Shown here one piece after another: positions 1 to 64,000 of a DNA stretch of 64,000 bases (within the stretch, counting starts at the first letter, position 1; every line of letters starts with the position of its first letter). The notes under the pieces were generated by a model. The model did no database searches. It was not told where the DNA came from and saw only the letters and a list, made by a program, of their open reading frames with translations. The translations under genes and the position numbers were made by a program. This DNA comes from a virus: the IMG/VR virus record IMGVR_UViG_3300020429_000529, positions 32,001 to 96,000 of that record, one strand, 5' to 3'.

Positions 1-436
1 CTCTGATGTTACCCTCAACGAAGACTACTTTGTCAAACCCGTTTCTATCCGAGAAGTTGGTTCGGAAGAAATCGATGATGCGAGGTTCGATTTCGTACAC
101 AACGATTTCGTCAACATCATCTTCTTCCATCATTCGAAGAACGACGTACCCGAGACCGAGCCCGCCGACTGCCACCCGACCGTGTGCCTGCATGTAGGGG
201 ATGCAGTTCGATTGAACTTCCATGAATGAGAGGCTCATCCAGAGTCCGCCGTCGATGTAGAGGATCGGCATGGCGGGCGATTCGGATCGGAACTGGCTGT
301 TTAGGTAATCGTCGCAGCGGCCTTGTATGACCTTGCTGACGACTTTGACGCCCTTGCCGTCGTCGTACTCGCTGAGGCCGTAGAAAGCGACCTCAGCGGC
401 CATGTATTCGTCTGTGAATGGGTCGAAGAGCAGCAT
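1..436 (-). CDS. Spermidine-synthase-like class I SAM-dependent methyltransferase, partial (runs off left edge; absent from ORF track)
   Basis: Manual translation from ATG 436: MLLFDPFTDEY...LWMSLSFMEVQSN...GRVAVGGLGLGY...DEIVVYEIEPRII. Contains the GGLGLG SAM motif and acidic beta-2 residue; GAGGT RBS upstream. Confidence 0.75.
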   Translation of the reverse strand, partial: MLLFDPFTDEYMAAEVAFYGLSEYDDGKGVKVVSKVIQGRCDDYLNSQFRSESPAMPILYIDGGLWMSLSFMEVQSNCIPYMQAHGRVAVGGLGLGYVVLRMMEEDDVDEIVVYEIEPRIIDFFRTNFSDRNGFDKVVFVEGNIR

Positions 437-715
437 GGCTTTAGTTTACCTCTTTTCTCTGCCAGATCGTTTCACCAGTCAGTGTCAATCTCGCTTTTTC
501 TGCCACTGACGGATTTGACAGGAAACGGCGAATCGCATTTCAAATCCAGCAAAAACAGCAGGAAAATAGCTATAGAACGCCGTACCTGAAGATGCAAGAA
601 ATGTGGAAGACTGTCTCTGGTGAGTTCGTTCGTCGATACAATCAGAAGAGTTGTAAGAAATCTCACAAAAGGAGAATGGTTTGTCACATAGTATGAAATG
701 GAATAAAGCGATGCT

Positions 716-773
716 TTGACATCAATGGTTTTTCACTTAGAGTATTGACGTAGTTGGTCGTTCGTCGCACACT
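716..773 (+). promoter_or_regulatory. Tandem sigma70-like promoter candidates
   Basis: TTGACA(716-721)-N16-TAGAGT(738-743) and TTGACG(745-750)-N17-CACACT(768-773). Confidence 0.4.
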
Positions 774-779
774 CACTGA

Positions 780-1085
780 TGAAGGCAAGACCAAAGAGCA
801 AACAGCGAAAGCTTAGGAGTGAGGAAGGGCCAAGCAAATGCTTTGTTTGGCTTGCGATTCAAAAGAGCAATAATGACACTTGAATCGGCGTCTGATTAAG
901 GCATAACTCATTTGCAGCCTTTTCGAGACGTTTTCGAGTCTCCCAAGTCAGCGAGTGGTCCGCAGGGTAGAAAGCGGCGCAAATAGGCAATGTAGGCGAG
1001 GGCCTTACCCATGTAGAAGAAACGTCGCAATGTAAACAGTGAAACAGCCCTGTTCTGAGCAGAGAACAGGGCTGTTTCTATTCAA
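780..1085 (+). ncRNA. Candidate structured non-coding RNA
   Basis: ORF-poor segment with many helices (804-813 GAAA tetraloop, 828-852, 855-862/880-887, 925-942, 789-793/956-960, 965-969/1006-1010), between promoter-like sites and a 16-bp hairpin. Confidence 0.35.
1041..1078. terminator. Perfect 16-bp inverted repeat, probable bidirectional terminator
   Basis: GAAACAGCCCTGTTCT-GAGCAG-AGAACAGGGCTGTTTC, between convergent units. Confidence 0.6.
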
Positions 1086-1101
1086 CGATACGATCTGGTG
1101 G

Positions 1102-1464
1102 TTAGATGTTGATAGGAGAGACAGACGTAACCTTACCAGATTCTTCGTCGAACTCCACGATGGCAAGCTTCTTGTTCTGAACTTCCGCATCGCGAGCATG
1201 TGTAAGCAGGAAGATACCTCTCGAAAGTACGCTTGGAATCGGAGCCTCAAAGTAACGAGACAGATTCTCCATCAGAGCCATCTGTTTTTCGTGACAATGT
1301 AGGACAATGGTCGTTCCAGACGACTGAGAGTCTTGCGTATTGTGGGGTTGTGCCTCTGGTTCCACCCGTCTTGGGACAGGAACAGGAGATGCAAAGGCTG
1401 ACTGAAGCATGCTCCAAAACTTACTCAAAGGAGACCTCCTTGCGGGTTTCGAGGCAAGTTGCAA
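1102..1464 (-). CDS. Putative ribbon-helix-helix-type DNA-binding protein
   Basis: C-terminal TTIVLHC..KQMALMENLSRYFEAPIPSVLSRGIFLL..A.DA...KKLAIVE fits a strand-helix-helix pattern; phage promoter motif immediately upstream; start uncertain. Confidence 0.45.
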   Translation of the reverse strand: MQLASKPARRSPLSKFWSMLQSAFASPVPVPRRVEPEAQPHNTQDSQSSGTTIVLHCHEKQMALMENLSRYFEAPIPSVLSRGIFLLTHARDAEVQNKKLAIVEFDEESGKVTSVSPINI

Positions 1465-1472
1465 TGATCTCT

Positions 1473-1499
1473 ATTTCGCATTCTTGCGTATATGTCCTT
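1473..1499 (-). promoter_or_regulatory. Phage promoter motif
   Basis: AAGG-N15-TGCGAAAT, 8 nt before TTG 1464. Confidence 0.55.
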
Positions 1500-1556
1500 G
1501 CCGCTAATTTGCACATCGTCCAAGAAAGCGCAAATACTTTGCTGCGTGACTTGCTC

Positions 1557-1583
1557 AAGATGTGGTAATCAGACGATCGATAT
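1557..1583 (+). promoter_or_regulatory. Phage promoter motif
   Basis: AAGA-N15-ATCGATAT upstream of gene at 1618. Confidence 0.45.
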
Positions 1584-1617
1584 GACCGTATCTGAGGTAC
1601 ATATCGGAGTGACAAGC

Positions 1618-2007
1618 ATGATGACCCAAGACCAACACGAGGAAACGTCCGCAGAGTTTCTTGTAAGCTTTGTCAACAATCGTCGTGAGGACATTCTTTG
1701 TGGCCGTCTTGATGGCGAAGATCCGCATCCAGAACTGATAACTCACATCTGGAACATGGCCTGGTGCTTTTTTGATAATGCGCTGACGGAAATGGACATC
1801 AAGCGGCCTCCCAATACCGCAGCATTCTGCGATGTCCTGGATTACGCAGATATGGTCATTCTTGAGAAGATGGCTGAGATGCGACCCGATCTGTTGAACA
1901 AGGACTGGCAGGGTCGATGGGAGATCGCAGGCACTTACGGTAATGACGAACCTGAATGGGGCTCTGCAGAGTGGTCTCCCGACGATGACGAGCATTTTGC
2001 CGTCTGA
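1618..2007 (+). CDS. Hypothetical protein
   Basis: ORF with GGAG RBS before ATG 1618 (track start 1492 probably too long). Confidence 0.65.
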   Translation: MMTQDQHEETSAEFLVSFVNNRREDILCGRLDGEDPHPELITHIWNMAWCFFDNALTEMDIKRPPNTAAFCDVLDYADMVILEKMAEMRPDLLNKDWQGRWEIAGTYGNDEPEWGSAEWSPDDDEHFAV

Positions 2008-2011
2008 AACG

Positions 2012-2038
2012 AAGGGAAACTTTGCAAATAGTCGAAGT
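2012..2038 (+). promoter_or_regulatory. Phage promoter motif
   Basis: AAGG-N15-GTCGAAGT. Confidence 0.6.
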
Positions 2039-2067
2039 TCATAGTGCGACCCTATGGAGATTGCAAT

Positions 2068-2346
2068 ATGAACTGGTACTCAAATCTTAGAAAGACCGCT
2101 CAGTTTGGCGGCGAAGAAGTCGTCGATGATGGTATCTCTATTGATTCGCGTCCTCGTCGATATCGGGGATCGATCATCTTTGAGGTACGAGTTCCTGACG
2201 GCCAAGACCAATCGATCAACAACGAAAGAGCCAGAGAAGCCGCTGAGGATCTGTTGAGCAGACTTCAGGGTCATGTGGGCGACGAGGTTCTGTTTGTTGA
2301 TGAAAACTCGCTGACGGACATCAGCGGTCCCGGTCTGCCTGGCTAA
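2068..2346 (+). CDS. Small protein with N-terminal MNWY...KTAQ tag (putative internal virion protein)
   Basis: GGAGA RBS then MNWYSNLRKTAQFGG. Confidence 0.7.
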   Translation: MNWYSNLRKTAQFGGEEVVDDGISIDSRPRRYRGSIIFEVRVPDGQDQSINNERAREAAEDLLSRLQGHVGDEVLFVDENSLTDISGPGLPG

Positions 2347-3044
2347 CGATTCAGAACAATCGTAGCCTCTTCATCAGTTCGGATAACCTGCGCCTTGGGG
2401 TCGCATTCCTTGGCGAATGTCCAAATGCTTTGATCTGAGAACTCGTGAGCCCTGGCGAAGAACTCGTCATTGGGATTGTTGTTGATTGGGACGATTGCAA
2501 TGATTCGTCCTCCTTCATTGAGTCTTTGATAGCATTCGAGTACGAACCCGTATGGGCAGAAAACGTATTCGAGAGTTTCATATAGAACGATGTTGTCGAA
2601 CCGATGGTTTTTGGGATACTTCTGAAGCGTAGTGCGTTTGAAGTAGGGCTTTTCTTCCCAATATGCTTCGTAGACCATATCGTTGTCAATGCCGTAGGCT
2701 TCGACGCCGTTCTCTCGAAGCTTCTCTACCGACTTGCCGCTTTCGCAGTTGACATCGAGTACCGTTTTGCCGGTTAGATGAGGAGTAGCAAGCTCGATCC
2801 GATGATTGCAACGGATGGTTTCTTCTTGGAAATGAATGCCGGTAAGAGCGTCTTGGAGTCGAAGGTTCTTGAGCTTGTAGAGCTTGTTGTCGTATCTCTT
2901 GCGGATATCTTGTAGACCTCTCTGGTCTGCGGCGCTAAAGATATGACCGCACTTCTGACAGACGAAGTACGAGTAGAAGTGCATGCCGATGTCGAATGTG
3001 TTTTTGTGTCCGCAGATGAAGCACGGAGAAGTGTCGGTTTTCAT
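2343..3044 (-). CDS. Class I SAM-dependent methyltransferase-like protein with N-terminal Zn ribbon
   Basis: CxxC...CxxC; VLDVNCESG (degenerate motif I); FDNIVLYETLEY; LNEGGRIIAIVP. Confidence 0.7.
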   Translation of the reverse strand: MKTDTSPCFICGHKNTFDIGMHFYSYFVCQKCGHIFSAADQRGLQDIRKRYDNKLYKLKNLRLQDALTGIHFQEETIRCNHRIELATPHLTGKTVLDVNCESGKSVEKLRENGVEAYGIDNDMVYEAYWEEKPYFKRTTLQKYPKNHRFDNIVLYETLEYVFCPYGFVLECYQRLNEGGRIIAIVPINNNPNDEFFARAHEFSDQSIWTFAKECDPKAQVIRTDEEATIVLNR

Positions 3045-3051
3045 ACTGGTT

Positions 3052-3078
3052 GTATCGGCTACGAGAGACGGATAGCTT
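3052..3078 (-). promoter_or_regulatory. Phage promoter motif, leaderless arrangement
   Basis: AAGC-N15-GCCGATAC-N7-ATG(3044). Confidence 0.6.
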
Positions 3079-3670
3079 GATCGATGATGTCGTCAAGAAT
3101 GGTCTCTGAAGCGTACCAACCGACAGGTCCGCCAGTAATGAAATCCTGAACGTATTCGTTGTAGGCGTTTCGCCATTTGCTTCGGTCATCATTTGATGCG
3201 CGGCAAAGTCTTTTGCGAGTAAGGCCCGTTGCTTCTTTGGCATGAGCTTCCGCTTCTTTGCGCAGGTCAGCCCATTCGGAGACGGTTTCGGTAATCGGTC
3301 CCCAGTGCAGAAGCCGTTCATCTTGGGAAATGGCCCATTGATCGATATTGAACTGGCTGAACTTGAGGTATTTCTTGGTGAAGGAGACCGCTCGCGGGTT
3401 GAACCCCTCGTCTTCAAGCTCGTTGGAAGGGATCTCAAACGCTCCGAACGGCGTTTTATCGATCGCGAGAAGGTCGCCCGAGTTGAAGTTGCACCTGACC
3501 AGAAGGTCAACGTCTTTGATGTTGAACTTAGGATTGGATATGTTCTCAGCGAACGATCCCCAGACGTAAACGCCTTCTACGTCTGGCAGCGCAGCGATTT
3601 CCGCCGCTGCTTGGCGGATGTATTCGTCGGCGTCCCCGACAGTCGGCATGGCTCTTTCGTACCAGCGCAT
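3059..3670 (-). CDS. Pol-beta superfamily (minimal) nucleotidyltransferase with N-terminal WY tag
   Basis: VEGVYVWGSFA...KDVDLLV (GS...DxD signature); starts MRWYERA. Confidence 0.8.
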   Translation of the reverse strand: MRWYERAMPTVGDADEYIRQAAAEIAALPDVEGVYVWGSFAENISNPKFNIKDVDLLVRCNFNSGDLLAIDKTPFGAFEIPSNELEDEGFNPRAVSFTKKYLKFSQFNIDQWAISQDERLLHWGPITETVSEWADLRKEAEAHAKEATGLTRKRLCRASNDDRSKWRNAYNEYVQDFITGGPVGWYASETILDDIIDQAIRLS

Positions 3671-3679
3671 GAATCAGAG

Positions 3680-3705
3680 TATGCGAAAATCGCAGTCTCT
3701 TCCTT
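3680..3705 (-). promoter_or_regulatory. Phage promoter motif (variant)
   Basis: AAGG-N14-TTCGCATA, 9 nt before ATG 3670, no SD. Confidence 0.45.
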
Positions 3706-3798
3706 CTTTCGTCACCGGATCGTTTTCTTCTGCACTCGTTTGAGGCGTAGCAAGTGCAGCGATTTTGCGGTAGAATGGTTCTGCTGTTCGAAGACAGG

Positions 3799-4290
3799 AT
3801 GATCTTGAGCATGGAAACGAACGATCGAAAACAAGAATACCTGATTACGCTTGCCGAGGAGATTTCCAACGGCATTATGCGAGCGGAACAAGTCATTTGG
3901 TCGCTTCTGTCTGTCAAGGCGGAGCTATTCTCGGGGCACATGGAAACGTTCGTCCCGATACCGGATTCGTTCAAGCGAGCATTCGATCAAGTCATCAGGG
4001 ACAACAAAATCGCCAAACGAAGACTTGAAGTTTTCCTGCGGCAAGTCGAATACGCTGACGCCAGCGATATGAACGAGACGGAGTTTGACCTCATCAAGCT
4101 GCAGAGCCTTGAGGTGGGGCACCTGCTCCGTTTGGGCGCAGAGAACGCCGCTGAGCTTCAACCGATGGTCGGGCAGATCAGAAGAAGCTACGAGGCCGCT
4201 TGCAGTGGACCTCTGGGACTGGGAAGCGATTGGGTCGATACACCCTTGGAAGACGATTCTGAGGATGACCCATGGCAGCAACCAACGTAG
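3799..4290 (+). CDS. Hypothetical helical protein
   Basis: ORF overlapping thyX start; start 3799 or 3811. Confidence 0.6.
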   Translation: MILSMETNDRKQEYLITLAEEISNGIMRAEQVIWSLLSVKAELFSGHMETFVPIPDSFKRAFDQVIRDNKIAKRRLEVFLRQVEYADASDMNETEFDLIKLQSLEVGHLLRLGAENAAELQPMVGQIRRSYEAACSGPLGLGSDWVDTPLEDDSEDDPWQQPT

Positions 4291-5267
4291 CAGAACGCAG
4301 ACAAACTGATTATCCCGAACCTGCGAAGGCGCATGACGCCTTCAGTGTTTACAAGATACACGATCACGGGTTTGTTCGTCTTGTAGACGCAATGCCTTCG
4401 CCTACTGATGCAGAGGCTCCAACCGCTGATGCTGCGATTGTTCAAGCGGCGCGGGTTTCATACGGATCGGGCACTAAAACCGTTCGAGAAGACGCCGGTC
4501 TGATCGACTATCTCATGCGTCACCGGCACACGACGCCGTTTGAGATGGTTGAGTTGAAGTTCCATGCTCGTATGCCCATGTTTGTCGCAAGACAATGGAT
4601 ACGACATCGTACCGCGAACGTCAATGAGTATTCAGCCAGGTATTCTGTAGTCAAAGACTGTTACTATGTTCCTGACGTAGATATCTGTCAGGGACAGAGC
4701 AACACGAACAAACAAGGCAGCGAAGGACAGATAGCTTCTCCCGAAGTTGCTCGTCGTCTTATCATGGAAATGTCTGATGAGGCATTTCATCGTTACTGTA
4801 TCCTGTTGCAGCAGAAGGATTACGAGACAACGGACAAGCGATTTGGAGACGACCTGGCTCATATGGGGTTGTCAAGAGAGCTTGCTCGCATGGTTCTGCC
4901 GCTCAACTACTACACAGAATGGTATTGGAAAGTTGACCTGCACAATCTGTTTCACTTTTTGAGTTTGCGAGCGGATAGCCATGCTCAGTATGAAATCCGA
5001 GCATATGCAGACGCCATGCTTGAGATTACAGAGAAAATCGCCCCCGCAGCGACCGCTTCGTTCAGAAATCACAGAATGAACGGTATGCATCTTTCAGGAG
5101 ATGAAGTAGATTTCCTGAAGAGTTTTGTTGATGTTCTGCAGCCTGACAACGAGTCGTCTTCAGGGTTGTCAAATCTTCTTGACCAGGCAGAAATGTCGAA
5201 GGGAAGGAAGAGGGAGTTGGTCTCGAAGCTTCGAAGGATAGTAGGAGACTTCGATTACCAACCGTAA
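4272..5267 (+). CDS. thyX: Flavin-dependent thymidylate synthase
   Basis: AARVSY, HTTPFE, RHRx7S motif (RHRTANVNEYSARY), RELARMVLP. Confidence 0.97.
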   Translation: MAATNVAERRQTDYPEPAKAHDAFSVYKIHDHGFVRLVDAMPSPTDAEAPTADAAIVQAARVSYGSGTKTVREDAGLIDYLMRHRHTTPFEMVELKFHARMPMFVARQWIRHRTANVNEYSARYSVVKDCYYVPDVDICQGQSNTNKQGSEGQIASPEVARRLIMEMSDEAFHRYCILLQQKDYETTDKRFGDDLAHMGLSRELARMVLPLNYYTEWYWKVDLHNLFHFLSLRADSHAQYEIRAYADAMLEITEKIAPAATASFRNHRMNGMHLSGDEVDFLKSFVDVLQPDNESSSGLSNLLDQAEMSKGRKRELVSKLRRIVGDFDYQP

Positions 5268-5275
5268 AGGGCAGT

Positions 5276-5887
5276 ATGTATTTTGTCGTTGACCTTGAAG
5301 CTACCTGCTGGGAAAGACGAAAGGCCAGGGACAGAAACGAAATCATTGAGATTGGACTGGTAGTTTGTAATGACGATGGCGAGTCCATCGGTTCCTATCA
5401 GTCTTTCGTCAAACCTCGTTTCACTCCCAGGCTTTCGAGCTTTTGCAAGCGACTCACAAAGATCGACCAAAAGTGGATCGACGAAGCGCCTCCGCTGCGC
5501 GAAGTTTTGTCATTCATGCTTGGCGACATTGAAAACAAATATGAGATTAGTTCTCAAGAGACTCCTTGGGCCGCTTTTGGCAACTGGGACAAGAAATGCT
5601 TGCAGAGAGACTGCGAGAGGAATGATACGCTCTTCCCTTTTGGTCGATGTATAGATCTGAAATCTCTGTATACAAACTTCAGCGGTTGCGACCAATGCGG
5701 TTTGAGAGCGGCTGTAAAAAGAGAAAAACTACAGTGGGAAGGCAAACATCACAGGGCGCTTGACGATGCGATCAATGCTGCAAAGCTTGCTCGCATTTTG
5801 GTCACGCCAGAAATACTGAAGCTCGCCCGCGAGGAAGAGATCTATGCCACAGACGAATACGGAATGGACATTATCCCCGACGATTGA
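5276..5887 (+). CDS. DEDDh 3'-5' exonuclease (ERI-1/KapD-like)
   Basis: VVDLEATCW, EIIEIG, FGNWD, HHRALDDA. Confidence 0.92.
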   Translation: MYFVVDLEATCWERRKARDRNEIIEIGLVVCNDDGESIGSYQSFVKPRFTPRLSSFCKRLTKIDQKWIDEAPPLREVLSFMLGDIENKYEISSQETPWAAFGNWDKKCLQRDCERNDTLFPFGRCIDLKSLYTNFSGCDQCGLRAAVKREKLQWEGKHHRALDDAINAAKLARILVTPEILKLAREEEIYATDEYGMDIIPDD

Positions 5888-6929
5888 TCGTCGCCCGATT
5901 GCGGTCATCAATGCATACGGACACAACACAAGTCCTTGCTCAACTGACGATGACTATCCCGAAGAGATTGAGAGGTACGGAGCATGTTGGTGGCGAGGCC
6001 CCAATGCTACGACTAATCTCATCAGCAGGATTCAGGGTCACTACGATGCTGGTTATCGCCGCATTATGATGAACCGTCCCAACGGAACAACGGAGCATCC
6101 TCTTGTTCCGAGTCCGATTTGGGGAGCGTTGTTCGACTATAAGAAGGCGCAATGGCTCGATGAACTCAAGGAATACTTGACCTCGATGCCCGATCTCGAT
6201 TTTGGTATCTACTACGGTTTTCGCCCGACAAGTTCTTGCGAAAGCTTTGATATGTCAAGTTCGAACATTCGAGTTCCAGATCTTACAAGACGAGAAGACG
6301 TTGAATGGTACAAGTGCAACTATGGCCCTCTAAGGGACATAGGGGTTAAGTTCTTGATTCTTGATACAGCGGCAAGCGATTCTAACAGAGGCGCTTTTGA
6401 GGAACTTGCTGCAATCATGTGGTCTCATGGCATCAAGCTTATGGGCGAAGCTATTCCTAAGCTACAGAATCAGACTCTTCCTAATGGGCAGACTGGTAAC
6501 TTAATTGATTCTGATGCTCTTGATCGAGGCTCATACATCTTCCTTGAACAGCATATTCGAAATGGCGCTGCAAACCAGAATGGTTGGCCGTATTGGGAGA
6601 TTGATTCATCAACCCAAGAGGCTCATCTGATGTTGCAGGGTAACTCGAATCTTGGAACCGATGTTCAAACGCCAGATTCAGAGAACTTTCTTCAAGACTG
6701 GTTTTCAAGAGGCTTTACGGTAAGCGTCTGGAATGTCGGAGCATGGTTTTACAACTATGTTATACAGACTTTCGGAGGTTCGGGAGTCGGCATTGATATG
6801 CCAACAGGATTCCCGTTTATAGCTGGTCAGTTTGGGCATAGTATCGGTTCTCAATCAGGAACCGTTGTTTCAGGAAGCACCACGGCTTCGGCGCAGACTG
6901 GATCTACGCAAATACAACAGAACTTTTAG
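5844..6929 (+). CDS. Hypothetical protein, possible TIM-barrel/glycoside-hydrolase-like
   Basis: 361-aa ORF, alternating beta/alpha pattern, aromatic-rich; function not established. Confidence 0.55.
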   Translation: MPQTNTEWTLSPTIDRRPIAVINAYGHNTSPCSTDDDYPEEIERYGACWWRGPNATTNLISRIQGHYDAGYRRIMMNRPNGTTEHPLVPSPIWGALFDYKKAQWLDELKEYLTSMPDLDFGIYYGFRPTSSCESFDMSSSNIRVPDLTRREDVEWYKCNYGPLRDIGVKFLILDTAASDSNRGAFEELAAIMWSHGIKLMGEAIPKLQNQTLPNGQTGNLIDSDALDRGSYIFLEQHIRNGAANQNGWPYWEIDSSTQEAHLMLQGNSNLGTDVQTPDSENFLQDWFSRGFTVSVWNVGAWFYNYVIQTFGGSGVGIDMPTGFPFIAGQFGHSIGSQSGTVVSGSTTASAQTGSTQIQQNF

Positions 6930-7768
6930 GGCGAGATGGATTGCATCATCTCGACAAGCATGTTGTCTCGGTTGCCTGTCTGGTTTTCGCGGAACCATCT
7001 TGAATCCATCATCTCTTCAGCCGCCCAGTTGTAGTCTTGTTGTCGAAGGGCCTTCTGTAGCTCTTTGAATCCCCGGAGACGAGGGCCTCCCATGTTGTAG
7101 GCCATGTCGATGATGACTTTCTGAGCGGTTGGATGCAGGTTATTGAGTCCTCCGCTAAACTCGTTCGCAATATCGTATGCTTCTTTGATTACATGATTAC
7201 GAAGACTGTCGGCATCTGATCGAGTGATTGCTTCTGAGCCATCATGAACAGCTTGGAAGTTGTGACCAAGATTTTCAATAAGCTGACGAGCATCAGGACG
7301 GTTTAGGTTGAATCCAAACCCGATCGATCGGTTTGTTGGCGTGTCTTGATACGAGTAGGGTTCAAACCCTTCGTTGTCAGAAACAAACTCAGCCATCTCT
7401 TCAAAAGAGATCAAGGAGTTAGACTGCCTGGGCTGTTCGGCCTGAGGTTCTGGTTGCGGCGCAGCTTCAGGCGCGGGCTGCTGAATCTGCGGAGCCTGAT
7501 AAAGTTGCTGAGCTTGAGGTTGCGTTATTTGCTGAGCAGGTCGAGACTGTATAGTCTGAATCACCTGCCTGGGGATTTGCTGAAGTTGGGCTTCGGCAAC
7601 ATCTGGCTGTTGCTCGACCATTTGCCTTGCTTGTTGAGCAGGCATCCCAAAATAGATGGCGAGAAGCATGACAGATCCTCCGATTCCAAGAGTTGAAAGG
7701 AGGGTCGTGTTGAACTGTCGCCAGTTCCAGTCGCCATCTGCTTGAATTTGCCGATACCAGTTCTGCAT
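6926..7768 (-). CDS. GH24/T4-like lysozyme with N-terminal WY tag, hydrophobic helix and Q/P linker
   Basis: EGFEPYSYQDTPTNRSIGFGFNL; DMAYNMG; AAEEMMDSRWF; start 7768 (MQNWYRQIQA) preferred over 7774. Confidence 0.9.
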   Translation of the reverse strand: MQNWYRQIQADGDWNWRQFNTTLLSTLGIGGSVMLLAIYFGMPAQQARQMVEQQPDVAEAQLQQIPRQVIQTIQSRPAQQITQPQAQQLYQAPQIQQPAPEAAPQPEPQAEQPRQSNSLISFEEMAEFVSDNEGFEPYSYQDTPTNRSIGFGFNLNRPDARQLIENLGHNFQAVHDGSEAITRSDADSLRNHVIKEAYDIANEFSGGLNNLHPTAQKVIIDMAYNMGGPRLRGFKELQKALRQQDYNWAAEEMMDSRWFRENQTGNRDNMLVEMMQSISP

Positions 7769-7775
7769 ACCCATA

Positions 7776-7802
7776 TATTCGGCTTTGGGGCCGAGCTTCC
7801 TT
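7776..7802 (-). promoter_or_regulatory. Phage promoter motif, leaderless arrangement
   Basis: AAGG-N15-GCCGAATA-N7-ATG(7768). Confidence 0.7.
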
Positions 7803-7831
7803 CAACTTTTGTGTCGAAGGACTTTTGATGT

Positions 7832-7858
7832 AAGGTTTGAAAGGGAATTGGTCGATTA
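7832..7858 (+). promoter_or_regulatory. Phage promoter motif (divergent partner)
   Basis: AAGG-N15-GTCGATTA. Confidence 0.6.
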
Positions 7859-7896
7859 GACCATTAAGAGAGCGAGCGAAAATGGGAGATGACGAC

Positions 7897-8211
7897 ATGA
7901 AGACCGCCAACAAGGAAAGCCAACTGAAGATCGATGCCATGGAGCAGGCGTCTCAGCTTATTGACGCTATGCGGGCTGCCAAGACGAATCCCGTCGTCAA
8001 GATCGATGGAGAGACCCTGAGGGTCTACAAAGAGCTTGAGGAATGGGGCTGGTTTGAGCAGTTCCCCATCGAAGATCAGAAGAACGACTGGATGTATCGA
8101 ACCATGCTGGCGATGACGCAGTACCGCCATCTCCGCTGGGCAAAAGAGCATCCTCCCAAGCCTCAAAAGAGCAAGTGGGAAGTCGTTATGGGCAAAAAGC
8201 CTCGCAGATGA
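7897..8211 (+). CDS. Hypothetical protein
   Basis: GGAG RBS before ATG 7897 (alternative 7882). Confidence 0.65.
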   Translation: MKTANKESQLKIDAMEQASQLIDAMRAAKTNPVVKIDGETLRVYKELEEWGWFEQFPIEDQKNDWMYRTMLAMTQYRHLRWAKEHPPKPQKSKWEVVMGKKPRR

Positions 8212-8423
8212 ATCAGGTAGTAGCCGTTACATTTTTGGGCGGACTCGACTATCGAGGGTATGAAGTTACGCATCTGCTGTATGAAAAGCAGATCAAACAC
8301 AAGTTTGTTTACATCGAAGATGACTACATACTTCGTCTTCATGGGTTGCGGGAGCTTCAAGGCTTCGAGTCGATAGTTAAATACCTGGAAAGGTACGAAT
8401 ACATTGCTGATCTCTGGTGTTAG
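8208..8423 (+). CDS. Small hypothetical protein
   Basis: ATGA overlap with upstream stop. Confidence 0.55.
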   Translation: MNQVVAVTFLGGLDYRGYEVTHLLYEKQIKHKFVYIEDDYILRLHGLRELQGFESIVKYLERYEYIADLWC

Positions 8424-8757
8424 TGCGCTCGCTTTCTTCATCATGGCCGTCATTGCGGCCTTTGGTATGGCCGTGATTGTCGTCGAGAAGGGCGACGAAT
8501 GGCCTGCGAAGCTTGGCGTTGGCCCTATTCGTTTTCTTCTATCGCTGATCTATCCAAAGTTTGCAGAAATGTTTGACTGTCCGGTTTGCACAGCATTCTG
8601 GACAGGTTTGATAGCAGATTTTGTCATTTTTCTCATATCGGGTTACGCTTACTTCTTGTGGCCCCTGACTGGTTTTGCGGCATCAGGGATGGCGTGGCTG
8701 GCGTATGAGCTTCTTGGCGTTTTGGATGACGGCGATAGCGGAGATGAGACCGAATAA
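8404..8757 (+). CDS. Small membrane protein (DUF1360-like CPxC..FW motif)
   Basis: 3-4 hydrophobic segments; MFDCPVCTAFWTG. Confidence 0.65.
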   Translation: MLISGVSALAFFIMAVIAAFGMAVIVVEKGDEWPAKLGVGPIRFLLSLIYPKFAEMFDCPVCTAFWTGLIADFVIFLISGYAYFLWPLTGFAASGMAWLAYELLGVLDDGDSGDETE

Positions 8758-8989
8758 CCATATCCGAATTGCTGGTCTCGGCGTATCTTGGCCCGAGGGC
8801 TATTCGTGGATCTACAAAGAAAAGCTCGATGAAGTAGGTCTTTGCGCCAAAGTCATCGAATGTAGAAAAAGCAAGAAAGAGTATGTGGCATACTCGCATC
8901 GCCCGTTCACCAAATCTGAAGCGGACCTGGTGCTAAGTCTCTTGCTGGATGGAGAAACGGATGAAATGGGCGAGGAAGAACAGAGTTAG
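8744..8989 (+). CDS. Hypothetical protein
   Basis: Fills operon gap, overlaps both neighbours. Confidence 0.5.
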   Translation: MRPNNHIRIAGLGVSWPEGYSWIYKEKLDEVGLCAKVIECRKSKKEYVAYSHRPFTKSEADLVLSLLLDGETDEMGEEEQS

Positions 8990-10046
8990 CACCAGGACAT
9001 CGATTGTCACATGCGTGATTTCGTGTCTTGTAATCGCTGGTTGCGCGAGTTGGTTTGAAAGAGACAGCGGACGACGGGGCGATATAGATGCGCCGCCTGA
9101 AAGACCGTCTCTTGTGGATGAAGGCGAGCTTGCTGGGCAAATCGCCGAAGACCTTGGTGGAGTCGCGGAGAACGTTGGAGAATCTGCCGATTCTATAGAC
9201 AGGCACGCAAACGATATCGAAGCTGCAACTCCTCCTGAGAGTCGTCCAGCTATCAAGCCCAGTCTTGACGGAATTGGTCAAGAGACCGACGAGTTAAGGC
9301 AAGCAGAATCAGAAGTTCGCCGACTTGAAGGTCGAGTGACTGACTTGCAAGGCGACCTCGTAACAGAGCAAGAAAGGGTGAAGAACTGGACCGACTATGC
9401 ATCAGAAGCAGAGGCGGAAAACGCCAAGCTGCTCGATCAGATCCGAGAACTGAGAGACAAGAACGCTCAGCAGTTCAAGCAGATGCTTGCGTGGATCGGC
9501 GTTGTATCGGTCGCAGGCATCGGCGTCTGTCTCGTTTTGGCGATTTGGACTCGCAGCAAGGTGGCAATCGCTGTTGCTGTCGGGTTTGCAGCGACCCTTG
9601 CAACCTCGATCGCAGTAACAATGTTCATGAAAGAAATCGCGCTTGTGACAATCATTGTCCTTGGCACGGCCTTCTTGGGCGTTATCGGTTACGTCGGATG
9701 GCAGTTCTTTGCGTCGAGAAAGATGGAGGAAGAGCTTGTTCATACGGGCGAGCTTGCAAAGCAGTACCTTCCGCTTGAGGCTCGTGAGAAGCTCTTCGGT
9801 TATGGGGCTGAGCCAGGCAAGGTTGATGAGATACAAAGCAAGGTCACAAAGGAGCGGGTGAAGCAGATTAGGGAGTATAATGACAAGAAGCGAGTCGGGA
9901 AGAATGCTCCAAGAGTACCCGAACTCTATCGCCCCGGCCACTCAGCTATTACTGAACCCCAAGTAGTTTCGGGACAGCAAGTCGCATTTGCGCCTGGCGG
10001 CGGCGACTTCATTGTGCCAGAGACCGCAACAGGAACGGTCGTCTAA
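8961..10046 (+). CDS. Lipoprotein with coiled coil and three TM helices
   Basis: Basic N-region, h-region, lipobox IAGC; heptad-rich segment; 3 hydrophobic helices. Confidence 0.75.
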   Translation: MKWARKNRVSTRTSIVTCVISCLVIAGCASWFERDSGRRGDIDAPPERPSLVDEGELAGQIAEDLGGVAENVGESADSIDRHANDIEAATPPESRPAIKPSLDGIGQETDELRQAESEVRRLEGRVTDLQGDLVTEQERVKNWTDYASEAEAENAKLLDQIRELRDKNAQQFKQMLAWIGVVSVAGIGVCLVLAIWTRSKVAIAVAVGFAATLATSIAVTMFMKEIALVTIIVLGTAFLGVIGYVGWQFFASRKMEEELVHTGELAKQYLPLEAREKLFGYGAEPGKVDEIQSKVTKERVKQIREYNDKKRVGKNAPRVPELYRPGHSAITEPQVVSGQQVAFAPGGGDFIVPETATGTVV

Positions 10047-10103
10047 GGCGCTACTTGTCTGTTTGCTATTGCCCTACTTGTTTGAGATGAAGATGGGAGC
10101 GAA

Positions 10104-10928
10104 ATGAAGACCGAAGAGGAAATCAACTGTCTGTGGGACAGGCTTGAAGAGCAAAAGAAGAGCGATAAACCGGATCCAGATGAAGTTCTTGCTGTCAGGA
10201 ACGAGCTTGCGTCCGAGTTTTACAGTATCGTTGAAGACGTTGCATCTCGTATGGCTTTGAAGCTGAAAGAGATCACGGCAGAAGAATGCGCATCATACGG
10301 CGTAGACGGACTGTACGAGGCTATTGATAAGTTTGACAGAGAGCGAGGGGTCAAGTTCAGGACTTTTGCTCCGCACCGCATCAAGGGAGCCATCCTCGAC
10401 AATATCCGCAAGGCGGACTGGGTTCCTCGTCTTGTTCGGCATCGCAACAATCTCATCGAGAAACATCGCAGTGCTTACTACAAGGAGCATGGGGAACATC
10501 CTACCGATAAGCAGCTTGCTAAGCTGATTGGCATGCCAGTCGCAGAGCTTCGCAAGATTGCCAAAAAGTCAAGGCCTGTCAATGTTGTTAGCCTCAACGC
10601 TACGCCAGCGAGCTATAATGACAGCGACGGAGAAGGAGATGATCTGACTCATGTAACCGGCGAGATTCATGACCCAATGGACGGAATGCTCCGCAGAGAG
10701 ATGTTCCAGAAGTTCATGGGCAAGAACTTCACCAAGCTTGAGCGGAAAATCATTTACCTGCATTACTACGAGGGTTTGACGATGAAAGAAATCGCAGATG
10801 AAACAAACTTCTCTGAGTCTCGCATCAGTCAGATGCATGGCGAGGTAATGCGTCGTCTCCGAGAGAAGGTGGAAAGAAACCCCCAGTACGCCGCCAATCT
10901 CGAAGCCATGTTCCAAGCCGCAAGCTGA
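10104..10928 (+). CDS. fliA: RNA polymerase sigma factor, FliA/WhiG (sigma-28) family
   Basis: GLYEAIDKFDRERGVKFRTFAPHRIKGAILD; DWVPRLVR; LHYYEGLTMKEIA; SESRISQMH. Confidence 0.93.
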   Translation: MKTEEEINCLWDRLEEQKKSDKPDPDEVLAVRNELASEFYSIVEDVASRMALKLKEITAEECASYGVDGLYEAIDKFDRERGVKFRTFAPHRIKGAILDNIRKADWVPRLVRHRNNLIEKHRSAYYKEHGEHPTDKQLAKLIGMPVAELRKIAKKSRPVNVVSLNATPASYNDSDGEGDDLTHVTGEIHDPMDGMLRREMFQKFMGKNFTKLERKIIYLHYYEGLTMKEIADETNFSESRISQMHGEVMRRLREKVERNPQYAANLEAMFQAAS

Positions 10929-10937
10929 GGACTGGTC

Positions 10938-11441
10938 ATGAAAGCAATAGTTGGCGATATCACCAAGCTGAACGATGTCGATGTCATCGTTAATGCTGCT
11001 AATGGTATTGGAGTAATGGGGGCAGGCGTTGCGGGAGCAATCGCTCGATCAATGGGCGAGAAAGCTGCTGCGGCTGTCCGAGATTACTGCAAAGAAAACG
11101 GCCCCTTTGAACCAGGCTCCTGCTATGCCACTGACGCAGGATTGCTGAAAAGACGAGGGATCAAGAAGGTTTACCATGCAGTAACCATGAAATACCCCGG
11201 TCAACCGTCGTCTTTGACCGTGGTCGAGCGGGCCTTGAAATCCGTTGCGATGGAGGCAATAATAGACGGCGAACAGTCGATCGCTATCCCGGGACTCGGG
11301 ACTGGTATCGGCGGACTCAACCCTTCCCAGGTTGCAAATAGAATGGCGACAGTCCTATTGCCCTACGTTGGGCAATTGGACATCACTGTCGTTGATCGAA
11401 ACGAGGGCTTTATAGAGGCAGTATTGAATGCGATAAAGTGA
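10938..11441 (+). CDS. Macro domain protein (ADP-ribose binding/hydrolase)
   Basis: GDIT, IVNAAN, MGAGVAGAI, IAIPGLGTGIGG. Confidence 0.93.
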   Translation: MKAIVGDITKLNDVDVIVNAANGIGVMGAGVAGAIARSMGEKAAAAVRDYCKENGPFEPGSCYATDAGLLKRRGIKKVYHAVTMKYPGQPSSLTVVERALKSVAMEAIIDGEQSIAIPGLGTGIGGLNPSQVANRMATVLLPYVGQLDITVVDRNEGFIEAVLNAIK

Positions 11442-11448
11442 GAGCAAC

Positions 11449-12072
11449 ATGGGACATTTGACTATTCCAACTCTGGTATTGAACAAGGCCTGGCAGCCGA
11501 TTGCTGTTGCCACGGTTCGTCGTGCAGTTGTTCAGGTTGCCGTTGATTCGGCAAAGTTCCTGGACGAAAACTACATGCTTTACGACCTGGATTCTTGGCT
11601 TGAGCTTCCTATCCCCGATGGCGAGGAAGGGATTTCGCTCGCGCATGGCAAGTTCATGCGGATTCCCGAGATCATGGTTCTGACGAGCTACGACAAGTTC
11701 CCCGAGCGCGAAGTCAAGTTGACCCGTCGCAATCTACTGGTGCGCGACCGATACACTTGCCAATACACGGGAATGAGGATGTCGGCGCGCGATGCAACGA
11801 TCGACCACGTTATGCCTCAGTCTCGCGGAGGCGGAACGACTTGGGATAACGTTGTTATCTGCTCTGTTGATGCGAACCGCCGCAAGGCTGACAAGACGCC
11901 TGAAGAGGCGGGTATGAAGCTGTTGACTAAGCCGGCAAAGCCTGCTTGGAATCCTGCGTACTCAAAGTTCGCCAGGTTGTCTGCCACATCTCGTGTTCCT
12001 GATTCTTGGAAGAAGTTCTTGCCGAAGAATTGGGATATGCAGGAGTATTGGGATATTGAAATACAGGAATAA
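11449..12072 (+). CDS. HNH endonuclease (McrA-like)
   Basis: TLVLNKAWQPI; RRNLLVRDRYTCQY; TIDHVMPQSRGG..TWDNVV..ANRRK. Confidence 0.9.
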   Translation: MGHLTIPTLVLNKAWQPIAVATVRRAVVQVAVDSAKFLDENYMLYDLDSWLELPIPDGEEGISLAHGKFMRIPEIMVLTSYDKFPEREVKLTRRNLLVRDRYTCQYTGMRMSARDATIDHVMPQSRGGGTTWDNVVICSVDANRRKADKTPEEAGMKLLTKPAKPAWNPAYSKFARLSATSRVPDSWKKFLPKNWDMQEYWDIEIQE

Positions 12073-12075
12073 CGG

Positions 12076-12756
12076 ATGATACGTCGTCATGTCAGGTACT
12101 CTGCGGTAAAGCAGAGAGGCCAAATCAAGAAATGGAAAGGTAAACTCGAAGGAGTGCCTTGCTTCATACTGGGAAATGGCCCAAGCCTGAATGACGAAGA
12201 CATCTCTCTGTTGAATCCCTACTTCACCATTGGTATCAATCGGGCTTTCCTAAAGCTGGACCCGACGATACTGATGTGGCAGGATGTCGAGCTTTGGTAT
12301 ACCGAGAGAAAGAAGGTCATTCGACTTTCTGCGCTCAAGGTCTGTCGAAACACGGCTGATCCGCAAAACAGGTTCTATCACTTCAAGATTCAGCCCGGGA
12401 ACTTCGCTATGCCGAAGCACCCGGGCTGTTTGCATGGCTTTGGGGCAACAGGCCCTCTTGCGATGCAGTTTGCTCATTCTCTTGGTTGCAATCCGATTGT
12501 CATGCTCGGTATGGATTGCGAACACCGAGGACAGGCGACCAACTTCTACGGAATCAACAGGCACCATCGCCCCCATACCATGCGGAACTGTTCTCGCGGT
12601 CTCAAATGGGCGAAGAAGTCGATTACCGATCGAGAGCTAATCAACTGCTCAGCGAACAGCGAATGGCCTCAGGAGAAGCTTGAGGACGTTCTCAAGAGAA
12701 TCGACAGCAAATGGAAGCAAGACCGAGCGCATTATGTGAGCTTGTTGACGAGATGA
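12076..12756 (+). CDS. DUF115/MptE-like (Maf-type glycosyltransferase-related) protein, paralog 1
   Basis: CFILGNGPSL; TIGINR; LGCNPIVMLGMD. Confidence 0.75.
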   Translation: MIRRHVRYSAVKQRGQIKKWKGKLEGVPCFILGNGPSLNDEDISLLNPYFTIGINRAFLKLDPTILMWQDVELWYTERKKVIRLSALKVCRNTADPQNRFYHFKIQPGNFAMPKHPGCLHGFGATGPLAMQFAHSLGCNPIVMLGMDCEHRGQATNFYGINRHHRPHTMRNCSRGLKWAKKSITDRELINCSANSEWPQEKLEDVLKRIDSKWKQDRAHYVSLLTR

Positions 12757-13472
12757 AGTTTCGAGAGCGCAAAAAGTATCCGATCGAAGCATGGTCCAAT
12801 ATCATCGAGGGTCATCCTGCTTTCATTCTCGGCAATGGTCCCTCTCTATTGGAGAACGATCTAACGCTAATAGAGCAAGCCTTTTCAATCGGTCTCAACA
12901 GAATCTACCAAGTGTTTGATCCTACCATCTTGTTGTGGCAAGACAAAGGTCTCTACAGGGATGGTATACATCATCTCGATAACTGCGCTGCTATCAAGTG
13001 CTGCAGAGTTGCGGTAGACCGAGAAGGAAGATGGACAAACTTTCGTCTTGAAAGCAATCCATACAAGTTCCATAACAAGCCCCATCATCTTTGGGGCTTT
13101 GGTTGTTCTGGTGCTTTGGGCGTTCAGTTGGCTGTAGCCATGGGCGCAAATGCGATCGTTATGCTTGGCATGGATTGCGACTATGAAGGACCAGACAAAA
13201 CCGACTTCTACGGGAAGAACGAAGACCATCGTCCTCATACTGTTCGCAACTTTCATAAAGCGGCGAAGTGGATTCAGAGGGATTGCCCGGTGCCGGTATA
13301 CAACTGCGGACGGGCAAAGTATTGGCCTCGCATCACTCTTGAAGAAGCGGTAGAGAAAACGCAACCCACTCCTGTGACTCGCCTTCAATGGCTGAGTCGG
13401 CTTTCTGTTGAAGGTGAAGCCTCTGGACGTTATGCTGTAGGGGATGACAGAATGGGAGACTGTCCACTTTGA
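12753..13472 (+). CDS. DUF115/MptE-like protein, paralog 2
   Basis: AFILGNGPSL; SIGLNR; MGANAIVMLGMD; ATGA overlap gives start 12753. Confidence 0.75.
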   Translation: MKFRERKKYPIEAWSNIIEGHPAFILGNGPSLLENDLTLIEQAFSIGLNRIYQVFDPTILLWQDKGLYRDGIHHLDNCAAIKCCRVAVDREGRWTNFRLESNPYKFHNKPHHLWGFGCSGALGVQLAVAMGANAIVMLGMDCDYEGPDKTDFYGKNEDHRPHTVRNFHKAAKWIQRDCPVPVYNCGRAKYWPRITLEEAVEKTQPTPVTRLQWLSRLSVEGEASGRYAVGDDRMGDCPL

Positions 13473-13821
13473 GGACGAGGATCTTCCTCGCGCCTTTACT
13501 CGTTACCGAGGGGTCCACTGTATATGCGAACCTTCTTCCAAAAACTCTGGTAAGTACGACGCTTCAGCGACGACTTCGGAAGGAGATTGGCAGCAGGGGC
13601 CGTATAAACTTGTTCACATCCTTGAAACATGGAATGAAAAAGACTTCGAAGGGATCGCCACTCTAAAGCAAGCGCAAGAGCTTTGCATCAAGGCAGTGGA
13701 CCTCTATCACGAAGGCAAGATCAAGCCGACATACACTGAGCGATCTCGCAAGTCTGCGAACAATGTGAAGTCCGCAGTAAAGACAGGCACCAACGTTCGT
13801 AGGAAGAAGTCTCGCAGGTAA
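13444..13821 (+). CDS. Hypothetical protein
   Basis: ORF in operon, basic C-terminus. Confidence 0.6.
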   Translation: MTEWETVHFEDEDLPRAFTRYRGVHCICEPSSKNSGKYDASATTSEGDWQQGPYKLVHILETWNEKDFEGIATLKQAQELCIKAVDLYHEGKIKPTYTERSRKSANNVKSAVKTGTNVRRKKSRR

Positions 13822-13825
13822 CAGC

Positions 13826-14956
13826 ATGAGCGAGGAAAACACACAATCAATCGAGCAGAGTTCGTCTTATGCTCAGCAGCTTTCTTTCTTGGAGAGCGGC
13901 GAGAAAGACACAGTAGCAATCATTTGTCACGATCAGCCGGATCCTGATTGCCTGGCTTGCGCTATGGCTTTCCAGGAAATTGCGCAGAAGTACGGGCTTA
14001 TGTCTCGTATTTACTATGGCGGAGAGATTTCGCATACGCAGAACCGAGTGATGATAAATGTTCTCAATGTACCCGCTCAAAAGCTTGAAGACGGGGAAGA
14101 GGGAGAAGGCGAGGCGATTCGCACGGCTCTTGAGAACAGCTACATTGTTCTTGTTGATACTGCTGAGTTTGGAGCGGGTCCCTGTTCGTCAATCACAAGA
14201 TTTCTTGCGGATGATCGCAAACCGGATCTTGTGATCGATCATCATGAGCTAAACCCGAAGATCGAGTGTTCCTACATTCGAGAGCCGATGGGCGCATGTT
14301 CTACTATTCTCTGCAAGATGCTTCAAGAGCTTGAGATCGAGATTGGCAAGGCGCTTGCTACCGCTTTGTATCTCGGTATCTCGACCGATACAGCAAACCT
14401 CAAAGCAGAGAGCGTCCATGATGACGACAAGGCCGTTTTTGAATCTCTCAAAGGCAGACTGGATCCTGAGGCGTATGAGAAAATCCTCAACTACCCTCGG
14501 CCCGATGCCCTGATCGATATGAGGCGCAAGGCGTATCGAACTCTCAATGTTGAGAACACGCTTGCGATCTGTAATGCAGGTGTTGTTTCTACGAATCAGC
14601 GATCGTTGCTTGCGGAGCTATGCGACGAGCTATTGGCCGTAGAATCCGTCCAGACAGCCGTTGTCATGTCGATCGTAGATGAGGGCATCAAGGGCAAGAA
14701 AGCTCTCTGTGCGTCTTTCAGAAGCCGTAACCTCGCTGTCAATATGCAGGAATTCATCTCTAAGACCTTTGGCAAGAAATACGGCGGAGGCAGGAGAGGC
14801 GCTGGTGCTGCCAAGATTCCGCTTGATGGAGTTGTGGCGGGTATCATCGACAATATACGACAAACCGCAGGGGATAACGGCAAGCTGTTTGAGTTCACGC
14901 AGCCCATCTTTGACGTTTATGTCACAAAGGTCAGAGAAGAAAATAGCAACATCTAA
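13826..14956 (+). CDS. DHH/DHHA1 family phosphoesterase (NrnA-like)
   Basis: HDQPDPD, VLVDT, IDHH, GISTDT, GGGRRGAGAA. Confidence 0.9.
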   Translation: MSEENTQSIEQSSSYAQQLSFLESGEKDTVAIICHDQPDPDCLACAMAFQEIAQKYGLMSRIYYGGEISHTQNRVMINVLNVPAQKLEDGEEGEGEAIRTALENSYIVLVDTAEFGAGPCSSITRFLADDRKPDLVIDHHELNPKIECSYIREPMGACSTILCKMLQELEIEIGKALATALYLGISTDTANLKAESVHDDDKAVFESLKGRLDPEAYEKILNYPRPDALIDMRRKAYRTLNVENTLAICNAGVVSTNQRSLLAELCDELLAVESVQTAVVMSIVDEGIKGKKALCASFRSRNLAVNMQEFISKTFGKKYGGGRRGAGAAKIPLDGVVAGIIDNIRQTAGDNGKLFEFTQPIFDVYVTKVREENSNI

Positions 14957-14992
14957 GTGACTCACTGAGCGCTCTCAGGTCAGTCGGACGAT

Positions 14993-15023
14993 AAGCCTTC
15001 AACGACACGTTGAGGGCTTTTTT
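14993..15023 (+). terminator. Rho-independent terminator
   Basis: AAGCCTTCAACG-ACA-CGTTGAGGGCTT followed by T run. Confidence 0.85.
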
Positions 15024-15088
15024 GTTGTCGTGTTTTCCTTCCCAATCTCGCAGATTCGCGCGAAGAAAAAACCACTCGTGGAGTGGGG

Positions 15089-15115
15089 AGGGATCATCTG
15101 TCAGTAGGTCGAATA
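15089..15115 (+). promoter_or_regulatory. Phage promoter motif
   Basis: AGGG-N15-GTCGAATA upstream of nrdJ. Confidence 0.55.
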
Positions 15116-15169
15116 CTGATCTTACGACTTAACCGAAAGAGAAACTCCAAGAATGACAGGAGAGGGTAA

Positions 15170-17569
15170 ATGACGGACTCCACCGTGGCCGCAGGGCAAG
15201 AATCAAAAGTGAATCTACAAGATACTACAGCAAAGTCAGGAACTCTTTCTCGCGAGGATACGATCGCCTTCTTCAGCGGCGACGAGATGGCGACAGACGC
15301 ATACCTCAAGAAGTATGCAGTAACGTCCCCCGAAGGCGAGATTGAAGAGTGGCTTCCATCAGACATGTGGGAAAGAATGGCGAGGGCCGCTTCCTCTGTA
15401 GAAGAAGATCAAGATCACTGGTATAACGAGTTTAGAGAAGTGCTGTCCGACTGGAAGGCTGTTCCGCAGGGCAGCATTATGTTTGCGCTCGGAAATCCAT
15501 ACCAGAAGTCATCCTGTTCGAACTGCTTTGTAATCCCCATCCATGACGATTCTTTGATGGGGATTTTTGATGCAGCGAAGGAGATGGCTCAGACCTACGC
15601 ATATCGAGGCGGCGTTGGTATTGACATCAGCGCGCTCCGTCCCGAAGGCGCTGCCGTATCAAATGCAGCAAGAACATCGACAGGCGCTTGGTCCTTCATG
15701 GACTTCTACAGCTATGTCACTCGTTTGATTGGTCAGCATGGTCGCCGTGGCGCTCTCATGCTCACAATCAGTGATAAGCATCCTGACTTGACAAAGTTCA
15801 TCACGGCAAAGCAAGACAAGACCAAGGTTACTGGCGCAAACGTATCGATTCGTATCTCTGATGGCTTTATGAAGTCCGTGGAGAAAGACGAAGCCTGGAC
15901 CATGGAGTTCAAAACTTCGCATGAGAAGTTTACGGTAGAGAAGCCAGCCAGAGAAATCTGGGAACTCATCATCGATTGCGCTACAAAGTCTGCGGAACCA
16001 GGTATCCTCTTCTGGGACACGATTCTCAAGGAATCGCCTTCGGATTGCTATGCAGATGACGGCTTCCGCACAATCTGTACGAACCCCTGCTCGGAGATTC
16101 CGCTTCCGGCTTACGATGCGTGTACGTTGCTCAGTATGAACCTGACCAAGTATACTCGTAACGACTTTACGGAAGATGCAGCCTTCGATTTTGAGACGTT
16201 TGAGAAGGATGTTCGTGTAGCAGTTCGTTTCCTTGATAACGTAAAAGAGATCGACCTTGATCTTATGCCGCTTCAACAGCAAAGAGACGTTGCCGCTAAG
16301 GGGCGTCGTATTGGTATGGGAACGAATGGCCTTGGCGATACTCTTGCCAATCTTGGCATGAAGTACGATTCAGATAAGGCAATCGACTTCGTTGACAACT
16401 TGTACGAGTTCTTTGCTAAAACAGTTTACCAGGCGTCCGTTGATCTTGCCCATGAGAAGGGGCCGTTCCCGTGCTTCGATCCTGAGAAGGAGAAGGACAA
16501 TCCGTTCCTCAACCGGATTGGTTTCGCTGGCGTTCCTCGTCGCAACATTGCGGCGCTGACTTGCGCGCCAACTGGTTCGCTTTCCATGCTTTGCCAGACT
16601 TCTTCTGGTGTTGAGCCTGTTTTCCGTAACTTCTATGTGCGTCGTCGTAAGATCACTCACAACGAAGCAACGAAGATCCCCAAGAACCAGCTTTACCGAG
16701 ACAAGGTAGGCGACACTTGGCAGGAGTATGATGTTGCTCATCACAATGTTCAGCGATATCTGACCATGATGGGTCACGATCTCAAGACAACTCGCATGGA
16801 CGAGATTGATCTGCCAGATTACTTCGTAACCTCGGATCAGATCGATTGGAAGAAGCGAGTCACGATTCAGGCGACGATGCAGAAGTGGATCGATCATGCG
16901 ATCTCTTCGACATGCAATCTTCCTGCGGGCACTTCGAATGAGACCGTTCGCAAGGTCTACGAGGAGGCGTACAAGGCTGGCTGCAAGGGCTTCACGGTTT
17001 ATGTTGACGGCTGCAGAGATGGCGTTCTGATTACGAAGGACGAGAACGAGCCGAAGATCGAGAAGACCAAGGCTCCCAAGCGACCCAAGAAGCTGCCTGC
17101 TCACATTCATCACATTACCGTCAAGGGCGTTCAGTATTTCGTCATGGTAGGACTGATGGGCGGAGAGCCATACGAGATCTTTGCTGGCAAGAATGGCTTC
17201 ATCCCCAAGGGCGTTAATCATTGCGAGATTGAGAAAATCAAGAGGGGCCACTACAAGGCATACCTCGATAATGGCGAGATCATCGATGAGATCACCGAGC
17301 ATATCACGGACGAGGAAGCAGCTATAACTCGATTGCTGTCGCTGTCTCTTCGTCATGGTTCTGATATCACTCATGCTGTTGAGCAGCTTGAGAGAGTTCC
17401 TGGCGATCTGCAGAGCTTTGCTCGATCGATTTCTCGCGCCCTCAAGAAGCATGTCCCTGATGGGGCGAGAGTCCATGGAGCAGGCTGCCCGACTTGTCAG
17501 AGCGAGAATCTCGCTCGCGAAGAGGGATGTATCCGTTGTATCGATTGCGGATGGTCTGGATGCAGCTAA
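15170..17569 (+). CDS. nrdJ: Class II (adenosylcobalamin-dependent) ribonucleotide reductase
   Basis: SNCFV, GGVGIDIS, GRRGALM, TNPCSEI, APTGSLS, C-terminal CPTC...CIDCGWSGC; no beta subunit adjacent. Confidence 0.92.
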   Translation: MTDSTVAAGQESKVNLQDTTAKSGTLSREDTIAFFSGDEMATDAYLKKYAVTSPEGEIEEWLPSDMWERMARAASSVEEDQDHWYNEFREVLSDWKAVPQGSIMFALGNPYQKSSCSNCFVIPIHDDSLMGIFDAAKEMAQTYAYRGGVGIDISALRPEGAAVSNAARTSTGAWSFMDFYSYVTRLIGQHGRRGALMLTISDKHPDLTKFITAKQDKTKVTGANVSIRISDGFMKSVEKDEAWTMEFKTSHEKFTVEKPAREIWELIIDCATKSAEPGILFWDTILKESPSDCYADDGFRTICTNPCSEIPLPAYDACTLLSMNLTKYTRNDFTEDAAFDFETFEKDVRVAVRFLDNVKEIDLDLMPLQQQRDVAAKGRRIGMGTNGLGDTLANLGMKYDSDKAIDFVDNLYEFFAKTVYQASVDLAHEKGPFPCFDPEKEKDNPFLNRIGFAGVPRRNIAALTCAPTGSLSMLCQTSSGVEPVFRNFYVRRRKITHNEATKIPKNQLYRDKVGDTWQEYDVAHHNVQRYLTMMGHDLKTTRMDEIDLPDYFVTSDQIDWKKRVTIQATMQKWIDHAISSTCNLPAGTSNETVRKVYEEAYKAGCKGFTVYVDGCRDGVLITKDENEPKIEKTKAPKRPKKLPAHIHHITVKGVQYFVMVGLMGGEPYEIFAGKNGFIPKGVNHCEIEKIKRGHYKAYLDNGEIIDEITEHITDEEAAITRLLSLSLRHGSDITHAVEQLERVPGDLQSFARSISRALKKHVPDGARVHGAGCPTCQSENLAREEGCIRCIDCGWSGCS

Positions 17570-17621
17570 GCTGATAGGAAGAAAACTTGTGCTGGTAAGA
17601 GTCGTTGAAACCGAGGAGTTC

Positions 17622-18140
17622 ATGATGACCGAAGAAGACGGCGTACTCATTCCTGAGATTCGCGTCAAGAAGCTGCATCCCGATGCAAAGCTGCCAGAGC
17701 AGAACACGGATACCGATGCAGGATATGATCTTGTTGCCATAGGCCCGCCCGAGAAGGTATGGGCCAAGAACAAGGATGACAAGGATTATCCGGTACTGCA
17801 ATACATCCAATACAGAACTGGTATTGCAATCCAGCCCCCAAGGGGATACCATGTTGAAATCTTCCCGAGATCGAGTATCTCGAAGCATGATTTGGTTCTG
17901 GCAAACAGCATTGGGCTTGTAGACGAAGGATACAGAGGGGAGTTGTTGGTAAGATTCAAATACATAGAACCAGACAACGACTGCCGCAAGGTCCGCAATA
18001 TCCCGATGAAGATCTACCAGTCAGGCGACAAAATCGCGCAACTGGTTGTCCGCAAGACACAGAAGGCAAACTTCGTTCTTGCCGATGAACTATCTGAGAC
18101 CGACCGCGGAACTGGCGGATTCGGTAGCTCAGGTAGGTAA
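17622..18140 (+). CDS. dut: dUTPase
   Basis: DAGYDL, PRSSI, GLVDEGYRGE, KIAQLV, RGTGGFGSSG; GAGGAG RBS. Confidence 0.96.
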   Translation: MMTEEDGVLIPEIRVKKLHPDAKLPEQNTDTDAGYDLVAIGPPEKVWAKNKDDKDYPVLQYIQYRTGIAIQPPRGYHVEIFPRSSISKHDLVLANSIGLVDEGYRGELLVRFKYIEPDNDCRKVRNIPMKIYQSGDKIAQLVVRKTQKANFVLADELSETDRGTGGFGSSGR

Positions 18141-18143
18141 TGG

Positions 18144-19910
18144 ATGCCCCTTGAACCAGCTAATGTCATAGTAGTCTATCGAGATACTGATACCGAAAGC
18201 CAAGAGTTTGCGGAAAAGTATCAAGCGATACACAACCTCGAAGATGAGCAGTTGGTGGCTATCCCCTGCTCAAATATCGAGGTGCTTGATGATTACGCAA
18301 CCTTTCAAACCGAAGTAGAAGATCCGATCAATACGGCGATGACAACATCGCCTCTTGACTCAAGAACCATCTGGGCCATCGTGCTGATGCCCAAGGTTCC
18401 TGGGGGCTTCTATGATGGTAATGACATTGTTTCATCGACTTCGAGGCTGTCGAGAATAGGTCACTCGTATAGCGGCAACAAGAAGTCCCTCAACCCGTTG
18501 TACGATCGGAAAACGTTCAAGCGGTTCGATAATGACGACGCCGACTTTGCTCTGATCTGCACGAGATTTGATTCTCCGTTTGCAGCGATCACTCAGCAAT
18601 GGTTTGACAACTCAGAAATCGCTCTGAGGCAGTTGTTTGTCACAGGAACGTTCTACTTCGATCCGTTCTCTGCGATCCATCAGGCGGGCGCTGAGCAGTA
18701 CGAGACGGACCTTCTGTTCTTTCAGGACGGGCTACTCCCTCGTCTCGGCCTGCCGACTCAAACAACCCTTCAGATCGATCCCTATATCGATCCGATCATC
18801 CCTCAGGTGAGGAATGACTCGTTCGTTTGGTCGTGGGGCGCTGATGAGTCTTCTTTGTCCTACTTCAAAGAGACAGCAACTCTGCGGGGTTTTTTCTACA
18901 ACGCAGACTACGATGGCGCAGCAACGATCCGAGACATCGATTCTCGTCGTTGGCCTATCCTCGCTCTCCGAGGCGGTTATGTCGCAACTGCAGGTCACAT
19001 GTCAAACCCTGGTATTGATGGTTTTCTGCGACCAGTTCCGTTTTTTGATGCGCTGTTTCGTGGAGCGTCTATGGGCGAGGCCATGCTCTACAGCGTGCCT
19101 CACTTAAACTGGACAACAGCGTTCTTTGGCGACCCGTTGTTGAAATATATCTTCCCCGAGATCTTTGATGATACGACGCTGATAGACTTTCGCAAGATTT
19201 GGCCGCTCATGGTTGATTGCGAGTCTCAGTCGATTATCAACATCTTCCGTAAGACAAATCTCATCAAGTCGTTGAGAGATACAATCATTGCGGGAGACGA
19301 TGTTCAGACATCTTTGGACCTTGCGTTTCCGATCAATCGTCTCTACCAAGAGTTCAATGCGCAGACATGGAAGAACGACTATACAAACCTTTCAAAGGCT
19401 ATGGTCAAGATTGTCACGGCAAAAAACCAGACTGCTTTTCCTCGATTCTATCCCAATCTCCGAGATTACCTGCTGACAACAGACACAAATGTCACAGAGA
19501 TCTTCTTGGATACCCTGAACAACGATACGGTCAAGGCGACAATCCCCGCAGACAACATCGAGCCCGAAGGTTCATGGGATTTCGAGTTCATTCTTGAGCA
19601 TGATCCTGGTACTTTTGCTTTTTATCACTTTGAGCTTGATATCTCGTTGGACGAAGACTTTGACGAGATTCTTCTCAGCAAGGACAGCTTTGTTTCGGTC
19701 ATTGGATGGACGTTCCAGAACAGCGAAGACGAGTTCGAACAGCTTGGAGGCAACGGTCTTACATCAAACTTTGCAGGAAAAACCGTCAGGTATACCGCAA
19801 AGGAAAGTGAAAAGTTGGAAAGGGGAACTTACTACTATTTTCGAATAAGGCAGAAAGACCAGTTGACGAACTTCCCCTACAGGACGTTCAGGGAGATCAT
19901 TTACAAGTGA
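18144..19910 (+). CDS. TIGR03790-like protein with C-terminal beta-sandwich
   Basis: PANVIVVY...SQEFAEKY N-terminus; FFDALFRGASMGEA...WTTAFFGDPL. Confidence 0.65.
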   Translation: MPLEPANVIVVYRDTDTESQEFAEKYQAIHNLEDEQLVAIPCSNIEVLDDYATFQTEVEDPINTAMTTSPLDSRTIWAIVLMPKVPGGFYDGNDIVSSTSRLSRIGHSYSGNKKSLNPLYDRKTFKRFDNDDADFALICTRFDSPFAAITQQWFDNSEIALRQLFVTGTFYFDPFSAIHQAGAEQYETDLLFFQDGLLPRLGLPTQTTLQIDPYIDPIIPQVRNDSFVWSWGADESSLSYFKETATLRGFFYNADYDGAATIRDIDSRRWPILALRGGYVATAGHMSNPGIDGFLRPVPFFDALFRGASMGEAMLYSVPHLNWTTAFFGDPLLKYIFPEIFDDTTLIDFRKIWPLMVDCESQSIINIFRKTNLIKSLRDTIIAGDDVQTSLDLAFPINRLYQEFNAQTWKNDYTNLSKAMVKIVTAKNQTAFPRFYPNLRDYLLTTDTNVTEIFLDTLNNDTVKATIPADNIEPEGSWDFEFILEHDPGTFAFYHFELDISLDEDFDEILLSKDSFVSVIGWTFQNSEDEFEQLGGNGLTSNFAGKTVRYTAKESEKLERGTYYYFRIRQKDQLTNFPYRTFREIIYK

Positions 19911-20371
19911 TTGGAACGGCAAACTACAGAGAGGCGACTGAGGTCATTGCGGAAGCGCAAGAATTAGGAGATCTTGCGTTTGCGGGTTTGCTGTGCATGA
20001 GAGACAGGCTGTTCGAGGGGAAGATCAATCCAAGAGATCGATTCCGTCGAGAACTATACGCAAACATGAATGCGACATACAGCTTGATCGCCAATCGCCA
20101 CATCAGAGCCAATCAAAGCATGATTCAGTTTGTCAAGGCTTTGAATGATCACATCCTGGTCCAATACGGCAATGAGTATGGTTACGAGACGCTCGATGAG
20201 TTTCTTGTAGATCAGTACCTTCAGGTTCCTACAACGTTTGCTTCGATATCTGCGTTCATTGGTTACTCGATAACTGAAATCGGAGACAAGGCGGCGAACT
20301 GGGAGGATATTGACGATAACTGGGAAGATGTAGATCTTAACTGGGATCGCATCGGCTGGGAGAATGTATAA
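19907..20371 (+). CDS. Hypothetical protein
   Basis: GTGA overlap; C-terminal NWED repeats. Confidence 0.7.
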   Translation: MIGTANYREATEVIAEAQELGDLAFAGLLCMRDRLFEGKINPRDRFRRELYANMNATYSLIANRHIRANQSMIQFVKALNDHILVQYGNEYGYETLDEFLVDQYLQVPTTFASISAFIGYSITEIGDKAANWEDIDDNWEDVDLNWDRIGWENV

Positions 20372-20925
20372 TGCCAGATCCTAATGCCCTTGAGGGCAAG
20401 CAACCAGCACAAACATACCAGGACTTGTTCCATCTGAACAACTCCAACAACGGCCTTGACGGTACGTTGCGGTACATCTATTCGGCGAATGGGACCGTAA
20501 CGACTCTACAGATATCGGATGAGGCTTTTGCAGCAGATTGCAACTATCAGAATATCGCAAGACCAACTCTTGTAAGGCCAGCAGAGAAAGCCTTGAGCGT
20601 TACGCAGGCTACTTCTGATCCTTACGCAGTCGATCTTGCAAACGGTAACACTTTTGATATAACACTTGAAGGCAGCATCACAACCATGACAATAACCGGC
20701 CTTCCTCCTGACGATGGAGTTACGAGGGCGGTTGAAGTGACCTTTATCCTGACCCAAGCGGGCGCAGGCAGTTTTACTGTGTCATGGCCTTCTGGTACGA
20801 AGTGGGCGGGCGGAACAGCGCCGACGCTTACTACGACAGCGGGTAGAATTGATATCATCAAGCTGCTAACGGTGGATAGGGGAACGACTTGGCTTGGTTC
20901 CATTGTGGCCCAAGACTTGCAATAA
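20371..20925 (+). CDS. Virion structural protein with tail-fibre-type C-terminal domain
   Basis: LTQAGAGSFTVSWPSGTKWAGGTAPTLTTTAGRIDII..T.D.GTTWLG motif. Confidence 0.65.
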   Translation: MPDPNALEGKQPAQTYQDLFHLNNSNNGLDGTLRYIYSANGTVTTLQISDEAFAADCNYQNIARPTLVRPAEKALSVTQATSDPYAVDLANGNTFDITLEGSITTMTITGLPPDDGVTRAVEVTFILTQAGAGSFTVSWPSGTKWAGGTAPTLTTTAGRIDIIKLLTVDRGTTWLGSIVAQDLQ

Positions 20926-20929
20926 TGCC

Positions 20930-23900
20930 ATGGCTAAGAAAAAGAAGTCTGATGACCTGCAAAGCATACTGCGGAACCTTCAGCAGCATGTAAAGACAGA
21001 AAACGCTAAGTTCAATCTGTCGAAACTTCCGAGTATCATCGAGTTCGTTGAGAACAAAGAATGGCTCGGCATGAAGCACTATGCGCAGCCAGTTAAGCTG
21101 CGACCCATGCAGCTTGTTCTGCTGAAGTGTTTCTACAGAGGTAGCCCGGGTAACGAAGACCTTGCGCTGACCGAAGATGAAATTCAACTCATCAAAGAAA
21201 GCGGACTCACAACAGATGAGAGCGGTGACGTTCTTGCAAAGTGGGCGGAAGGCGAGATCTTCAGGGAACTCATTCTCGTGTGGGGTCGCCGTTGCCTCTC
21301 TGAAGACGCAACGATATTTGATCCAACGCAAGGTCGAACCACTCGACTTGGAGAGCTTTGGAACAACGGAGAAACCGATGTTGTTTCGCTGAGCTACGAT
21401 GAAAACGAAGAGCGAATGAGGATCATGACAGATTGCGAGTTGCTCTCTAACGGAGTGCGACCCGTCTTTCGTCTAAGGACTCGTAGCGGTCACGAGATTG
21501 AAGCAACCGACAACCATCCCATGCTGACAAACGAGGGATGGAAAGAGGTAAAGGATCTCAAGGAAGGCAATCTTGTTGCTATCGCTCCGAAAGTCCCGTT
21601 CTTTGGAGATCGCAAAGACCTGAGCGAAAAAGAAGCTGCGCTGCTTGGCTACATGTCGAGTCAGTCTTTCTTTTCGGCAGGAGGTCATGTTGGTATTGCC
21701 ACCGATGATATTGATGCCGTCAATGACTTCTTTCAGAAGGCCCAAGAGCTGTACGGCAACAATGTCGAGATGGGTAAGGCTTCCGAATACTCGGTTTCTG
21801 CCGCTTCAATGTCGAAGAAGCCCTTCTCGTATGTTTGTCTCCAAAACTGCAAAGAACCATCAGCCACATCAACAAAGCAGGCTGTCAAGAACTGCAACAA
21901 TCTTCCTTGCCTGTTTCTAATCAATGGTCTGAAGGACAAGGATTCTGAACACAAGTTTGTACCTGTCAGAATCGATCAGGCCCCAAGAGAGATAATTGAG
22001 TCATACCTTCGGGCTCTGTTTAGCGCAGACGGATCTATCATTGAGAACAGAGATCAGTTCTCAATCGAAATGTACGTTGGTAATCGGGATATGGTCTTGC
22101 AGCTACAAAGGCTGCTGCAGAGGTTTACTATCTTTTCATCGTTTGTACCAGAGGGTAACGGTTTTCGACTGTCAATGACCCGCAGGCACGATGTCAAGAT
22201 GTTCCTTGACCATATTGGCTTTGTCAACAAGACAGAACAGATTCTTCGCTTCCGAAAGATTCATCAGAAGGTTCCTGTTGAAGAAGATCTGATCTTCGTT
22301 CCTGTTGATTCGATTGTTGCTATCGGAGAGAAGCAGACTTTCGATATTGCTGTATCTCACAAGCCTCATCTGCAGAACTTTGTCTCAGACGGTTTTGTAG
22401 TTCACAATAGCGGCAAGGGATTCATTACCTCGGTAATCGCCCTGTATGAGGCTATGAAGCTTCTTGAGGCACCTGGCGGAAATCCCTATGCTCAGTACGA
22501 ACTGGCAACCGCTGCTCCGTTCTTGATTTTGACCATCGCTAACTCGGCAGAACAGGCCAAGCACTTGTTCAAAGAGATTCGCGACAAGATCATGTTGAGC
22601 GAATACTTCAAGGACCGTCTTGATGATGAGCATCTGACAAATGATTCTCTGGTATTCTTGACGCCGCACGATATCAATCAGAACGAAGATCTTGCGAAGC
22701 GAGGACTTCCCCCAAGAGAGGGTTCGGTTCGTATCGTTTCAGGTCACTCTAACTCTGACTCTCTCGTTGGTATGTCGTGTTACTGCTTGCTTCTTGACGA
22801 GATCGGTCTCTACAAGAATACGGCAGGATCTTCTTCTGGCGACCAGATCTACAACTCGCTGGCTCCCGCTGTTAAGACGTACATCCGAAAGCAGCCTATT
22901 TTTGACACAAGGACAGGCGAGCCCAAGTTGGATGACAACGGAGAGCCGGTGACGAAGGATGTCTTCGATGGCAAGATCATCTGTATCTCGTCTCCGCGAG
23001 GTAAGGAAGGTATCTTCTTTGACCTGTATTCTCACGCTCATGAGGTTTCTCACCGATTGATGATGAGGCTTCCAACATGGAAGGTCAATCCTCAGATGAC
23101 CGAGGCTGCGCTGCGGGCCGACTTCCCCAATATGCCGGAAGAGAAGTTCCGCATGGAGTTTGGGGCAGAGTTCTCGGGCACGGGCGGCGAGTCATTCTTC
23201 CCCCGAGATGCTGTCGAGGCTTGCTTCGAGAGAAGAGGTCTCAAAGACATCAACATGGGCAAACCTGGTATTGTTTACTTTGCCCATCTTGATCCTGCGT
23301 TGTCAAGTCACAACTACGGTATGGTTGTTTGTCACAAAGAAGTGTATCTCAACCAAGAGACCAAGCAAAGAGATTTCAGAATCGTCATCGATCATGTCAA
23401 GCATTGGGCTCCGACGCCCGATAAGTTGATTTCGGTCAATGATGTCGATAGTTACATCATGGCCCTAAACAGGCGGTTCCACTTTGGTCTTGTTTCGTAT
23501 GACCAATGGAACAGTCAGCAGAGTATCCAAAAGTTGCGCCGTATCGGTATGCCTGCGATTGAAACCAGATTTTCGCGCAACTACAAGATGATGATTTACG
23601 ACAATCTGTACGAGCTTGTAGCTTCGGGCAGACTTTTGATTCCCGACCATACGGCGAGTCACAATCTTCTAAAGCTGGAAATGATTAACTTGCAGAAGAA
23701 ATACCTGGCGACAGGTGGATATCGAGTTTTGCCCAAGGCGGACGGCGATATTTTGACCGATGACCTCTGCGATGCGTTGGCAGGAGCCTGTTTCAATGCA
23801 ATGGATCGCACTACTCGCAAGCTTCCGCAAGGAAAACTTGTCAACACGCCAGTATCTACACAACAGCAAGTATTCAGACAGATGCAGGGACCGATACCCG

Positions 23901-24013
23901 ATCAGCAACTCTCCAACATGTCTCCGGGACTGAGAAGATGGGTTGATCACACAAGAGGGCAAGGGCCTGACTCTAACATTGTTCCACGAAACCCGAATCA
24001 ATGGAGGCCATAA
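20930..24013 (+). CDS. terL: Terminase large subunit, intein-containing
   Basis: Walker A GRR/SGK split by intein; Walker B LLLDEIG; ISSPRG; RNase H-like AHLDPA, YDQWNS, TDDLCDALAG. Confidence 0.9.
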   Translation: MAKKKKSDDLQSILRNLQQHVKTENAKFNLSKLPSIIEFVENKEWLGMKHYAQPVKLRPMQLVLLKCFYRGSPGNEDLALTEDEIQLIKESGLTTDESGDVLAKWAEGEIFRELILVWGRRCLSEDATIFDPTQGRTTRLGELWNNGETDVVSLSYDENEERMRIMTDCELLSNGVRPVFRLRTRSGHEIEATDNHPMLTNEGWKEVKDLKEGNLVAIAPKVPFFGDRKDLSEKEAALLGYMSSQSFFSAGGHVGIATDDIDAVNDFFQKAQELYGNNVEMGKASEYSVSAASMSKKPFSYVCLQNCKEPSATSTKQAVKNCNNLPCLFLINGLKDKDSEHKFVPVRIDQAPREIIESYLRALFSADGSIIENRDQFSIEMYVGNRDMVLQLQRLLQRFTIFSSFVPEGNGFRLSMTRRHDVKMFLDHIGFVNKTEQILRFRKIHQKVPVEEDLIFVPVDSIVAIGEKQTFDIAVSHKPHLQNFVSDGFVVHNSGKGFITSVIALYEAMKLLEAPGGNPYAQYELATAAPFLILTIANSAEQAKHLFKEIRDKIMLSEYFKDRLDDEHLTNDSLVFLTPHDINQNEDLAKRGLPPREGSVRIVSGHSNSDSLVGMSCYCLLLDEIGLYKNTAGSSSGDQIYNSLAPAVKTYIRKQPIFDTRTGEPKLDDNGEPVTKDVFDGKIICISSPRGKEGIFFDLYSHAHEVSHRLMMRLPTWKVNPQMTEAALRADFPNMPEEKFRMEFGAEFSGTGGESFFPRDAVEACFERRGLKDINMGKPGIVYFAHLDPALSSHNYGMVVCHKEVYLNQETKQRDFRIVIDHVKHWAPTPDKLISVNDVDSYIMALNRRFHFGLVSYDQWNSQQSIQKLRRIGMPAIETRFSRNYKMMIYDNLYELVASGRLLIPDHTASHNLLKLEMINLQKKYLATGGYRVLPKADGDILTDDLCDALAGACFNAMDRTTRKLPQGKLVNTPVSTQQQVFRQMQGPIPDQQLSNMSPGLRRWVDHTRGQGPDSNIVPRNPNQWRP
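21293..22408 (+). mobile_element. Intein (372 aa) with LAGLIDADG-type endonuclease region
   Basis: Starts CLSEDA; block B IEATDNHPMLT; YLRALFSADG; ends NFVSDGFVVHN followed by Ser. Confidence 0.93.
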
Positions 24014-24931
24014 ATGGCTTACAATCACAGGAAACTTTCGAAGAAGGCCGACGATACTCCCAAGCAGTACGAAGGCCAGCTTCAGGATTACAACGATGAC
24101 CTTGGCGAAACTGTTGAGGCCAGCCCAGAGTCCGTACAGGGGCTTCTTCGTTCTACAAGGGGCGAGGGACAGGGCGAGAACCTCGATGTTGTCACGGACA
24201 TCCAGTTGGACGAAGAGCGAGATAACGACGGCAAGACTGCCGAGACGATCGAGGCTCAGTTTGACAAGAGAAAGAGCTATCAGCCCCATAGAGACAGTCA
24301 GGCTGATGATGCTCCCATGATGCCCATCAATGCGCTGAGCGAAGGCTACGACCAAACTCATCGCAAGGCATTCAATGCCCGTCAGTCGAAGCTTGACTCT
24401 GAGAAGAGAGTTGTAGATAAGGACATCGGCAAGCAGCTTTCCGGGCCGAGGACCAAGCAGCCTCGTCAGGTTCCGACAAGCGGGACTCAGCTTGTGAACC
24501 ATCCCGATCGTCTTGCTTCTGGTAATCAGAAGAAGATGGCTCTTGCCGCCCTTAAGGATGCTGATGCTGTTCTGTTCTACCTTCATTACAAGGCGGCGAG
24601 CGAGAATCGTCCGCTGACAGAGAGGGAGAAGAAGATCGAATCTCAGATCGCAATTGATAAGAGAACGATTCTTTCGCAGTTCCAGGACCAAGACTTTGAC
24701 GAGCAGGGAAACCCTATTGCACAGCCAGCAGATCAGCAGGCCAATGCGGGAGCGGGCGTGCCCGAGAGCGTCATCATCGATGATCTTCTTGGAGATCAGT
24801 CAATCGCTGGCGACATGGGCCTCGGCGATATGGACATGATCGAGCAGGGAGATCCAAGGTTCAAGGATATTCATCACAGAGAGCAGGCTGAGATCGACGC
24901 AGAGCGTAATGGTTTCGAGTACCTCGACTAA
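24014..24931 (+). CDS. Hypothetical head-associated protein
   Basis: GGAGG RBS; MAYNHRKLSKKA tag. Confidence 0.75.
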   Translation: MAYNHRKLSKKADDTPKQYEGQLQDYNDDLGETVEASPESVQGLLRSTRGEGQGENLDVVTDIQLDEERDNDGKTAETIEAQFDKRKSYQPHRDSQADDAPMMPINALSEGYDQTHRKAFNARQSKLDSEKRVVDKDIGKQLSGPRTKQPRQVPTSGTQLVNHPDRLASGNQKKMALAALKDADAVLFYLHYKAASENRPLTEREKKIESQIAIDKRTILSQFQDQDFDEQGNPIAQPADQQANAGAGVPESVIIDDLLGDQSIAGDMGLGDMDMIEQGDPRFKDIHHREQAEIDAERNGFEYLD

Positions 24932-25539
24932 TGGCATTCAACTATCGCCAGTTCAAGATGGCTCAGCAGAGGGGCCAGTATCCCTCTCACTCGCTGCCTG
25001 CAACGGACCGCGAGCGATGGTTGCGCCAAAAGGAAGACCCTTACGCCCCTCACAAGCCTGGCGATGGCAAGGGGCCAAAGCTAACTACACCTGGTAGCGA
25101 GGGCATGATGGGGCAGCCGCCCGATCCTGGCTTTCAGGCAGGAGGCAAAGAGCGAAAGGGCTACCCAACGGGCATTAGTCAGTTTGAAGATCCCGCAGAC
25201 AGCGAGAAGTTCCGAGTCGTACCTTCTGATTCAGATCCCGATGATCCATTCTCTGGTAAGTCAAGAGGAGAGGGCAAGGGAGAGTACGGCAAGGGTCAGG
25301 GTACTGATTACGGACAGGCCCTCCATGACGATCGCAATGTTCATACGGACGGCTATGAGAATCACACCCTCGGCATTGAGGAAACTGTAAAAAGAGATCT
25401 GGACGATGATAGAAGAGATCGCCCGCCAGCGATCACAACCATGCCCGCGCCCCCAGAGAATCCGTTTAATCGGAGATTGAAGAGAAATGGGCCGATGAGT
25501 TATGTAAGAGAGCGGTTGCGCGCCGCATCGAGGAGGTAA
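24931..25539 (+). CDS. Hypothetical head-associated protein
   Basis: TAATG overlap; MAFNYRQFKMAQ tag. Confidence 0.75.
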   Translation: MAFNYRQFKMAQQRGQYPSHSLPATDRERWLRQKEDPYAPHKPGDGKGPKLTTPGSEGMMGQPPDPGFQAGGKERKGYPTGISQFEDPADSEKFRVVPSDSDPDDPFSGKSRGEGKGEYGKGQGTDYGQALHDDRNVHTDGYENHTLGIEETVKRDLDDDRRDRPPAITTMPAPPENPFNRRLKRNGPMSYVRERLRAASRR

Positions 25540-25542
25540 CTG

Positions 25543-26274
25543 ATGAGAAGTTTCAAGATTAGAGTAACGGACAAGTGCAAGGGCGAACTGACCCTCAAGG
25601 CGACGAGGAAGGCGCTTCGACGCAACTGGGTATCAACGCTCACAGAAGAAGAGCTTGCTGATCCCGATACGCAGATCCACTTGCGAGCAGGTCGTATCGA
25701 GCTTCTGGATGATGAAAAGCCGATCGTTGAAGGGAAGTATTTCCGTTCGACTACGCATCGCATCCTTACGCTCGGCGGTCTCAACCGCATCATCAACCAG
25801 AACCAGACATTCTTTGTTAACGAGCCCGATCTCGATGATTCTCAGTTGAATGACTACATCGACAAGGGTTGGTTCATCGAAGTGACTGACGAAGAGGCTG
25901 CTCCGAAACCCAAGAAGTCGGCCTCCAAGAAGTCTTCAAAGAAGACCGCCAAGAAGACATCGAAGAAGGCAGCTTCCAAGAAGTCCAACGAGAAGTCTGC
26001 GGTCTCGAAGACCAAGGTTGTCAAGCAGGCCGCAAGCGAGGAAGAGCAGGATGAGGCGAACGTCCAGGCTCAGGCCGACTCGACGCCAGAAGGCATGTAT
26101 GTTCATGTTCCCGATGGCAGCGATGCTCCCGCCCCTCGCCGCACGCCCAAGAACGAGACGATTCTCGATCTCGATCTTGACGGACCCGATGATGATGGCC
26201 TGTCGTTCGTCGATCAGGAGCAGCGAGAAGAACGTAAGCTGCCCGTTGCTAAGGACAATGCGGAGGTGGAGTAA
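25543..26274 (+). CDS. Hypothetical protein with Lys-rich histone-H1-like segment
   Basis: GAGGAGG RBS; PKPKKSASKKSSKKTAKKTSKKAASKK. Confidence 0.75.
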   Translation: MRSFKIRVTDKCKGELTLKATRKALRRNWVSTLTEEELADPDTQIHLRAGRIELLDDEKPIVEGKYFRSTTHRILTLGGLNRIINQNQTFFVNEPDLDDSQLNDYIDKGWFIEVTDEEAAPKPKKSASKKSSKKTAKKTSKKAASKKSNEKSAVSKTKVVKQAASEEEQDEANVQAQADSTPEGMYVHVPDGSDAPAPRRTPKNETILDLDLDGPDDDGLSFVDQEQREERKLPVAKDNAEVE

Positions 26275-26276
26275 GG

Positions 26277-27017
26277 TTGCTTGAGCTTCTTGAAAAAGAG
26301 CTTACGGTTCATCGTATCAAGCCCATCAGCAGGCACGTTTGCGTCTGCGACGGGACGAAGATGACCGTGCGCGAATGCAGCAAGAAGCATCGAAATTCCG
26401 CGCAACTGAATAAGAAGATCATCCTTCGCATGTGGGCGGAGCTATGCGAGCTTCTCAGAGATGAGGACATGGGCTCGCCAGATCCTAAGACTGCGAAGCT
26501 TTTTATTCCCGCGCTCCAAGGACTCTACAGGTTGTCTTGTTGTTTTCCTCAGCTTGAGCAGAACGGCACGGTATCCTGTCTCAAGGACGCCCTCAACAGA
26601 GATTCTGATTCGTTCTCAGGCAGAACGATGGGCAAGGTTGTTGAGTTCAAGCTCACAATCAACTGGCTCCATCATCTCATCAGACGAGACCTCTACATCT
26701 GCGCTCTGCTTGAGAAGTTCAGAGACGCAGCGAGAGGGCTCAAGGTAGAGGCCCGAGGAGTCGCAGGTCCCTGGGCTAACCTCGATCTTCCCATGTTGGA
26801 GAGAACATTCCCATGGGAGGATGTTGAGGAAGAGACTGCGGGTAGAGAAAAAGACAAGCGACACCAGCGTAGGTATGAGCTTGGTCTGGAAAACTATGGA
26901 GAAGGGGATACGACGCCGAACGAAGGCTTCTATTGGCGAGAGATCAGAAACGAACCCTATGCGTTCGATGATGAAGACGAGACGCTGTACCCTCACCGCA
27001 ACGTTCTTTGGAACTAA
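26277..27017 (+). CDS. Hypothetical protein
   Basis: ORF in operon; TTG start. Confidence 0.7.
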   Translation: MLELLEKELTVHRIKPISRHVCVCDGTKMTVRECSKKHRNSAQLNKKIILRMWAELCELLRDEDMGSPDPKTAKLFIPALQGLYRLSCCFPQLEQNGTVSCLKDALNRDSDSFSGRTMGKVVEFKLTINWLHHLIRRDLYICALLEKFRDAARGLKVEARGVAGPWANLDLPMLERTFPWEDVEEETAGREKDKRHQRRYELGLENYGEGDTTPNEGFYWREIRNEPYAFDDEDETLYPHRNVLWN

Positions 27018-27026
27018 GGAACAGCA

Positions 27027-27443
27027 ATGGAACTCATCAAACAAGCACAACACTCTCTGTACGACTACCTCTTGAACATCATGCCCGAGTTGGGCGATGG
27101 CAACTTCAAGATCATCATACGAGAGAAGTCAGATCCCAACGCATCGAAGCTCTACAACCTCTGGCAAGACGCCGAGAGCAAGCTCTCCGAGAGACGCTTT
27201 CGTCGTCCTCCGACCATGAGCGAGACGGATGTCAAGGCTCTTGAGCGTAGCGGCTTCATCGAGATGCAGGGCAGTAATATGAAGATCACAAACAAGGGCG
27301 TCGTTGCGATTCGCAAGATGATTCTTGATGACGATTCGTTTGCTCTTGCCAAGTCTGCGGCTTCGCAGGGTATGAGGAAGGTTGCTTCGGTTCGTTCTCA
27401 TGGTTCGTCAAACTGGTATCAGAGATTAAAGAGTGCCAACTGA
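27027..27443 (+). CDS. Hypothetical protein, possible winged-helix, with C-terminal NWY motif
   Basis: MELIKQAQ; LERSGFIEMQGSNMKITNKG; SSNWYQRLKSAN. Confidence 0.7.
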   Translation: MELIKQAQHSLYDYLLNIMPELGDGNFKIIIREKSDPNASKLYNLWQDAESKLSERRFRRPPTMSETDVKALERSGFIEMQGSNMKITNKGVVAIRKMILDDDSFALAKSAASQGMRKVASVRSHGSSNWYQRLKSAN

Positions 27444-27852
27444 GACTGTTTATCTTCAGATCGAGCCCAAGGCTGTTCGGGAGAAGGTTCTCATCGAGAG
27501 GCCTATTCGATGGTTTGATTCGGAATCGAAGCACATGTGGACGTTCTATGGAGGGCGTCTTGAGTTCGAGTTCAATCGAGAGCTAAAGCAGCTTGTTCCC
27601 AAGGTTGAGTGGGATGAGGAGAAGAAGCGTTGGAGAACCAAGAACGAGACATTCGAGACCAAGACGATCTTCAGAAGCAATCGCAAGGAGATCGAGGAAT
27701 GGATCAAGCAGTTCAAGACGGTCTTCGGGTTGGAGAAGAACGAAGAGGACACGGACACAAGGGTTGTTGCGGTCGATGTCGATCGTGTCCATGTTCGAAA
27801 CATGGAGATAGCTCTGGATCGTCATCAGATCAGGTATGAAATAGATGGATAA
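27433..27852 (+). CDS. Hypothetical protein
   Basis: GTG start, overlaps neighbours. Confidence 0.7.
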   Translation: MPTETVYLQIEPKAVREKVLIERPIRWFDSESKHMWTFYGGRLEFEFNRELKQLVPKVEWDEEKKRWRTKNETFETKTIFRSNRKEIEEWIKQFKTVFGLEKNEEDTDTRVVAVDVDRVHVRNMEIALDRHQIRYEIDG

Positions 27853-28741
27853 GCTCTACGTCAAGATTGCGGATACCCCGAGCAAGCAGGCTCATGGTCT
27901 CATGTTCGTCAAGAAGATGGAGAACGATCATGGCATGCTGTTCGAGTTTGACCGCCCGCAGAGGCTTTCATTCTGGGGGCAGAACACGTTCATCCCTCTT
28001 GACATTGCGTTTTGCGATAGCGACGGAGTTATCAGGAAGATATCACACATACCTCCGCTGTCAGAAAAAATCGTTGCGAGCGAGTCTCCCTGCAAGTATG
28101 CGGTCGAAGCTAACTTTGGATACTTTGAAGGCATGAAGATCGAGCCTGGCGACAGGATGGTCATCAACAACAACGGCGATGGTTCATTTCTTACCTTTGA
28201 CAGCAAAAGAAGGAATTACGAAAGAAGCGCAAGTAGTTCCAAGGCAAGGCAGATTCTCGCGCAGCTTATGGGCGATCAGGCCGCATATGGGTTGCCTGAA
28301 GAGGAAGAAATAGTAGAAGACCAGAATTTGCCGACAATTAATGCTGAAGACATTGGGGCCTATCTTGAGGATGACCTTGAGGAGCCTCCGCCGCAAGAGA
28401 TCGAACCTCCCGAACCCGAAATGCCGGCGTCCGAGGAAGTTCAAGATGTTGAACAGCCGCCGCAGCCAGAGGAGATTCCTCAGTTCTCGAACGCTTTTGA
28501 TGCGTCAGAATGGGCAGAGGACAACAATCAGGTTATGAGGATCAACTACACGACGAAGCACGGAACAGGGTTGATCCGAGATGTAGAGCCGCATGGTCAG
28601 TTCCATGCAGATACCACAGGGAGACAGATCCTTGTAACGTTTGATAGGACGATCGGAGATATTCGGGCGTTCATCTTGAAAAACATTACGCAGTTTGCCT
28701 TTACGGGCGAGACATTCGAACCACGGTTCAAGCTGGTCTAA
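27845..28741 (+). CDS. DUF192 domain fused to WYL-like domain
   Basis: IADTPSKQAHGLMF..GMLFEF..FWGQNTFIPLDIAF; C-terminal INYTT..RDVEPH..LVTFD..IRAFILKNI..TGETF. Confidence 0.8.
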   Translation: MDKLYVKIADTPSKQAHGLMFVKKMENDHGMLFEFDRPQRLSFWGQNTFIPLDIAFCDSDGVIRKISHIPPLSEKIVASESPCKYAVEANFGYFEGMKIEPGDRMVINNNGDGSFLTFDSKRRNYERSASSSKARQILAQLMGDQAAYGLPEEEEIVEDQNLPTINAEDIGAYLEDDLEEPPPQEIEPPEPEMPASEEVQDVEQPPQPEEIPQFSNAFDASEWAEDNNQVMRINYTTKHGTGLIRDVEPHGQFHADTTGRQILVTFDRTIGDIRAFILKNITQFAFTGETFEPRFKLV

Positions 28742-28754
28742 GGAGCTTCGGCAT

Positions 28755-29996
28755 ATGGAAAATGTCATTGAACATCTGGTATCGATCGCAGGAGAGTTGG
28801 ACGAGCAAGGGCTCTCTGACTTCGCTGATCGTGTTGATGTAATCGCAGAAGATGTCCTTGACATCAAAACCGCTCAGTATGTCGGTTCTCAAGGATATTG
28901 GATTCGCAACACACGTTGCTGGTCAAACTGCTACCGTCAGAAGAGGGCATCAAACCCAAAGCAGGCCGCTCAAGAGATTTGGGCCGATTGTCACGAAGAG
29001 TATCTGAACTCGATCAACAATCCTGGCACCTCTTGGGATAAGTACGCCGGAAACGATAGCGACAAGCTTATCAAGTCGGCATCTGCTCGTCAGGAGCTTG
29101 ATACAAAGCTCGCCTCATCAATCGACAAGAAGGTTTCGAATGGTTCGGATCTTCGGGTTGCTATTGCAGAGGCTCTTGAGGAAGCAAAGTACGAGCATTT
29201 CAACCGACTCATTTCTGCCAGTAACAAGCTTCTTGATATGGCGGAATCCTCTTCAAACCTTGGTCTGAGCATCAAGCTTGGAAACGCCGCTGCGATGCTC
29301 ACAAGAGAAGCTCAGAGGGCATGGTACAACCCCGCTACTTGGGTTGACAAGGGCATTCGAGGCCTTGGAGACGCAAAGGATTGGGCGGGTCAGAAGGCCA
29401 CTGACATGCGAAATCAGGCCATCGAGCGAGGCGTTTCGGATCGAGAGCAGCGAGCTATTCGTAACCTGGATGACGCTGCTAAGATGCGGAACAAGCTTCA
29501 GGATCGAGGCGTAGCTCAGCCAGCGGCTCCCGCAGGCGCTCAGGGCGTCAACGTTGGTACGCAGCCCGCTGCTCCTGCCGCCGATCCTACGCAGACTGGT
29601 CAACCCGCTGCTCCTGCACAAACTGGTCAGCCAAATGCTCAGCCTGCAGGATCTACAATCTCTGGTCCTGGCGACAATGTAGGCGGAGAACTTTACACGC
29701 CGCCTGGCGGAGGACAGAATGCCCCTGCTCCTTCTTCTCAGGCTACAGAACCCGCTCAGAGCGGAGGCATCGATGACGGTCTTCAGCCCGCAGGAGGCGG
29801 AGCATTCGATGCGACCCAGGTTCAGGGTCATATCGATGAACAAGTAGAAAATCTTGCACGACAGCAAGTTCTGCTGCAGCAGCAGTTGGATGCGTTGTCG
29901 GGTATTATCGGAAAGGATCGAGCAACGAAGGCTATTGCCAAGGCTCGACAGGGACTCCAATCAGCCGAAACGCCCGCTGAGCAATCTGCAGGCTAA
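28755..29996 (+). CDS. Hypothetical head-associated protein
   Basis: AAGGAG RBS; LVSIAGELDEQGLSDFADRVD; KTAQ/KSAS/REAQ motifs; P/A/Q-rich tail. Confidence 0.75.
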   Translation: MENVIEHLVSIAGELDEQGLSDFADRVDVIAEDVLDIKTAQYVGSQGYWIRNTRCWSNCYRQKRASNPKQAAQEIWADCHEEYLNSINNPGTSWDKYAGNDSDKLIKSASARQELDTKLASSIDKKVSNGSDLRVAIAEALEEAKYEHFNRLISASNKLLDMAESSSNLGLSIKLGNAAAMLTREAQRAWYNPATWVDKGIRGLGDAKDWAGQKATDMRNQAIERGVSDREQRAIRNLDDAAKMRNKLQDRGVAQPAAPAGAQGVNVGTQPAAPAADPTQTGQPAAPAQTGQPNAQPAGSTISGPGDNVGGELYTPPGGGQNAPAPSSQATEPAQSGGIDDGLQPAGGGAFDATQVQGHIDEQVENLARQQVLLQQQLDALSGIIGKDRATKAIAKARQGLQSAETPAEQSAG

Positions 29997-30022
29997 AGGC
30001 AAAATAAAGAAGGAGTCGAAGA
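29996..30022 (+). promoter_or_regulatory. Phage promoter motif
   Basis: (TA)AAGG-N15-GTCGAAGA. Confidence 0.65.
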
Positions 30023-30081
30023 GAAAAGTAACAACACAGAGAGTACGGGCAAATCAGTCTCTCGACTAAGGAGCGAATAGA

Positions 30082-30867
30082 ATGAGATTCATCACAAACC
30101 GTATTCCCACCAACAAGTCGGGTAGTTTTTCCGATCTTGTCGAGAAGGTGGCGTCTGCAAACCGTCAGCAAGTCAAGACGGCATCGGCAGACAAGGATGT
30201 CAAGGCTGCTCAGACAACTGAGGCGGCGAATGACGACAACGAACTGCGTACAGACGTTCACCACGGCGAAGGTTCTGCCAACGATCAGAATGGCGAGCCC
30301 GAAGTTGATGGGGAAAACAAGACTGTCGATCCTGCTGGTCTGAAGGCTGCTTCTACTGAGGATGCGGACGAGGAAGCAAAGACGGCGAGCGACTCTGAAG
30401 AAGAGGAGATCACCGAGGCTGCTGCCGATGCCGATGATTCCGAAGAGGAAGAAGTCACCGAGGCAAGCGCCGAGGGCAAGACTAAGGTTGCGGAGTCTGA
30501 AGGCGATTCTGGTCCTGCAAAGGGCGAGGGCGCTGGAGATAGCAGCGAGGATCTTGAGGGCAAGAACGAAGGCCGTTTCCCTGAGCCAGATCGCGAAAGC
30601 GGCGAGTGCTACACGCAGGAAGCGGAAGAGGACGGCAAGGCTGATGTCGAGTCGAGCGTCAAGGCAGAGGTTCGCGAAGCCCTTGCTGCAGCGAAGCTCG
30701 GTAATGTCACGAAGCTTGCTAACTTGAGCGACGAAGGTCGTAAGCTTGCTCAGTCTACCTTTGAGAAGGTTGCCAACCTGAAGCCCAAGCAGAAGGCATG
30801 GCTGAAGAACTACTACCGCATGGTTTGGCCGGAAGAGTATTCCGACTCGCTTGTTCAGGACAAGTAA
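30082..30867 (+). CDS. Acidic hypothetical protein (scaffold/core-like)
   Basis: AAGGAG RBS; D/E-rich; many K-x-A-[S/Q/E/N] motifs. Confidence 0.75.
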   Translation: MRFITNRIPTNKSGSFSDLVEKVASANRQQVKTASADKDVKAAQTTEAANDDNELRTDVHHGEGSANDQNGEPEVDGENKTVDPAGLKAASTEDADEEAKTASDSEEEEITEAAADADDSEEEEVTEASAEGKTKVAESEGDSGPAKGEGAGDSSEDLEGKNEGRFPEPDRESGECYTQEAEEDGKADVESSVKAEVREALAAAKLGNVTKLANLSDEGRKLAQSTFEKVANLKPKQKAWLKNYYRMVWPEEYSDSLVQDK

Positions 30868-30889
30868 TCAACCAACCAAGGAGTTGCCC

Positions 30890-31609
30890 ATGATCGTCCC
30901 GAGCGGACAACGTAGACTGATGAAGCTACAGCAGACGGCTAACGTCATCGATGCTGATAGCGAAGCTACGCAGACAGAGGTCAGCACGGGATCGCCAGCC
31001 GGACCATCTGGACCGGCATTCGATTTTCAGGCGCTTCAAGAGCAGATGCAAGGCGGCGGAGGGCAGCAGCCCGCTGTTCCGAGTCAAGAAGATCTGCAGA
31101 GCGCTATGGATGGGATGCAGCACGGCGAAGCCGCTGATGTTGGCGTAAGCGAAGAGGGCGGAGAAACTGGTCCGGGAGGCGAAAGCATTCGCGACCACAT
31201 CTTTAGTCTTCTTGAGGGTCTCGGAGTTCCTCGCAGAGCGATTATGACGAATCCCGATTCGCTGTTTCAGGCGAAGAAGGATCTCGGAAGTAGCTCGGTA
31301 ACTGGTTTTTACATGTTGCCAAGCTATGTTCAAGATCGTCAGATTAATCAGAAGGAAGCCGAGGGTATTGCTGCCAAGATCGGACAGCAGTTTGGCCTTC
31401 AGCAGTCGATCTCTCACAAGGGCAATAACTTCAAGGTCGATTTCAAGACCATGGACGTAGCTCCAACAGGAAGCGGAAGTTCGTTCGATGAACTGTTGGG
31501 GCAGAAGGGCGGCCAGCAAAAGGCTGCTCAAACGCAATCAGAAATGATCCGAGAAGGACGTTCTCAGTTGGTTGAGACGCTTCTTAGGGTCAGTCGAGGA
31601 GAGAGCTAA
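30890..31609 (+). CDS. Hypothetical head-associated protein
   Basis: AAGGAG RBS before ATG 30890. Confidence 0.75.
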   Translation: MIVPSGQRRLMKLQQTANVIDADSEATQTEVSTGSPAGPSGPAFDFQALQEQMQGGGGQQPAVPSQEDLQSAMDGMQHGEAADVGVSEEGGETGPGGESIRDHIFSLLEGLGVPRRAIMTNPDSLFQAKKDLGSSSVTGFYMLPSYVQDRQINQKEAEGIAAKIGQQFGLQQSISHKGNNFKVDFKTMDVAPTGSGSSFDELLGQKGGQQKAAQTQSEMIREGRSQLVETLLRVSRGES

Positions 31610-32397
31610 TGGGAAGGCTTCAGAAGGTACAGAATCAAACACAGGTCAGCATCTTCGAGGCCTTGCTCAATGAGCATGTCCCCGTGAAGGACCGCCAGCC
31701 CGAGATGAAGAAGGAATCTGCTCGTACCGCGGAGCGTCAGGCGAGAGCCGAGGCGAACCGAGAAGAGTGGGAAGTCCGTTCCGAATCTCCGAAGCTTCGT
31801 CACAGTAATCCCGCCGAGGTTGATCTTGCTCGCAGAGGCAACAGTATTCGCTCCGCCCGCTGCGCGTCTACAGGTATCACCAATGAAAGGGGTTCTGGTC
31901 GTTACGTCGGAAGCAGCAAGAACCAAACGCCCGTTTCGGCTCTTGATGCTGCGATTGAGAAGATGACCAAGCGAGAGGCTACAGCAGAAGAGAAGAGAGC
32001 ATCGTCAGAGCTTCGTTCGATGAGGCAGGCAGAGTATCGCTCCGCTCAGTCTCCCCGTCTCGGAGAGGCTGATGAGTCTACTCTCACCGGCAAGGCGGCA
32101 AACATCACTTCAAATCATGCGCAGCAGTCGAGTCGTTATGCTGCTGGCGCTGGCAAGATCAGCATCTTCGATAACAGCGATTTCGAACGAATCCCTGAGA
32201 AGAAGATGGAGGTTCGCCAGGCGAAGACTGATGACTCATGGAAGCAGCCCAAGAAGGCTTTCTCGTCGAAGGATGCAACAAACAGGTTGGTTGATGGACT
32301 TGGTTCTCAGAACAACAGCGAGCATAAGTCGCTTCACAAGGATGCGACTGATCGTTTGTTCGATGCCATTGTCAACAACCTGAACAATAAGGGGTAA
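31609..32397 (+). CDS. Hypothetical protein
   Basis: TAATG overlap, GAGGAG RBS. Confidence 0.75.
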   Translation: MGRLQKVQNQTQVSIFEALLNEHVPVKDRQPEMKKESARTAERQARAEANREEWEVRSESPKLRHSNPAEVDLARRGNSIRSARCASTGITNERGSGRYVGSSKNQTPVSALDAAIEKMTKREATAEEKRASSELRSMRQAEYRSAQSPRLGEADESTLTGKAANITSNHAQQSSRYAAGAGKISIFDNSDFERIPEKKMEVRQAKTDDSWKQPKKAFSSKDATNRLVDGLGSQNNSEHKSLHKDATDRLFDAIVNNLNNKG

Positions 32398-32402
32398 AGC
32401 TC

Positions 32403-33605
32403 ATGCGCCGACAGGCTCAGAGTTCAAATAACCTCGGACAGATCCAGGATGATCTGATGCAGACTGTCCTGAATGGTTTGGCGTCCGAGATCCCGAACTG
32501 GGATGTTATGCCTCCCGAGCAGAAGTTCCAAATGGCGCAAGAGCGCATGGATCAGCTTGAGGGCATTCAAGAGACCGCTAACCAGGCGGTTGAACATGCG
32601 GGTCAAGAAGCGGAGATGATCGATCAAATGTCACGAGCAGCACAAAGACGAGTGTTTGATTTGTCGAAGGTTGGTCAAGTCCCTGCGGGACCATCTCAGC
32701 TAATCTTCCGCGATGCGTCTCAAGTACGAGACTATCTTGAAGCCGCCGAAAGCATCGACGGCGTTATTTCTGATTTCATGGGTCTCTCTGATGACGCAGA
32801 GGTCATGACCGAAGACGGAGATTCCATGAATCCTCGTCAGGAAATCAACGATGCAGTCAAGACCTTCATGGAAGGTCGAGACGTTCTCAGCGAGCAGGAC
32901 AAGCTTTCTGTTGCGATGAGGATCTATGACGCGCTTCCGCAGGCCGCAAAGTCAGAACAGCAAACTCAGCCGAGTCTTCCTACTCAGGTTTCTGGCGTAG
33001 AGACTGTCGTTGCAGATTCGAACAAGGCAATCAGGCTTGCTGCTATTCGTCTTGCGAAGCAGCGTAAGCAGGCGAGCGGTTCTTTCAACATGAAGAAGCA
33101 CGCTCAGCACAAGGCCTCCGAGAACCTATTCTTCTTTGGACCTGACCAGACTCGTATTGATCCTTTCACCGGCGATCTTGCTTCCAACTACTCTGCATAC
33201 GAGCGCAACAAGGGATTCGGTCTCAAGGTTGATGACGCGCTTGATATCGATTACGAGACGATCTGGCGCGGCACGGTCATGGACAAGTATTTCCGTCCGT
33301 ACCGAGATGGCGACGGCAACTGGGTCGGCGGATACATCGAGAAGCGATTCGAGGTTGACAAGTGGATTCCTGAAGGCAACAACCTTCAGTTGCCCCCTGG
33401 TCAGCGTCGTCGAGCCTATGTCCCTGAATACCGTTCGACAGAGACACGTTTGCAGCATCTTCGTTCGAAGGAAGATGACCGAGGTCGAGTCTTCAACAAC
33501 ACCGAAGCGCCTACCGCTTGGGATACAGAGGGCACCACGGCTAAGCCCTTCAACCTGAAGATGACGACTGCCGCGAGTAAAAAAAAAGTGAGCAGCGAGA
33601 TCTAA
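32403..33605 (+). CDS. Hypothetical head-associated protein (0-frame product of probable frameshift gene)
   Basis: MRRQAQ; FNMKKHAQ; ends ASKKKVSSEI across the A9 run. Confidence 0.8.
   Translation: MRRQAQSSNNLGQIQDDLMQTVLNGLASEIPNWDVMPPEQKFQMAQERMDQLEGIQETANQAVEHAGQEAEMIDQMSRAAQRRVFDLSKVGQVPAGPSQLIFRDASQVRDYLEAAESIDGVISDFMGLSDDAEVMTEDGDSMNPRQEINDAVKTFMEGRDVLSEQDKLSVAMRIYDALPQAAKSEQQTQPSLPTQVSGVETVVADSNKAIRLAAIRLAKQRKQASGSFNMKKHAQHKASENLFFFGPDQTRIDPFTGDLASNYSAYERNKGFGLKVDDALDIDYETIWRGTVMDKYFRPYRDGDGNWVGGYIEKRFEVDKWIPEGNNLQLPPGQRRRAYVPEYRSTETRLQHLRSKEDDRGRVFNNTEAPTAWDTEGTTAKPFNLKMTTAASKKKVSSEI
33579..33587 (+). other. Putative -1 frameshift/slippage site (A9)
   Basis: A AAA AAA heptamer in correct phase; -1 frame opens right after TAA 33578-33580 and runs to 34312. 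Confidence 0.65.
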
Positions 33606-34312
33606 TCGCCAGCCTCCTTCGCGGAATCTCAAAAACAAGTTACGGAACGCCAGCCTCTTATGATTTGTCAAGTCTTGATGGGGACGGCATTGCTATGCGC
33701 CATCAGGATGCGACAAAGGGCAATGCCGGACGACTGCTCAACATTGGCGATCGAGTTGAAGTTGTCGGACAAGGGATGAAGGGCGAGATTATTGGCTTTG
33801 AGGGTCCGATGATTCGGGTTCGAGTCATTGGCATCCCTGGCGGGGCTACATTCAAGCCCGAAGAGCTTGAGAAGGTTGCATTCAGCAACAGCGGCCCAGG
33901 ACGACCGCCCGATAGCATTGACAACCCGAACTCTGGACCCCTTGCTCAAGAGCCATTGAAGGGAGGCTTTACTTGTCCTCAATGCGGCTCGCAACTTGGC
34001 AACAAGGTTCCTATGGCATGTCCAAACTGCGGACGCCCGACAAAGGGCGATGAGGGTTGGAATGCGTTTAGAACACAGCCTGGTCAGATGAATAACAATC
34101 CTGTTTTGAGGCAAGCTCAGTTTTCGGCTGTCAAAGATCCTGTGATGCCGACGAACAACAAGGTTCGCCAAGAGACCAGACCGGATAGTTTCACAAGACG
34201 ACGCAAGATGGTCGATGTAGCAACTGTTTCCGACGAGAACGCCGATAGATTGGATGAAGATCATATCAATGATTGCGCCTCGTCTGCAGATGGACTTGCT
34301 ATCGACGGCTAA
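33581..34312 (+). CDS. -1 frame extension with SH3/KOW-like and double Zn-ribbon motifs
   Basis: Stop-free from 33581; IGDRVEVVG..GEIIG; CPQCG...CPNCG; no clear SD at TTG 33665. Confidence 0.65.
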   Translation, partial: KKSEQRDLIASLLRGISKTSYGTPASYDLSSLDGDGIAMRHQDATKGNAGRLLNIGDRVEVVGQGMKGEIIGFEGPMIRVRVIGIPGGATFKPEELEKVAFSNSGPGRPPDSIDNPNSGPLAQEPLKGGFTCPQCGSQLGNKVPMACPNCGRPTKGDEGWNAFRTQPGQMNNNPVLRQAQFSAVKDPVMPTNNKVRQETRPDSFTRRRKMVDVATVSDENADRLDEDHINDCASSADGLAIDG

Positions 34313-34323
34313 GGAGATGAAGT

Positions 34324-36651
34324 ATGGCAATAGACAAGCCGAACAAGCCAATCAAGATGCAGCTACCGTCGAAGGATGCGATGTCCAAAGTAGCGGTTGC
34401 CAAAGGTCACACGGTTCAGAAGACAGGAACGCCGACGCCCGCTTCTTTGCAGAATGCGAGCGGTAACGTTTTTGCGAACGCCCCTCTTGCTCACGGTACT
34501 GTTGTCAACATGCCGCTTACAAAGGCCGCGCAGTCGATTGGCGGCGGCTTGGGCGTTACGGTTACGCAGCCGATGTTCTTCTCGCCTCTGCATACGCCGC
34601 AGAACTGGCAGATTGCATCGAAGCGTCGAGAAGTCTATCAATGGGCAAGGTTCTACTACGAGAACGAGCCAAAGGTTGCAGCGGGTATTGATTTCTACTC
34701 GCAGTTCCCTATCAACGGCTTCAAGCTTGAGTGCAAAAGAAAGACCGTACTCAAGTTCTTTGAGCGACTTGTAGACAAGCTTGATCTTCTGAAGTGGTTG
34801 CGTCTGATTTCTCACGAGCGATTCTTGCTCGGAGATGTCTTCATCTTTACAGAGATCGATTCTCCTGACAGCAGAGGCGAAACTGGTTTGCCTCCTGATG
34901 AGTGGACGCATGCCGATGGTACGATCAAGCGTATCATTGTCATGAACCCCGACTGGATGGAGGTTTCGACAAACATCCTTGCTGATGATCCTGAGATCGT
35001 CATGCTTCCTGACGAGGAACTCAAGAAGGTCGTCATGCAGAAGCAGCCTCGTCATATCTATGACAGGTTGCCCGATGAGGTCAAGGCTCTCGTAGCCGCT
35101 GGCCGTCCTATCCGTTTGTCCTCGACTGTCACAAGCCACTTGAAGCATGGCGGCGCTCCGTATGGAACGTATGGCGATTCAATTCTTCGCCGTATGTTTA
35201 CGACGCTTGCTTACAAGACCAAGCTGATGACAGCGAACTGGATTGTTGCAGAGCGACTCATTCTTCCTGTTCGAGTTGTCAAGATTGGCGAGAAGGACCG
35301 TCCTGCTTCTGAAGATGATATCGCTGATATCAGCCAGCAGCTTGCGGCGGTTGCTAACGATCCAAACCTCACAATCGTTACGCACCATGCGTTCGATTAT
35401 GAATGGTATGGAGCAACTGGCAAGATCCATAACATCAATGCAGAGCTTGAGTATGTTGGCAAGGAGATCCTTGACGGCCTCATGCTCAACCAGGCTCTTC
35501 TGAATGGCGAGGGAACAAGTTACGCCAGCGGACAGATTGGCGCTGAGGCGCTCATCATGCGTCTTGAGACATGGCGAAGCGAACTCAAGGAATGGGTCGA
35601 GAAGCGAATCTTCTTGCCCATTGCCAAGATGCAGGGGTTTATTGACGAAGAGGAGTCGAAGCTTGCGGGCGAGACTGTCTTCTTGTATCCTCGCATCAAG
35701 TGGGAGGACATGCGGCTGCGGGATAACAGCAACCTGCAGCAGATGTTCATTCAGTTGAATCAGACAGGCAAGATCTCTGATCGCACGCTTCTTGAGCAGT
35801 TCGATCTCAACTACGACCAAGAGGTTGAGAGAATCCGAGAAGAGCAAGTTCAGGCTATGCAGGATGGTCAGCTTATGCCTGGTATGGGAGATCCCATGGC
35901 GGGCGGAGGCGGCGCTCCGATGCCTGGCGGCATGGGAGGCATGGGCGCTCCCGGAGGAGGAGCAGCAGGCGGCCCTCCCGGCGCAGACCCGATGGGCGGA
36001 GGCATGGACCCGATGGGCGATGGTATGGGCGGAGGCGCTCCGATGGCTCCTCCCGGCGCAGCCCCTCCTGGCGGAGGCATGGCAGCCGCAGCGGATGCCG
36101 CATCGCCCGGCAAGGTCTACAAGAAGGGTAAAGCTCCGAAGTCCGAAGGCCCAAGCGAAGAAGAGTTGGCGGCGCAGCAGCCCGTTACGATTCAGCTAAC
36201 TGGACCAGAGGCTAAGCTGTTCCGAGCAATGAGAGACATGAGGTTGCCTCATGCTGTTTACGCTCAGTTCAAACAGTATCGTCCTGGTAATCAGCAGCCG
36301 TATGTTATGGACTTTGCCATTCCTGAGCTTCGACTCGATATCGAGGCAGACGGAGATAAATGGCATACGGAGTTTGATGATAAGCAGAGAGATCAGCGAA
36401 GAGATATGGACCTTGCCCATATGGGATGGTCTGTTCTGAGGTTCTCGGAATCTGCTATCAACGAGAACATCGATCAGGTTGAGCAGATATTGCAGCAGAA
36501 CATCTCTGAACTTGTCAAAGAACACAAAAACCTGAAGAAGTCGGCTTCGGTAGGAGAAGTTGAACTTCAGATAGAAGTAAAGACAAGCGAAAGCCTTAGC
36601 GATGATATCGCAAATGGTTACACAAGCATCTCGGTGGTCAAACCAAAATGA
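34324..36651 (+). CDS. Portal protein with G/M/P-rich linker and C-terminal DUF559 endonuclease domain
   Basis: Position between terminase and protease/MCP; ~500-aa helical core (YGDSILRRMF, ILPVRVVKIG); C-terminal YVMDFAIP..IEADGDKWH..DQRRD..GWSVLRF. Confidence 0.75.
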   Translation: MAIDKPNKPIKMQLPSKDAMSKVAVAKGHTVQKTGTPTPASLQNASGNVFANAPLAHGTVVNMPLTKAAQSIGGGLGVTVTQPMFFSPLHTPQNWQIASKRREVYQWARFYYENEPKVAAGIDFYSQFPINGFKLECKRKTVLKFFERLVDKLDLLKWLRLISHERFLLGDVFIFTEIDSPDSRGETGLPPDEWTHADGTIKRIIVMNPDWMEVSTNILADDPEIVMLPDEELKKVVMQKQPRHIYDRLPDEVKALVAAGRPIRLSSTVTSHLKHGGAPYGTYGDSILRRMFTTLAYKTKLMTANWIVAERLILPVRVVKIGEKDRPASEDDIADISQQLAAVANDPNLTIVTHHAFDYEWYGATGKIHNINAELEYVGKEILDGLMLNQALLNGEGTSYASGQIGAEALIMRLETWRSELKEWVEKRIFLPIAKMQGFIDEEESKLAGETVFLYPRIKWEDMRLRDNSNLQQMFIQLNQTGKISDRTLLEQFDLNYDQEVERIREEQVQAMQDGQLMPGMGDPMAGGGGAPMPGGMGGMGAPGGGAAGGPPGADPMGGGMDPMGDGMGGGAPMAPPGAAPPGGGMAAAADAASPGKVYKKGKAPKSEGPSEEELAAQQPVTIQLTGPEAKLFRAMRDMRLPHAVYAQFKQYRPGNQQPYVMDFAIPELRLDIEADGDKWHTEFDDKQRDQRRDMDLAHMGWSVLRFSESAINENIDQVEQILQQNISELVKEHKNLKKSASVGEVELQIEVKTSESLSDDIANGYTSISVVKPK

Positions 36652-37088
36652 GAGTATTCGACCTCAATAAGTATGCTCGCCACGGCGGACGAACTCCCAT
36701 CAAGGAGCGAGGTATCAAGTGGGAAGAGGCATACGAAGAGAGGTCTGCTCCTCTAAAGAAGAGATTTGACAAGCAGATTGGCCCTGGCGCTTACTACCGC
36801 TGGGAAGGTCATGATGTCACAACGAACTCTGACTACTACGTTGTTGTTGGTCCCTCGATTCAGAAGAATGTAGGCAAGATGTTCTTTGCGGGAGTTAAGA
36901 AGCTTCCGCCTGAAGCAGAGCGCAAAGAGAAGAAGTCGTATTCGCCGTATGGCGAGTATTTTCCGTCTATGAAGGCGGCTCTTGCGTATGCGAATGATAA
37001 GTGGGGAACGCCAGTGCCAAAGGGCGCTCCTGAATACAAGAAAGACCAGTTGGCACACGTTGATATCCCGGAGCATGTCAAGGCATGA
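36648..37088 (+). CDS. Hypothetical protein
   Basis: ATGA overlap; MRVFDLNKYA tag. Confidence 0.75.
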   Translation: MRVFDLNKYARHGGRTPIKERGIKWEEAYEERSAPLKKRFDKQIGPGAYYRWEGHDVTTNSDYYVVVGPSIQKNVGKMFFAGVKKLPPEAERKEKKSYSPYGEYFPSMKAALAYANDKWGTPVPKGAPEYKKDQLAHVDIPEHVKA

Positions 37089-38806
37089 GCAAGAACTTCT
37101 ACAGTTCGTTTCGGGGCCTAAGTCGCACGGCTGATATGGCGCTGAACCCTGGCGAGGTCGATTACGGCAATCGTCAAGGTCTTCGTTGGCATCGTTTTTC
37201 GCCTGGTCAGTTTCAGGGCGAGAATAGCCTTCCTGAAGAGGCTTCGGGCACTATCTCGAACATGATGAACAGGTTCAAGGAAGAGTTCTCTCAGTTTAGG
37301 ATGAATCCTCAGACCGAGCAAGTCATCACAAAGTTTCGCGGAATGATCTTTGCGATCTACGCTCACGATACTGCATTGAGCGGTCAGGGCGCAGACGAGA
37401 TTCCGCCCGAGCTTCAAGAGACAGCAGAGTTTGTTCGACAGAACCATCTCCGCATGATCCCCAACGGTACAGAAAAGTCGATCGGTACAGACTTCTGGAT
37501 TACTCACAACGCTCATGCATATGCGGATTTGTTCCCGAACGACGTTCAGAAGGTGCAGAAATCAAGCCCCGAATCGATTGTCCCTTTGAAGAGCGAAGGA
37601 CAGCGATCGAAGGCCGAGCAAGCAGATATTCCTCACGGAGATCTTGTTGTTGCGCCTCGCGGTCGAGGATACGGACCTTTCATCGATTGGGATGGCAATC
37701 TTGAGCCGATCCTTCGAGGTCAGGCTGCGACGAACACAGAGAAGTTTTTCGTTGACAACCTTCGTATGGGGGCAAGTCTTGTTTCGATGCCTCAGGGACC
37801 GAGGGGTCCGATCGTTTCTGCTCGTCGTATCAATCTTCGAGCGGGAGATCGAGACAATGTTCGTCTTCGAGATGAGCAAGCTCGCCGACTTGAGATCTAC
37901 AACGACGCTATTCGCAATGAGACAGCTTACAGACTCTTCAATGATGAGGAGGGAGCCATTTATGCGAAGAACGTCTCTACCGAAGAAGAGTTCTATCTGA
38001 CCGAACAGCAGGTTCAAAGTATTATTCGACCTGAACAACTCAATAGGCCGTTCTTTGTTAGACCTGCAAAGGGTCAGCCTATCTCAAGCATCAGAGAGGG
38101 TCAGTGGCGAGTCACTGATGAACTGAAGAACCATCTTGCAACCACTGACGCTCCTGTTGGTTTTCAGGCGCTTACTGCTCTTCGAGAGCATCTCGACAAC
38201 TCATACAGAGAGCAGCATGGCGTAGCGATGCATGCCCCGTATGAGGGCTTCAAGATCATCATGATCGGCCCGTCGTTTTCGAACCCAAAGAACTTGGGCG
38301 AAGGACAGACGCAGAGTTTGCCTGGTTTTGCAACTCATTTGACTGCAACAGATCCAGAGGTACAGCCCGAAGGTCCGATTGATGTCAACAGGGGTATCAA
38401 CTGGGTTGTTATCTCGAATGAGATCCGTCCGAACCAACAGGACCGCATGAACCCATGGACAAGAGTCCAGGGTAAGAGCGAGCGTTCTGCTTCTTTTGCA
38501 ACGCCTCAAGAGGCAGTCCAGTATGTCATGAGTCAGTATGTAGATGCTGACGTTCCTGGTAATCAGTCTGTCCTTTCCGCTACTGCAGAATCGCTTGTAG
38601 AGGCCGATCGGGCATTGAATGCTGCTTTGAAGATGCCAGCGGGAGGATTGCCTGCGGCACCGCCTCCGCAGCAAATCTCAGCCCCCACTGTAGAAAATCC
38701 TGCAGCTACGCCGATACCAGAAGTGACGCAGCCTCAGCCGGTCGATTCAACGAATCGAATGGCTTCGAGTACCCTTCGGGCGACTCTTCGACGACTGAAA
38801 CGATAA
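37085..38806 (+). CDS. Hypothetical head-associated protein
   Basis: ATGA overlap; MSKNFY...SRTA tag. Confidence 0.75.
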   Translation: MSKNFYSSFRGLSRTADMALNPGEVDYGNRQGLRWHRFSPGQFQGENSLPEEASGTISNMMNRFKEEFSQFRMNPQTEQVITKFRGMIFAIYAHDTALSGQGADEIPPELQETAEFVRQNHLRMIPNGTEKSIGTDFWITHNAHAYADLFPNDVQKVQKSSPESIVPLKSEGQRSKAEQADIPHGDLVVAPRGRGYGPFIDWDGNLEPILRGQAATNTEKFFVDNLRMGASLVSMPQGPRGPIVSARRINLRAGDRDNVRLRDEQARRLEIYNDAIRNETAYRLFNDEEGAIYAKNVSTEEEFYLTEQQVQSIIRPEQLNRPFFVRPAKGQPISSIREGQWRVTDELKNHLATTDAPVGFQALTALREHLDNSYREQHGVAMHAPYEGFKIIMIGPSFSNPKNLGEGQTQSLPGFATHLTATDPEVQPEGPIDVNRGINWVVISNEIRPNQQDRMNPWTRVQGKSERSASFATPQEAVQYVMSQYVDADVPGNQSVLSATAESLVEADRALNAALKMPAGGLPAAPPPQQISAPTVENPAATPIPEVTQPQPVDSTNRMASSTLRATLRRLKR

Positions 38807-38882
38807 GAAAAAGAAGGAATTCTCCCGCAACGATGCTAAACCATAGATTACAGAACGTCTTCGCGCGCGTGAGGAGAACCCC

Positions 38883-41800
38883 ATGAGTTCCAAAGGCTTT
38901 ATCAAATGGGCGTCAGGTCCAATGCCGGCAGAAGTTGTCCATCTGCCAAAGACAGACGACTGGAAGTATCTAAACACATCTCGTGTTAAGGTTGCCGGTA
39001 TCGATAAAACCAAGGATACTGATCTTGGCGGCTTTGATCTGAGCGCCGCCGTTGACGAGCATCCCAACCATCTTTTTGTCAAGGCATTCGCTATCAAGGC
39101 TGATGAGGTCAATGATAACGGCGATGCCTTTTCTGCTGATGAGCTAAAGAAGGCTGCGGAAACATTCATTGATTGTCCCGTCTTTGTAAACCATCAGAAC
39201 GATGATGTTGAGAAGGCAAGAGGCAAGGTTGTTCACGCATGGTGGGACAACGATCAGCAGGGTATCTATGTCATCAACAGAGTTGACAAGGAAGCTTACC
39301 CTCAGTTGGCCCGAGGCATTGAAGAAGGTTACATCGTCGGAACTTCAATGGGCGCTCAGGTAGGCCATTCGGTCTGCTCTGTCTGTCACAACAAGGCTCA
39401 TGTTGCTGACGAGTTCTGCTCTCACATCAAGGAGCGTAAGGGCAAGAAGTATAGCGGCGCGCATCAGTGCAACTATCACAAGAGCCCTGGCGCTCCCAAG
39501 GACGATTGTCCTGCTTGCGGCTGCAAGAAGGGGTCCAATAAGGAGTTGAACCATAAGGAAGCTCAGATTTTTGAGTGGAACTATGATATCAACTTCATTG
39601 AAGACAGCTTTGTTGTCAACCCTGCTTGTCATGACTGCCTGGTTTGTGATGTTCTAAACGTTCCCGAAATCGAGAAGGTTGCGAACGTTAATATCGATAA
39701 GCTCCGCAAGGTTGCTTCTGCGATTCAGACCGCTGTTGATGGCGGCAAGATTGCGAAGAAGGCAGGAACGAAAGAGATTACCGCTCTCAATGAGGCTATG
39801 ACCCTCATGGAGGGCGTTACCCGTTCGATGATGGCTCAGAAGCAGCTTGTGTCCATGGAGTACGTCAGCGACATTGTTGAGCAGTTGGCGAAGCTTCAGG
39901 AAACAACCGATGAGTTGGTAGAGATGGGTTACAGTCAACTCCCATCGCCGCCTGAGTCGGAAGTTATTTTTGGTAATCAGCAGGCTGCATCTCCTGTTGA
40001 GGGCGGAGCAACTCAGGTTTCCGATCCGAACATGATGCAGTCGCAGCAGCCCCAGATGTCGGCAGGCTCGCCGTCAGGTACTACAAGTTCTCCGGTAGGT
40101 GATGGGTTGGCAACGATCACAAAGCCAACTTTTTCAAAGTCTGAGAAGGAATTTTTGACACAAGCCGAGAACATCAAGGAGAGTATCCGCAGGATAGCGA
40201 GCGGTTTCAGCGCCGACAGGGGGTTGATCCATTCAAGGAGAGAATCTGTGTTGAAGTCGGAGCATACTTACGCTGCGGAGAATGGCGACCTGAAAATCGT
40301 CATTGCTCATACTGAAGATGGCGAATGTCACGTTGCCGAGTTCAAGGGAACGCAGCTTCGTAAGCTGACAAATGCCGATGAGTTTGGTAATGAGATGCGA
40401 ATGCTCATTGCTAACGATCCCCAGAATGCTGCACAGAGGATTCTAACACAAACGTCTGAGTCCAAGGAGTCGAGAGAGGCTATGGCAAACTCAAATAACA
40501 AGAAGACCGCTGCTGGTCGCGGAGTTACGGAAGAGCAGACTGAGATGATTACTCAGAAGCAGCTTGATGCTGCTGATCTTCCGGAATACACAAAGCGTCA
40601 GGAAGACAGCTACGAAACGATCACCGAAGGCGATGAGCAGATTGGCGGCACCGAGCGTTACAACGATGTAACGACTGCAAGCCCTCAGACTCGCCGAGGT
40701 TCTTACGATGTCATCACTCAGGAGCAGCTAAACGCTATTACTGAGGGGCATCTTTCTCGTTGGAAGGACTTCCCTGAAGTCATCACCGAGAAGCAATGGG
40801 ACGAGATGAGCCGTACCGTCGATGCGATCCTTCCTGAGGATTGGACCGAGGAAATCACTCAGGCTCAGCTTCTCAACCTCCGAGACAACCACCGTTGGGA
40901 AGATCCCAACGTCATCACTCAGGGTCAGCTTGATAATCAAGGCAGCACGATGCCTGATATCGGCGACACCGCACGTTGGAAGGCCGCTGGCCGAGATCCT
41001 GCCTCGCTTGTCAAGGCAGCCGCCAAGTCGGTTTCCGACGCCATCGCTAACTACGGTCTCTCTCCGCAGGATGTTGCCAACGCAGTTGCGTCGGTTACGA
41101 CATCTCCTCATGCGCAGATGAAGGCTTCGTATCTGACCCTTATCAACGCTGTCCCATCGAAGATCGCTGGCCGTCAGGCTGAGCGAGATCGTCGCAGCTA
41201 CTTCGAGAGAGTCGCAAACCGTCGCGCAGATGGTTTCAGCGCCGTCGATGGTTTGCTTGCATCCATGGCCGACAACGTTGGTTACTTGAAGTCCAACAAC
41301 CTGATTGATGCGGTACGTCGCATTGTTCAGGACAAGACAGCTTTTGCGAAGGCCGAGAAGAACGCCCGTACTGCTATCAAGCAGGCTCAGTCGGCGGAAG
41401 CTCGGCCCGTTTCGTATGACGATGGCCTCGCTGCGGCTCTTGCCGAGTTTGTCAACGAGGACGGTCTCACCAAGGTTTGCGGAGCCCTCTCTGAGATCTC
41501 TGTCAAGCCTTCTAAGGGCGGCGACTTTGTTGCTGCGGCCTTCAAGTTCGCTTCTGAGCATGAGGAAATCGAGGATGAAGTCATCCTTGCTTCTGTTGAC
41601 ATCGATGAAGAGGCGGGCACCTTCGAGGTTGTTCTGAAGGACGTTTCTGCTGCTACCGAAGAGGAAGTTGAGCGATTCAAGCAGGCTCAGGTTGCTAACT
41701 TCGGAGACAAGAAGGCAGAGCCGTTTGGTAAGAAGGACAAGAACGAGAAGGGCAAGGAAGACGCAGACGGCAAGGAAGATGATGCCGATGCTGAGGGTTG

Positions 41801-44723
41801 CGGAACCATGGCGGGTTCGAAGGGCGGTCAGAAGACTGCTCGTTCCGAGCGTCGTCAGCAGATGCTCCGCGAGGCTCAGTTGATGGGCGGTCAGATGCCA
41901 ACCGATATGGGCGCTGGCGGCGGAGGCGGAGCATCGCTTCCCGCTCCTCCTGCTGAGGGCGGCGCTCCTGTTGAGTCGTTCGATGGAGGCCTTGATGACA
42001 TGGGCGAGGAAGGATTCGATGAGGATCTTATGCCCAAGCCGCCCGGCGCTATCTGCCCTGTTTGCGGTTCCGATGACGTTGACGTTGTTGACGGCAGAGG
42101 CAAGTGCAACAACTGCGGAGCCGAGTGGGACATCGAAATCATGATTAACGTCCGCAAGTGGCCTGGTATTACTGACCAGGGCGAAGAGGACGACACTCTT
42201 GGCGGCGAAGCCGGCGAAGAGGGCGAAGGTTTTGCTCTCGATGAGGACAACCCCATCGAGGAGAGTCTGCCTGTTGCCGCAACCACTCGCTTGACCGATT
42301 TCTCGCTCAAGAAGATGGCAGAGGCCAACATCAGCCTTGGTTCTGTAAGTCCTTACAGCGGCACAACCGAAACTTACCGAGTCGGCAAGACCGCCGATGG
42401 CGCTACGGAGTTCCACTGCTTCAGCAGCGGTCAGAGGTACTTGGTAAGAGCAGCCCAGAAGGGCGACAAGGTTTACGCTCGTTGGGAATGGACGCCTCGC
42501 TTCAGCGAGCCATGCCAGAACTGCAGCCGAGTCCGCAAGACCTTTGCGAAGGCCCTTGCTAACCGCAACCTCACAATGGAGAAGTTCCAGTCGCTCTCTG
42601 CACGAGATCGCGGCAAGTTGATCCTTGCGATGAACAACGAGGGAACTTTCAAGACTGTCAAGACCGCATCGAAGAACGAGTCGATCTCCAAGACCTTCAA
42701 GGAAGTTTACGCTTTCGGTCCTGGCGACAAGTTCCCTGTTGAGTCTTGCCGAGAGAAGCTTGCTCGTCGCTTCGGCGAAGATGCGATTGCTTTGAGCGGC
42801 CCATGCCACGGCAGCAACCTTGTTGACTGCGTATGCAAGAGCCTCAAGTCGGCAGGAGTATACAGCAACGGTCTTGCTGTCAAGATTGCTCAGATTTGGG
42901 CGGATCGAGACGGCTGCATCGAATGCTTCGAGGACAACATCCGCTCTGGCTTCACGGCTGAGCAGTCGTCTCTCATCTGCGAGAGCATGAAGCAGGTCTT
43001 TGCTCAGCCCATCGAGATGTTTGCTGATGAGCTTGAGAATGGCTTCGACGATGGAGGAAACGACGGAGGCTTCGATGATGGCGGCGATGAGGTCGGCTTC
43101 TTCGAAGAGGATGTCAACCCGTTCGGCGGAGACGAGGCTGCTGGCTTCGTAACGATCGAGCTTCCGATTGATGTTCTTGAGCAGGTTGATGAGGCTCTTG
43201 ATGTTGCTTTGGGCGAAGATCCTGCTCTTGAGGGACATCACGACGAGGGAATCCTTCCCGAGGGCGACGTAGAGGTTGAAGTCGGCGACGAGGTTGCCGA
43301 TGGCCTTGAGGACGCAACCGAGAATGCCCTTGACGCAGCGGTTGATGTTGCTGATGAAGTCGTTGACAGTCTCGAAGGCGAGGTTGAGGACGACGGAGAC
43401 GGCGATGATGACGGCGGCGACGACAACGGCGGGGGCAACCCGTTCGGCGGCGATGAGTCTCACGACGATGAGGGGTCCGATCCTCTTATGGCAGAAAATC
43501 ACACAGGAAAGAAGGAATCTTATGCAGAAACTTCAAATGAAGATGACAGCGAGGATTCCGAAGAGGAAGTCACAATGCGAGAGGCTGAGGCTTTGGCCGA
43601 CAACCTGAAGCGCGGTAAGATTTCTCAGACTGGTCGAATCAGTCTTGATCTTGACGGAGTGCTTGCGGCGCTCGGCAAGAACGCCCAGTCGAATCTTCAC
43701 CAGACGAACGTCCAGGACGACGCTGACATTCAGCCGACTTCCGGTAAGAACAAGTCTCAGATGGGTCACGAGGACAAGTTGACCCTTGCTGATCCAGATG
43801 CCCCTTCCGCAGGAGCGGGCGCAACGATGGGCAAGGAGTCGGGCGACCTCGTACCTGAGAACAACACAAACGTCCCCAACGGCGGCGGCGAGATGGGTCA
43901 TGAGGCCGATCAAGGCTACACCGCTGAGAAGGGCGATCAGCACACCGGCGGCGAAGACGGCGCTGGTACTTCGAAGGCAGCTTCGAACGGACACAAGAAC
44001 TACCGTACCGCTGAAAGAGTCGGCGACCTTGCGGAGAGCTTGATCCGAGTTGCCGAAGAGAAGAAGCTCGCTCCTCCTGCTCCGCATGAGGATGATGAGG
44101 ACATTCAGCCTGTTCAGGAGAACAAGGATCACTCGCACTCGGGCAACGAGATCAAGCCCCGAGAGGGAGATGACGGTCCTGATGCTCCCGAGCAGGGTAA
44201 TGCAAGCTTCATGGGTCATGAGGAAGAGTCCATTGGCGACGTTCCGAAGAGCCCAGAGCATCACCCCGAGTTCCCCGCTGGCGGCGGACAGAACTCGAAG
44301 TATGACAGAAATGAACGCTACGCCCCTGAGAAGCAGGAGCGTGACAAAGGCACGGTCATCGCACGTCGCGATGAGGAGTCCCTTGCGGCCCGAAAGAAGG
44401 CTGCTCAAGTCCTTGCAGGTAAGATGGTCGCAAGCGGCCTGATTCAGCCTGCACAGATCGTCGATAAGATCGCTCAGCTTGAGCGTTATCAGATCGAGCA
44501 GATCGCGGATCTTGAGAAGTCGATCTTTGGCGGAGCTTCGAGGAAAGGGCTCGACGCCGTAGCGAAGGGAGCGCAAACCCCTCTCGTCGTCAATGCTTCG
44601 GCGAATGAGCGAGAACCGGCAGGAGAGCTAAGGACAAAGCTGCAGAGCTTGTTCACGCTCGACCGTCGTAACCAACTCGCTGATTCTGATGACGATGCGC
44701 AACTCAGGAATGGATACAGGTAA
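38883..44723 (+). CDS. Prohead protease/scaffold polyprotein (1946 aa)
   Basis: N-terminal NDNGDAF..EL..PVFVNH..ARG..GTSMG..EDSFVVNPA resembles HK97-type prohead proteases; Zn-finger clusters; acidic disordered C-half; directly upstream of decoration and MCP genes. Confidence 0.75.
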   Translation: MSSKGFIKWASGPMPAEVVHLPKTDDWKYLNTSRVKVAGIDKTKDTDLGGFDLSAAVDEHPNHLFVKAFAIKADEVNDNGDAFSADELKKAAETFIDCPVFVNHQNDDVEKARGKVVHAWWDNDQQGIYVINRVDKEAYPQLARGIEEGYIVGTSMGAQVGHSVCSVCHNKAHVADEFCSHIKERKGKKYSGAHQCNYHKSPGAPKDDCPACGCKKGSNKELNHKEAQIFEWNYDINFIEDSFVVNPACHDCLVCDVLNVPEIEKVANVNIDKLRKVASAIQTAVDGGKIAKKAGTKEITALNEAMTLMEGVTRSMMAQKQLVSMEYVSDIVEQLAKLQETTDELVEMGYSQLPSPPESEVIFGNQQAASPVEGGATQVSDPNMMQSQQPQMSAGSPSGTTSSPVGDGLATITKPTFSKSEKEFLTQAENIKESIRRIASGFSADRGLIHSRRESVLKSEHTYAAENGDLKIVIAHTEDGECHVAEFKGTQLRKLTNADEFGNEMRMLIANDPQNAAQRILTQTSESKESREAMANSNNKKTAAGRGVTEEQTEMITQKQLDAADLPEYTKRQEDSYETITEGDEQIGGTERYNDVTTASPQTRRGSYDVITQEQLNAITEGHLSRWKDFPEVITEKQWDEMSRTVDAILPEDWTEEITQAQLLNLRDNHRWEDPNVITQGQLDNQGSTMPDIGDTARWKAAGRDPASLVKAAAKSVSDAIANYGLSPQDVANAVASVTTSPHAQMKASYLTLINAVPSKIAGRQAERDRRSYFERVANRRADGFSAVDGLLASMADNVGYLKSNNLIDAVRRIVQDKTAFAKAEKNARTAIKQAQSAEARPVSYDDGLAAALAEFVNEDGLTKVCGALSEISVKPSKGGDFVAAAFKFASEHEEIEDEVILASVDIDEEAGTFEVVLKDVSAATEEEVERFKQAQVANFGDKKAEPFGKKDKNEKGKEDADGKEDDADAEGCGTMAGSKGGQKTARSERRQQMLREAQLMGGQMPTDMGAGGGGGASLPAPPAEGGAPVESFDGGLDDMGEEGFDEDLMPKPPGAICPVCGSDDVDVVDGRGKCNNCGAEWDIEIMINVRKWPGITDQGEEDDTLGGEAGEEGEGFALDEDNPIEESLPVAATTRLTDFSLKKMAEANISLGSVSPYSGTTETYRVGKTADGATEFHCFSSGQRYLVRAAQKGDKVYARWEWTPRFSEPCQNCSRVRKTFAKALANRNLTMEKFQSLSARDRGKLILAMNNEGTFKTVKTASKNESISKTFKEVYAFGPGDKFPVESCREKLARRFGEDAIALSGPCHGSNLVDCVCKSLKSAGVYSNGLAVKIAQIWADRDGCIECFEDNIRSGFTAEQSSLICESMKQVFAQPIEMFADELENGFDDGGNDGGFDDGGDEVGFFEEDVNPFGGDEAAGFVTIELPIDVLEQVDEALDVALGEDPALEGHHDEGILPEGDVEVEVGDEVADGLEDATENALDAAVDVADEVVDSLEGEVEDDGDGDDDGGDDNGGGNPFGGDESHDDEGSDPLMAENHTGKKESYAETSNEDDSEDSEEEVTMREAEALADNLKRGKISQTGRISLDLDGVLAALGKNAQSNLHQTNVQDDADIQPTSGKNKSQMGHEDKLTLADPDAPSAGAGATMGKESGDLVPENNTNVPNGGGEMGHEADQGYTAEKGDQHTGGEDGAGTSKAASNGHKNYRTAERVGDLAESLIRVAEEKKLAPPAPHEDDEDIQPVQENKDHSHSGNEIKPREGDDGPDAPEQGNASFMGHEEESIGDVPKSPEHHPEFPAGGGQNSKYDRNERYAPEKQERDKGTVIARRDEESLAARKKAAQVLAGKMVASGLIQPAQIVDKIAQLERYQIEQIADLEKSIFGGASRKGLDAVAKGAQTPLVVNASANEREPAGELRTKLQSLFTLDRRNQLADSDDDAQLRNGYR
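40540..40935 (+). repeat. Six IT[Q/E]xQ[L/W] peptide repeats
   Basis: MITQKQL, TITEGDEQI, VITQEQL, VITEKQW, EITQAQL, VITQGQL; boundaries approximate. Confidence 0.7.
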
Positions 44724-44749
44724 AGAATACCTAACGAGGAGATAGAACA

Positions 44750-45277
44750 ATGGCTTTGATTCCTGTTTACCACGTTGTTCCTTCGTACTACCCCGTCGAT
44801 CCCGACTACGATGCGGTCAACAGCCCGATCATCATGGGTATGTTCGTTACGCTTCAGTCGAACGGCTATGTAGCGAAGGCAAATGCAACCAACGCAATCG
44901 GTATCGCTGGCGACTCGATCGCTACCGACTCCGGTTACACCCCTTATGCTGCTGATATTGTCATCAGCGGTAACGGCGCGACTCGCTCGACTTCGAACCG
45001 AGTTTCGGACTTCTTCGACGAGACGCGCGGCTCTGGTAAGCTGACGGTTTACCACAGCGGAGGCGAGTTCTGGACCGACCAGTACGAGTCTTCGATTGCG
45101 GCTGACCCCCCAGCGGCGGTATACAGCAGCGCGAACGCACTGCTTGACGACTCCGGATCTGTTTCCGTTGGTCGTTTGATCGAAGGGCCTACGGACTACC
45201 CCAGCGGTGTTCCGGGTACTGATACGCAGGGATCGATTTCCCTCGGTCAATACATTAGGTTCAAGCTCAGCCTCTAA
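44750..45277 (+). CDS. Head decoration/capsid cement protein
   Basis: GAGGAG RBS; position before MCP; beta-rich, SGKLTVYHSGGEFWTDQY. Confidence 0.65.
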   Translation: MALIPVYHVVPSYYPVDPDYDAVNSPIIMGMFVTLQSNGYVAKANATNAIGIAGDSIATDSGYTPYAADIVISGNGATRSTSNRVSDFFDETRGSGKLTVYHSGGEFWTDQYESSIAADPPAAVYSSANALLDDSGSVSVGRLIEGPTDYPSGVPGTDTQGSISLGQYIRFKLSL

Positions 45278-45363
45278 ACCCGAGGCAAGAGTAGAGAAGG
45301 TTTGAAACTTTGAGTCTCTGACAGCAGAGGCATCATAAGAGCAAACACTTAGGAGGTAGAATA

Positions 45364-46257
45364 ATGTCTTTCACCAAGAATCTCTCTGATGACCAGAAGG
45401 AAGAGGTCATCGCACAGGCTCTTGAGACTGACGAGGGACGCACCGCTCTTGCTCAGGCTATGGTCGAGCCCATCCGTCGTTCTCTTGAGTACCAGGCAGT
45501 TGGTCGTAAGCTGCTCATGGTTGACGAGCTTCCCCAGGGCGCGCTTGCCCGATACGAGCGCGACGTTGCCGCTATTGCGCACGTCGTCTCCCGTCGAGGC
45601 GCTGTTCCTGACCAGATCCAGGAAGGCGAGGAAATCCTCGTTCCGACCTGGGAGATCGCGGCTAACCCCACGATCCGTCTCTCCGAGATCAAGGCGCGTC
45701 GCTTCTACATCGTAGACCGCGCGCAGATCAAGGCCAAGGAAGCCATCCAGAAGGAGGAAGATTCGCAGATTTTCAACGCGCTCATCGCAGCCGTTGACAA
45801 CCGCGCAGCTAACCCTCTCTTCGCTGACGATGCTCAGATCGTCCAGGACGGTTCCTCGCTCAGCACGACTTCGCTCAACGCAGCGTTCCGTCTGATCGAG
45901 CGTCACGACCTGGTTGCGACCAAGATCGTTATGCACGCCAACCGCTACGCAGATGTCCGTACCTTCGGTAAGGACTTCTACGACGAGGCCACCACTCGTG
46001 AGATCCTCACGACTGGTCTCTACGGTCACCTCTGGACCGCCGACATCCACGTTTCGTCGCGCATGCCGCCCGAGACTGTTCTTGTCGTCGCTTCGCCAGA
46101 CACCGTTGGCGCGTTCCCGATCCGTCAGGACATCACCGTCCTGCCCGCAGACGACCCCAAGAAGCTCCGCCTCGGATGGGTCATCTACGAGGAAGTCGGC
46201 ATCGCCATCATCAACGACTACGCAATCTCGAAGATCGAGGTTGCCGCAACCAGCTAA
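45364..46257 (+). CDS. Major capsid protein (HK97 fold)
   Basis: Strong AGGAGGT RBS, strongly biased codons, head-module position, strong terminator; GRKLLMVDELPQGA, VPTWEIAANP. Confidence 0.85.
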   Translation: MSFTKNLSDDQKEEVIAQALETDEGRTALAQAMVEPIRRSLEYQAVGRKLLMVDELPQGALARYERDVAAIAHVVSRRGAVPDQIQEGEEILVPTWEIAANPTIRLSEIKARRFYIVDRAQIKAKEAIQKEEDSQIFNALIAAVDNRAANPLFADDAQIVQDGSSLSTTSLNAAFRLIERHDLVATKIVMHANRYADVRTFGKDFYDEATTREILTTGLYGHLWTADIHVSSRMPPETVLVVASPDTVGAFPIRQDITVLPADDPKKLRLGWVIYEEVGIAIINDYAISKIEVAATS

Positions 46258-46285
46258 TCTGATTAGCTGACCAAGAGTCTCTCTC

Positions 46286-46313
46286 ACGGCCCCTTTCGAG
46301 GGGCCGTTTTTTT
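46286..46313 (+). terminator. Rho-independent terminator
   Basis: ACGGCCCCT-TTCG-AGGGGCCGT followed by T6. Confidence 0.92.
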
Positions 46314-46332
46314 ATGCGCTCAGACAAATCTT

Positions 46333-46349
46333 GCCGATATAGAGTAAGG
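46333..46349 (+). promoter_or_regulatory. GCCGAT-type -10 element
   Basis: GCCGATATAGAGTAAG after the terminator; near-copy at 47385. Confidence 0.5.
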
Positions 46350-46425
46350 CGGGTATTGCGTGAAAGCTTACAGTGATAAGCCAGCAATGCCGAAGAACCT
46401 GAAGAGCATTTGATAGGAGTCCAAA

Positions 46426-46863
46426 ATGCAGATCGAAGTCACACTTGCAGAACTTAACAGCGTAGTCGAAGGTCTCAACAAGCTCGTTGAGACGCCCATG
46501 CCAGCCAAGTACGCCTTTCGCTTTGGCAAAGTAGCCAAGCAGCTTCAGGGCGAACTACAAGAGTTGCAGCAGCAACGCAACGAGCTTTACAAGAAGTACG
46601 GCGAGCAGCAGGAGAATGGATCGCTCACGATTCCGCCCGCCAAGGTCAACGACTTCTACGGCGAGGTTGAGGAGCTTCTCAAGGAGAGCGTCAACGTCAA
46701 CTTCGAGCCCATGCCGCTGTCCGCCATTGGCGATAGCGAGGTTTCGATTGCAACGATGGCCTGGCTCGATAAGTTCTTCGTTGATGACCTGAATCCTGAT
46801 GAGCCTGCGTCGGAGGTTTCCGAAGAGTCTCAGGAGGAGGAGGCTGTAGCGGCGGGCGCGTAA
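46426..46863 (+). CDS. Hypothetical protein (possible assembly chaperone)
   Basis: AGGAG RBS; helical LNKL..PAKYAF..QRNELYKKYGE. Confidence 0.7.
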   Translation: MQIEVTLAELNSVVEGLNKLVETPMPAKYAFRFGKVAKQLQGELQELQQQRNELYKKYGEQQENGSLTIPPAKVNDFYGEVEELLKESVNVNFEPMPLSAIGDSEVSIATMAWLDKFFVDDLNPDEPASEVSEESQEEEAVAAGA

Positions 46864-46884
46864 TACGATGTCAGGAGGCATCTC

Positions 46885-47313
46885 ATGCGCAGTATTAAAA
46901 CAGCAGGCTATAGCGTTTCTCTACCGATTGACAAGAAAGACTATCCGCCGATCAAGGGTATGGAAGGTCCAATGAGGATGCCGAATGGCAAAGTCCTCTA
47001 TTACGACCCGAAGCAGAAGCAATACTATGATCGCAAAACTGACATGTTTGTGCCTGTAGAGGACGCAATGGCAACGCCGCCTCCGAGGGATGAGAGCTTT
47101 TTCCCGCACAACACTCGAACTGCTGCCAAGAAGTCTCCATGCTGGGACGGCTATGAGCAGGTCGGCATGAAGGACAAGAACGGCAGAGAAGTTCCTAACT
47201 GCGTACCGAAGAACAAAGAAAGCGCCAAGCACGATAAGGGTTCAGAGATCTACAAAGAGGGCGACGAAGAACGTAAAGAGTCTTCAACGAAGACTCGTTT
47301 GTTCAAGCTTTAG
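46885..47313 (+). CDS. Small two-module protein (putative internal virion protein)
   Basis: MRSIKTAG; GMEGP..GKVLYYDPK module; RTAA; CWDGYEQVGMK..VPNCVP module. Confidence 0.7.
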   Translation: MRSIKTAGYSVSLPIDKKDYPPIKGMEGPMRMPNGKVLYYDPKQKQYYDRKTDMFVPVEDAMATPPPRDESFFPHNTRTAAKKSPCWDGYEQVGMKDKNGREVPNCVPKNKESAKHDKGSEIYKEGDEERKESSTKTRLFKL

Positions 47314-47348
47314 TTGAAAATCCTAACTGGACTCCAACTGCTAACGAG

Positions 47349-47379
47349 AGGCCCTGCCGTTTGGTGGGGCCTTTTCTTT
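47349..47379 (+). terminator. Rho-independent terminator
   Basis: AGGCCCTGCC-GTTT-GGTGGGGCCT followed by TTTCTTT. Confidence 0.8.
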
Positions 47380-47384
47380 GAGAA

Positions 47385-47399
47385 GCCGATAGAGTAAGT
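47385..47399 (+). promoter_or_regulatory. GCCGAT-type -10 element, leaderless arrangement
   Basis: GCCGATAG-N7-ATG(47400), no SD. Confidence 0.55.
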
Positions 47400-48800
47400 A
47401 TGAGATTTCGCAACACAACAGGTAACTCGATATACCTTGAAGACATCGATCGCCATATTCCCTTCGAAGAAGACAGGGAGTTTGAGATCGACGTTGACGA
47501 TGTGAAGAAGAGCTTCACCTTCCAGAACCTCGCTGTTCTTGGAGCGGTTGAGATCATCGAGCATGGCGAAGAACGAGTAGAGAAGAATCTGATCCGCTTC
47601 GCGCGCGAACGCGCTGAGCATGCGGAGAAAGCAGAAGACGAGGAGCCTCGCATGGCAAGCGGAGATACGCCTGAAGTCATTATCAAGGGTCACTTCTATG
47701 AAGCAGGCGGATACGCAAAGGTCAATCGAAATCTCGCAATGGGATTGCGGGCTCTTGGGACCAATGTCGAAATCAACCCGTTCACGACAAAGCGAAACGA
47801 TCTGAACGAGTTTGAAGTTCGTGCATTGGCTCCTATGAAGAAGAGGCTCGGCAGAGGGGCAATCAAGATCGATAGCATCATCCCGTCTTTCAGCGAGATG
47901 AGCGTTCAGCATCCGTACTCGATTCTGTATACGACGGTTGAGGCAGCAAGCATCCCTGAGCAGTTTGTAGAGATCTGCAACCGCTACAACGAAGTTTGGG
48001 TTACAGCGGATTTCTGCAAGCAAGTCATGGAAAAGTGCGGCGTTCGCAAGCCTATCTATGTCATGCCTCCCGGTATCAATCTCAAGACTTTCCATCCAGA
48101 CTATGAACCATATGACTTCTCTCCGTCTCTCAAGTCATTTGTATTCTGCGCGCTCGGACAGTGGCAGCCTCGGAAGGGTTGGGATGCTTTGGTCCGAGCA
48201 TATTTGACAGAGTTTAGCGGAGATGATGATGTGTCGCTGCTTGTTGTGAGCCGCTATCAGTATTCTTCGGAACGCAGCGGCGTCATCAAGACCGAGATCG
48301 ACAAGCTCATCAAGAAGTATGGCGGAGACAATCCTGCCCATATTGTTCGTTGTCGCAGGGTGATTCCTGAGTACGAACTTCCTCGCATTTACAAGGCATG
48401 CAACGCATTTGTTCTTCCGTCTCGCGGGGAAGGCTTTGGGTTGCCTTACGCAGAGGCATCATTGTGCGGTTTGCCTTGTATCGCCACGAATCACAGCGGT
48501 CATACGATGTTTCTCAAGGGCGATAACTCGATCCTTGTAGACATTGATCGCCTTGAGAAGATCCCCAAGGGGTCGATGCATGTCCATTACTGGGATGACC
48601 AGTTGTTCCCGTCGCTGAGGTCGCAAGACTTCATTGACAACTTCGGCGGGGCGATGAGAGATGCGTATGACTATTACGATGAAGCTCTTGAGCGTAACGA
48701 ACGTCTTCAATCGTTGCTCAAGGAGCAATACAGCTTCCGTGCCTCCGCACAACGAGCGAAGGATAGGATTGACGAAATCTGGAAGACGCTGAAGGAGTAA
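47400..48800 (+). CDS. GT-B (GT4-like) glycosyltransferase with N-terminal extension
   Basis: RKGWDAL; FVLPSRGEGFGLPYAEASLCGLPCIATN. Confidence 0.92.
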   Translation: MRFRNTTGNSIYLEDIDRHIPFEEDREFEIDVDDVKKSFTFQNLAVLGAVEIIEHGEERVEKNLIRFARERAEHAEKAEDEEPRMASGDTPEVIIKGHFYEAGGYAKVNRNLAMGLRALGTNVEINPFTTKRNDLNEFEVRALAPMKKRLGRGAIKIDSIIPSFSEMSVQHPYSILYTTVEAASIPEQFVEICNRYNEVWVTADFCKQVMEKCGVRKPIYVMPPGINLKTFHPDYEPYDFSPSLKSFVFCALGQWQPRKGWDALVRAYLTEFSGDDDVSLLVVSRYQYSSERSGVIKTEIDKLIKKYGGDNPAHIVRCRRVIPEYELPRIYKACNAFVLPSRGEGFGLPYAEASLCGLPCIATNHSGHTMFLKGDNSILVDIDRLEKIPKGSMHVHYWDDQLFPSLRSQDFIDNFGGAMRDAYDYYDEALERNERLQSLLKEQYSFRASAQRAKDRIDEIWKTLKE

Positions 48801-48803
48801 AAG

Positions 48804-49466
48804 ATGATTGTATTGATCGATGCAGAAGCCGGGAAGGTTATTGTCTGCGACAAACAGACCAGGGAATACAGTATCAACGATATCAACAGTATCGCTGCCG
48901 CTATTTCTGGCAAAGAGGTTTACTACGTTACCTCTGCTGATATGGCAAGCGGCGATGAGGTCGTTGGTTTGTTGAGCCAGATCACGGGCAAGTTTCCGAA
49001 TCCTTCGGAGATCACAACCATACAGCCTACTGATGAAGGCGAGTTTCTTCATCCGTCGAAGAACAGGCAGATCATTATCATCGGGACAGATGGTAGAGAG
49101 TTTCAGTTCCGAGGTATCTTTGATTTCAAGAGATTGTCGTCTGTGCCTCCCGAGGTTATGGAGAGCGAACAGATGCAGATGTTCTTGCAGAGCGGCGTGA
49201 TTGAAAAAGTTGACGCTCAGCGCAAGAAGGAAATTGTTAGCGAGTTTGAAGTTCGAACTTCAGAACGCCGAAAGAGACAGCAGGCGCAGGAGGATTCAAT
49301 CCTTGTCAAGGATTCAACTCCTGGGGCAGCGTCGAAGGCTGCGGTTGATGGGATCGCAAATGGCGAGGAAGATATTGCGCCAGAGATTTCCATCTCGGGC
49401 GAGGTTTCTTTCAAGCGAGAAGATCACTCCGAGCATCATCAGAACATGAAAAACTTGGGTTTGTAA
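48804..49466 (+). CDS. Hypothetical protein
   Basis: AAGGAG RBS. Confidence 0.7.
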   Translation: MIVLIDAEAGKVIVCDKQTREYSINDINSIAAAISGKEVYYVTSADMASGDEVVGLLSQITGKFPNPSEITTIQPTDEGEFLHPSKNRQIIIIGTDGREFQFRGIFDFKRLSSVPPEVMESEQMQMFLQSGVIEKVDAQRKKEIVSEFEVRTSERRKRQQAQEDSILVKDSTPGAASKAAVDGIANGEEDIAPEISISGEVSFKREDHSEHHQNMKNLGL

Positions 49467-49469
49467 GTA

Positions 49470-50234
49470 ATGAAAACACTGGTTATTTGTCATGGGGAGC
49501 CGTGGGAGGCCCTTGCTTCCACGACGCTTATCAAGAGTCTACAGAGGGAGGATGAGAGGCTGAAGCTCACATGGGTTTCTCGCCCTGATACATCGTGTCT
49601 CTTCAAATACAATAGCAACATCGATGAGCTTCATGAAGAAACAACTCTCCATGACAAGTTCGACAGAGCTATCAACCTGACGCCCACAGAGGCCGCAGGA
49701 CGCATTCTGTCGGAAGTCGAGGCCTCAGAGAAGCTGGGCTACTCGTACTCGTCAGACGGCATCCAGCCGCTCAATGAGGGAGCAGCCGAGGTTCTGCCGA
49801 TTTTGCGGGGCGAAGAGACCAAGCGAAACTATTTTCAGGTCATGTTTCGAATTGCGGACATGACTTGGAAAGGAGAGGGGTATGATTTCTCGTACTATCC
49901 TCGCAACAAGATGAAGAAAAGGAAGACAGGCGTTGCCATTAGCGATGATTCTCTAAGGGAGTTCATCAAAACCAATCTCGAACTGAATCAGTCTGAGTTG
50001 TGGCATGTGCCTATGCGGGAAGACCTTCTCAAGCGAATCGATGAGGTCAACAGGGTCAGGCAGTTGATAACGGACGATTTGTTTACCGCGCATGCTGGTA
50101 TTGCCATGCGTAAGGACGTTGAGTTTCTTGATACCCAGGGACTAAACATGTCGATTGAGTTCTTTGGGAAAGGGAGCCATTACCGTATCAGTCATGCCCT
50201 CCGTAACCTTCAAATGCAACCGAAGCAATCCTAA
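49470..50234 (+). CDS. Degenerate GT9 (heptosyltransferase)-like protein
   Basis: EALASTTLIKSL..LTWV..LFKYNSNIDE..FDRAINL; LITDDLFTAHAGIA. Confidence 0.55.
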   Translation: MKTLVICHGEPWEALASTTLIKSLQREDERLKLTWVSRPDTSCLFKYNSNIDELHEETTLHDKFDRAINLTPTEAAGRILSEVEASEKLGYSYSSDGIQPLNEGAAEVLPILRGEETKRNYFQVMFRIADMTWKGEGYDFSYYPRNKMKKRKTGVAISDDSLREFIKTNLELNQSELWHVPMREDLLKRIDEVNRVRQLITDDLFTAHAGIAMRKDVEFLDTQGLNMSIEFFGKGSHYRISHALRNLQMQPKQS

Positions 50235-51018
50235 GAATGCAGTAGGCAAGCTTCGTAAGAAAACGGTTTACACTCCGTCGATGATCGGATTCGATGGAGT
50301 GAAAGGCGATGGTCTCGGCGTTCGTATCTGCATCATTGATACAGGATACCCGAGACACGAGAACATTCCATTCTCGGCATCAAATACAATCGATTTCACA
50401 AGCTCCAAGTCTGCCGCCAAGGATACTCATGGTCACGGAACCGGAGTAGCAGGCATACTCAAGGCCCATGGAGGGTCTATTGAGGGGATGGTGCCGAAGG
50501 CGGAGATCTTCTACGCTAAAGGGCTCTCCGATGAAGGAGAAGGCAGCCACGGCGCGGTACAAGCATCAATACTCTATGCTATCGTGAAGCAAGTAGACAT
50601 CATCGTCATGTCTTTTGGGTCAGAGATCCGGCACCCTACGCTTCATGATGCAATCAAGAAAGCGTACCATAGCGGCATCTCTCTCTTTGCAGCATCGGGT
50701 CAAACTTTGCGATCGACGAAGGATTCCGATTACCCTGCAAGGTTTCCTGAGGTCATGTCAGTCGGTTATTCATCTACCAACTTTCCTACGGCAGGATCGT
50801 CGGATGCGCCTCATATTGCGATGCCCATAAAGGGATTGCAAACAACGTTCCTCGGAGACAAATTCATCAAAATGAACGGAACGAGCGCCATCACGCCAGC
50901 TATCGCAGGAGTAGCTGCGATTCTGCTTCAGAACAACCGCTCTGTTCGTCAGGCAAATCAGCCTGGCTTTCTCTATGACAAGCTGATCTCTCTTTGTCGT
51001 CCCGATCGAAGGAGTTAA
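50194..51018 (+). CDS. Subtilisin-like S8 serine protease
   Basis: IIDTG, HGHGTGVAG, GTSAITPAIAG catalytic motifs. Confidence 0.9.
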   Translation: MPSVTFKCNRSNPKNAVGKLRKKTVYTPSMIGFDGVKGDGLGVRICIIDTGYPRHENIPFSASNTIDFTSSKSAAKDTHGHGTGVAGILKAHGGSIEGMVPKAEIFYAKGLSDEGEGSHGAVQASILYAIVKQVDIIVMSFGSEIRHPTLHDAIKKAYHSGISLFAASGQTLRSTKDSDYPARFPEVMSVGYSSTNFPTAGSSDAPHIAMPIKGLQTTFLGDKFIKMNGTSAITPAIAGVAAILLQNNRSVRQANQPGFLYDKLISLCRPDRRS

Positions 51019-51061
51019 GGCTCATCTGTGAGAAAAATAAAAGACTGAGCGAGGTAGAGAT

Positions 51062-52879
51062 ATGCCCTGGGTCCCCAACAACAAGAAGCGATCGGATGGC
51101 GTAACGGGGCCTGTTGATGCCTCGGATGTCACATACACTCCGGTCGATGAAAGCAACTGGGGAGGGGCTGATCCTGGTAACGTAGATGATGCCCTTGATG
51201 ACCTCGCGGAGTGCTGTACCACGAACTCAGACATCATCGACCAACTTGTCCCGCCTAACGCCCCTTCTCTTGATGATATAGAGGAAGAGTTGGGCAGCAA
51301 TGGAGTTGCAGGAAACCTCTCATTTGGTTCTGCAAATGCTATTGCAGGATACCAGAATCATCCAACATATGATGTAGACGATCTCATGCCGAATACCGGC
51401 GATGAGTTGGGGATTTATGGTTCGGACACAGTAATCGTGGCAACTCTGAACGATGATGTTGCTGCGGAAGCAAACGGAGCATATCCGGCTGACGCATTTA
51501 GTCCTGGCAATGAGGGGACGCTTCAGTTGCTTATTGATGTAGCTGGGGTAGAGACCGTCATTCATTCGGTTGATCTTTCAACCTTTGGATCGGGTCTAAG
51601 TCAAAATGCTCAAGGATCAGGGTTCTCGCTTAGCGCTTCAACGCCTGTTGAGTTCCCTAATGGATCAACATTTCCCTCAAGGCAGTATAGAACAGGGCTT
51701 GTCGTTGTTGCTTCGACTGAGAATCAAGACGGATACAATAAAGTCCTCGTCAAGCATATTACTTCGGACGGAACGAATACGACCAATGCTATCGAATGGA
51801 TTATTGACAACGTTGATACTGCTACATCTTTCAATACGGGAACTTTTTCGTCTCTCAACACATCTGGAAGCAAGTATCTGTCTGGCGTTGAGTATCATAC
51901 GAGCATCTCTGCAACCTACAACATAACTATCAGCAATGCCTACCGAAACACTTATTCGGACAGCGGTTCGGCAATAACCCATCCAACGAACGATAACTGT
52001 TCGATATCATCTTCAGCGATACCCATCCTTCAGCCAGACGATGAATCAGACACGATTGTTCTTGCAAAGACATGCACTCTCGATCAGACAAGGGTTATCA
52101 GAAATGTAGTTGGTCAGAACAGTCAATACGGTTTCAGAGTTAGCACTCGCGTAGACAGAACTGTTCAGACAGATTCAACGTCTGCAAACGCATCTGATTA
52201 CGAGTTTTGTTTTGATAACGCTTCGGCAAACAGTACCGATCTCGATCATACTTTCAATGATGAGGCATACAGGATACCGAGCAATGCTAACTTCAACAAT
52301 GATCTGTCATCAACTTGGGATGAGACCATTTCTCTTGTGAGCGCAACGGCGGGCTATTCCGATGGCATTCAAACAATCAATGGCGGACTTGATTATCCAG
52401 AGGAGAACTTTGGAACGATTGCTGATGGACCCGCTGGCAACCCTGACTATTCGTCGGCTTCTGGATCTCGAACGTACTATGGCTACTTCACAAACAGTAC
52501 GGCAACGGGCAACTTTCGATTGACGGTTCAGGGTACGGCTACTCTTATCGCGGAGACAACAAGCTTCACAAATGGAACAAATCAGGTCAAAATATCTCTC
52601 AAGTGGCCGAACTATGACAGCGGCAGCAGCGACTCGGGCACGGGAACAGGATGGCTCGATGTTACGCAGGCCTTCATTCAGGGGAACTGGGCAGACGGAG
52701 ATGGGTGCTATTCGGCTTCGCTTGGTAACGACCAGACGATTCCAACAACAAACCTCGGAGTCACGATTGGAACTCGTAGTTCTGCCGATAGCTATGACAA
52801 GGTGTATTACCGCATAACCGTACCGCAGGGCTGGACAGGAGAAATAACCAGAGTTGCGATAACTTGGAACGCAAGCTAA
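51062..52879 (+). CDS. Virion structural protein (tail/baseplate-associated)
   Basis: GAGGT RBS; S/T/G/N/D-rich beta composition; precedes fibre genes. Confidence 0.7.
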   Translation: MPWVPNNKKRSDGVTGPVDASDVTYTPVDESNWGGADPGNVDDALDDLAECCTTNSDIIDQLVPPNAPSLDDIEEELGSNGVAGNLSFGSANAIAGYQNHPTYDVDDLMPNTGDELGIYGSDTVIVATLNDDVAAEANGAYPADAFSPGNEGTLQLLIDVAGVETVIHSVDLSTFGSGLSQNAQGSGFSLSASTPVEFPNGSTFPSRQYRTGLVVVASTENQDGYNKVLVKHITSDGTNTTNAIEWIIDNVDTATSFNTGTFSSLNTSGSKYLSGVEYHTSISATYNITISNAYRNTYSDSGSAITHPTNDNCSISSSAIPILQPDDESDTIVLAKTCTLDQTRVIRNVVGQNSQYGFRVSTRVDRTVQTDSTSANASDYEFCFDNASANSTDLDHTFNDEAYRIPSNANFNNDLSSTWDETISLVSATAGYSDGIQTINGGLDYPEENFGTIADGPAGNPDYSSASGSRTYYGYFTNSTATGNFRLTVQGTATLIAETTSFTNGTNQVKISLKWPNYDSGSSDSGTGTGWLDVTQAFIQGNWADGDGCYSASLGNDQTIPTTNLGVTIGTRSSADSYDKVYYRITVPQGWTGEITRVAITWNAS

Positions 52880-55800
52880 ATGCCGTTTACCGATGAATCA
52901 CAAATCAAGGTAGCTTTCAAGAAGCTCATCGGTCGAGCGCATACGACGAACGACAAAGAGTTCTTCAACGAAGCGAAGTTCAGCCAGATTTCGATCTTCG
53001 CTTTCGAAGTCTTTGGTCAAGAGATCCCTTCAGATCCTCAGGCTGCTGTCGATGCAGGGCTTGTCGAGTATGTCGAGGCGGATCTTGTTCTTGACGGTAC
53101 GTCGAATGGCAAGAGCTATGTTGCGCGATTTCCTGCTGGCTACAATGGCTACTTTGGGTCGGGCGTTGCCGGTTCTGATATCGGGCCTATTGCCTCTGCG
53201 ATCCCTGCGTCGATCAATAGCTCTCTTGTAGATTCCGGTCATACAGGCGGTTTTGCTCCGGGGTTGTACGATAACGGCGTTCTTGTGCCTGCGACTTCGA
53301 CCGAGGATTGGGTTTTCGATCCGGTCGCCATGATCGTTACTTCTGAAGACGATTTGAGCCTTGCTTCAACGGGCACGCTTCAGATCTACCTGTATATTGG
53401 CGATACAGTCCAAGACCATATCAACAACACAAACAACCCGCATGAGGTTGCCCTTGCTGACTTGATCGATCTCAACATCTCGGGCTCTATGGCTCCCGAT
53501 GATGGCGATCTCCTCATCTTCGTAGGCGGATCTCTCAATGAATGGCAAACAATTCCTTCGTCGTCAGTGGGAGTCACTGACCACGGAGATTTGACTGGTC
53601 TTTCTGATGACGATCATACGCAATACGTCACAAACAGTCCTGCTCTTGATGCAAGAAACGTAATCCAGCCAACCTCAAGTCCTCGTCGAGCGCTTCGTAT
53701 CATGAGTAGCTCGGATGGTCCTGGTACTTGGGACTTCTTTGATGTCACTGAGGCTGGCGGCACTCAGTTGATGAGGTTTGAGAACGATTCGGGCGACTAC
53801 AGTCTCTACTTTGAGAATGGTCTTGCCACGATCTTTGACACAAACACTTACTTCAACAATTTTGTTGCGCTTACAGACTCGAATGATACTCCGACAAGAG
53901 CAGTTCGCCTTGCTGCTCCGACGACTCTTGCGAACATTGCTGGTTACACGATTACTCTTCCAACCACTGTTGGAGATGCTGGCGAGATACTTATTGTCGT
54001 CGATGGAAGCTCGATCGAGTCTGAGCTTGGTTGGGGTAGGCTGTCTATTAATGATCTTGTTGATGTTGTCATCGGCGAAGGTCTGCAAGACGGCTACATC
54101 CTTCAGTATGTTGGCGGCTCAATCGATGAATGGCAGGCGGTAAACCCCGGCGGCATTGGCGGAGGGGTTACGGACCACGGCGCTCTCGATGGTCTTAGCG
54201 ATGACGATCATACGCAGTATGTTGTCAAGACGCCTGGTAGTAGCACTCGAAACCGTATTCAGCCAACGAGCAACTATACGGCTCTGAGCCTTAAGGCATT
54301 CAGCGCTTCTTCAGGGCCGCTGTTTCTCATCACTGACACTTCCGACCAGTCTTTGTTTCAGGTTGACCAAAGCACTGGAAACATTTCTTTCGGCGGAGCT
54401 ACATCAAGTAACCAAACTTTGCTTGCGACTAATGCAAGCGGAACTCAAAAGACAGCCACGTTTCCTGATGTAACTGGTCAAGTTATGATGACCACTGCTA
54501 CGCAGACGGTCACAGGAACAACAATCTTCACATCTCTTGATCTCGCCGTCCAGGGCGGCGGCGCGTTTTCTACGTTCTTCCGAGGAACTGCGACAACAAC
54601 TCAGATCATTGATATCCCTGATGAGTCAGGAACGCTTGTCCTTGCGGGCGCTCTTCCTGCGGGAGCGGGACAATTTCTTAGGTCAACAGGAGCATCGTAT
54701 CTTGCCTCATGGGAATCGCTTTCCCTTGAAGACCTGCCAGATATTTCGCTTGATGATCTTTCGGATGTCATCGGAACAGGAGCGAACGATGGCGATGTTC
54801 TTGTATATGTAGGCGGGTCTCTCAACTATTGGGAACCGCAGGCAATCGACAACATTGACAACATCGCGCCTGCTGATGCTTCTTACATAACGGCTGTTAC
54901 TGAATCAAGCCTGCCTCAGTCTCGTCTGCTTGTTCAGGGCACAGGCATTCAGATACTTGACTCAGGCGGCGGATCGAACCTTGTTATCGCCTCAAACGAT
55001 AGCGAGATTGATCACAGCGCGCTGTTGAACCTCACGCAAGACGATCATACGCAGTATGTCATAACGAGCCCCTCTTCGAGCGCTCGCAACCTTGTTACCG
55101 CAAGCAGTTCGACGGTCATCCCTTTGACATTGAGGGGCGCTGCGAGTCATAGCGTCAATCTGTTCGTTGTTGAAAACAGTGCAGGCACGGATCTCGTCTA
55201 TGTCGAGTCTTCTGGCAATCTTGTTGCAAGAGGATCGATCAAAGGCGGCGGTTCTGCGGGAACTGCTGATTCCGTAGCGTTTATTCTTGACAACTCTGGT
55301 CTTGGCGGCGGTCCTCGAACGTTTACGTTCCCCAACACCGCTGGTCAGATCATGACGATCAACTCAAGCCAGACCATTACTGGAACCAAGACATTTACGC
55401 TTGCTGATCTTCGTTTCACTGGTTCTTCTTCGTCGCACGGTTGGATCTTTGCAACCTCTAAGACATCTGGCGGTTTTGATAACCTCAATGTTCCAGGAAT
55501 AACAACTGGCGATGTAACAATGCTTATTACGGAGAATGTCTCCGTAACAGCAGGCGAAGTTGCTGTCGCAGCAAGTACGACTGTTGGAGCAGTTGATTTT
55601 AGACCTCTTGCATTTTCTGATCTTCCTGATATCTCTCTCGATGATCTTTCAGATGTCATCGGAACAGGAGCGAGCGACGGAGACATTCTTGTTTATGTCG
55701 GAGGATCTCTAAATTACTGGGAGCCATCAGCTTTTTCTGACTTGCTACCCGACAACATTGTTTATACAGAGGGTTTTCAAGACATACCGGGCAGTAAGCG

Positions 55801-58800
55801 ATTTGATAGCGCTCTAATTTCCGGTATAGGCCTCGCTTCAACTCAGCTTAGTTCGCAGGCCACAACAAATCAGAGCGCAAGCTTTCCTGATGCATCTGGT
55901 AATGTTGTTCTTGCTCTTTCAAATCCGACTGAAGCCGGACAGTTTTTTGTTGCTTTCGACAGTTCTAATACGGTTGGCGAATGGAAATCAATAGAGATTT
56001 CTGACCTGCCAGACATTGATCTCGATGATCTTGCGGATGTTGATGCTCCGAGCCCGACTGATGGATATGTTCTGACCTACGTTGGTGGATCGATCAACTC
56101 CTGGCAAGCCCAACCGTTGCCATCTGATGCGGTTGGCATCTTGAGTCTCAATAGTCAAACTGGTTCTTCGCAAACATTCAGCGAATCCAATGACACAAAT
56201 GTCACTATTTCCATCTCTTCGTCTTCAAATGACCATGAGTTTGCGATGGGCTGGAATGGGCAGCTTGCTATTGTTCGAGGCGGTACTGGCGCATCGAGCC
56301 AGCAAGGAGCCATCAATAACCTTGCTGGTTTTACGACCCGAGGCGATTTGCTTGTTGAGGATTCGAGCGGAGACGCAAGCCGTTTGGCTCTTGGGGCAAG
56401 CGGCACAGTCCTCTACTCTGATGGTAGCGACCCAACATGGACGGCGCTAACAACCGACGAGGTTTCAGAGGGGAGCAACCTTTACTTCACGGAAGAAAGG
56501 GTCGATGATCGAGTCGCTGCCTTGATTCAAGATGGTATCGGTCTAACCTGGACATATACGGACGGATCTAACACGCTCGTTGGAGATGTTTCTCTTTCTC
56601 CGTTTGATACGGGAGATTTGGCCGAAGGCAGCAATCTCTACTTCACAAACGAAAGAGTTGACGATCGAGTTGCTGCCCTTATTCAGGATGGAACTGGTCT
56701 TTCATGGACATATGTTGACGGTTCTGATACTCTCACGGGTAATGTTTCTTTGGCTCCGTTCGATACAGACGATCTCTCCGAGGGATCGACAAATCTGTAT
56801 TGGACAGATGTCAGGTTTGATGAGTCGTTTGCAGAGGCGATCGGTAATACGCTTCTGACTGAGCTTCTTGATGTCAATACGCCGACCCCTGCGGACGGCT
56901 ATGTCTTGACGTATGTCGGCGGTTCAATTGATGAGTGGAGAGCCCTTCCTCTTCCGTCTGACTCTGTTGGCATTCAGAGTATCAACGGACAGACTGGCTC
57001 AATACAGACGTTCTCTGATTCTGATGATACAAATGTAACTCTGACGATTACGTCATCCGCAAACGATCATGAGTTTGCTCTTGGATGGACGGGCGATCTG
57101 TCTGTTTCTCGCGGCGGAACCGGACTATCAACGCTTACAGACGGCGCTGTTTTGGTCGGTAACGGAACATCTGCTGTCCAGTCGGTTGCCATGGGCGCGG
57201 GAGAAGTCCTGATTGGCAATGGCGCTGGATCAGATCCATCATCCGCTGAGTTGATTGAAGGAACGGGCATATCGATAACTTCTGGCGCTGGTAGCATTGA
57301 GATATCTACCAACGATTCAGAAATCGATCATGGCTCCTTGGCGGGTCTGAGCGATGACGATCATAGCCAATATATCCACGACAGCCCATCGTCGAGCGCG
57401 AGGAACCTCATCGGCGCTCTTGGTACAACTGTAACTCCTTTGACGCTCAGAGGGGCTCCTGGTCATACTGCCGATATGCTCGTCATCGAGAATAGCGGCG
57501 GAACCGATCTTGCGACATTCAGTTCCGCAGGAGCTTTGACTCTTTCTAATGCGAGCGGTCATATCAACTTGGAGACCGATAGTCAGTCGATCCGCATTGG
57601 CAACACTACAGGCCTTAGCGGAGCGGCAATCTATTCAGTTGGAGACGGTAGTGCAAGAAGTTTTGTTCTTGACTATTACGGAACAACTGGTACTGCTTCT
57701 CCTGAGATAATTCTTCGACGAGCAAGGGGCTCAGCTTCATCTCCTGGAAATCTTTCAACTGTTGGAGATGATCTTGGGGCTATCAGTTGGTTTGGGTACA
57801 ATTCTTCTGCAGGCTCATTTGTTTCGACTGCCAGGATTATAGCTGAGACAACTCAGTCGTTTGCAGCTAATGCAGCAGGAACAAAGCTTGAGTTCCAGAC
57901 TCTTGATGAAAGCATTCCTGGTTCTCCCTCGACGAAGCTGAGACTCAGCACAGAGGGCGTTAGGGCAATAGACAGGCTGTACCTATCTGCTGTTTCTGAA
58001 GTTACTTCAACCGATTACGTTCTTGCGTATGATGATGTAACGGATGAAGTTTCAATGATCGCTTTTGATATTGCAGCATTGAGTGATATCAACACGACCG
58101 GCGCAGATGATGGCGATATTCTTGTCTATGAGGGCGGTTCGGTCGATCAATGGCGACCATATACGATTCCTGGCAACGATGGAAACCTTCTGTATCGAGA
58201 CCAGTCTCGCATAGGCGCTCTTCCTCGGGTAAACTGGGATGATGCAGAACAAGCTCTTATTGTCGGCGTTCAGTCAACCGCAGAGAATGCGGCCACGACA
58301 GATTCGTTGCTTGAGTTCATCGGTAACAGTACCAAGCAGGCTGATGTTTGCTTCACGCAGGTTAGCGGCGATGCCACAGCAGGCGGTTTGGTCTTCTGGA
58401 AGGCCAGAGGCTCTCTGAATGCCCTTGCAAACGTCCAAGACAATGACCGTCTTGGCGAGTTCTTCTTTTACGGTCAGACTGGTATCGGATCTAACAATGG
58501 ATTCGGTATTGGCGGATCGATCACGATGGATGTTGATGGCACGCCTACTGGCAGCGCTGCTTTTGTTCCTTCAACATTGAGCATCAACGTATCGAATGGA
58601 TCAACCATCGCTACAATGATGCAGGTTGTCAACAACTCTCATACTGCTTTTCTCTCGGATATTCGAGTTCTCAATCAGAATGCTGTTCGTTTCTATGAAA
58701 CAGGCTCGGCAAACTATATTGAGTTCCAAGCCGCAGGGACAATGGCAGGAAACATCACATACACTTGGCCTGATGCTGATGGATCTGCGACCGACTATCT

Positions 58801-60415
58801 GTCTACAAATGGCGGCGGTGTGCTTTCTTGGAGCGATGCGACTGGTTTGCTGGATTCTCATGGGGCCAACAGAGCCGTCCATGTCAATAGCTCAAACAAC
58901 GGACTAACTTCTGCTTCTGCTGTTACCATTAGCGGAAACGAGATCACGCTTGGTAACTCTGGTACCCAGGGCGAAATCTACATTGTCTCTGGCGGTAGCG
59001 GAGGTGTTGCTTTCCAAGAGCTTCCGTTCCAGGGCGATCACGTTGCCAAGATTGTTTCTGAGTCATCGTATTCTGCCGACTTTGAACTAACGCTTCCTGG
59101 TATTACAGGAACGTTCATGATGCTCGAAGGAACGCAGACGGTTTCTGGCGATAAGACATTTGAGAGCGGCACATTTAATCTCGCGGGGTCATCTTCGGGC
59201 GTTGCAACGCTAACATATGCAGCAACAGCAACGGATCGTAGCTACATTGTCCCTGTAACGACGACTAACAGTCAGACGCTCGTCATTGCTGAGACAGAGA
59301 CAGATTCATCTTATGCCCTGTTCGCAACTGCAACGTCAGGTTCTCCTGAGTATCGAGCAATCACAACAGCAGATATTGAGGACTTCAGTCTTGGTTCTGC
59401 TGAGGACAACTCGTATCTTCGCTATGTCGGAGGGTCTCAGAACGAATGGATCAGCGACGTTATTCCTGGCGTCAATGGAAACATCTTCTACAACAACGAT
59501 GGCATCTTTGGTGCCGTCTCGGAAATGAACTGGGATGAAGCGAATGAGGCGCTGATTCTTGGATCGGGACTATCAAAGCAGTTTTCAACTCTTCCTGGTT
59601 TGAATTTTGAGATTGCTGGCGAGGGCAGCGGTGTTACGGGTATGAACATTTCGACAAGCGGAACAACTGCTGCTCCGCTATTCGTGATGTCAAGGTCGAG
59701 AGGTACTCTTTCGGCTCAGACTAATGTATCCACCAGCGATTATCTTGGTCAGAGCGTTTACTACGGGTACAATAGCTCTGCGGGAACTGGCTACGCTCTT
59801 TCTGCCTTACTTGAGATACGAGTTGACAACTTTACCTCTGCAACGACTTATCTTCCGGCTCGATTTGAATTCCGAGTAGGAAACTCGACGGGAACGTCGC
59901 TATTAACACCATTGATCGTCAATGGAGACGGATTGAGCGTTTCTGGCGATGTTCTGGCTTCCGGAAATGTTGTGATATCTGGCGACCTTACGGTTCAGGG
60001 CACAACGACCACCATTGATACTCAGAACCTCATCGTCGAGGACAACTTCATTGTTGTCAACAGCATGGGCATTGTTCAAAATGCTGGTATTGAAGTCGAT
60101 CGAGGTCATGCCGGATCTGGTAACAACGCATTTCTGCTTTTCGATGAAGATGCCGATGAATGGTATGTAGACAACAGCCAGGGAACTTGGCAGATTGCCA
60201 GGAAGCTTTCCGCTACGATCACGGGAACAGGAGGAGACTCAACCTTTACAGTTACTCACGGCATGAACACAACGGATGTAGTTGTTCAGGTTTACAACTC
60301 AAGCGGTGTTCAGGTTTCAGTTCAGATTACGGCTTCTGACCCTGATGAGGTAGACATAACTTTCAAAACTGCCCCAGCGCCAGCAGTAACATACCAGGTG
60401 GTGGTTGTAGGATAA
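52880..60415 (+). CDS. Giant tail fibre/adhesin-like protein (2511 aa)
   Basis: Modular repeats (DHxxLxxLxxDDHxQY, DGxxLxYVGGSxxxW, EGSNLYFT); C-terminal FTVTHGMNTTDVVVQVY domain. Confidence 0.85.
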   Translation: MPFTDESQIKVAFKKLIGRAHTTNDKEFFNEAKFSQISIFAFEVFGQEIPSDPQAAVDAGLVEYVEADLVLDGTSNGKSYVARFPAGYNGYFGSGVAGSDIGPIASAIPASINSSLVDSGHTGGFAPGLYDNGVLVPATSTEDWVFDPVAMIVTSEDDLSLASTGTLQIYLYIGDTVQDHINNTNNPHEVALADLIDLNISGSMAPDDGDLLIFVGGSLNEWQTIPSSSVGVTDHGDLTGLSDDDHTQYVTNSPALDARNVIQPTSSPRRALRIMSSSDGPGTWDFFDVTEAGGTQLMRFENDSGDYSLYFENGLATIFDTNTYFNNFVALTDSNDTPTRAVRLAAPTTLANIAGYTITLPTTVGDAGEILIVVDGSSIESELGWGRLSINDLVDVVIGEGLQDGYILQYVGGSIDEWQAVNPGGIGGGVTDHGALDGLSDDDHTQYVVKTPGSSTRNRIQPTSNYTALSLKAFSASSGPLFLITDTSDQSLFQVDQSTGNISFGGATSSNQTLLATNASGTQKTATFPDVTGQVMMTTATQTVTGTTIFTSLDLAVQGGGAFSTFFRGTATTTQIIDIPDESGTLVLAGALPAGAGQFLRSTGASYLASWESLSLEDLPDISLDDLSDVIGTGANDGDVLVYVGGSLNYWEPQAIDNIDNIAPADASYITAVTESSLPQSRLLVQGTGIQILDSGGGSNLVIASNDSEIDHSALLNLTQDDHTQYVITSPSSSARNLVTASSSTVIPLTLRGAASHSVNLFVVENSAGTDLVYVESSGNLVARGSIKGGGSAGTADSVAFILDNSGLGGGPRTFTFPNTAGQIMTINSSQTITGTKTFTLADLRFTGSSSSHGWIFATSKTSGGFDNLNVPGITTGDVTMLITENVSVTAGEVAVAASTTVGAVDFRPLAFSDLPDISLDDLSDVIGTGASDGDILVYVGGSLNYWEPSAFSDLLPDNIVYTEGFQDIPGSKRFDSALISGIGLASTQLSSQATTNQSASFPDASGNVVLALSNPTEAGQFFVAFDSSNTVGEWKSIEISDLPDIDLDDLADVDAPSPTDGYVLTYVGGSINSWQAQPLPSDAVGILSLNSQTGSSQTFSESNDTNVTISISSSSNDHEFAMGWNGQLAIVRGGTGASSQQGAINNLAGFTTRGDLLVEDSSGDASRLALGASGTVLYSDGSDPTWTALTTDEVSEGSNLYFTEERVDDRVAALIQDGIGLTWTYTDGSNTLVGDVSLSPFDTGDLAEGSNLYFTNERVDDRVAALIQDGTGLSWTYVDGSDTLTGNVSLAPFDTDDLSEGSTNLYWTDVRFDESFAEAIGNTLLTELLDVNTPTPADGYVLTYVGGSIDEWRALPLPSDSVGIQSINGQTGSIQTFSDSDDTNVTLTITSSANDHEFALGWTGDLSVSRGGTGLSTLTDGAVLVGNGTSAVQSVAMGAGEVLIGNGAGSDPSSAELIEGTGISITSGAGSIEISTNDSEIDHGSLAGLSDDDHSQYIHDSPSSSARNLIGALGTTVTPLTLRGAPGHTADMLVIENSGGTDLATFSSAGALTLSNASGHINLETDSQSIRIGNTTGLSGAAIYSVGDGSARSFVLDYYGTTGTASPEIILRRARGSASSPGNLSTVGDDLGAISWFGYNSSAGSFVSTARIIAETTQSFAANAAGTKLEFQTLDESIPGSPSTKLRLSTEGVRAIDRLYLSAVSEVTSTDYVLAYDDVTDEVSMIAFDIAALSDINTTGADDGDILVYEGGSVDQWRPYTIPGNDGNLLYRDQSRIGALPRVNWDDAEQALIVGVQSTAENAATTDSLLEFIGNSTKQADVCFTQVSGDATAGGLVFWKARGSLNALANVQDNDRLGEFFFYGQTGIGSNNGFGIGGSITMDVDGTPTGSAAFVPSTLSINVSNGSTIATMMQVVNNSHTAFLSDIRVLNQNAVRFYETGSANYIEFQAAGTMAGNITYTWPDADGSATDYLSTNGGGVLSWSDATGLLDSHGANRAVHVNSSNNGLTSASAVTISGNEITLGNSGTQGEIYIVSGGSGGVAFQELPFQGDHVAKIVSESSYSADFELTLPGITGTFMMLEGTQTVSGDKTFESGTFNLAGSSSGVATLTYAATATDRSYIVPVTTTNSQTLVIAETETDSSYALFATATSGSPEYRAITTADIEDFSLGSAEDNSYLRYVGGSQNEWISDVIPGVNGNIFYNNDGIFGAVSEMNWDEANEALILGSGLSKQFSTLPGLNFEIAGEGSGVTGMNISTSGTTAAPLFVMSRSRGTLSAQTNVSTSDYLGQSVYYGYNSSAGTGYALSALLEIRVDNFTSATTYLPARFEFRVGNSTGTSLLTPLIVNGDGLSVSGDVLASGNVVISGDLTVQGTTTTIDTQNLIVEDNFIVVNSMGIVQNAGIEVDRGHAGSGNNAFLLFDEDADEWYVDNSQGTWQIARKLSATITGTGGDSTFTVTHGMNTTDVVVQVYNSSGVQVSVQITASDPDEVDITFKTAPAPAVTYQVVVVG
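53576..57376 (+). repeat. Four DHxxLxxLxxDDHxQY repeats
   Basis: TDHGDLTGLSDDDHTQY, TDHGALDGLSDDDHTQY, IDHSALLNLTQDDHTQY, IDHGSLAGLSDDDHSQY. Confidence 0.85.
56450..56820 (+). repeat. Tandem ~53-aa EGSNLYFTxERVDDRVAALIQDG repeats (2 full plus 1 partial)
   Basis: Visible in translation; boundaries approximate. Confidence 0.85.
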
Positions 60416-60418
60416 TCG

Positions 60419-63400
60419 ATGAGCAGACAGTTCTTCAATGAGATTGAGTTTGGCGAAACGGATCAGCTTGTGACCTATGGGTCAGGCTCTCCCGAAAGCT
60501 CTGTTTCTGCGCCCGTAGGAAGCATCTATCTTCGCAGCGATGGAGCCTCTGGCTCTGCTGTTTACGTCAAGACTTCGGGCACGGGCAACACAGGCTGGGA
60601 AGCTGTTGTAGATGCTGGTTCAACGATTGATGGCAGCGGCGGAGCTAACCGAGTTGCATATTGGTCGGATGCTGATACTTTAACAAGTAATGCGAATTTC
60701 ACGTTCAGCAGCGGCAATCTCTCTGTTCCAGGCGATGTCATCATTGATTCTCATCTCCTTGCATCAACAAGGCTTCAGAGCAGCGCTACGGTTTCTCCAA
60801 AAACGCTCACGTTTCCTGATGTAACGGGCAATGTTGTTGCGTCTACGGACACTCCGTCTGAGGTCGGTTACTTCCTGCGATCAACGTCATCTGGCGATGC
60901 TATTGGCTCCTGGGTCGCCCTCGACCCTAATGACATTCCTGACTTGACGCTCGACTTCCTCGTTGATGTTGATGCGGCGAATGCCACAGACGGCGATATA
61001 CTTCAGTACGTTGGCGGTTCGTTGAACTATTGGACAACGGTCCCTGCTTCGAGCATTGGCGGCGGTATCTCTGGTAGCGGAACAGAGGACGAGATTGCCA
61101 TTTGGGGTCCGAGCGACACTCTTATTGGGGATTCCAATCTAACCTATGACGGCAGCGTGATAACGCTCGGCGGCGGCGACGATTTTCTCGCTACAAGCAC
61201 CGGCTCCATTGTAACGCTTGGTCGTTCAAGCCTTGATACTGGCGTTCAGATTAGCGGAACAGGCGGAAGCGGTTCCTCGAACCTATGGAGAAGCTACACC
61301 TACAAGAGCTTCAACTCTACCTCTCGAAGTATACTTCAGTTCTACGCCTCAAGAGGATCTGGTCCTGGTTCTGAATCAACGATTACAAGCGGCGATTACC
61401 TCGGTTCTTTGGAGTGGTACGGTGTCAACACTGGCAGTACGTTTACCAATACCGCAGAGATCAGAGTTACCGCTTCTGAAAACTGGTCTGGATCGGCAGC
61501 GGGTTCGAGAATGGGGTTCTTTACCCTCAATGATTCTGTTGCTGCTTCTCCTTCTGAGCGACTAAGGATATCGACGGAAGGTATAAGATCGTTTGTTGAT
61601 GTGTATGCCAATGCTGATGTTTTCTTGCCCAATATCAGCAACACCGAAACCTCTTACGTTGTCTACTTCAACGATTCAACAGGCGAGATAACATACGGAG
61701 ATGCTCCGTCTGGCGGCGGTGCTGTTGAGCTTAATGAGCTTCTTGACGTTAGTGTTGGCGATGCAACTGATGACGATGTTCTTGCATATGTTGGCGGTTC
61801 GGTAGGCGGATGGTTCCCGTTTGACGGGTATATCACAAAGACACCTGATACCTCGACTCGTAACCGCATTACTCCTGTTGGAAGCACAACTGCTCTTGAT
61901 ATCAGGATGCCATCTGGCAATACTGCAAATCCGTTGATAATAACTGAAGGTTCTTCAAGTCTCTTTGCTGTTACAGATGACGGTTATGCAGTTACCTATG
62001 GCGGTTTCATAATCAATCAGACAAGCGGAGCGACCAGACTAAGCTGGGCTGGTAACGTTCTTGGAGCAACTTACTCTTATATTGAATCGACGCAACCATC
62101 GTTCAATCGAACAGCAGGCTATATCCTGCTTTCTGCTGGTTCTGCTGATGCTGGCTATCTTGATGTTTCGGGCAGCACAGCAGCGGGTGGTCATCTTGAT
62201 CTGTCGGGCGGATCTGCTTCCGGCGCATCCGCCGGATCTATCGATCTATCCGGAGGATCTGCCGCATCTGCTGCTGGCGGATCTATTACCTCGACTGGCG
62301 ATTCGAGCGGCGGTTCGGGAGCTTCGATAATTGGTTCTGCTTCGTCAGGTTTTTCTGGCGGCGCAATCATAACTTCAGCGGGTACAGGCGGCGCAGGAGG
62401 CGTCATTGCTACGTCGGGTGGCACAAGCGGCGCGGGCGGCACTATTCTGACCAATGATGGCGGCGGTAACATCATCACCAATAGCTCGGTTTCGAGCTAC
62501 ATCGGGTTTGGTCCATCTGGTAACAGAATTACACTCAGGACTTTGAATCCTGCATCTGATCACACTCAAACTCTTCCCGAGACATCTGGTTATGTCCTCG
62601 TAGATCCTGATTCAACAACTGTTGCGGGTCGGGCGGCTTTTTCAACTGCGGTTGAGGGCGTCATCGAGATGCGAGATATCGAGTTTGGAGATATCTCGGG
62701 CATCAATGTTGATGGATCGTTTGTTCCTAACGATGGCGACTATCTGCAATACTTTGGCGGTTCGATCGACGAATGGCGATCGACTCCAACTCTTGAGTTT
62801 GAGAGGATTGTTGTAGATGAAGTTTCTGTGCCAACGAATACTAACTTTCATCCGATTGTTGGAATCGATGAAGATGGACGGCTGATTCGTTCTCAGAATA
62901 CTGCAAGCGCTGATTCTGTCGCTTACATATTCTCTACTGGCGGTTTGGGAGTTCAATCAGACAACAGCCTTGGCGCAATTACTCTTACAGGGTACGGCGG
63001 CTCGTTTGATGAGCTTGGCGGCGGAGCTATTGTTTGGCAGAGAGGATATGGCTCTGCTGCTTCGCCGTCTACAGTCTCAAAGGGTCCATTCTTCATCTTC
63101 ACTGATGGTCGAGGAACGGCTCAGGGCAGTTCTCTCGGATTCTTCCAGGCGCAAGGTTACAACGGAACAACATGGGCGAACGCTGCTTGGCTTGGAGCGT
63201 TTGTTGACCAAGAGTCGCCGAATCCTATTGGTTCAGCTACAAACCAGATGCCGGGTCGTTGGGTCTTCATGACAAGCGCGGGAGACGGAACCGAGCCCTT
63301 CCCCTCGCCTGCTCTGATTGTCAAGTCAAACAAAAATGTTGAAATCTCTCGCGGTAACTTGCAGCTATTCAGCGGCAACGGTATCGAGCTTTGGGATTCG

Positions 63401-64000
63401 GCTAATGCTGGTCACATACTTATCAGGCCGCCAACCTCGGTCACGGGCGATGGCAGCGAGTCGCAGCTTATTCTGACGCTTCCCAATACTGGCGGTCAGC
63501 CCGATCAGGCACTTCTGACGGACGGTACTGGTGTTCTTCGATGGGGCGATGTTTCTTCGAGCGGAGAAGGAACAGGTCACTTCTCTGTATCCGTTGATCT
63601 CGATGATGATGGAGTCTCGTTCAATACAACAGGAACAGATAGATCTAACATCTTTGATAGCGATAACTGGACTGCCTATAGCTCGACAACTCACTCAAGC
63701 TCTGATGTGACCTATACTGCATCTACAGGTATATTTACCGTTGAGAAGGATGGTATTTTTGCCATGTCCGTTGTTCTGTCTATGACAAGCAATCAGACAG
63801 GATCAGTCTTTGCTGTTGAGATTGATATCAACGGAACCACGGAAAACTCGATCAACCACATGGTCTATTCGACCGTTCTTTCGCCGATGGTCGCCAATGT
63901 TGAGATCATCAAAGAGCTTACTGAAGGCGATGAGATTGAGTTCTATATCCATCTTCAGTCTCCGACTTCAACAAATGTTACTGGCACTGTTCTTGCAGGA
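60419..64000 (+). CDS. Second giant tail fibre protein, partial (>1190 aa; absent from ORF track)
   Basis: ATG 60419: MSRQFFNEIEF..GSGSPESSVSAPVGSIYLRSDG..VYVKTSGTGNTGW; YVGGS repeats; C1q/TNF-like segment near the end (TGIFTVEKDGIF..LTEGDEIEFY). Confidence 0.85.
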   Translation, partial: MSRQFFNEIEFGETDQLVTYGSGSPESSVSAPVGSIYLRSDGASGSAVYVKTSGTGNTGWEAVVDAGSTIDGSGGANRVAYWSDADTLTSNANFTFSSGNLSVPGDVIIDSHLLASTRLQSSATVSPKTLTFPDVTGNVVASTDTPSEVGYFLRSTSSGDAIGSWVALDPNDIPDLTLDFLVDVDAANATDGDILQYVGGSLNYWTTVPASSIGGGISGSGTEDEIAIWGPSDTLIGDSNLTYDGSVITLGGGDDFLATSTGSIVTLGRSSLDTGVQISGTGGSGSSNLWRSYTYKSFNSTSRSILQFYASRGSGPGSESTITSGDYLGSLEWYGVNTGSTFTNTAEIRVTASENWSGSAAGSRMGFFTLNDSVAASPSERLRISTEGIRSFVDVYANADVFLPNISNTETSYVVYFNDSTGEITYGDAPSGGGAVELNELLDVSVGDATDDDVLAYVGGSVGGWFPFDGYITKTPDTSTRNRITPVGSTTALDIRMPSGNTANPLIITEGSSSLFAVTDDGYAVTYGGFIINQTSGATRLSWAGNVLGATYSYIESTQPSFNRTAGYILLSAGSADAGYLDVSGSTAAGGHLDLSGGSASGASAGSIDLSGGSAASAAGGSITSTGDSSGGSGASIIGSASSGFSGGAIITSAGTGGAGGVIATSGGTSGAGGTILTNDGGGNIITNSSVSSYIGFGPSGNRITLRTLNPASDHTQTLPETSGYVLVDPDSTTVAGRAAFSTAVEGVIEMRDIEFGDISGINVDGSFVPNDGDYLQYFGGSIDEWRSTPTLEFERIVVDEVSVPTNTNFHPIVGIDEDGRLIRSQNTASADSVAYIFSTGGLGVQSDNSLGAITLTGYGGSFDELGGGAIVWQRGYGSAASPSTVSKGPFFIFTDGRGTAQGSSLGFFQAQGYNGTTWANAAWLGAFVDQESPNPIGSATNQMPGRWVFMTSAGDGTEPFPSPALIVKSNKNVEISRGNLQLFSGNGIELWDSANAGHILIRPPTSVTGDGSESQLILTLPNTGGQPDQALLTDGTGVLRWGDVSSSGEGTGHFSVSVDLDDDGVSFNTTGTDRSNIFDSDNWTAYSSTTHSSSDVTYTASTGIFTVEKDGIFAMSVVLSMTSNQTGSVFAVEIDINGTTENSINHMVYSTVLSPMVANVEIIKELTEGDEIEFYIHLQSPTSTNVTGTVLAG

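Follow-up and report, generated by a model that had tools for sequence, protein, structure and literature searches.

Otherwise unrelated proteins of a marine megaphage carry a common short peptide label. On the evidence of their sequences, these labels are real and selected at the peptide level. Their closing motif is the one with which the head protease-scaffold is filled, so that tagged proteins are probably loaded into the phage head and trimmed there. The window analyzed here comprises 64,000 nt (positions 32,001 to 96,000) of the 498,568-bp circular genome of this ocean virus, a relative of phage G (IMG/VR record IMGVR_UViG_3300020429_000529); coordinates refer to the window unless a genome position is given. 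The portal, the prohead protease and a complete tailed-phage head module are encoded, and the major capsid protein (45364..46257, + strand), which has neither a leader nor motif enrichment, is 52% identical to phage G gp27. All leaders listed in the original prediction were found at their positions, and the genes for ThyX, the NrdJ-type reductase, dUTPase and the fibres lack a leader, as had been proposed; the same holds for the sigma factor. A literature search found no paper on the MNWY label.

The NWY label and its genes

The sequence M(x)NWY starts at least 13 unrelated ORFs, and three further copies are located at or near C-termini. A six-frame search with M.{0,2}[NRQ]WY resulted in 14 matches versus one in the reversed-genome control. 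For the pattern combining NWY with a hydrophobic and a basic residue the numbers were 14 and 0, and ATGAAYTGGTAY was found eight times in the genome and not in the control. In an unbiased test over 7853 tripeptides, NWY was the most N-terminally enriched one, with 6 of 10 occurrences within the first 14 residues (p 2.3e-6). As BLASTP among the bodies of 22 tagged proteins detected no similarity at E<=0.01, the claim that one peptide code is common to unrelated proteins holds. A [KR]-x-A follows NWY within at most eight residues in 9 of the 16 in-frame copies, for which about 0.8 was estimated by chance, and a clean K-x-A is absent from some labels (e.g., genome positions 7223, 305130, and 397997). 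The bodies of the NWY proteins contain two putative cut marks of this type with 3.8 expected, a depletion that is not significant.

Three genes with a WY label are located outside the head cluster of the window. The first encodes a 92-aa protein without a family match (2068..2346, + strand), the label of which (2068-2103) ends in K-T-A-Q. The other two, both on the - strand, encode a 203-aa nucleotidyltransferase-like protein (3059..3670) with an M-R-W-Y label (3647-3670) and a 280-aa phage lysozyme (6926..7768), in which an M-Q-N-W-Y label (7739-7768) is followed by a hydrophobic segment. Besides the lysozyme and the nucleotidyltransferase, the tagged enzymes whose genes lie far from those for the head comprise a pyrophosphatase, an ArdC-like protein and a CCA-adding/HD enzyme. 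In 45 orthologues of the nucleotidyltransferase-like protein the pattern x-W-Y...[A/S]-[M/I]-P is kept, and W3, Y4 and P9 show little or no variation in 35 orthologues with identities down to 36%. The model of this protein shows the label as a short helix of its own, predicted with lower confidence and set off by the invariant proline.

The same promoter motif had been proposed for all three WY genes and was indeed found upstream of each: AAGGGA-N16-CGAAGT (2012..2038, + strand, 29 nt upstream of the start at 2068), GAAGGA-N15-CGCATA (3680..3706, - strand, 9 nt upstream of the ATG) and GAAGGA-N16-CGAATA (7776..7803, - strand, 7 nt upstream of the ATG), the latter two in a leaderless layout. 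This promoter-like motif is a general leaderless class of the phage and also precedes the ribonucleotide reductase gene and many untagged genes, so that its common occurrence adds little to the case. As the class is shared with the reductase and absent from the region upstream of the capsid gene, co-expression of the tagged genes with head assembly does not follow from it.

The leaderless layout also invites a reading at the level of nucleic acids, in which the common start ATG-AAC-TGG-TA would belong to leaderless mRNAs from sigma-28-like promoters, for instance as a translation enhancer or initial transcribed sequence, or would mark a joint at which gene cassettes recombine. Five of the approximately 15 promoter-coupled leaderless starts bear a label, and the Asn codon is AAC in 13 of 13 NWY copies, compared with 66% genome-wide. 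Tagged genes stand in tandem, and one junction holds two NWY-coding stretches 23 nt apart. The Tyr codon, however, varies between TAT and TAC, all later codons vary too, and an AT-rich orthologue encodes NWY as AAT-TGG-TAT. Ordinary ribosome sites or translational coupling are found for other tagged genes, the offset between Met and NWY varies by 0-2 residues, and C-terminal and internal copies exist. We consider such a signal extremely unlikely; the control counts, the codon variation and the conservation of W3, Y4 and P9 at low identity argue for selection of the peptide.

The K-x-A motif in head proteins and their leaders

Head-cluster proteins are headed or divided by two further labels, the FN-type [F/Y]-N-[L/Y]-x-K-x-A and the minimal M-x-x-I-K-x-A; NWY, FN-type and minimal labels all terminate in K-x-A-[S/Q/G]. 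All window genes described in the following are located on the + strand. The 305-aa protein at 24014..24931 has a Y-N-H...K-K-A leader (24014-24049) and the 202-aa protein at 24931..25539 an F-N-Y...K-M-A-Q leader (24931-24966), and a third copy of this label class was found at genome position 18504. In a 138-aa orphan (27027..27443), the minimal leader M-E-L-I-K-Q-A-Q is combined with a C-terminal NWY label (27411-27440), nine residues ahead of which there is a K-V-A-S site. Internal FN/FD-type labels are present in a 400-aa head protein (32403..33605) at 32655-32678, 33084-33107, and 33549-33575. Its orthologues contain 70 copies of [FY]NL.K.A, and in the head loci of 56 relatives this pattern occurs 91 times versus twice in the control. 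Orthologues justify the grouping of NWY with FN-type leaders.

In total, an N-terminal K-x-A was found in 10 of the 21 head-cluster proteins versus 43 of the 553 proteins elsewhere (p 3e-6), and shuffled sequences confirmed the enrichment that had been suspected. The motif [KR]xA[QSGN] occurs 23 times in the 1946-aa protein described below (5.5 expected) and eight times in a 261-aa acidic head-cluster protein (30082..30867; 1.0 expected), in both cases with none of 2000 shuffles as high; the latter is likely a scaffold or core protein. Six K/R-x-A-[S/Q/G] sites are present in a 413-aa head-cluster protein (28755..29996; 1.8 in shuffles), where K-T-A-Q-Y-V-G is conserved in orthologues, and the 32403 and 27027 proteins have five and three sites (1.1 and 0.5 in shuffles, respectively). 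The claimed recurrence of the motif could thus be verified for the 28755, 30082 and 1946-aa proteins, but not for the Mu-type portal with a C-terminal DUF559 nuclease domain (34324..36651), the count of which is not significantly enriched (4 vs. 1.7 in shuffles). In the orthologues of the portal, a K-x-A close to the N-terminus is retained, and T-K-A-A-Q (residue 67) is conserved.

In 79 related phages, leader lengths vary and the K-x-A end directly abuts the conserved body. For the family of a 146-aa protein with an F-D-L-N-K-Y-A leader (36648..37088), 37 of 55 distinct leaders, which have very different lengths, end in [KR]-x-[AS]-[GAS] directly before the R-K-R-I-K-D-R-G-I body. The 16-residue leader of a 573-aa protein (37085..38806) ends in S-R-T-A, followed by D-M-A, and 11 of 12 leaders of its orthologues end in [KR]-x-[AS] directly before D-M-P/A. 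Such junctions are as expected of a processing site and fit cutting after Ala. The leaders proposed at 27027, 36648, 37085, and 46885 are individually not significant and gain weight only via orthologues. The last of these, M-R-S-I-K-T-A-G of a 142-aa protein (46885..47313), belongs to the same class as the shortest leaders of the 36648 family, and few orthologues were found for its own family.

A degradation or timing signal for a host AAA+ protease, by which tagged enzymes would be removed at a set time, is very unlikely. Signals of the ClpXP type are short, basic and N- or C-terminal, and the label is likewise found at both ends, its C-terminal copies ending in basic residues. Yet such a signal would leave unexplained the motif-filled scaffold and the motif at structural leader-body junctions. 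Moreover, ClpP gave no match in the phage genome, and the hosts of this uncultured clade differ while the label is constant across the relatives.

The protease-scaffold fusion

The 38883 gene, which encodes the 1946-aa protein, begins with a prohead protease domain, as expected from the original prediction. A disordered stretch of 45 N-terminal residues (38883..39017), with sites at residues 8 and 36, precedes a prohead serine protease domain of the gp21/assemblin fold (39018..39746), which is followed by a scaffold-like tail of about 1650 residues (39747..44723). The protease domain matches phrog_18299 (PHROG, E 2.7e-9), and the top Foldseek matches are T4 gp21 and herpes proteases. VIA returned Z scores of 9.8 (rmsd 2.5 Å, 114 residues), 9.6, and 9.3 (T4 gp21, 130 residues), with the herpes proteases at 9.6-9.8; its top 36 matches all belong to the gp21/assemblin superfamily. 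H104, H118, S155, and H169, which do not vary among 28 sequences, are candidates for the catalytic Ser and His.

The fusion of protease and scaffold is kept in 184 homologues with lengths of 1.1-2.7 thousand residues. In 120 of 120 homologues the motif is enriched 2.1-6.8 times, and a prior-free search returned K.AS as the commonest enriched gapped pattern. As had been suggested, the second half of the label is identical with the motif so abundant in the head scaffold and protease. Half or more of 45 homologues retain about 11 of the motif columns, several of which stand far above their flanks in conservation, and 37 of the 45 retain site 36. Conserved motif islands are located at residues 292, 888, 996, and 1260. 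The assumption that the sites mark domain borders applies in part, considering the protease domain only: sites 8, 36, and 292 lie in disordered flanks, but 225, 265, and 276 lie within structured elements. The conserved K-K-A-G at residue 292, in the disordered linker directly after the protease domain, is a putative release site at which the protein may cut itself.

The chances are about even that these elements form an Ala-specific address-and-cut system that resembles capsid targeting in T4 and is run by a herpes-like protease-scaffold fusion. As the address, an aromatic element of few residues (N-W-Y, or F/Y-N-L/Y) would directly precede the cut mark and let a protein join the scaffold core within the assembling prohead. 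The cut mark, a hydrophobic residue and K/R-x-A followed by S, Q or G, would be the recognition site of the prohead protease, with the N-terminal domain of the fusion as the cutting enzyme. Proteins with an address and a cut mark, mostly N-terminal and in a few cases C-terminal or internal, would enter the prohead and be trimmed after Ala, while the scaffold tail and other core proteins, which are full of cut marks, would be chopped and cleared during head maturation. The trimmed proteins, among them enzymes with genes remote from the head cluster, would remain in the capsid and be delivered with the DNA.

Alternatively, the two halves of the label may serve different ends: K-x-A would be the prohead protease site in head proteins, and NWY would send the dispersed enzymes to the cell membrane, a replication or assembly site, a phage actin-like filament or a host factor. 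In these enzymes, the K-x-A after NWY would then be incidental or cut by another enzyme, e.g., an S8 subtilase. Basic, aromatic and amphipathic, the helix of the label occurs at either protein end and resembles membrane-targeting or docking helices. The hydrophobic, membrane-type segment directly after the lysozyme label also fits a membrane-anchored lysis enzyme and speaks against a capsid cargo. Two S8 subtilases are encoded, one of which adjoins the head-tail genes; they could process leaders outside the capsid, which counts against the prohead protease as the cutter. The promoter class of the tagged genes, too, is common to genes of nucleotide metabolism. Nevertheless, the conservation of N, W and Y is much stricter than would be needed for a generic membrane helix, FN-type relatives of the label are found inside bona fide head-cluster proteins beside the portal and protease genes, and the address is tied to the scaffold motif in more than half of its copies (see above). 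A split function of this kind is considered unlikely, though it deserves attention.

Comparison with known systems

T4 internal proteins IPI-III and Alt have a capsid-targeting sequence that is removed by gp21, as reported in the work cited by PMC10052503 (Mullaney and Black, 1996). As in T4, unrelated proteins with genes outside the head region have a leader of about ten residues, the terminal motif of which also fills the scaffold core, and the protease fold is the same. The sequences are unrelated: the recurrent motif has Ala where gp21-type sites have Glu at P1, so that the cut would occur after Ala with Lys at P3, compared with L/I-x-E in T4. Furthermore, labels in the megaphage are also C-terminal or internal, and its protease is fused to the scaffold of about 1650 residues. 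We infer that the megaphage code is functionally like the T4 system but belongs to a different sequence family.

In other giant phages, SPN3US gp245 removes propeptides at one motif, which recurs inside the propeptides (PMC10052503), and phiKZ gp175 is cited for the proteolysis of head and ejection proteins (Thomas, 2012, cited in PMC13282480). These phages likewise have one motif on many head and ejected proteins and multiple cuts in propeptides. They differ in the motif (A/S/G-x-E), in propeptides of mostly 111-254 residues, in having no short common address and in belonging to a separate phage lineage.

Protease and scaffold are also fused in the herpes protein pUL26, which cleaves itself after Ala at release and maturation sites (PMC4498786). 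The megaphage protease has the same fold, is N-terminal to the scaffold and is directly followed by a conserved site (residue 292), and its self-cutting would likewise occur after Ala, often before Ser. In contrast to the two or three sites of pUL26, about 20 are present here, with Lys at P3. To our knowledge, herpesviruses have no targeting leader on other proteins.

Encapsulins also dock unrelated enzymes inside an HK97-fold shell via a short N- or C-terminal peptide, but without a protease or a removal step, and their shell is not a DNA-filled virion. Their cargo-loading motifs differ from the labels described here. An encapsulin-type cargo peptide was rejected due to the presence of a prohead protease, a portal and the full tailed-phage head module.

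In cultured phage G, the nearest cultured relative, MNWY is absent. This phage has a label of its own, M-K-R-L-I-K-K-[S/A], on at least eight scattered proteins including a ParB-like nuclease, in 8 of 8 copies directly behind the start codon, and its head proteins bear K-x-A-[S/N/G] sites. The design is parallel, with a leader ending in K-K-[S/A]; in phage G, however, the address half is basic-aliphatic rather than aromatic, and gp19, the protease, is a 300-aa protein of its own without the giant scaffold fusion. Tentatively, and with less than even confidence, phage-G-like megaphages may have a modular code in which an address interchangeable between clades (N-W-Y, F-N-L, K-R-L) is combined with a common K-x-A cut mark, with an Ala-specific, assemblin-type protease-scaffold fusion and with a variable set of enzymes that would be packaged in the capsid and delivered with the DNA. 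The cargo in this modular code would comprise the lysozyme, the nucleotidyltransferase, the pyrophosphatase, the tRNA CCA/HD enzyme, and the ArdC-like and ParB-like proteins. As cultured phage G has a sister label and published virion mass-spectrometry data, the hypothesis can be tested now.

If the address-and-cut system is true, the injected proteome of uncultured giant phages would be readable from sequence alone, with anti-restriction, tRNA-repair and cell-wall enzymes among the candidates in this phage, and very large capsids could be loaded with foreign proteins by means of a ten-residue label. A protease-scaffold fusion cutting after Ala would be a closer counterpart of herpes assemblin than T4 gp21 is, and the herpes-like layout, with a protease-scaffold fusion and Ala at P1, would occur in tailed phages too.

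The NWY label and its genomic distribution

The 498,568-bp IMG/VR record (51.8% G + C), of which the window covers bases 32001-96000, represents a complete circular assembly, as its ends overlap by 77 bp. The nearest cultured relative is the Bacillus/Lysinibacillus phage G, with whose gp27 the major capsid protein (45364-46257 of the window) shares 52% identity. In total, 574 genes were called over the genome, and all N-termini listed in the original prediction were reproduced by these calls. The capsid gene and the gene at 46885 are each followed immediately 3′ by a strong hairpin-plus-T-run terminator (46258-46330 and 47314-47385, respectively). Immediately before the head cluster, there is a gene of 1027 aa (20930-24013, + strand) with an intein that contains a LAGLIDADG domain. 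For most head-cluster and tagged proteins, no family was found in Pfam or PHROGs.

In an unbiased test of 7853 tripeptides, NWY showed the strongest enrichment within the N-terminal 14 residues compared to the remainder of the proteins (6 of 10 occurrences; p 2.3e-6), despite the fact that half of the genes carrying this label, a short N-terminal peptide of the M(x)NWY type, were missed by the gene caller. A six-frame scan of the genome revealed 29 NWY, 10 of which immediately follow a methionine. The pattern M.{0,2}[NRQ]WY was matched 14 times vs. once in the reversed genome; for NWY with a hydrophobic residue and a basic one after it, in that order, the numbers were 14 vs. 0. ATGAAYTGGTAY occurs 8 times vs. 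0 for the backwards pattern. Chance or composition as the source of the label was ruled out by the reversed-genome controls, shuffles and the tripeptide test. The original observation that otherwise unrelated proteins start with similar leaders was confirmed; it now covers three related classes of label and also applies to phage G.

The N-terminal label is present on 13 ORFs, of which three are located in the window (2068, as well as 3670 and 7768 on the minus strand). Three more copies were found at or near the C-termini of the 27027 product, a pyrophosphatase and a CCA-adding/HD enzyme. The bodies of 22 tagged proteins have no detectable mutual similarity. At G000:C1:304319-304346 (minus strand, whole-genome coordinates), the pyrophosphatase gene ends with NWY and the next gene opens with NWY from a TTG overlapping the TGA stop; 23 nt separate the two NWY-coding stretches, which are in different frames, and three tagged genes lie in tandem. 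The 883-aa CCA-adding/poly(A) polymerase and HD enzyme (G000:C1:257275-259926, plus strand) contains M-A-S-N-W-Y at residue 774, 110 residues before its end, which could be an internal label or the internal start of a small tagged product. The C-terminal copy of the 27027 product was also considered as a frameshifted leader of 27433, which starts with M-P-T and thereby resembles the ends of other labels. This was rejected because 27 homologues of 27433 start with M-P-T or M-K-T and carry no label, and because the two lie in different frames.

A signal acting at the nucleic-acid level is an unlikely explanation, since the codons of the tyrosine and of every downstream residue are variable and internal and C-terminal copies exist. 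Among 35 orthologues of a 203-aa nucleotidyltransferase (identity down to 36%), W3 and P9 are invariant and Y4 is nearly so, and in an AT-rich orthologue the label is written AAT-TGG-TAT. Judging from sequence comparison, selection on the label is at the peptide level.

A scan of IMG/VR with a single 14-base codon version of the label resulted mainly in chance matches and unrelated families; no counts were taken from it, and the true relatives retrieved were few (L090 and L106). MNWY has 0 copies in the cultured relatives phage G, Tunturi_5 and LR745208. The literature search yielded no publication mentioning the label, and a 2026 jumbo-phage review contains nothing on propeptides of phage-G-like phages.

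The promoter motif GAAGGR-N15-17-CGAAKA, originally described as common to the three WY genes of the window, was indeed found upstream of all three and ends 7-9 nt before the ATG in two of them, which corresponds to a leaderless layout. A sigma-28-like -10 element, [G/T]CGATA[G/A] (e.g., at 47385-47399 of the window), is placed 7-9 nt ahead of the ATG in numerous genes throughout the genome, many of them untagged, and the full motif is also located upstream of the reductase gene. For this reason, the shared promoter is hardly informative on co-regulation with the head and was dropped as a sign of it, the -10-like element being a general class. The position of this element implies that leaderless mRNAs are probably widespread. 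A sigma factor gene is located at 10104-10928.

The K-x-A mark and the protease-scaffold protein

In 9 of 16 in-frame NWY copies, [KR]-x-A follows within 8 residues. Within residues 2-26, K-x-A was found in 10 of 21 head-cluster proteins vs. 43 of 553 proteins elsewhere (p 3e-6). Such a leader is absent from the RNase T-like exonuclease, the sigma factor and the GT4 glycosyltransferase, as well as from ThyX, the NrdJ-type reductase and the dUTPase, for which its absence had already been noted originally and was confirmed.

The 1946-aa product of 38883 contains 23 copies of the extended motif [KR]xA[QSGN] vs. 5.5 in shuffles, with 0 of 2000 shuffles reaching 23. The 30082 protein has 8 copies vs. 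1.0 expected, and a moderate enrichment was seen for the products of 28755, 32403 and 27027. No enrichment was detected by the shuffle test in the portal, the capsid protein and the decoration-like protein. The predicted recurrence of K-x-A is thus accompanied by enrichment in the 1946-aa protein, 28755 and 30082, but not in the portal. Depletion of the mark in the bodies of cargo proteins was not significant. The portal (34324-36651, plus strand) has a C-terminal DUF559/Vsr-like endonuclease domain (residues 624-724, E 1e-12).

The 1946-aa protein combines a prohead protease domain with a scaffold-like tail. Residues 59-189 match the head maturation protease PHROG (E 2.7e-9), and in an AlphaFold model based on 28 sequences, residues 46-288 are folded while 1-45 and 289-300 are disordered. 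For the modeled protease domain, Foldseek returned T4 gp21 as the best match, followed by herpesvirus proteases. A second structural alignment resulted in Z scores of 9.8 (VZV), 9.6 (pseudorabies pUL26N) and 9.3 (T4 gp21), with the top 36 rows all belonging to this superfamily. H104 and S155 of the domain are invariant.

Metagenomes contain at least 184 homologues, with lengths of 1.1-2.7 thousand residues; in several of them (e.g., P0006, P0027, P0064), the protease domain is interrupted by inteins. The motif is enriched 2.1-6.8 times in 120 of the 120 homologues examined, and among the gapped patterns that a search without prior showed to be enriched, K.AS was the most frequent. In an alignment of 45 homologues, about 11 motif columns are retained by half or more of the sequences, several as islands amid poorly conserved sequence. 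Motif identity is 0.70 vs. 0.27 for the flanks at residue 292, immediately C-terminal of the protease domain, and 0.89 vs. 0.33 at residue 1260, and 44 of the 45 sequences carry the motif at residue 996. Herpesvirus pUL26 is a protease-scaffold fusion with a release and a maturation site, at both of which it cuts itself after alanine (PMC4498786). The layout of the 1946-aa protein matches that of pUL26, and it may cut itself likewise.

Leader-body junctions in relatives

For comparison, 79 loci from relatives were used, each covering 10 kb upstream and 10 kb downstream of the start of the protease gene. The orthologues of 36648 have a common conserved body starting at R-K-R-I-K-D-R-G-I, which is preceded by leaders whose length ranges from about 6 to over 40 residues. 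Among 55 distinct leaders of this family, 37 end with [KR]-x-[AS]-small exactly at the junction. The majority open with M-x(0-3)-[F/Y]-N-L-x-K, and the shortest consist of M-I-K-x-A-A only, the same class as the window leaders at 46885 and 27027. In 11 of 12 orthologues of 37085, the leader ends with [KR]-x-[AS] ahead of D-M-P. Portal orthologues keep K-x-A in a variable N-terminal stretch, with T-K-A-A-Q conserved. In 56 loci, [FY]NL.K.A occurs 91 times vs. 2 in the control, including 20 copies in the 36648 family and 70 in the 32403 family, the latter mainly internal with K-x-A-S in front; the 32403 protein of the window itself contains three internal labels of this type. A leader of variable length that ends with a constant short motif at the start of a conserved body has the look of a propeptide junction, and these junctions provide the strongest, albeit indirect, support for putative cutting at K-x-A.

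The best available reading is an address-and-cut system as originally proposed, with the aromatic half of the label as address and K-x-A-[S/Q/G] as cut mark; that the labelled proteins are in fact cut and loaded has, in our estimate, an even chance of being correct. Alternatively, the label may be a helix for docking or membrane targeting that directs proteins elsewhere; the hydrophobic segment behind the label of the lysozyme speaks for such a helix. This is also favoured by two phage-encoded S8 subtilisin-like proteases, both above the Pfam cut-off (50155-51018, plus strand, of the window; G000:C1:252389-253147, minus strand). The former, absent from the gene calls, contains D, H and S motifs with hardly any propeptide, and has the head cluster on one side and the fibre genes on the other. 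A function as degron is less likely, since it leaves the scaffold motif unexplained and no ClpP is encoded in the phage genome. Reading of the label by a ClpP or M16 peptidase of the phage itself was rejected, neither being present.

Leaders in phage G and Tunturi_5

In phage G (NC_023719.1), all 8 of 8 copies of the leader M-K-R-L-I-K-K-[S/A] come immediately after a start codon that has a ribosome site, and the DNA pattern for K-R-L-[I/V/M]-K-K was found 8 times on the coding strand vs. once in the control. The tagged genes are scattered (gp17, 38, 126, 213, 284, which encodes a ParB-like nuclease, 345, 351 and 610), with the leaders at annotated starts, and variants open gp5, 9, 10, 13, 20, 53 and 56. 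The tagged bodies are unrelated, except for one pair (gp53 and gp610). Furthermore, the head proteins gp4, 7, 11, 14 and 19 contain K-x-A-[S/N/G] sites. Thus, the design of address and cut mark appears to recur with a different address. A BLAST search of the tagged phage G proteins against this genome for an address swap on one cargo gave no matches, and the head proteins matched to phage G were the portal, the protease and the capsid protein only. The virion proteome of phage G has been measured. A 2025 multi-omics paper, which contains no cleavage data, reports many non-structural enzymes in phage G particle preparations.

In the cultured Tunturiibacter phage Tunturi_5 (309 kb), K-x-A is located near the N-termini of the ejection protein gp328, the protease gp331 and gp332. 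Since MNWY is absent from this phage although its head-module proteins carry the mark, the cut mark may predate the NWY address.
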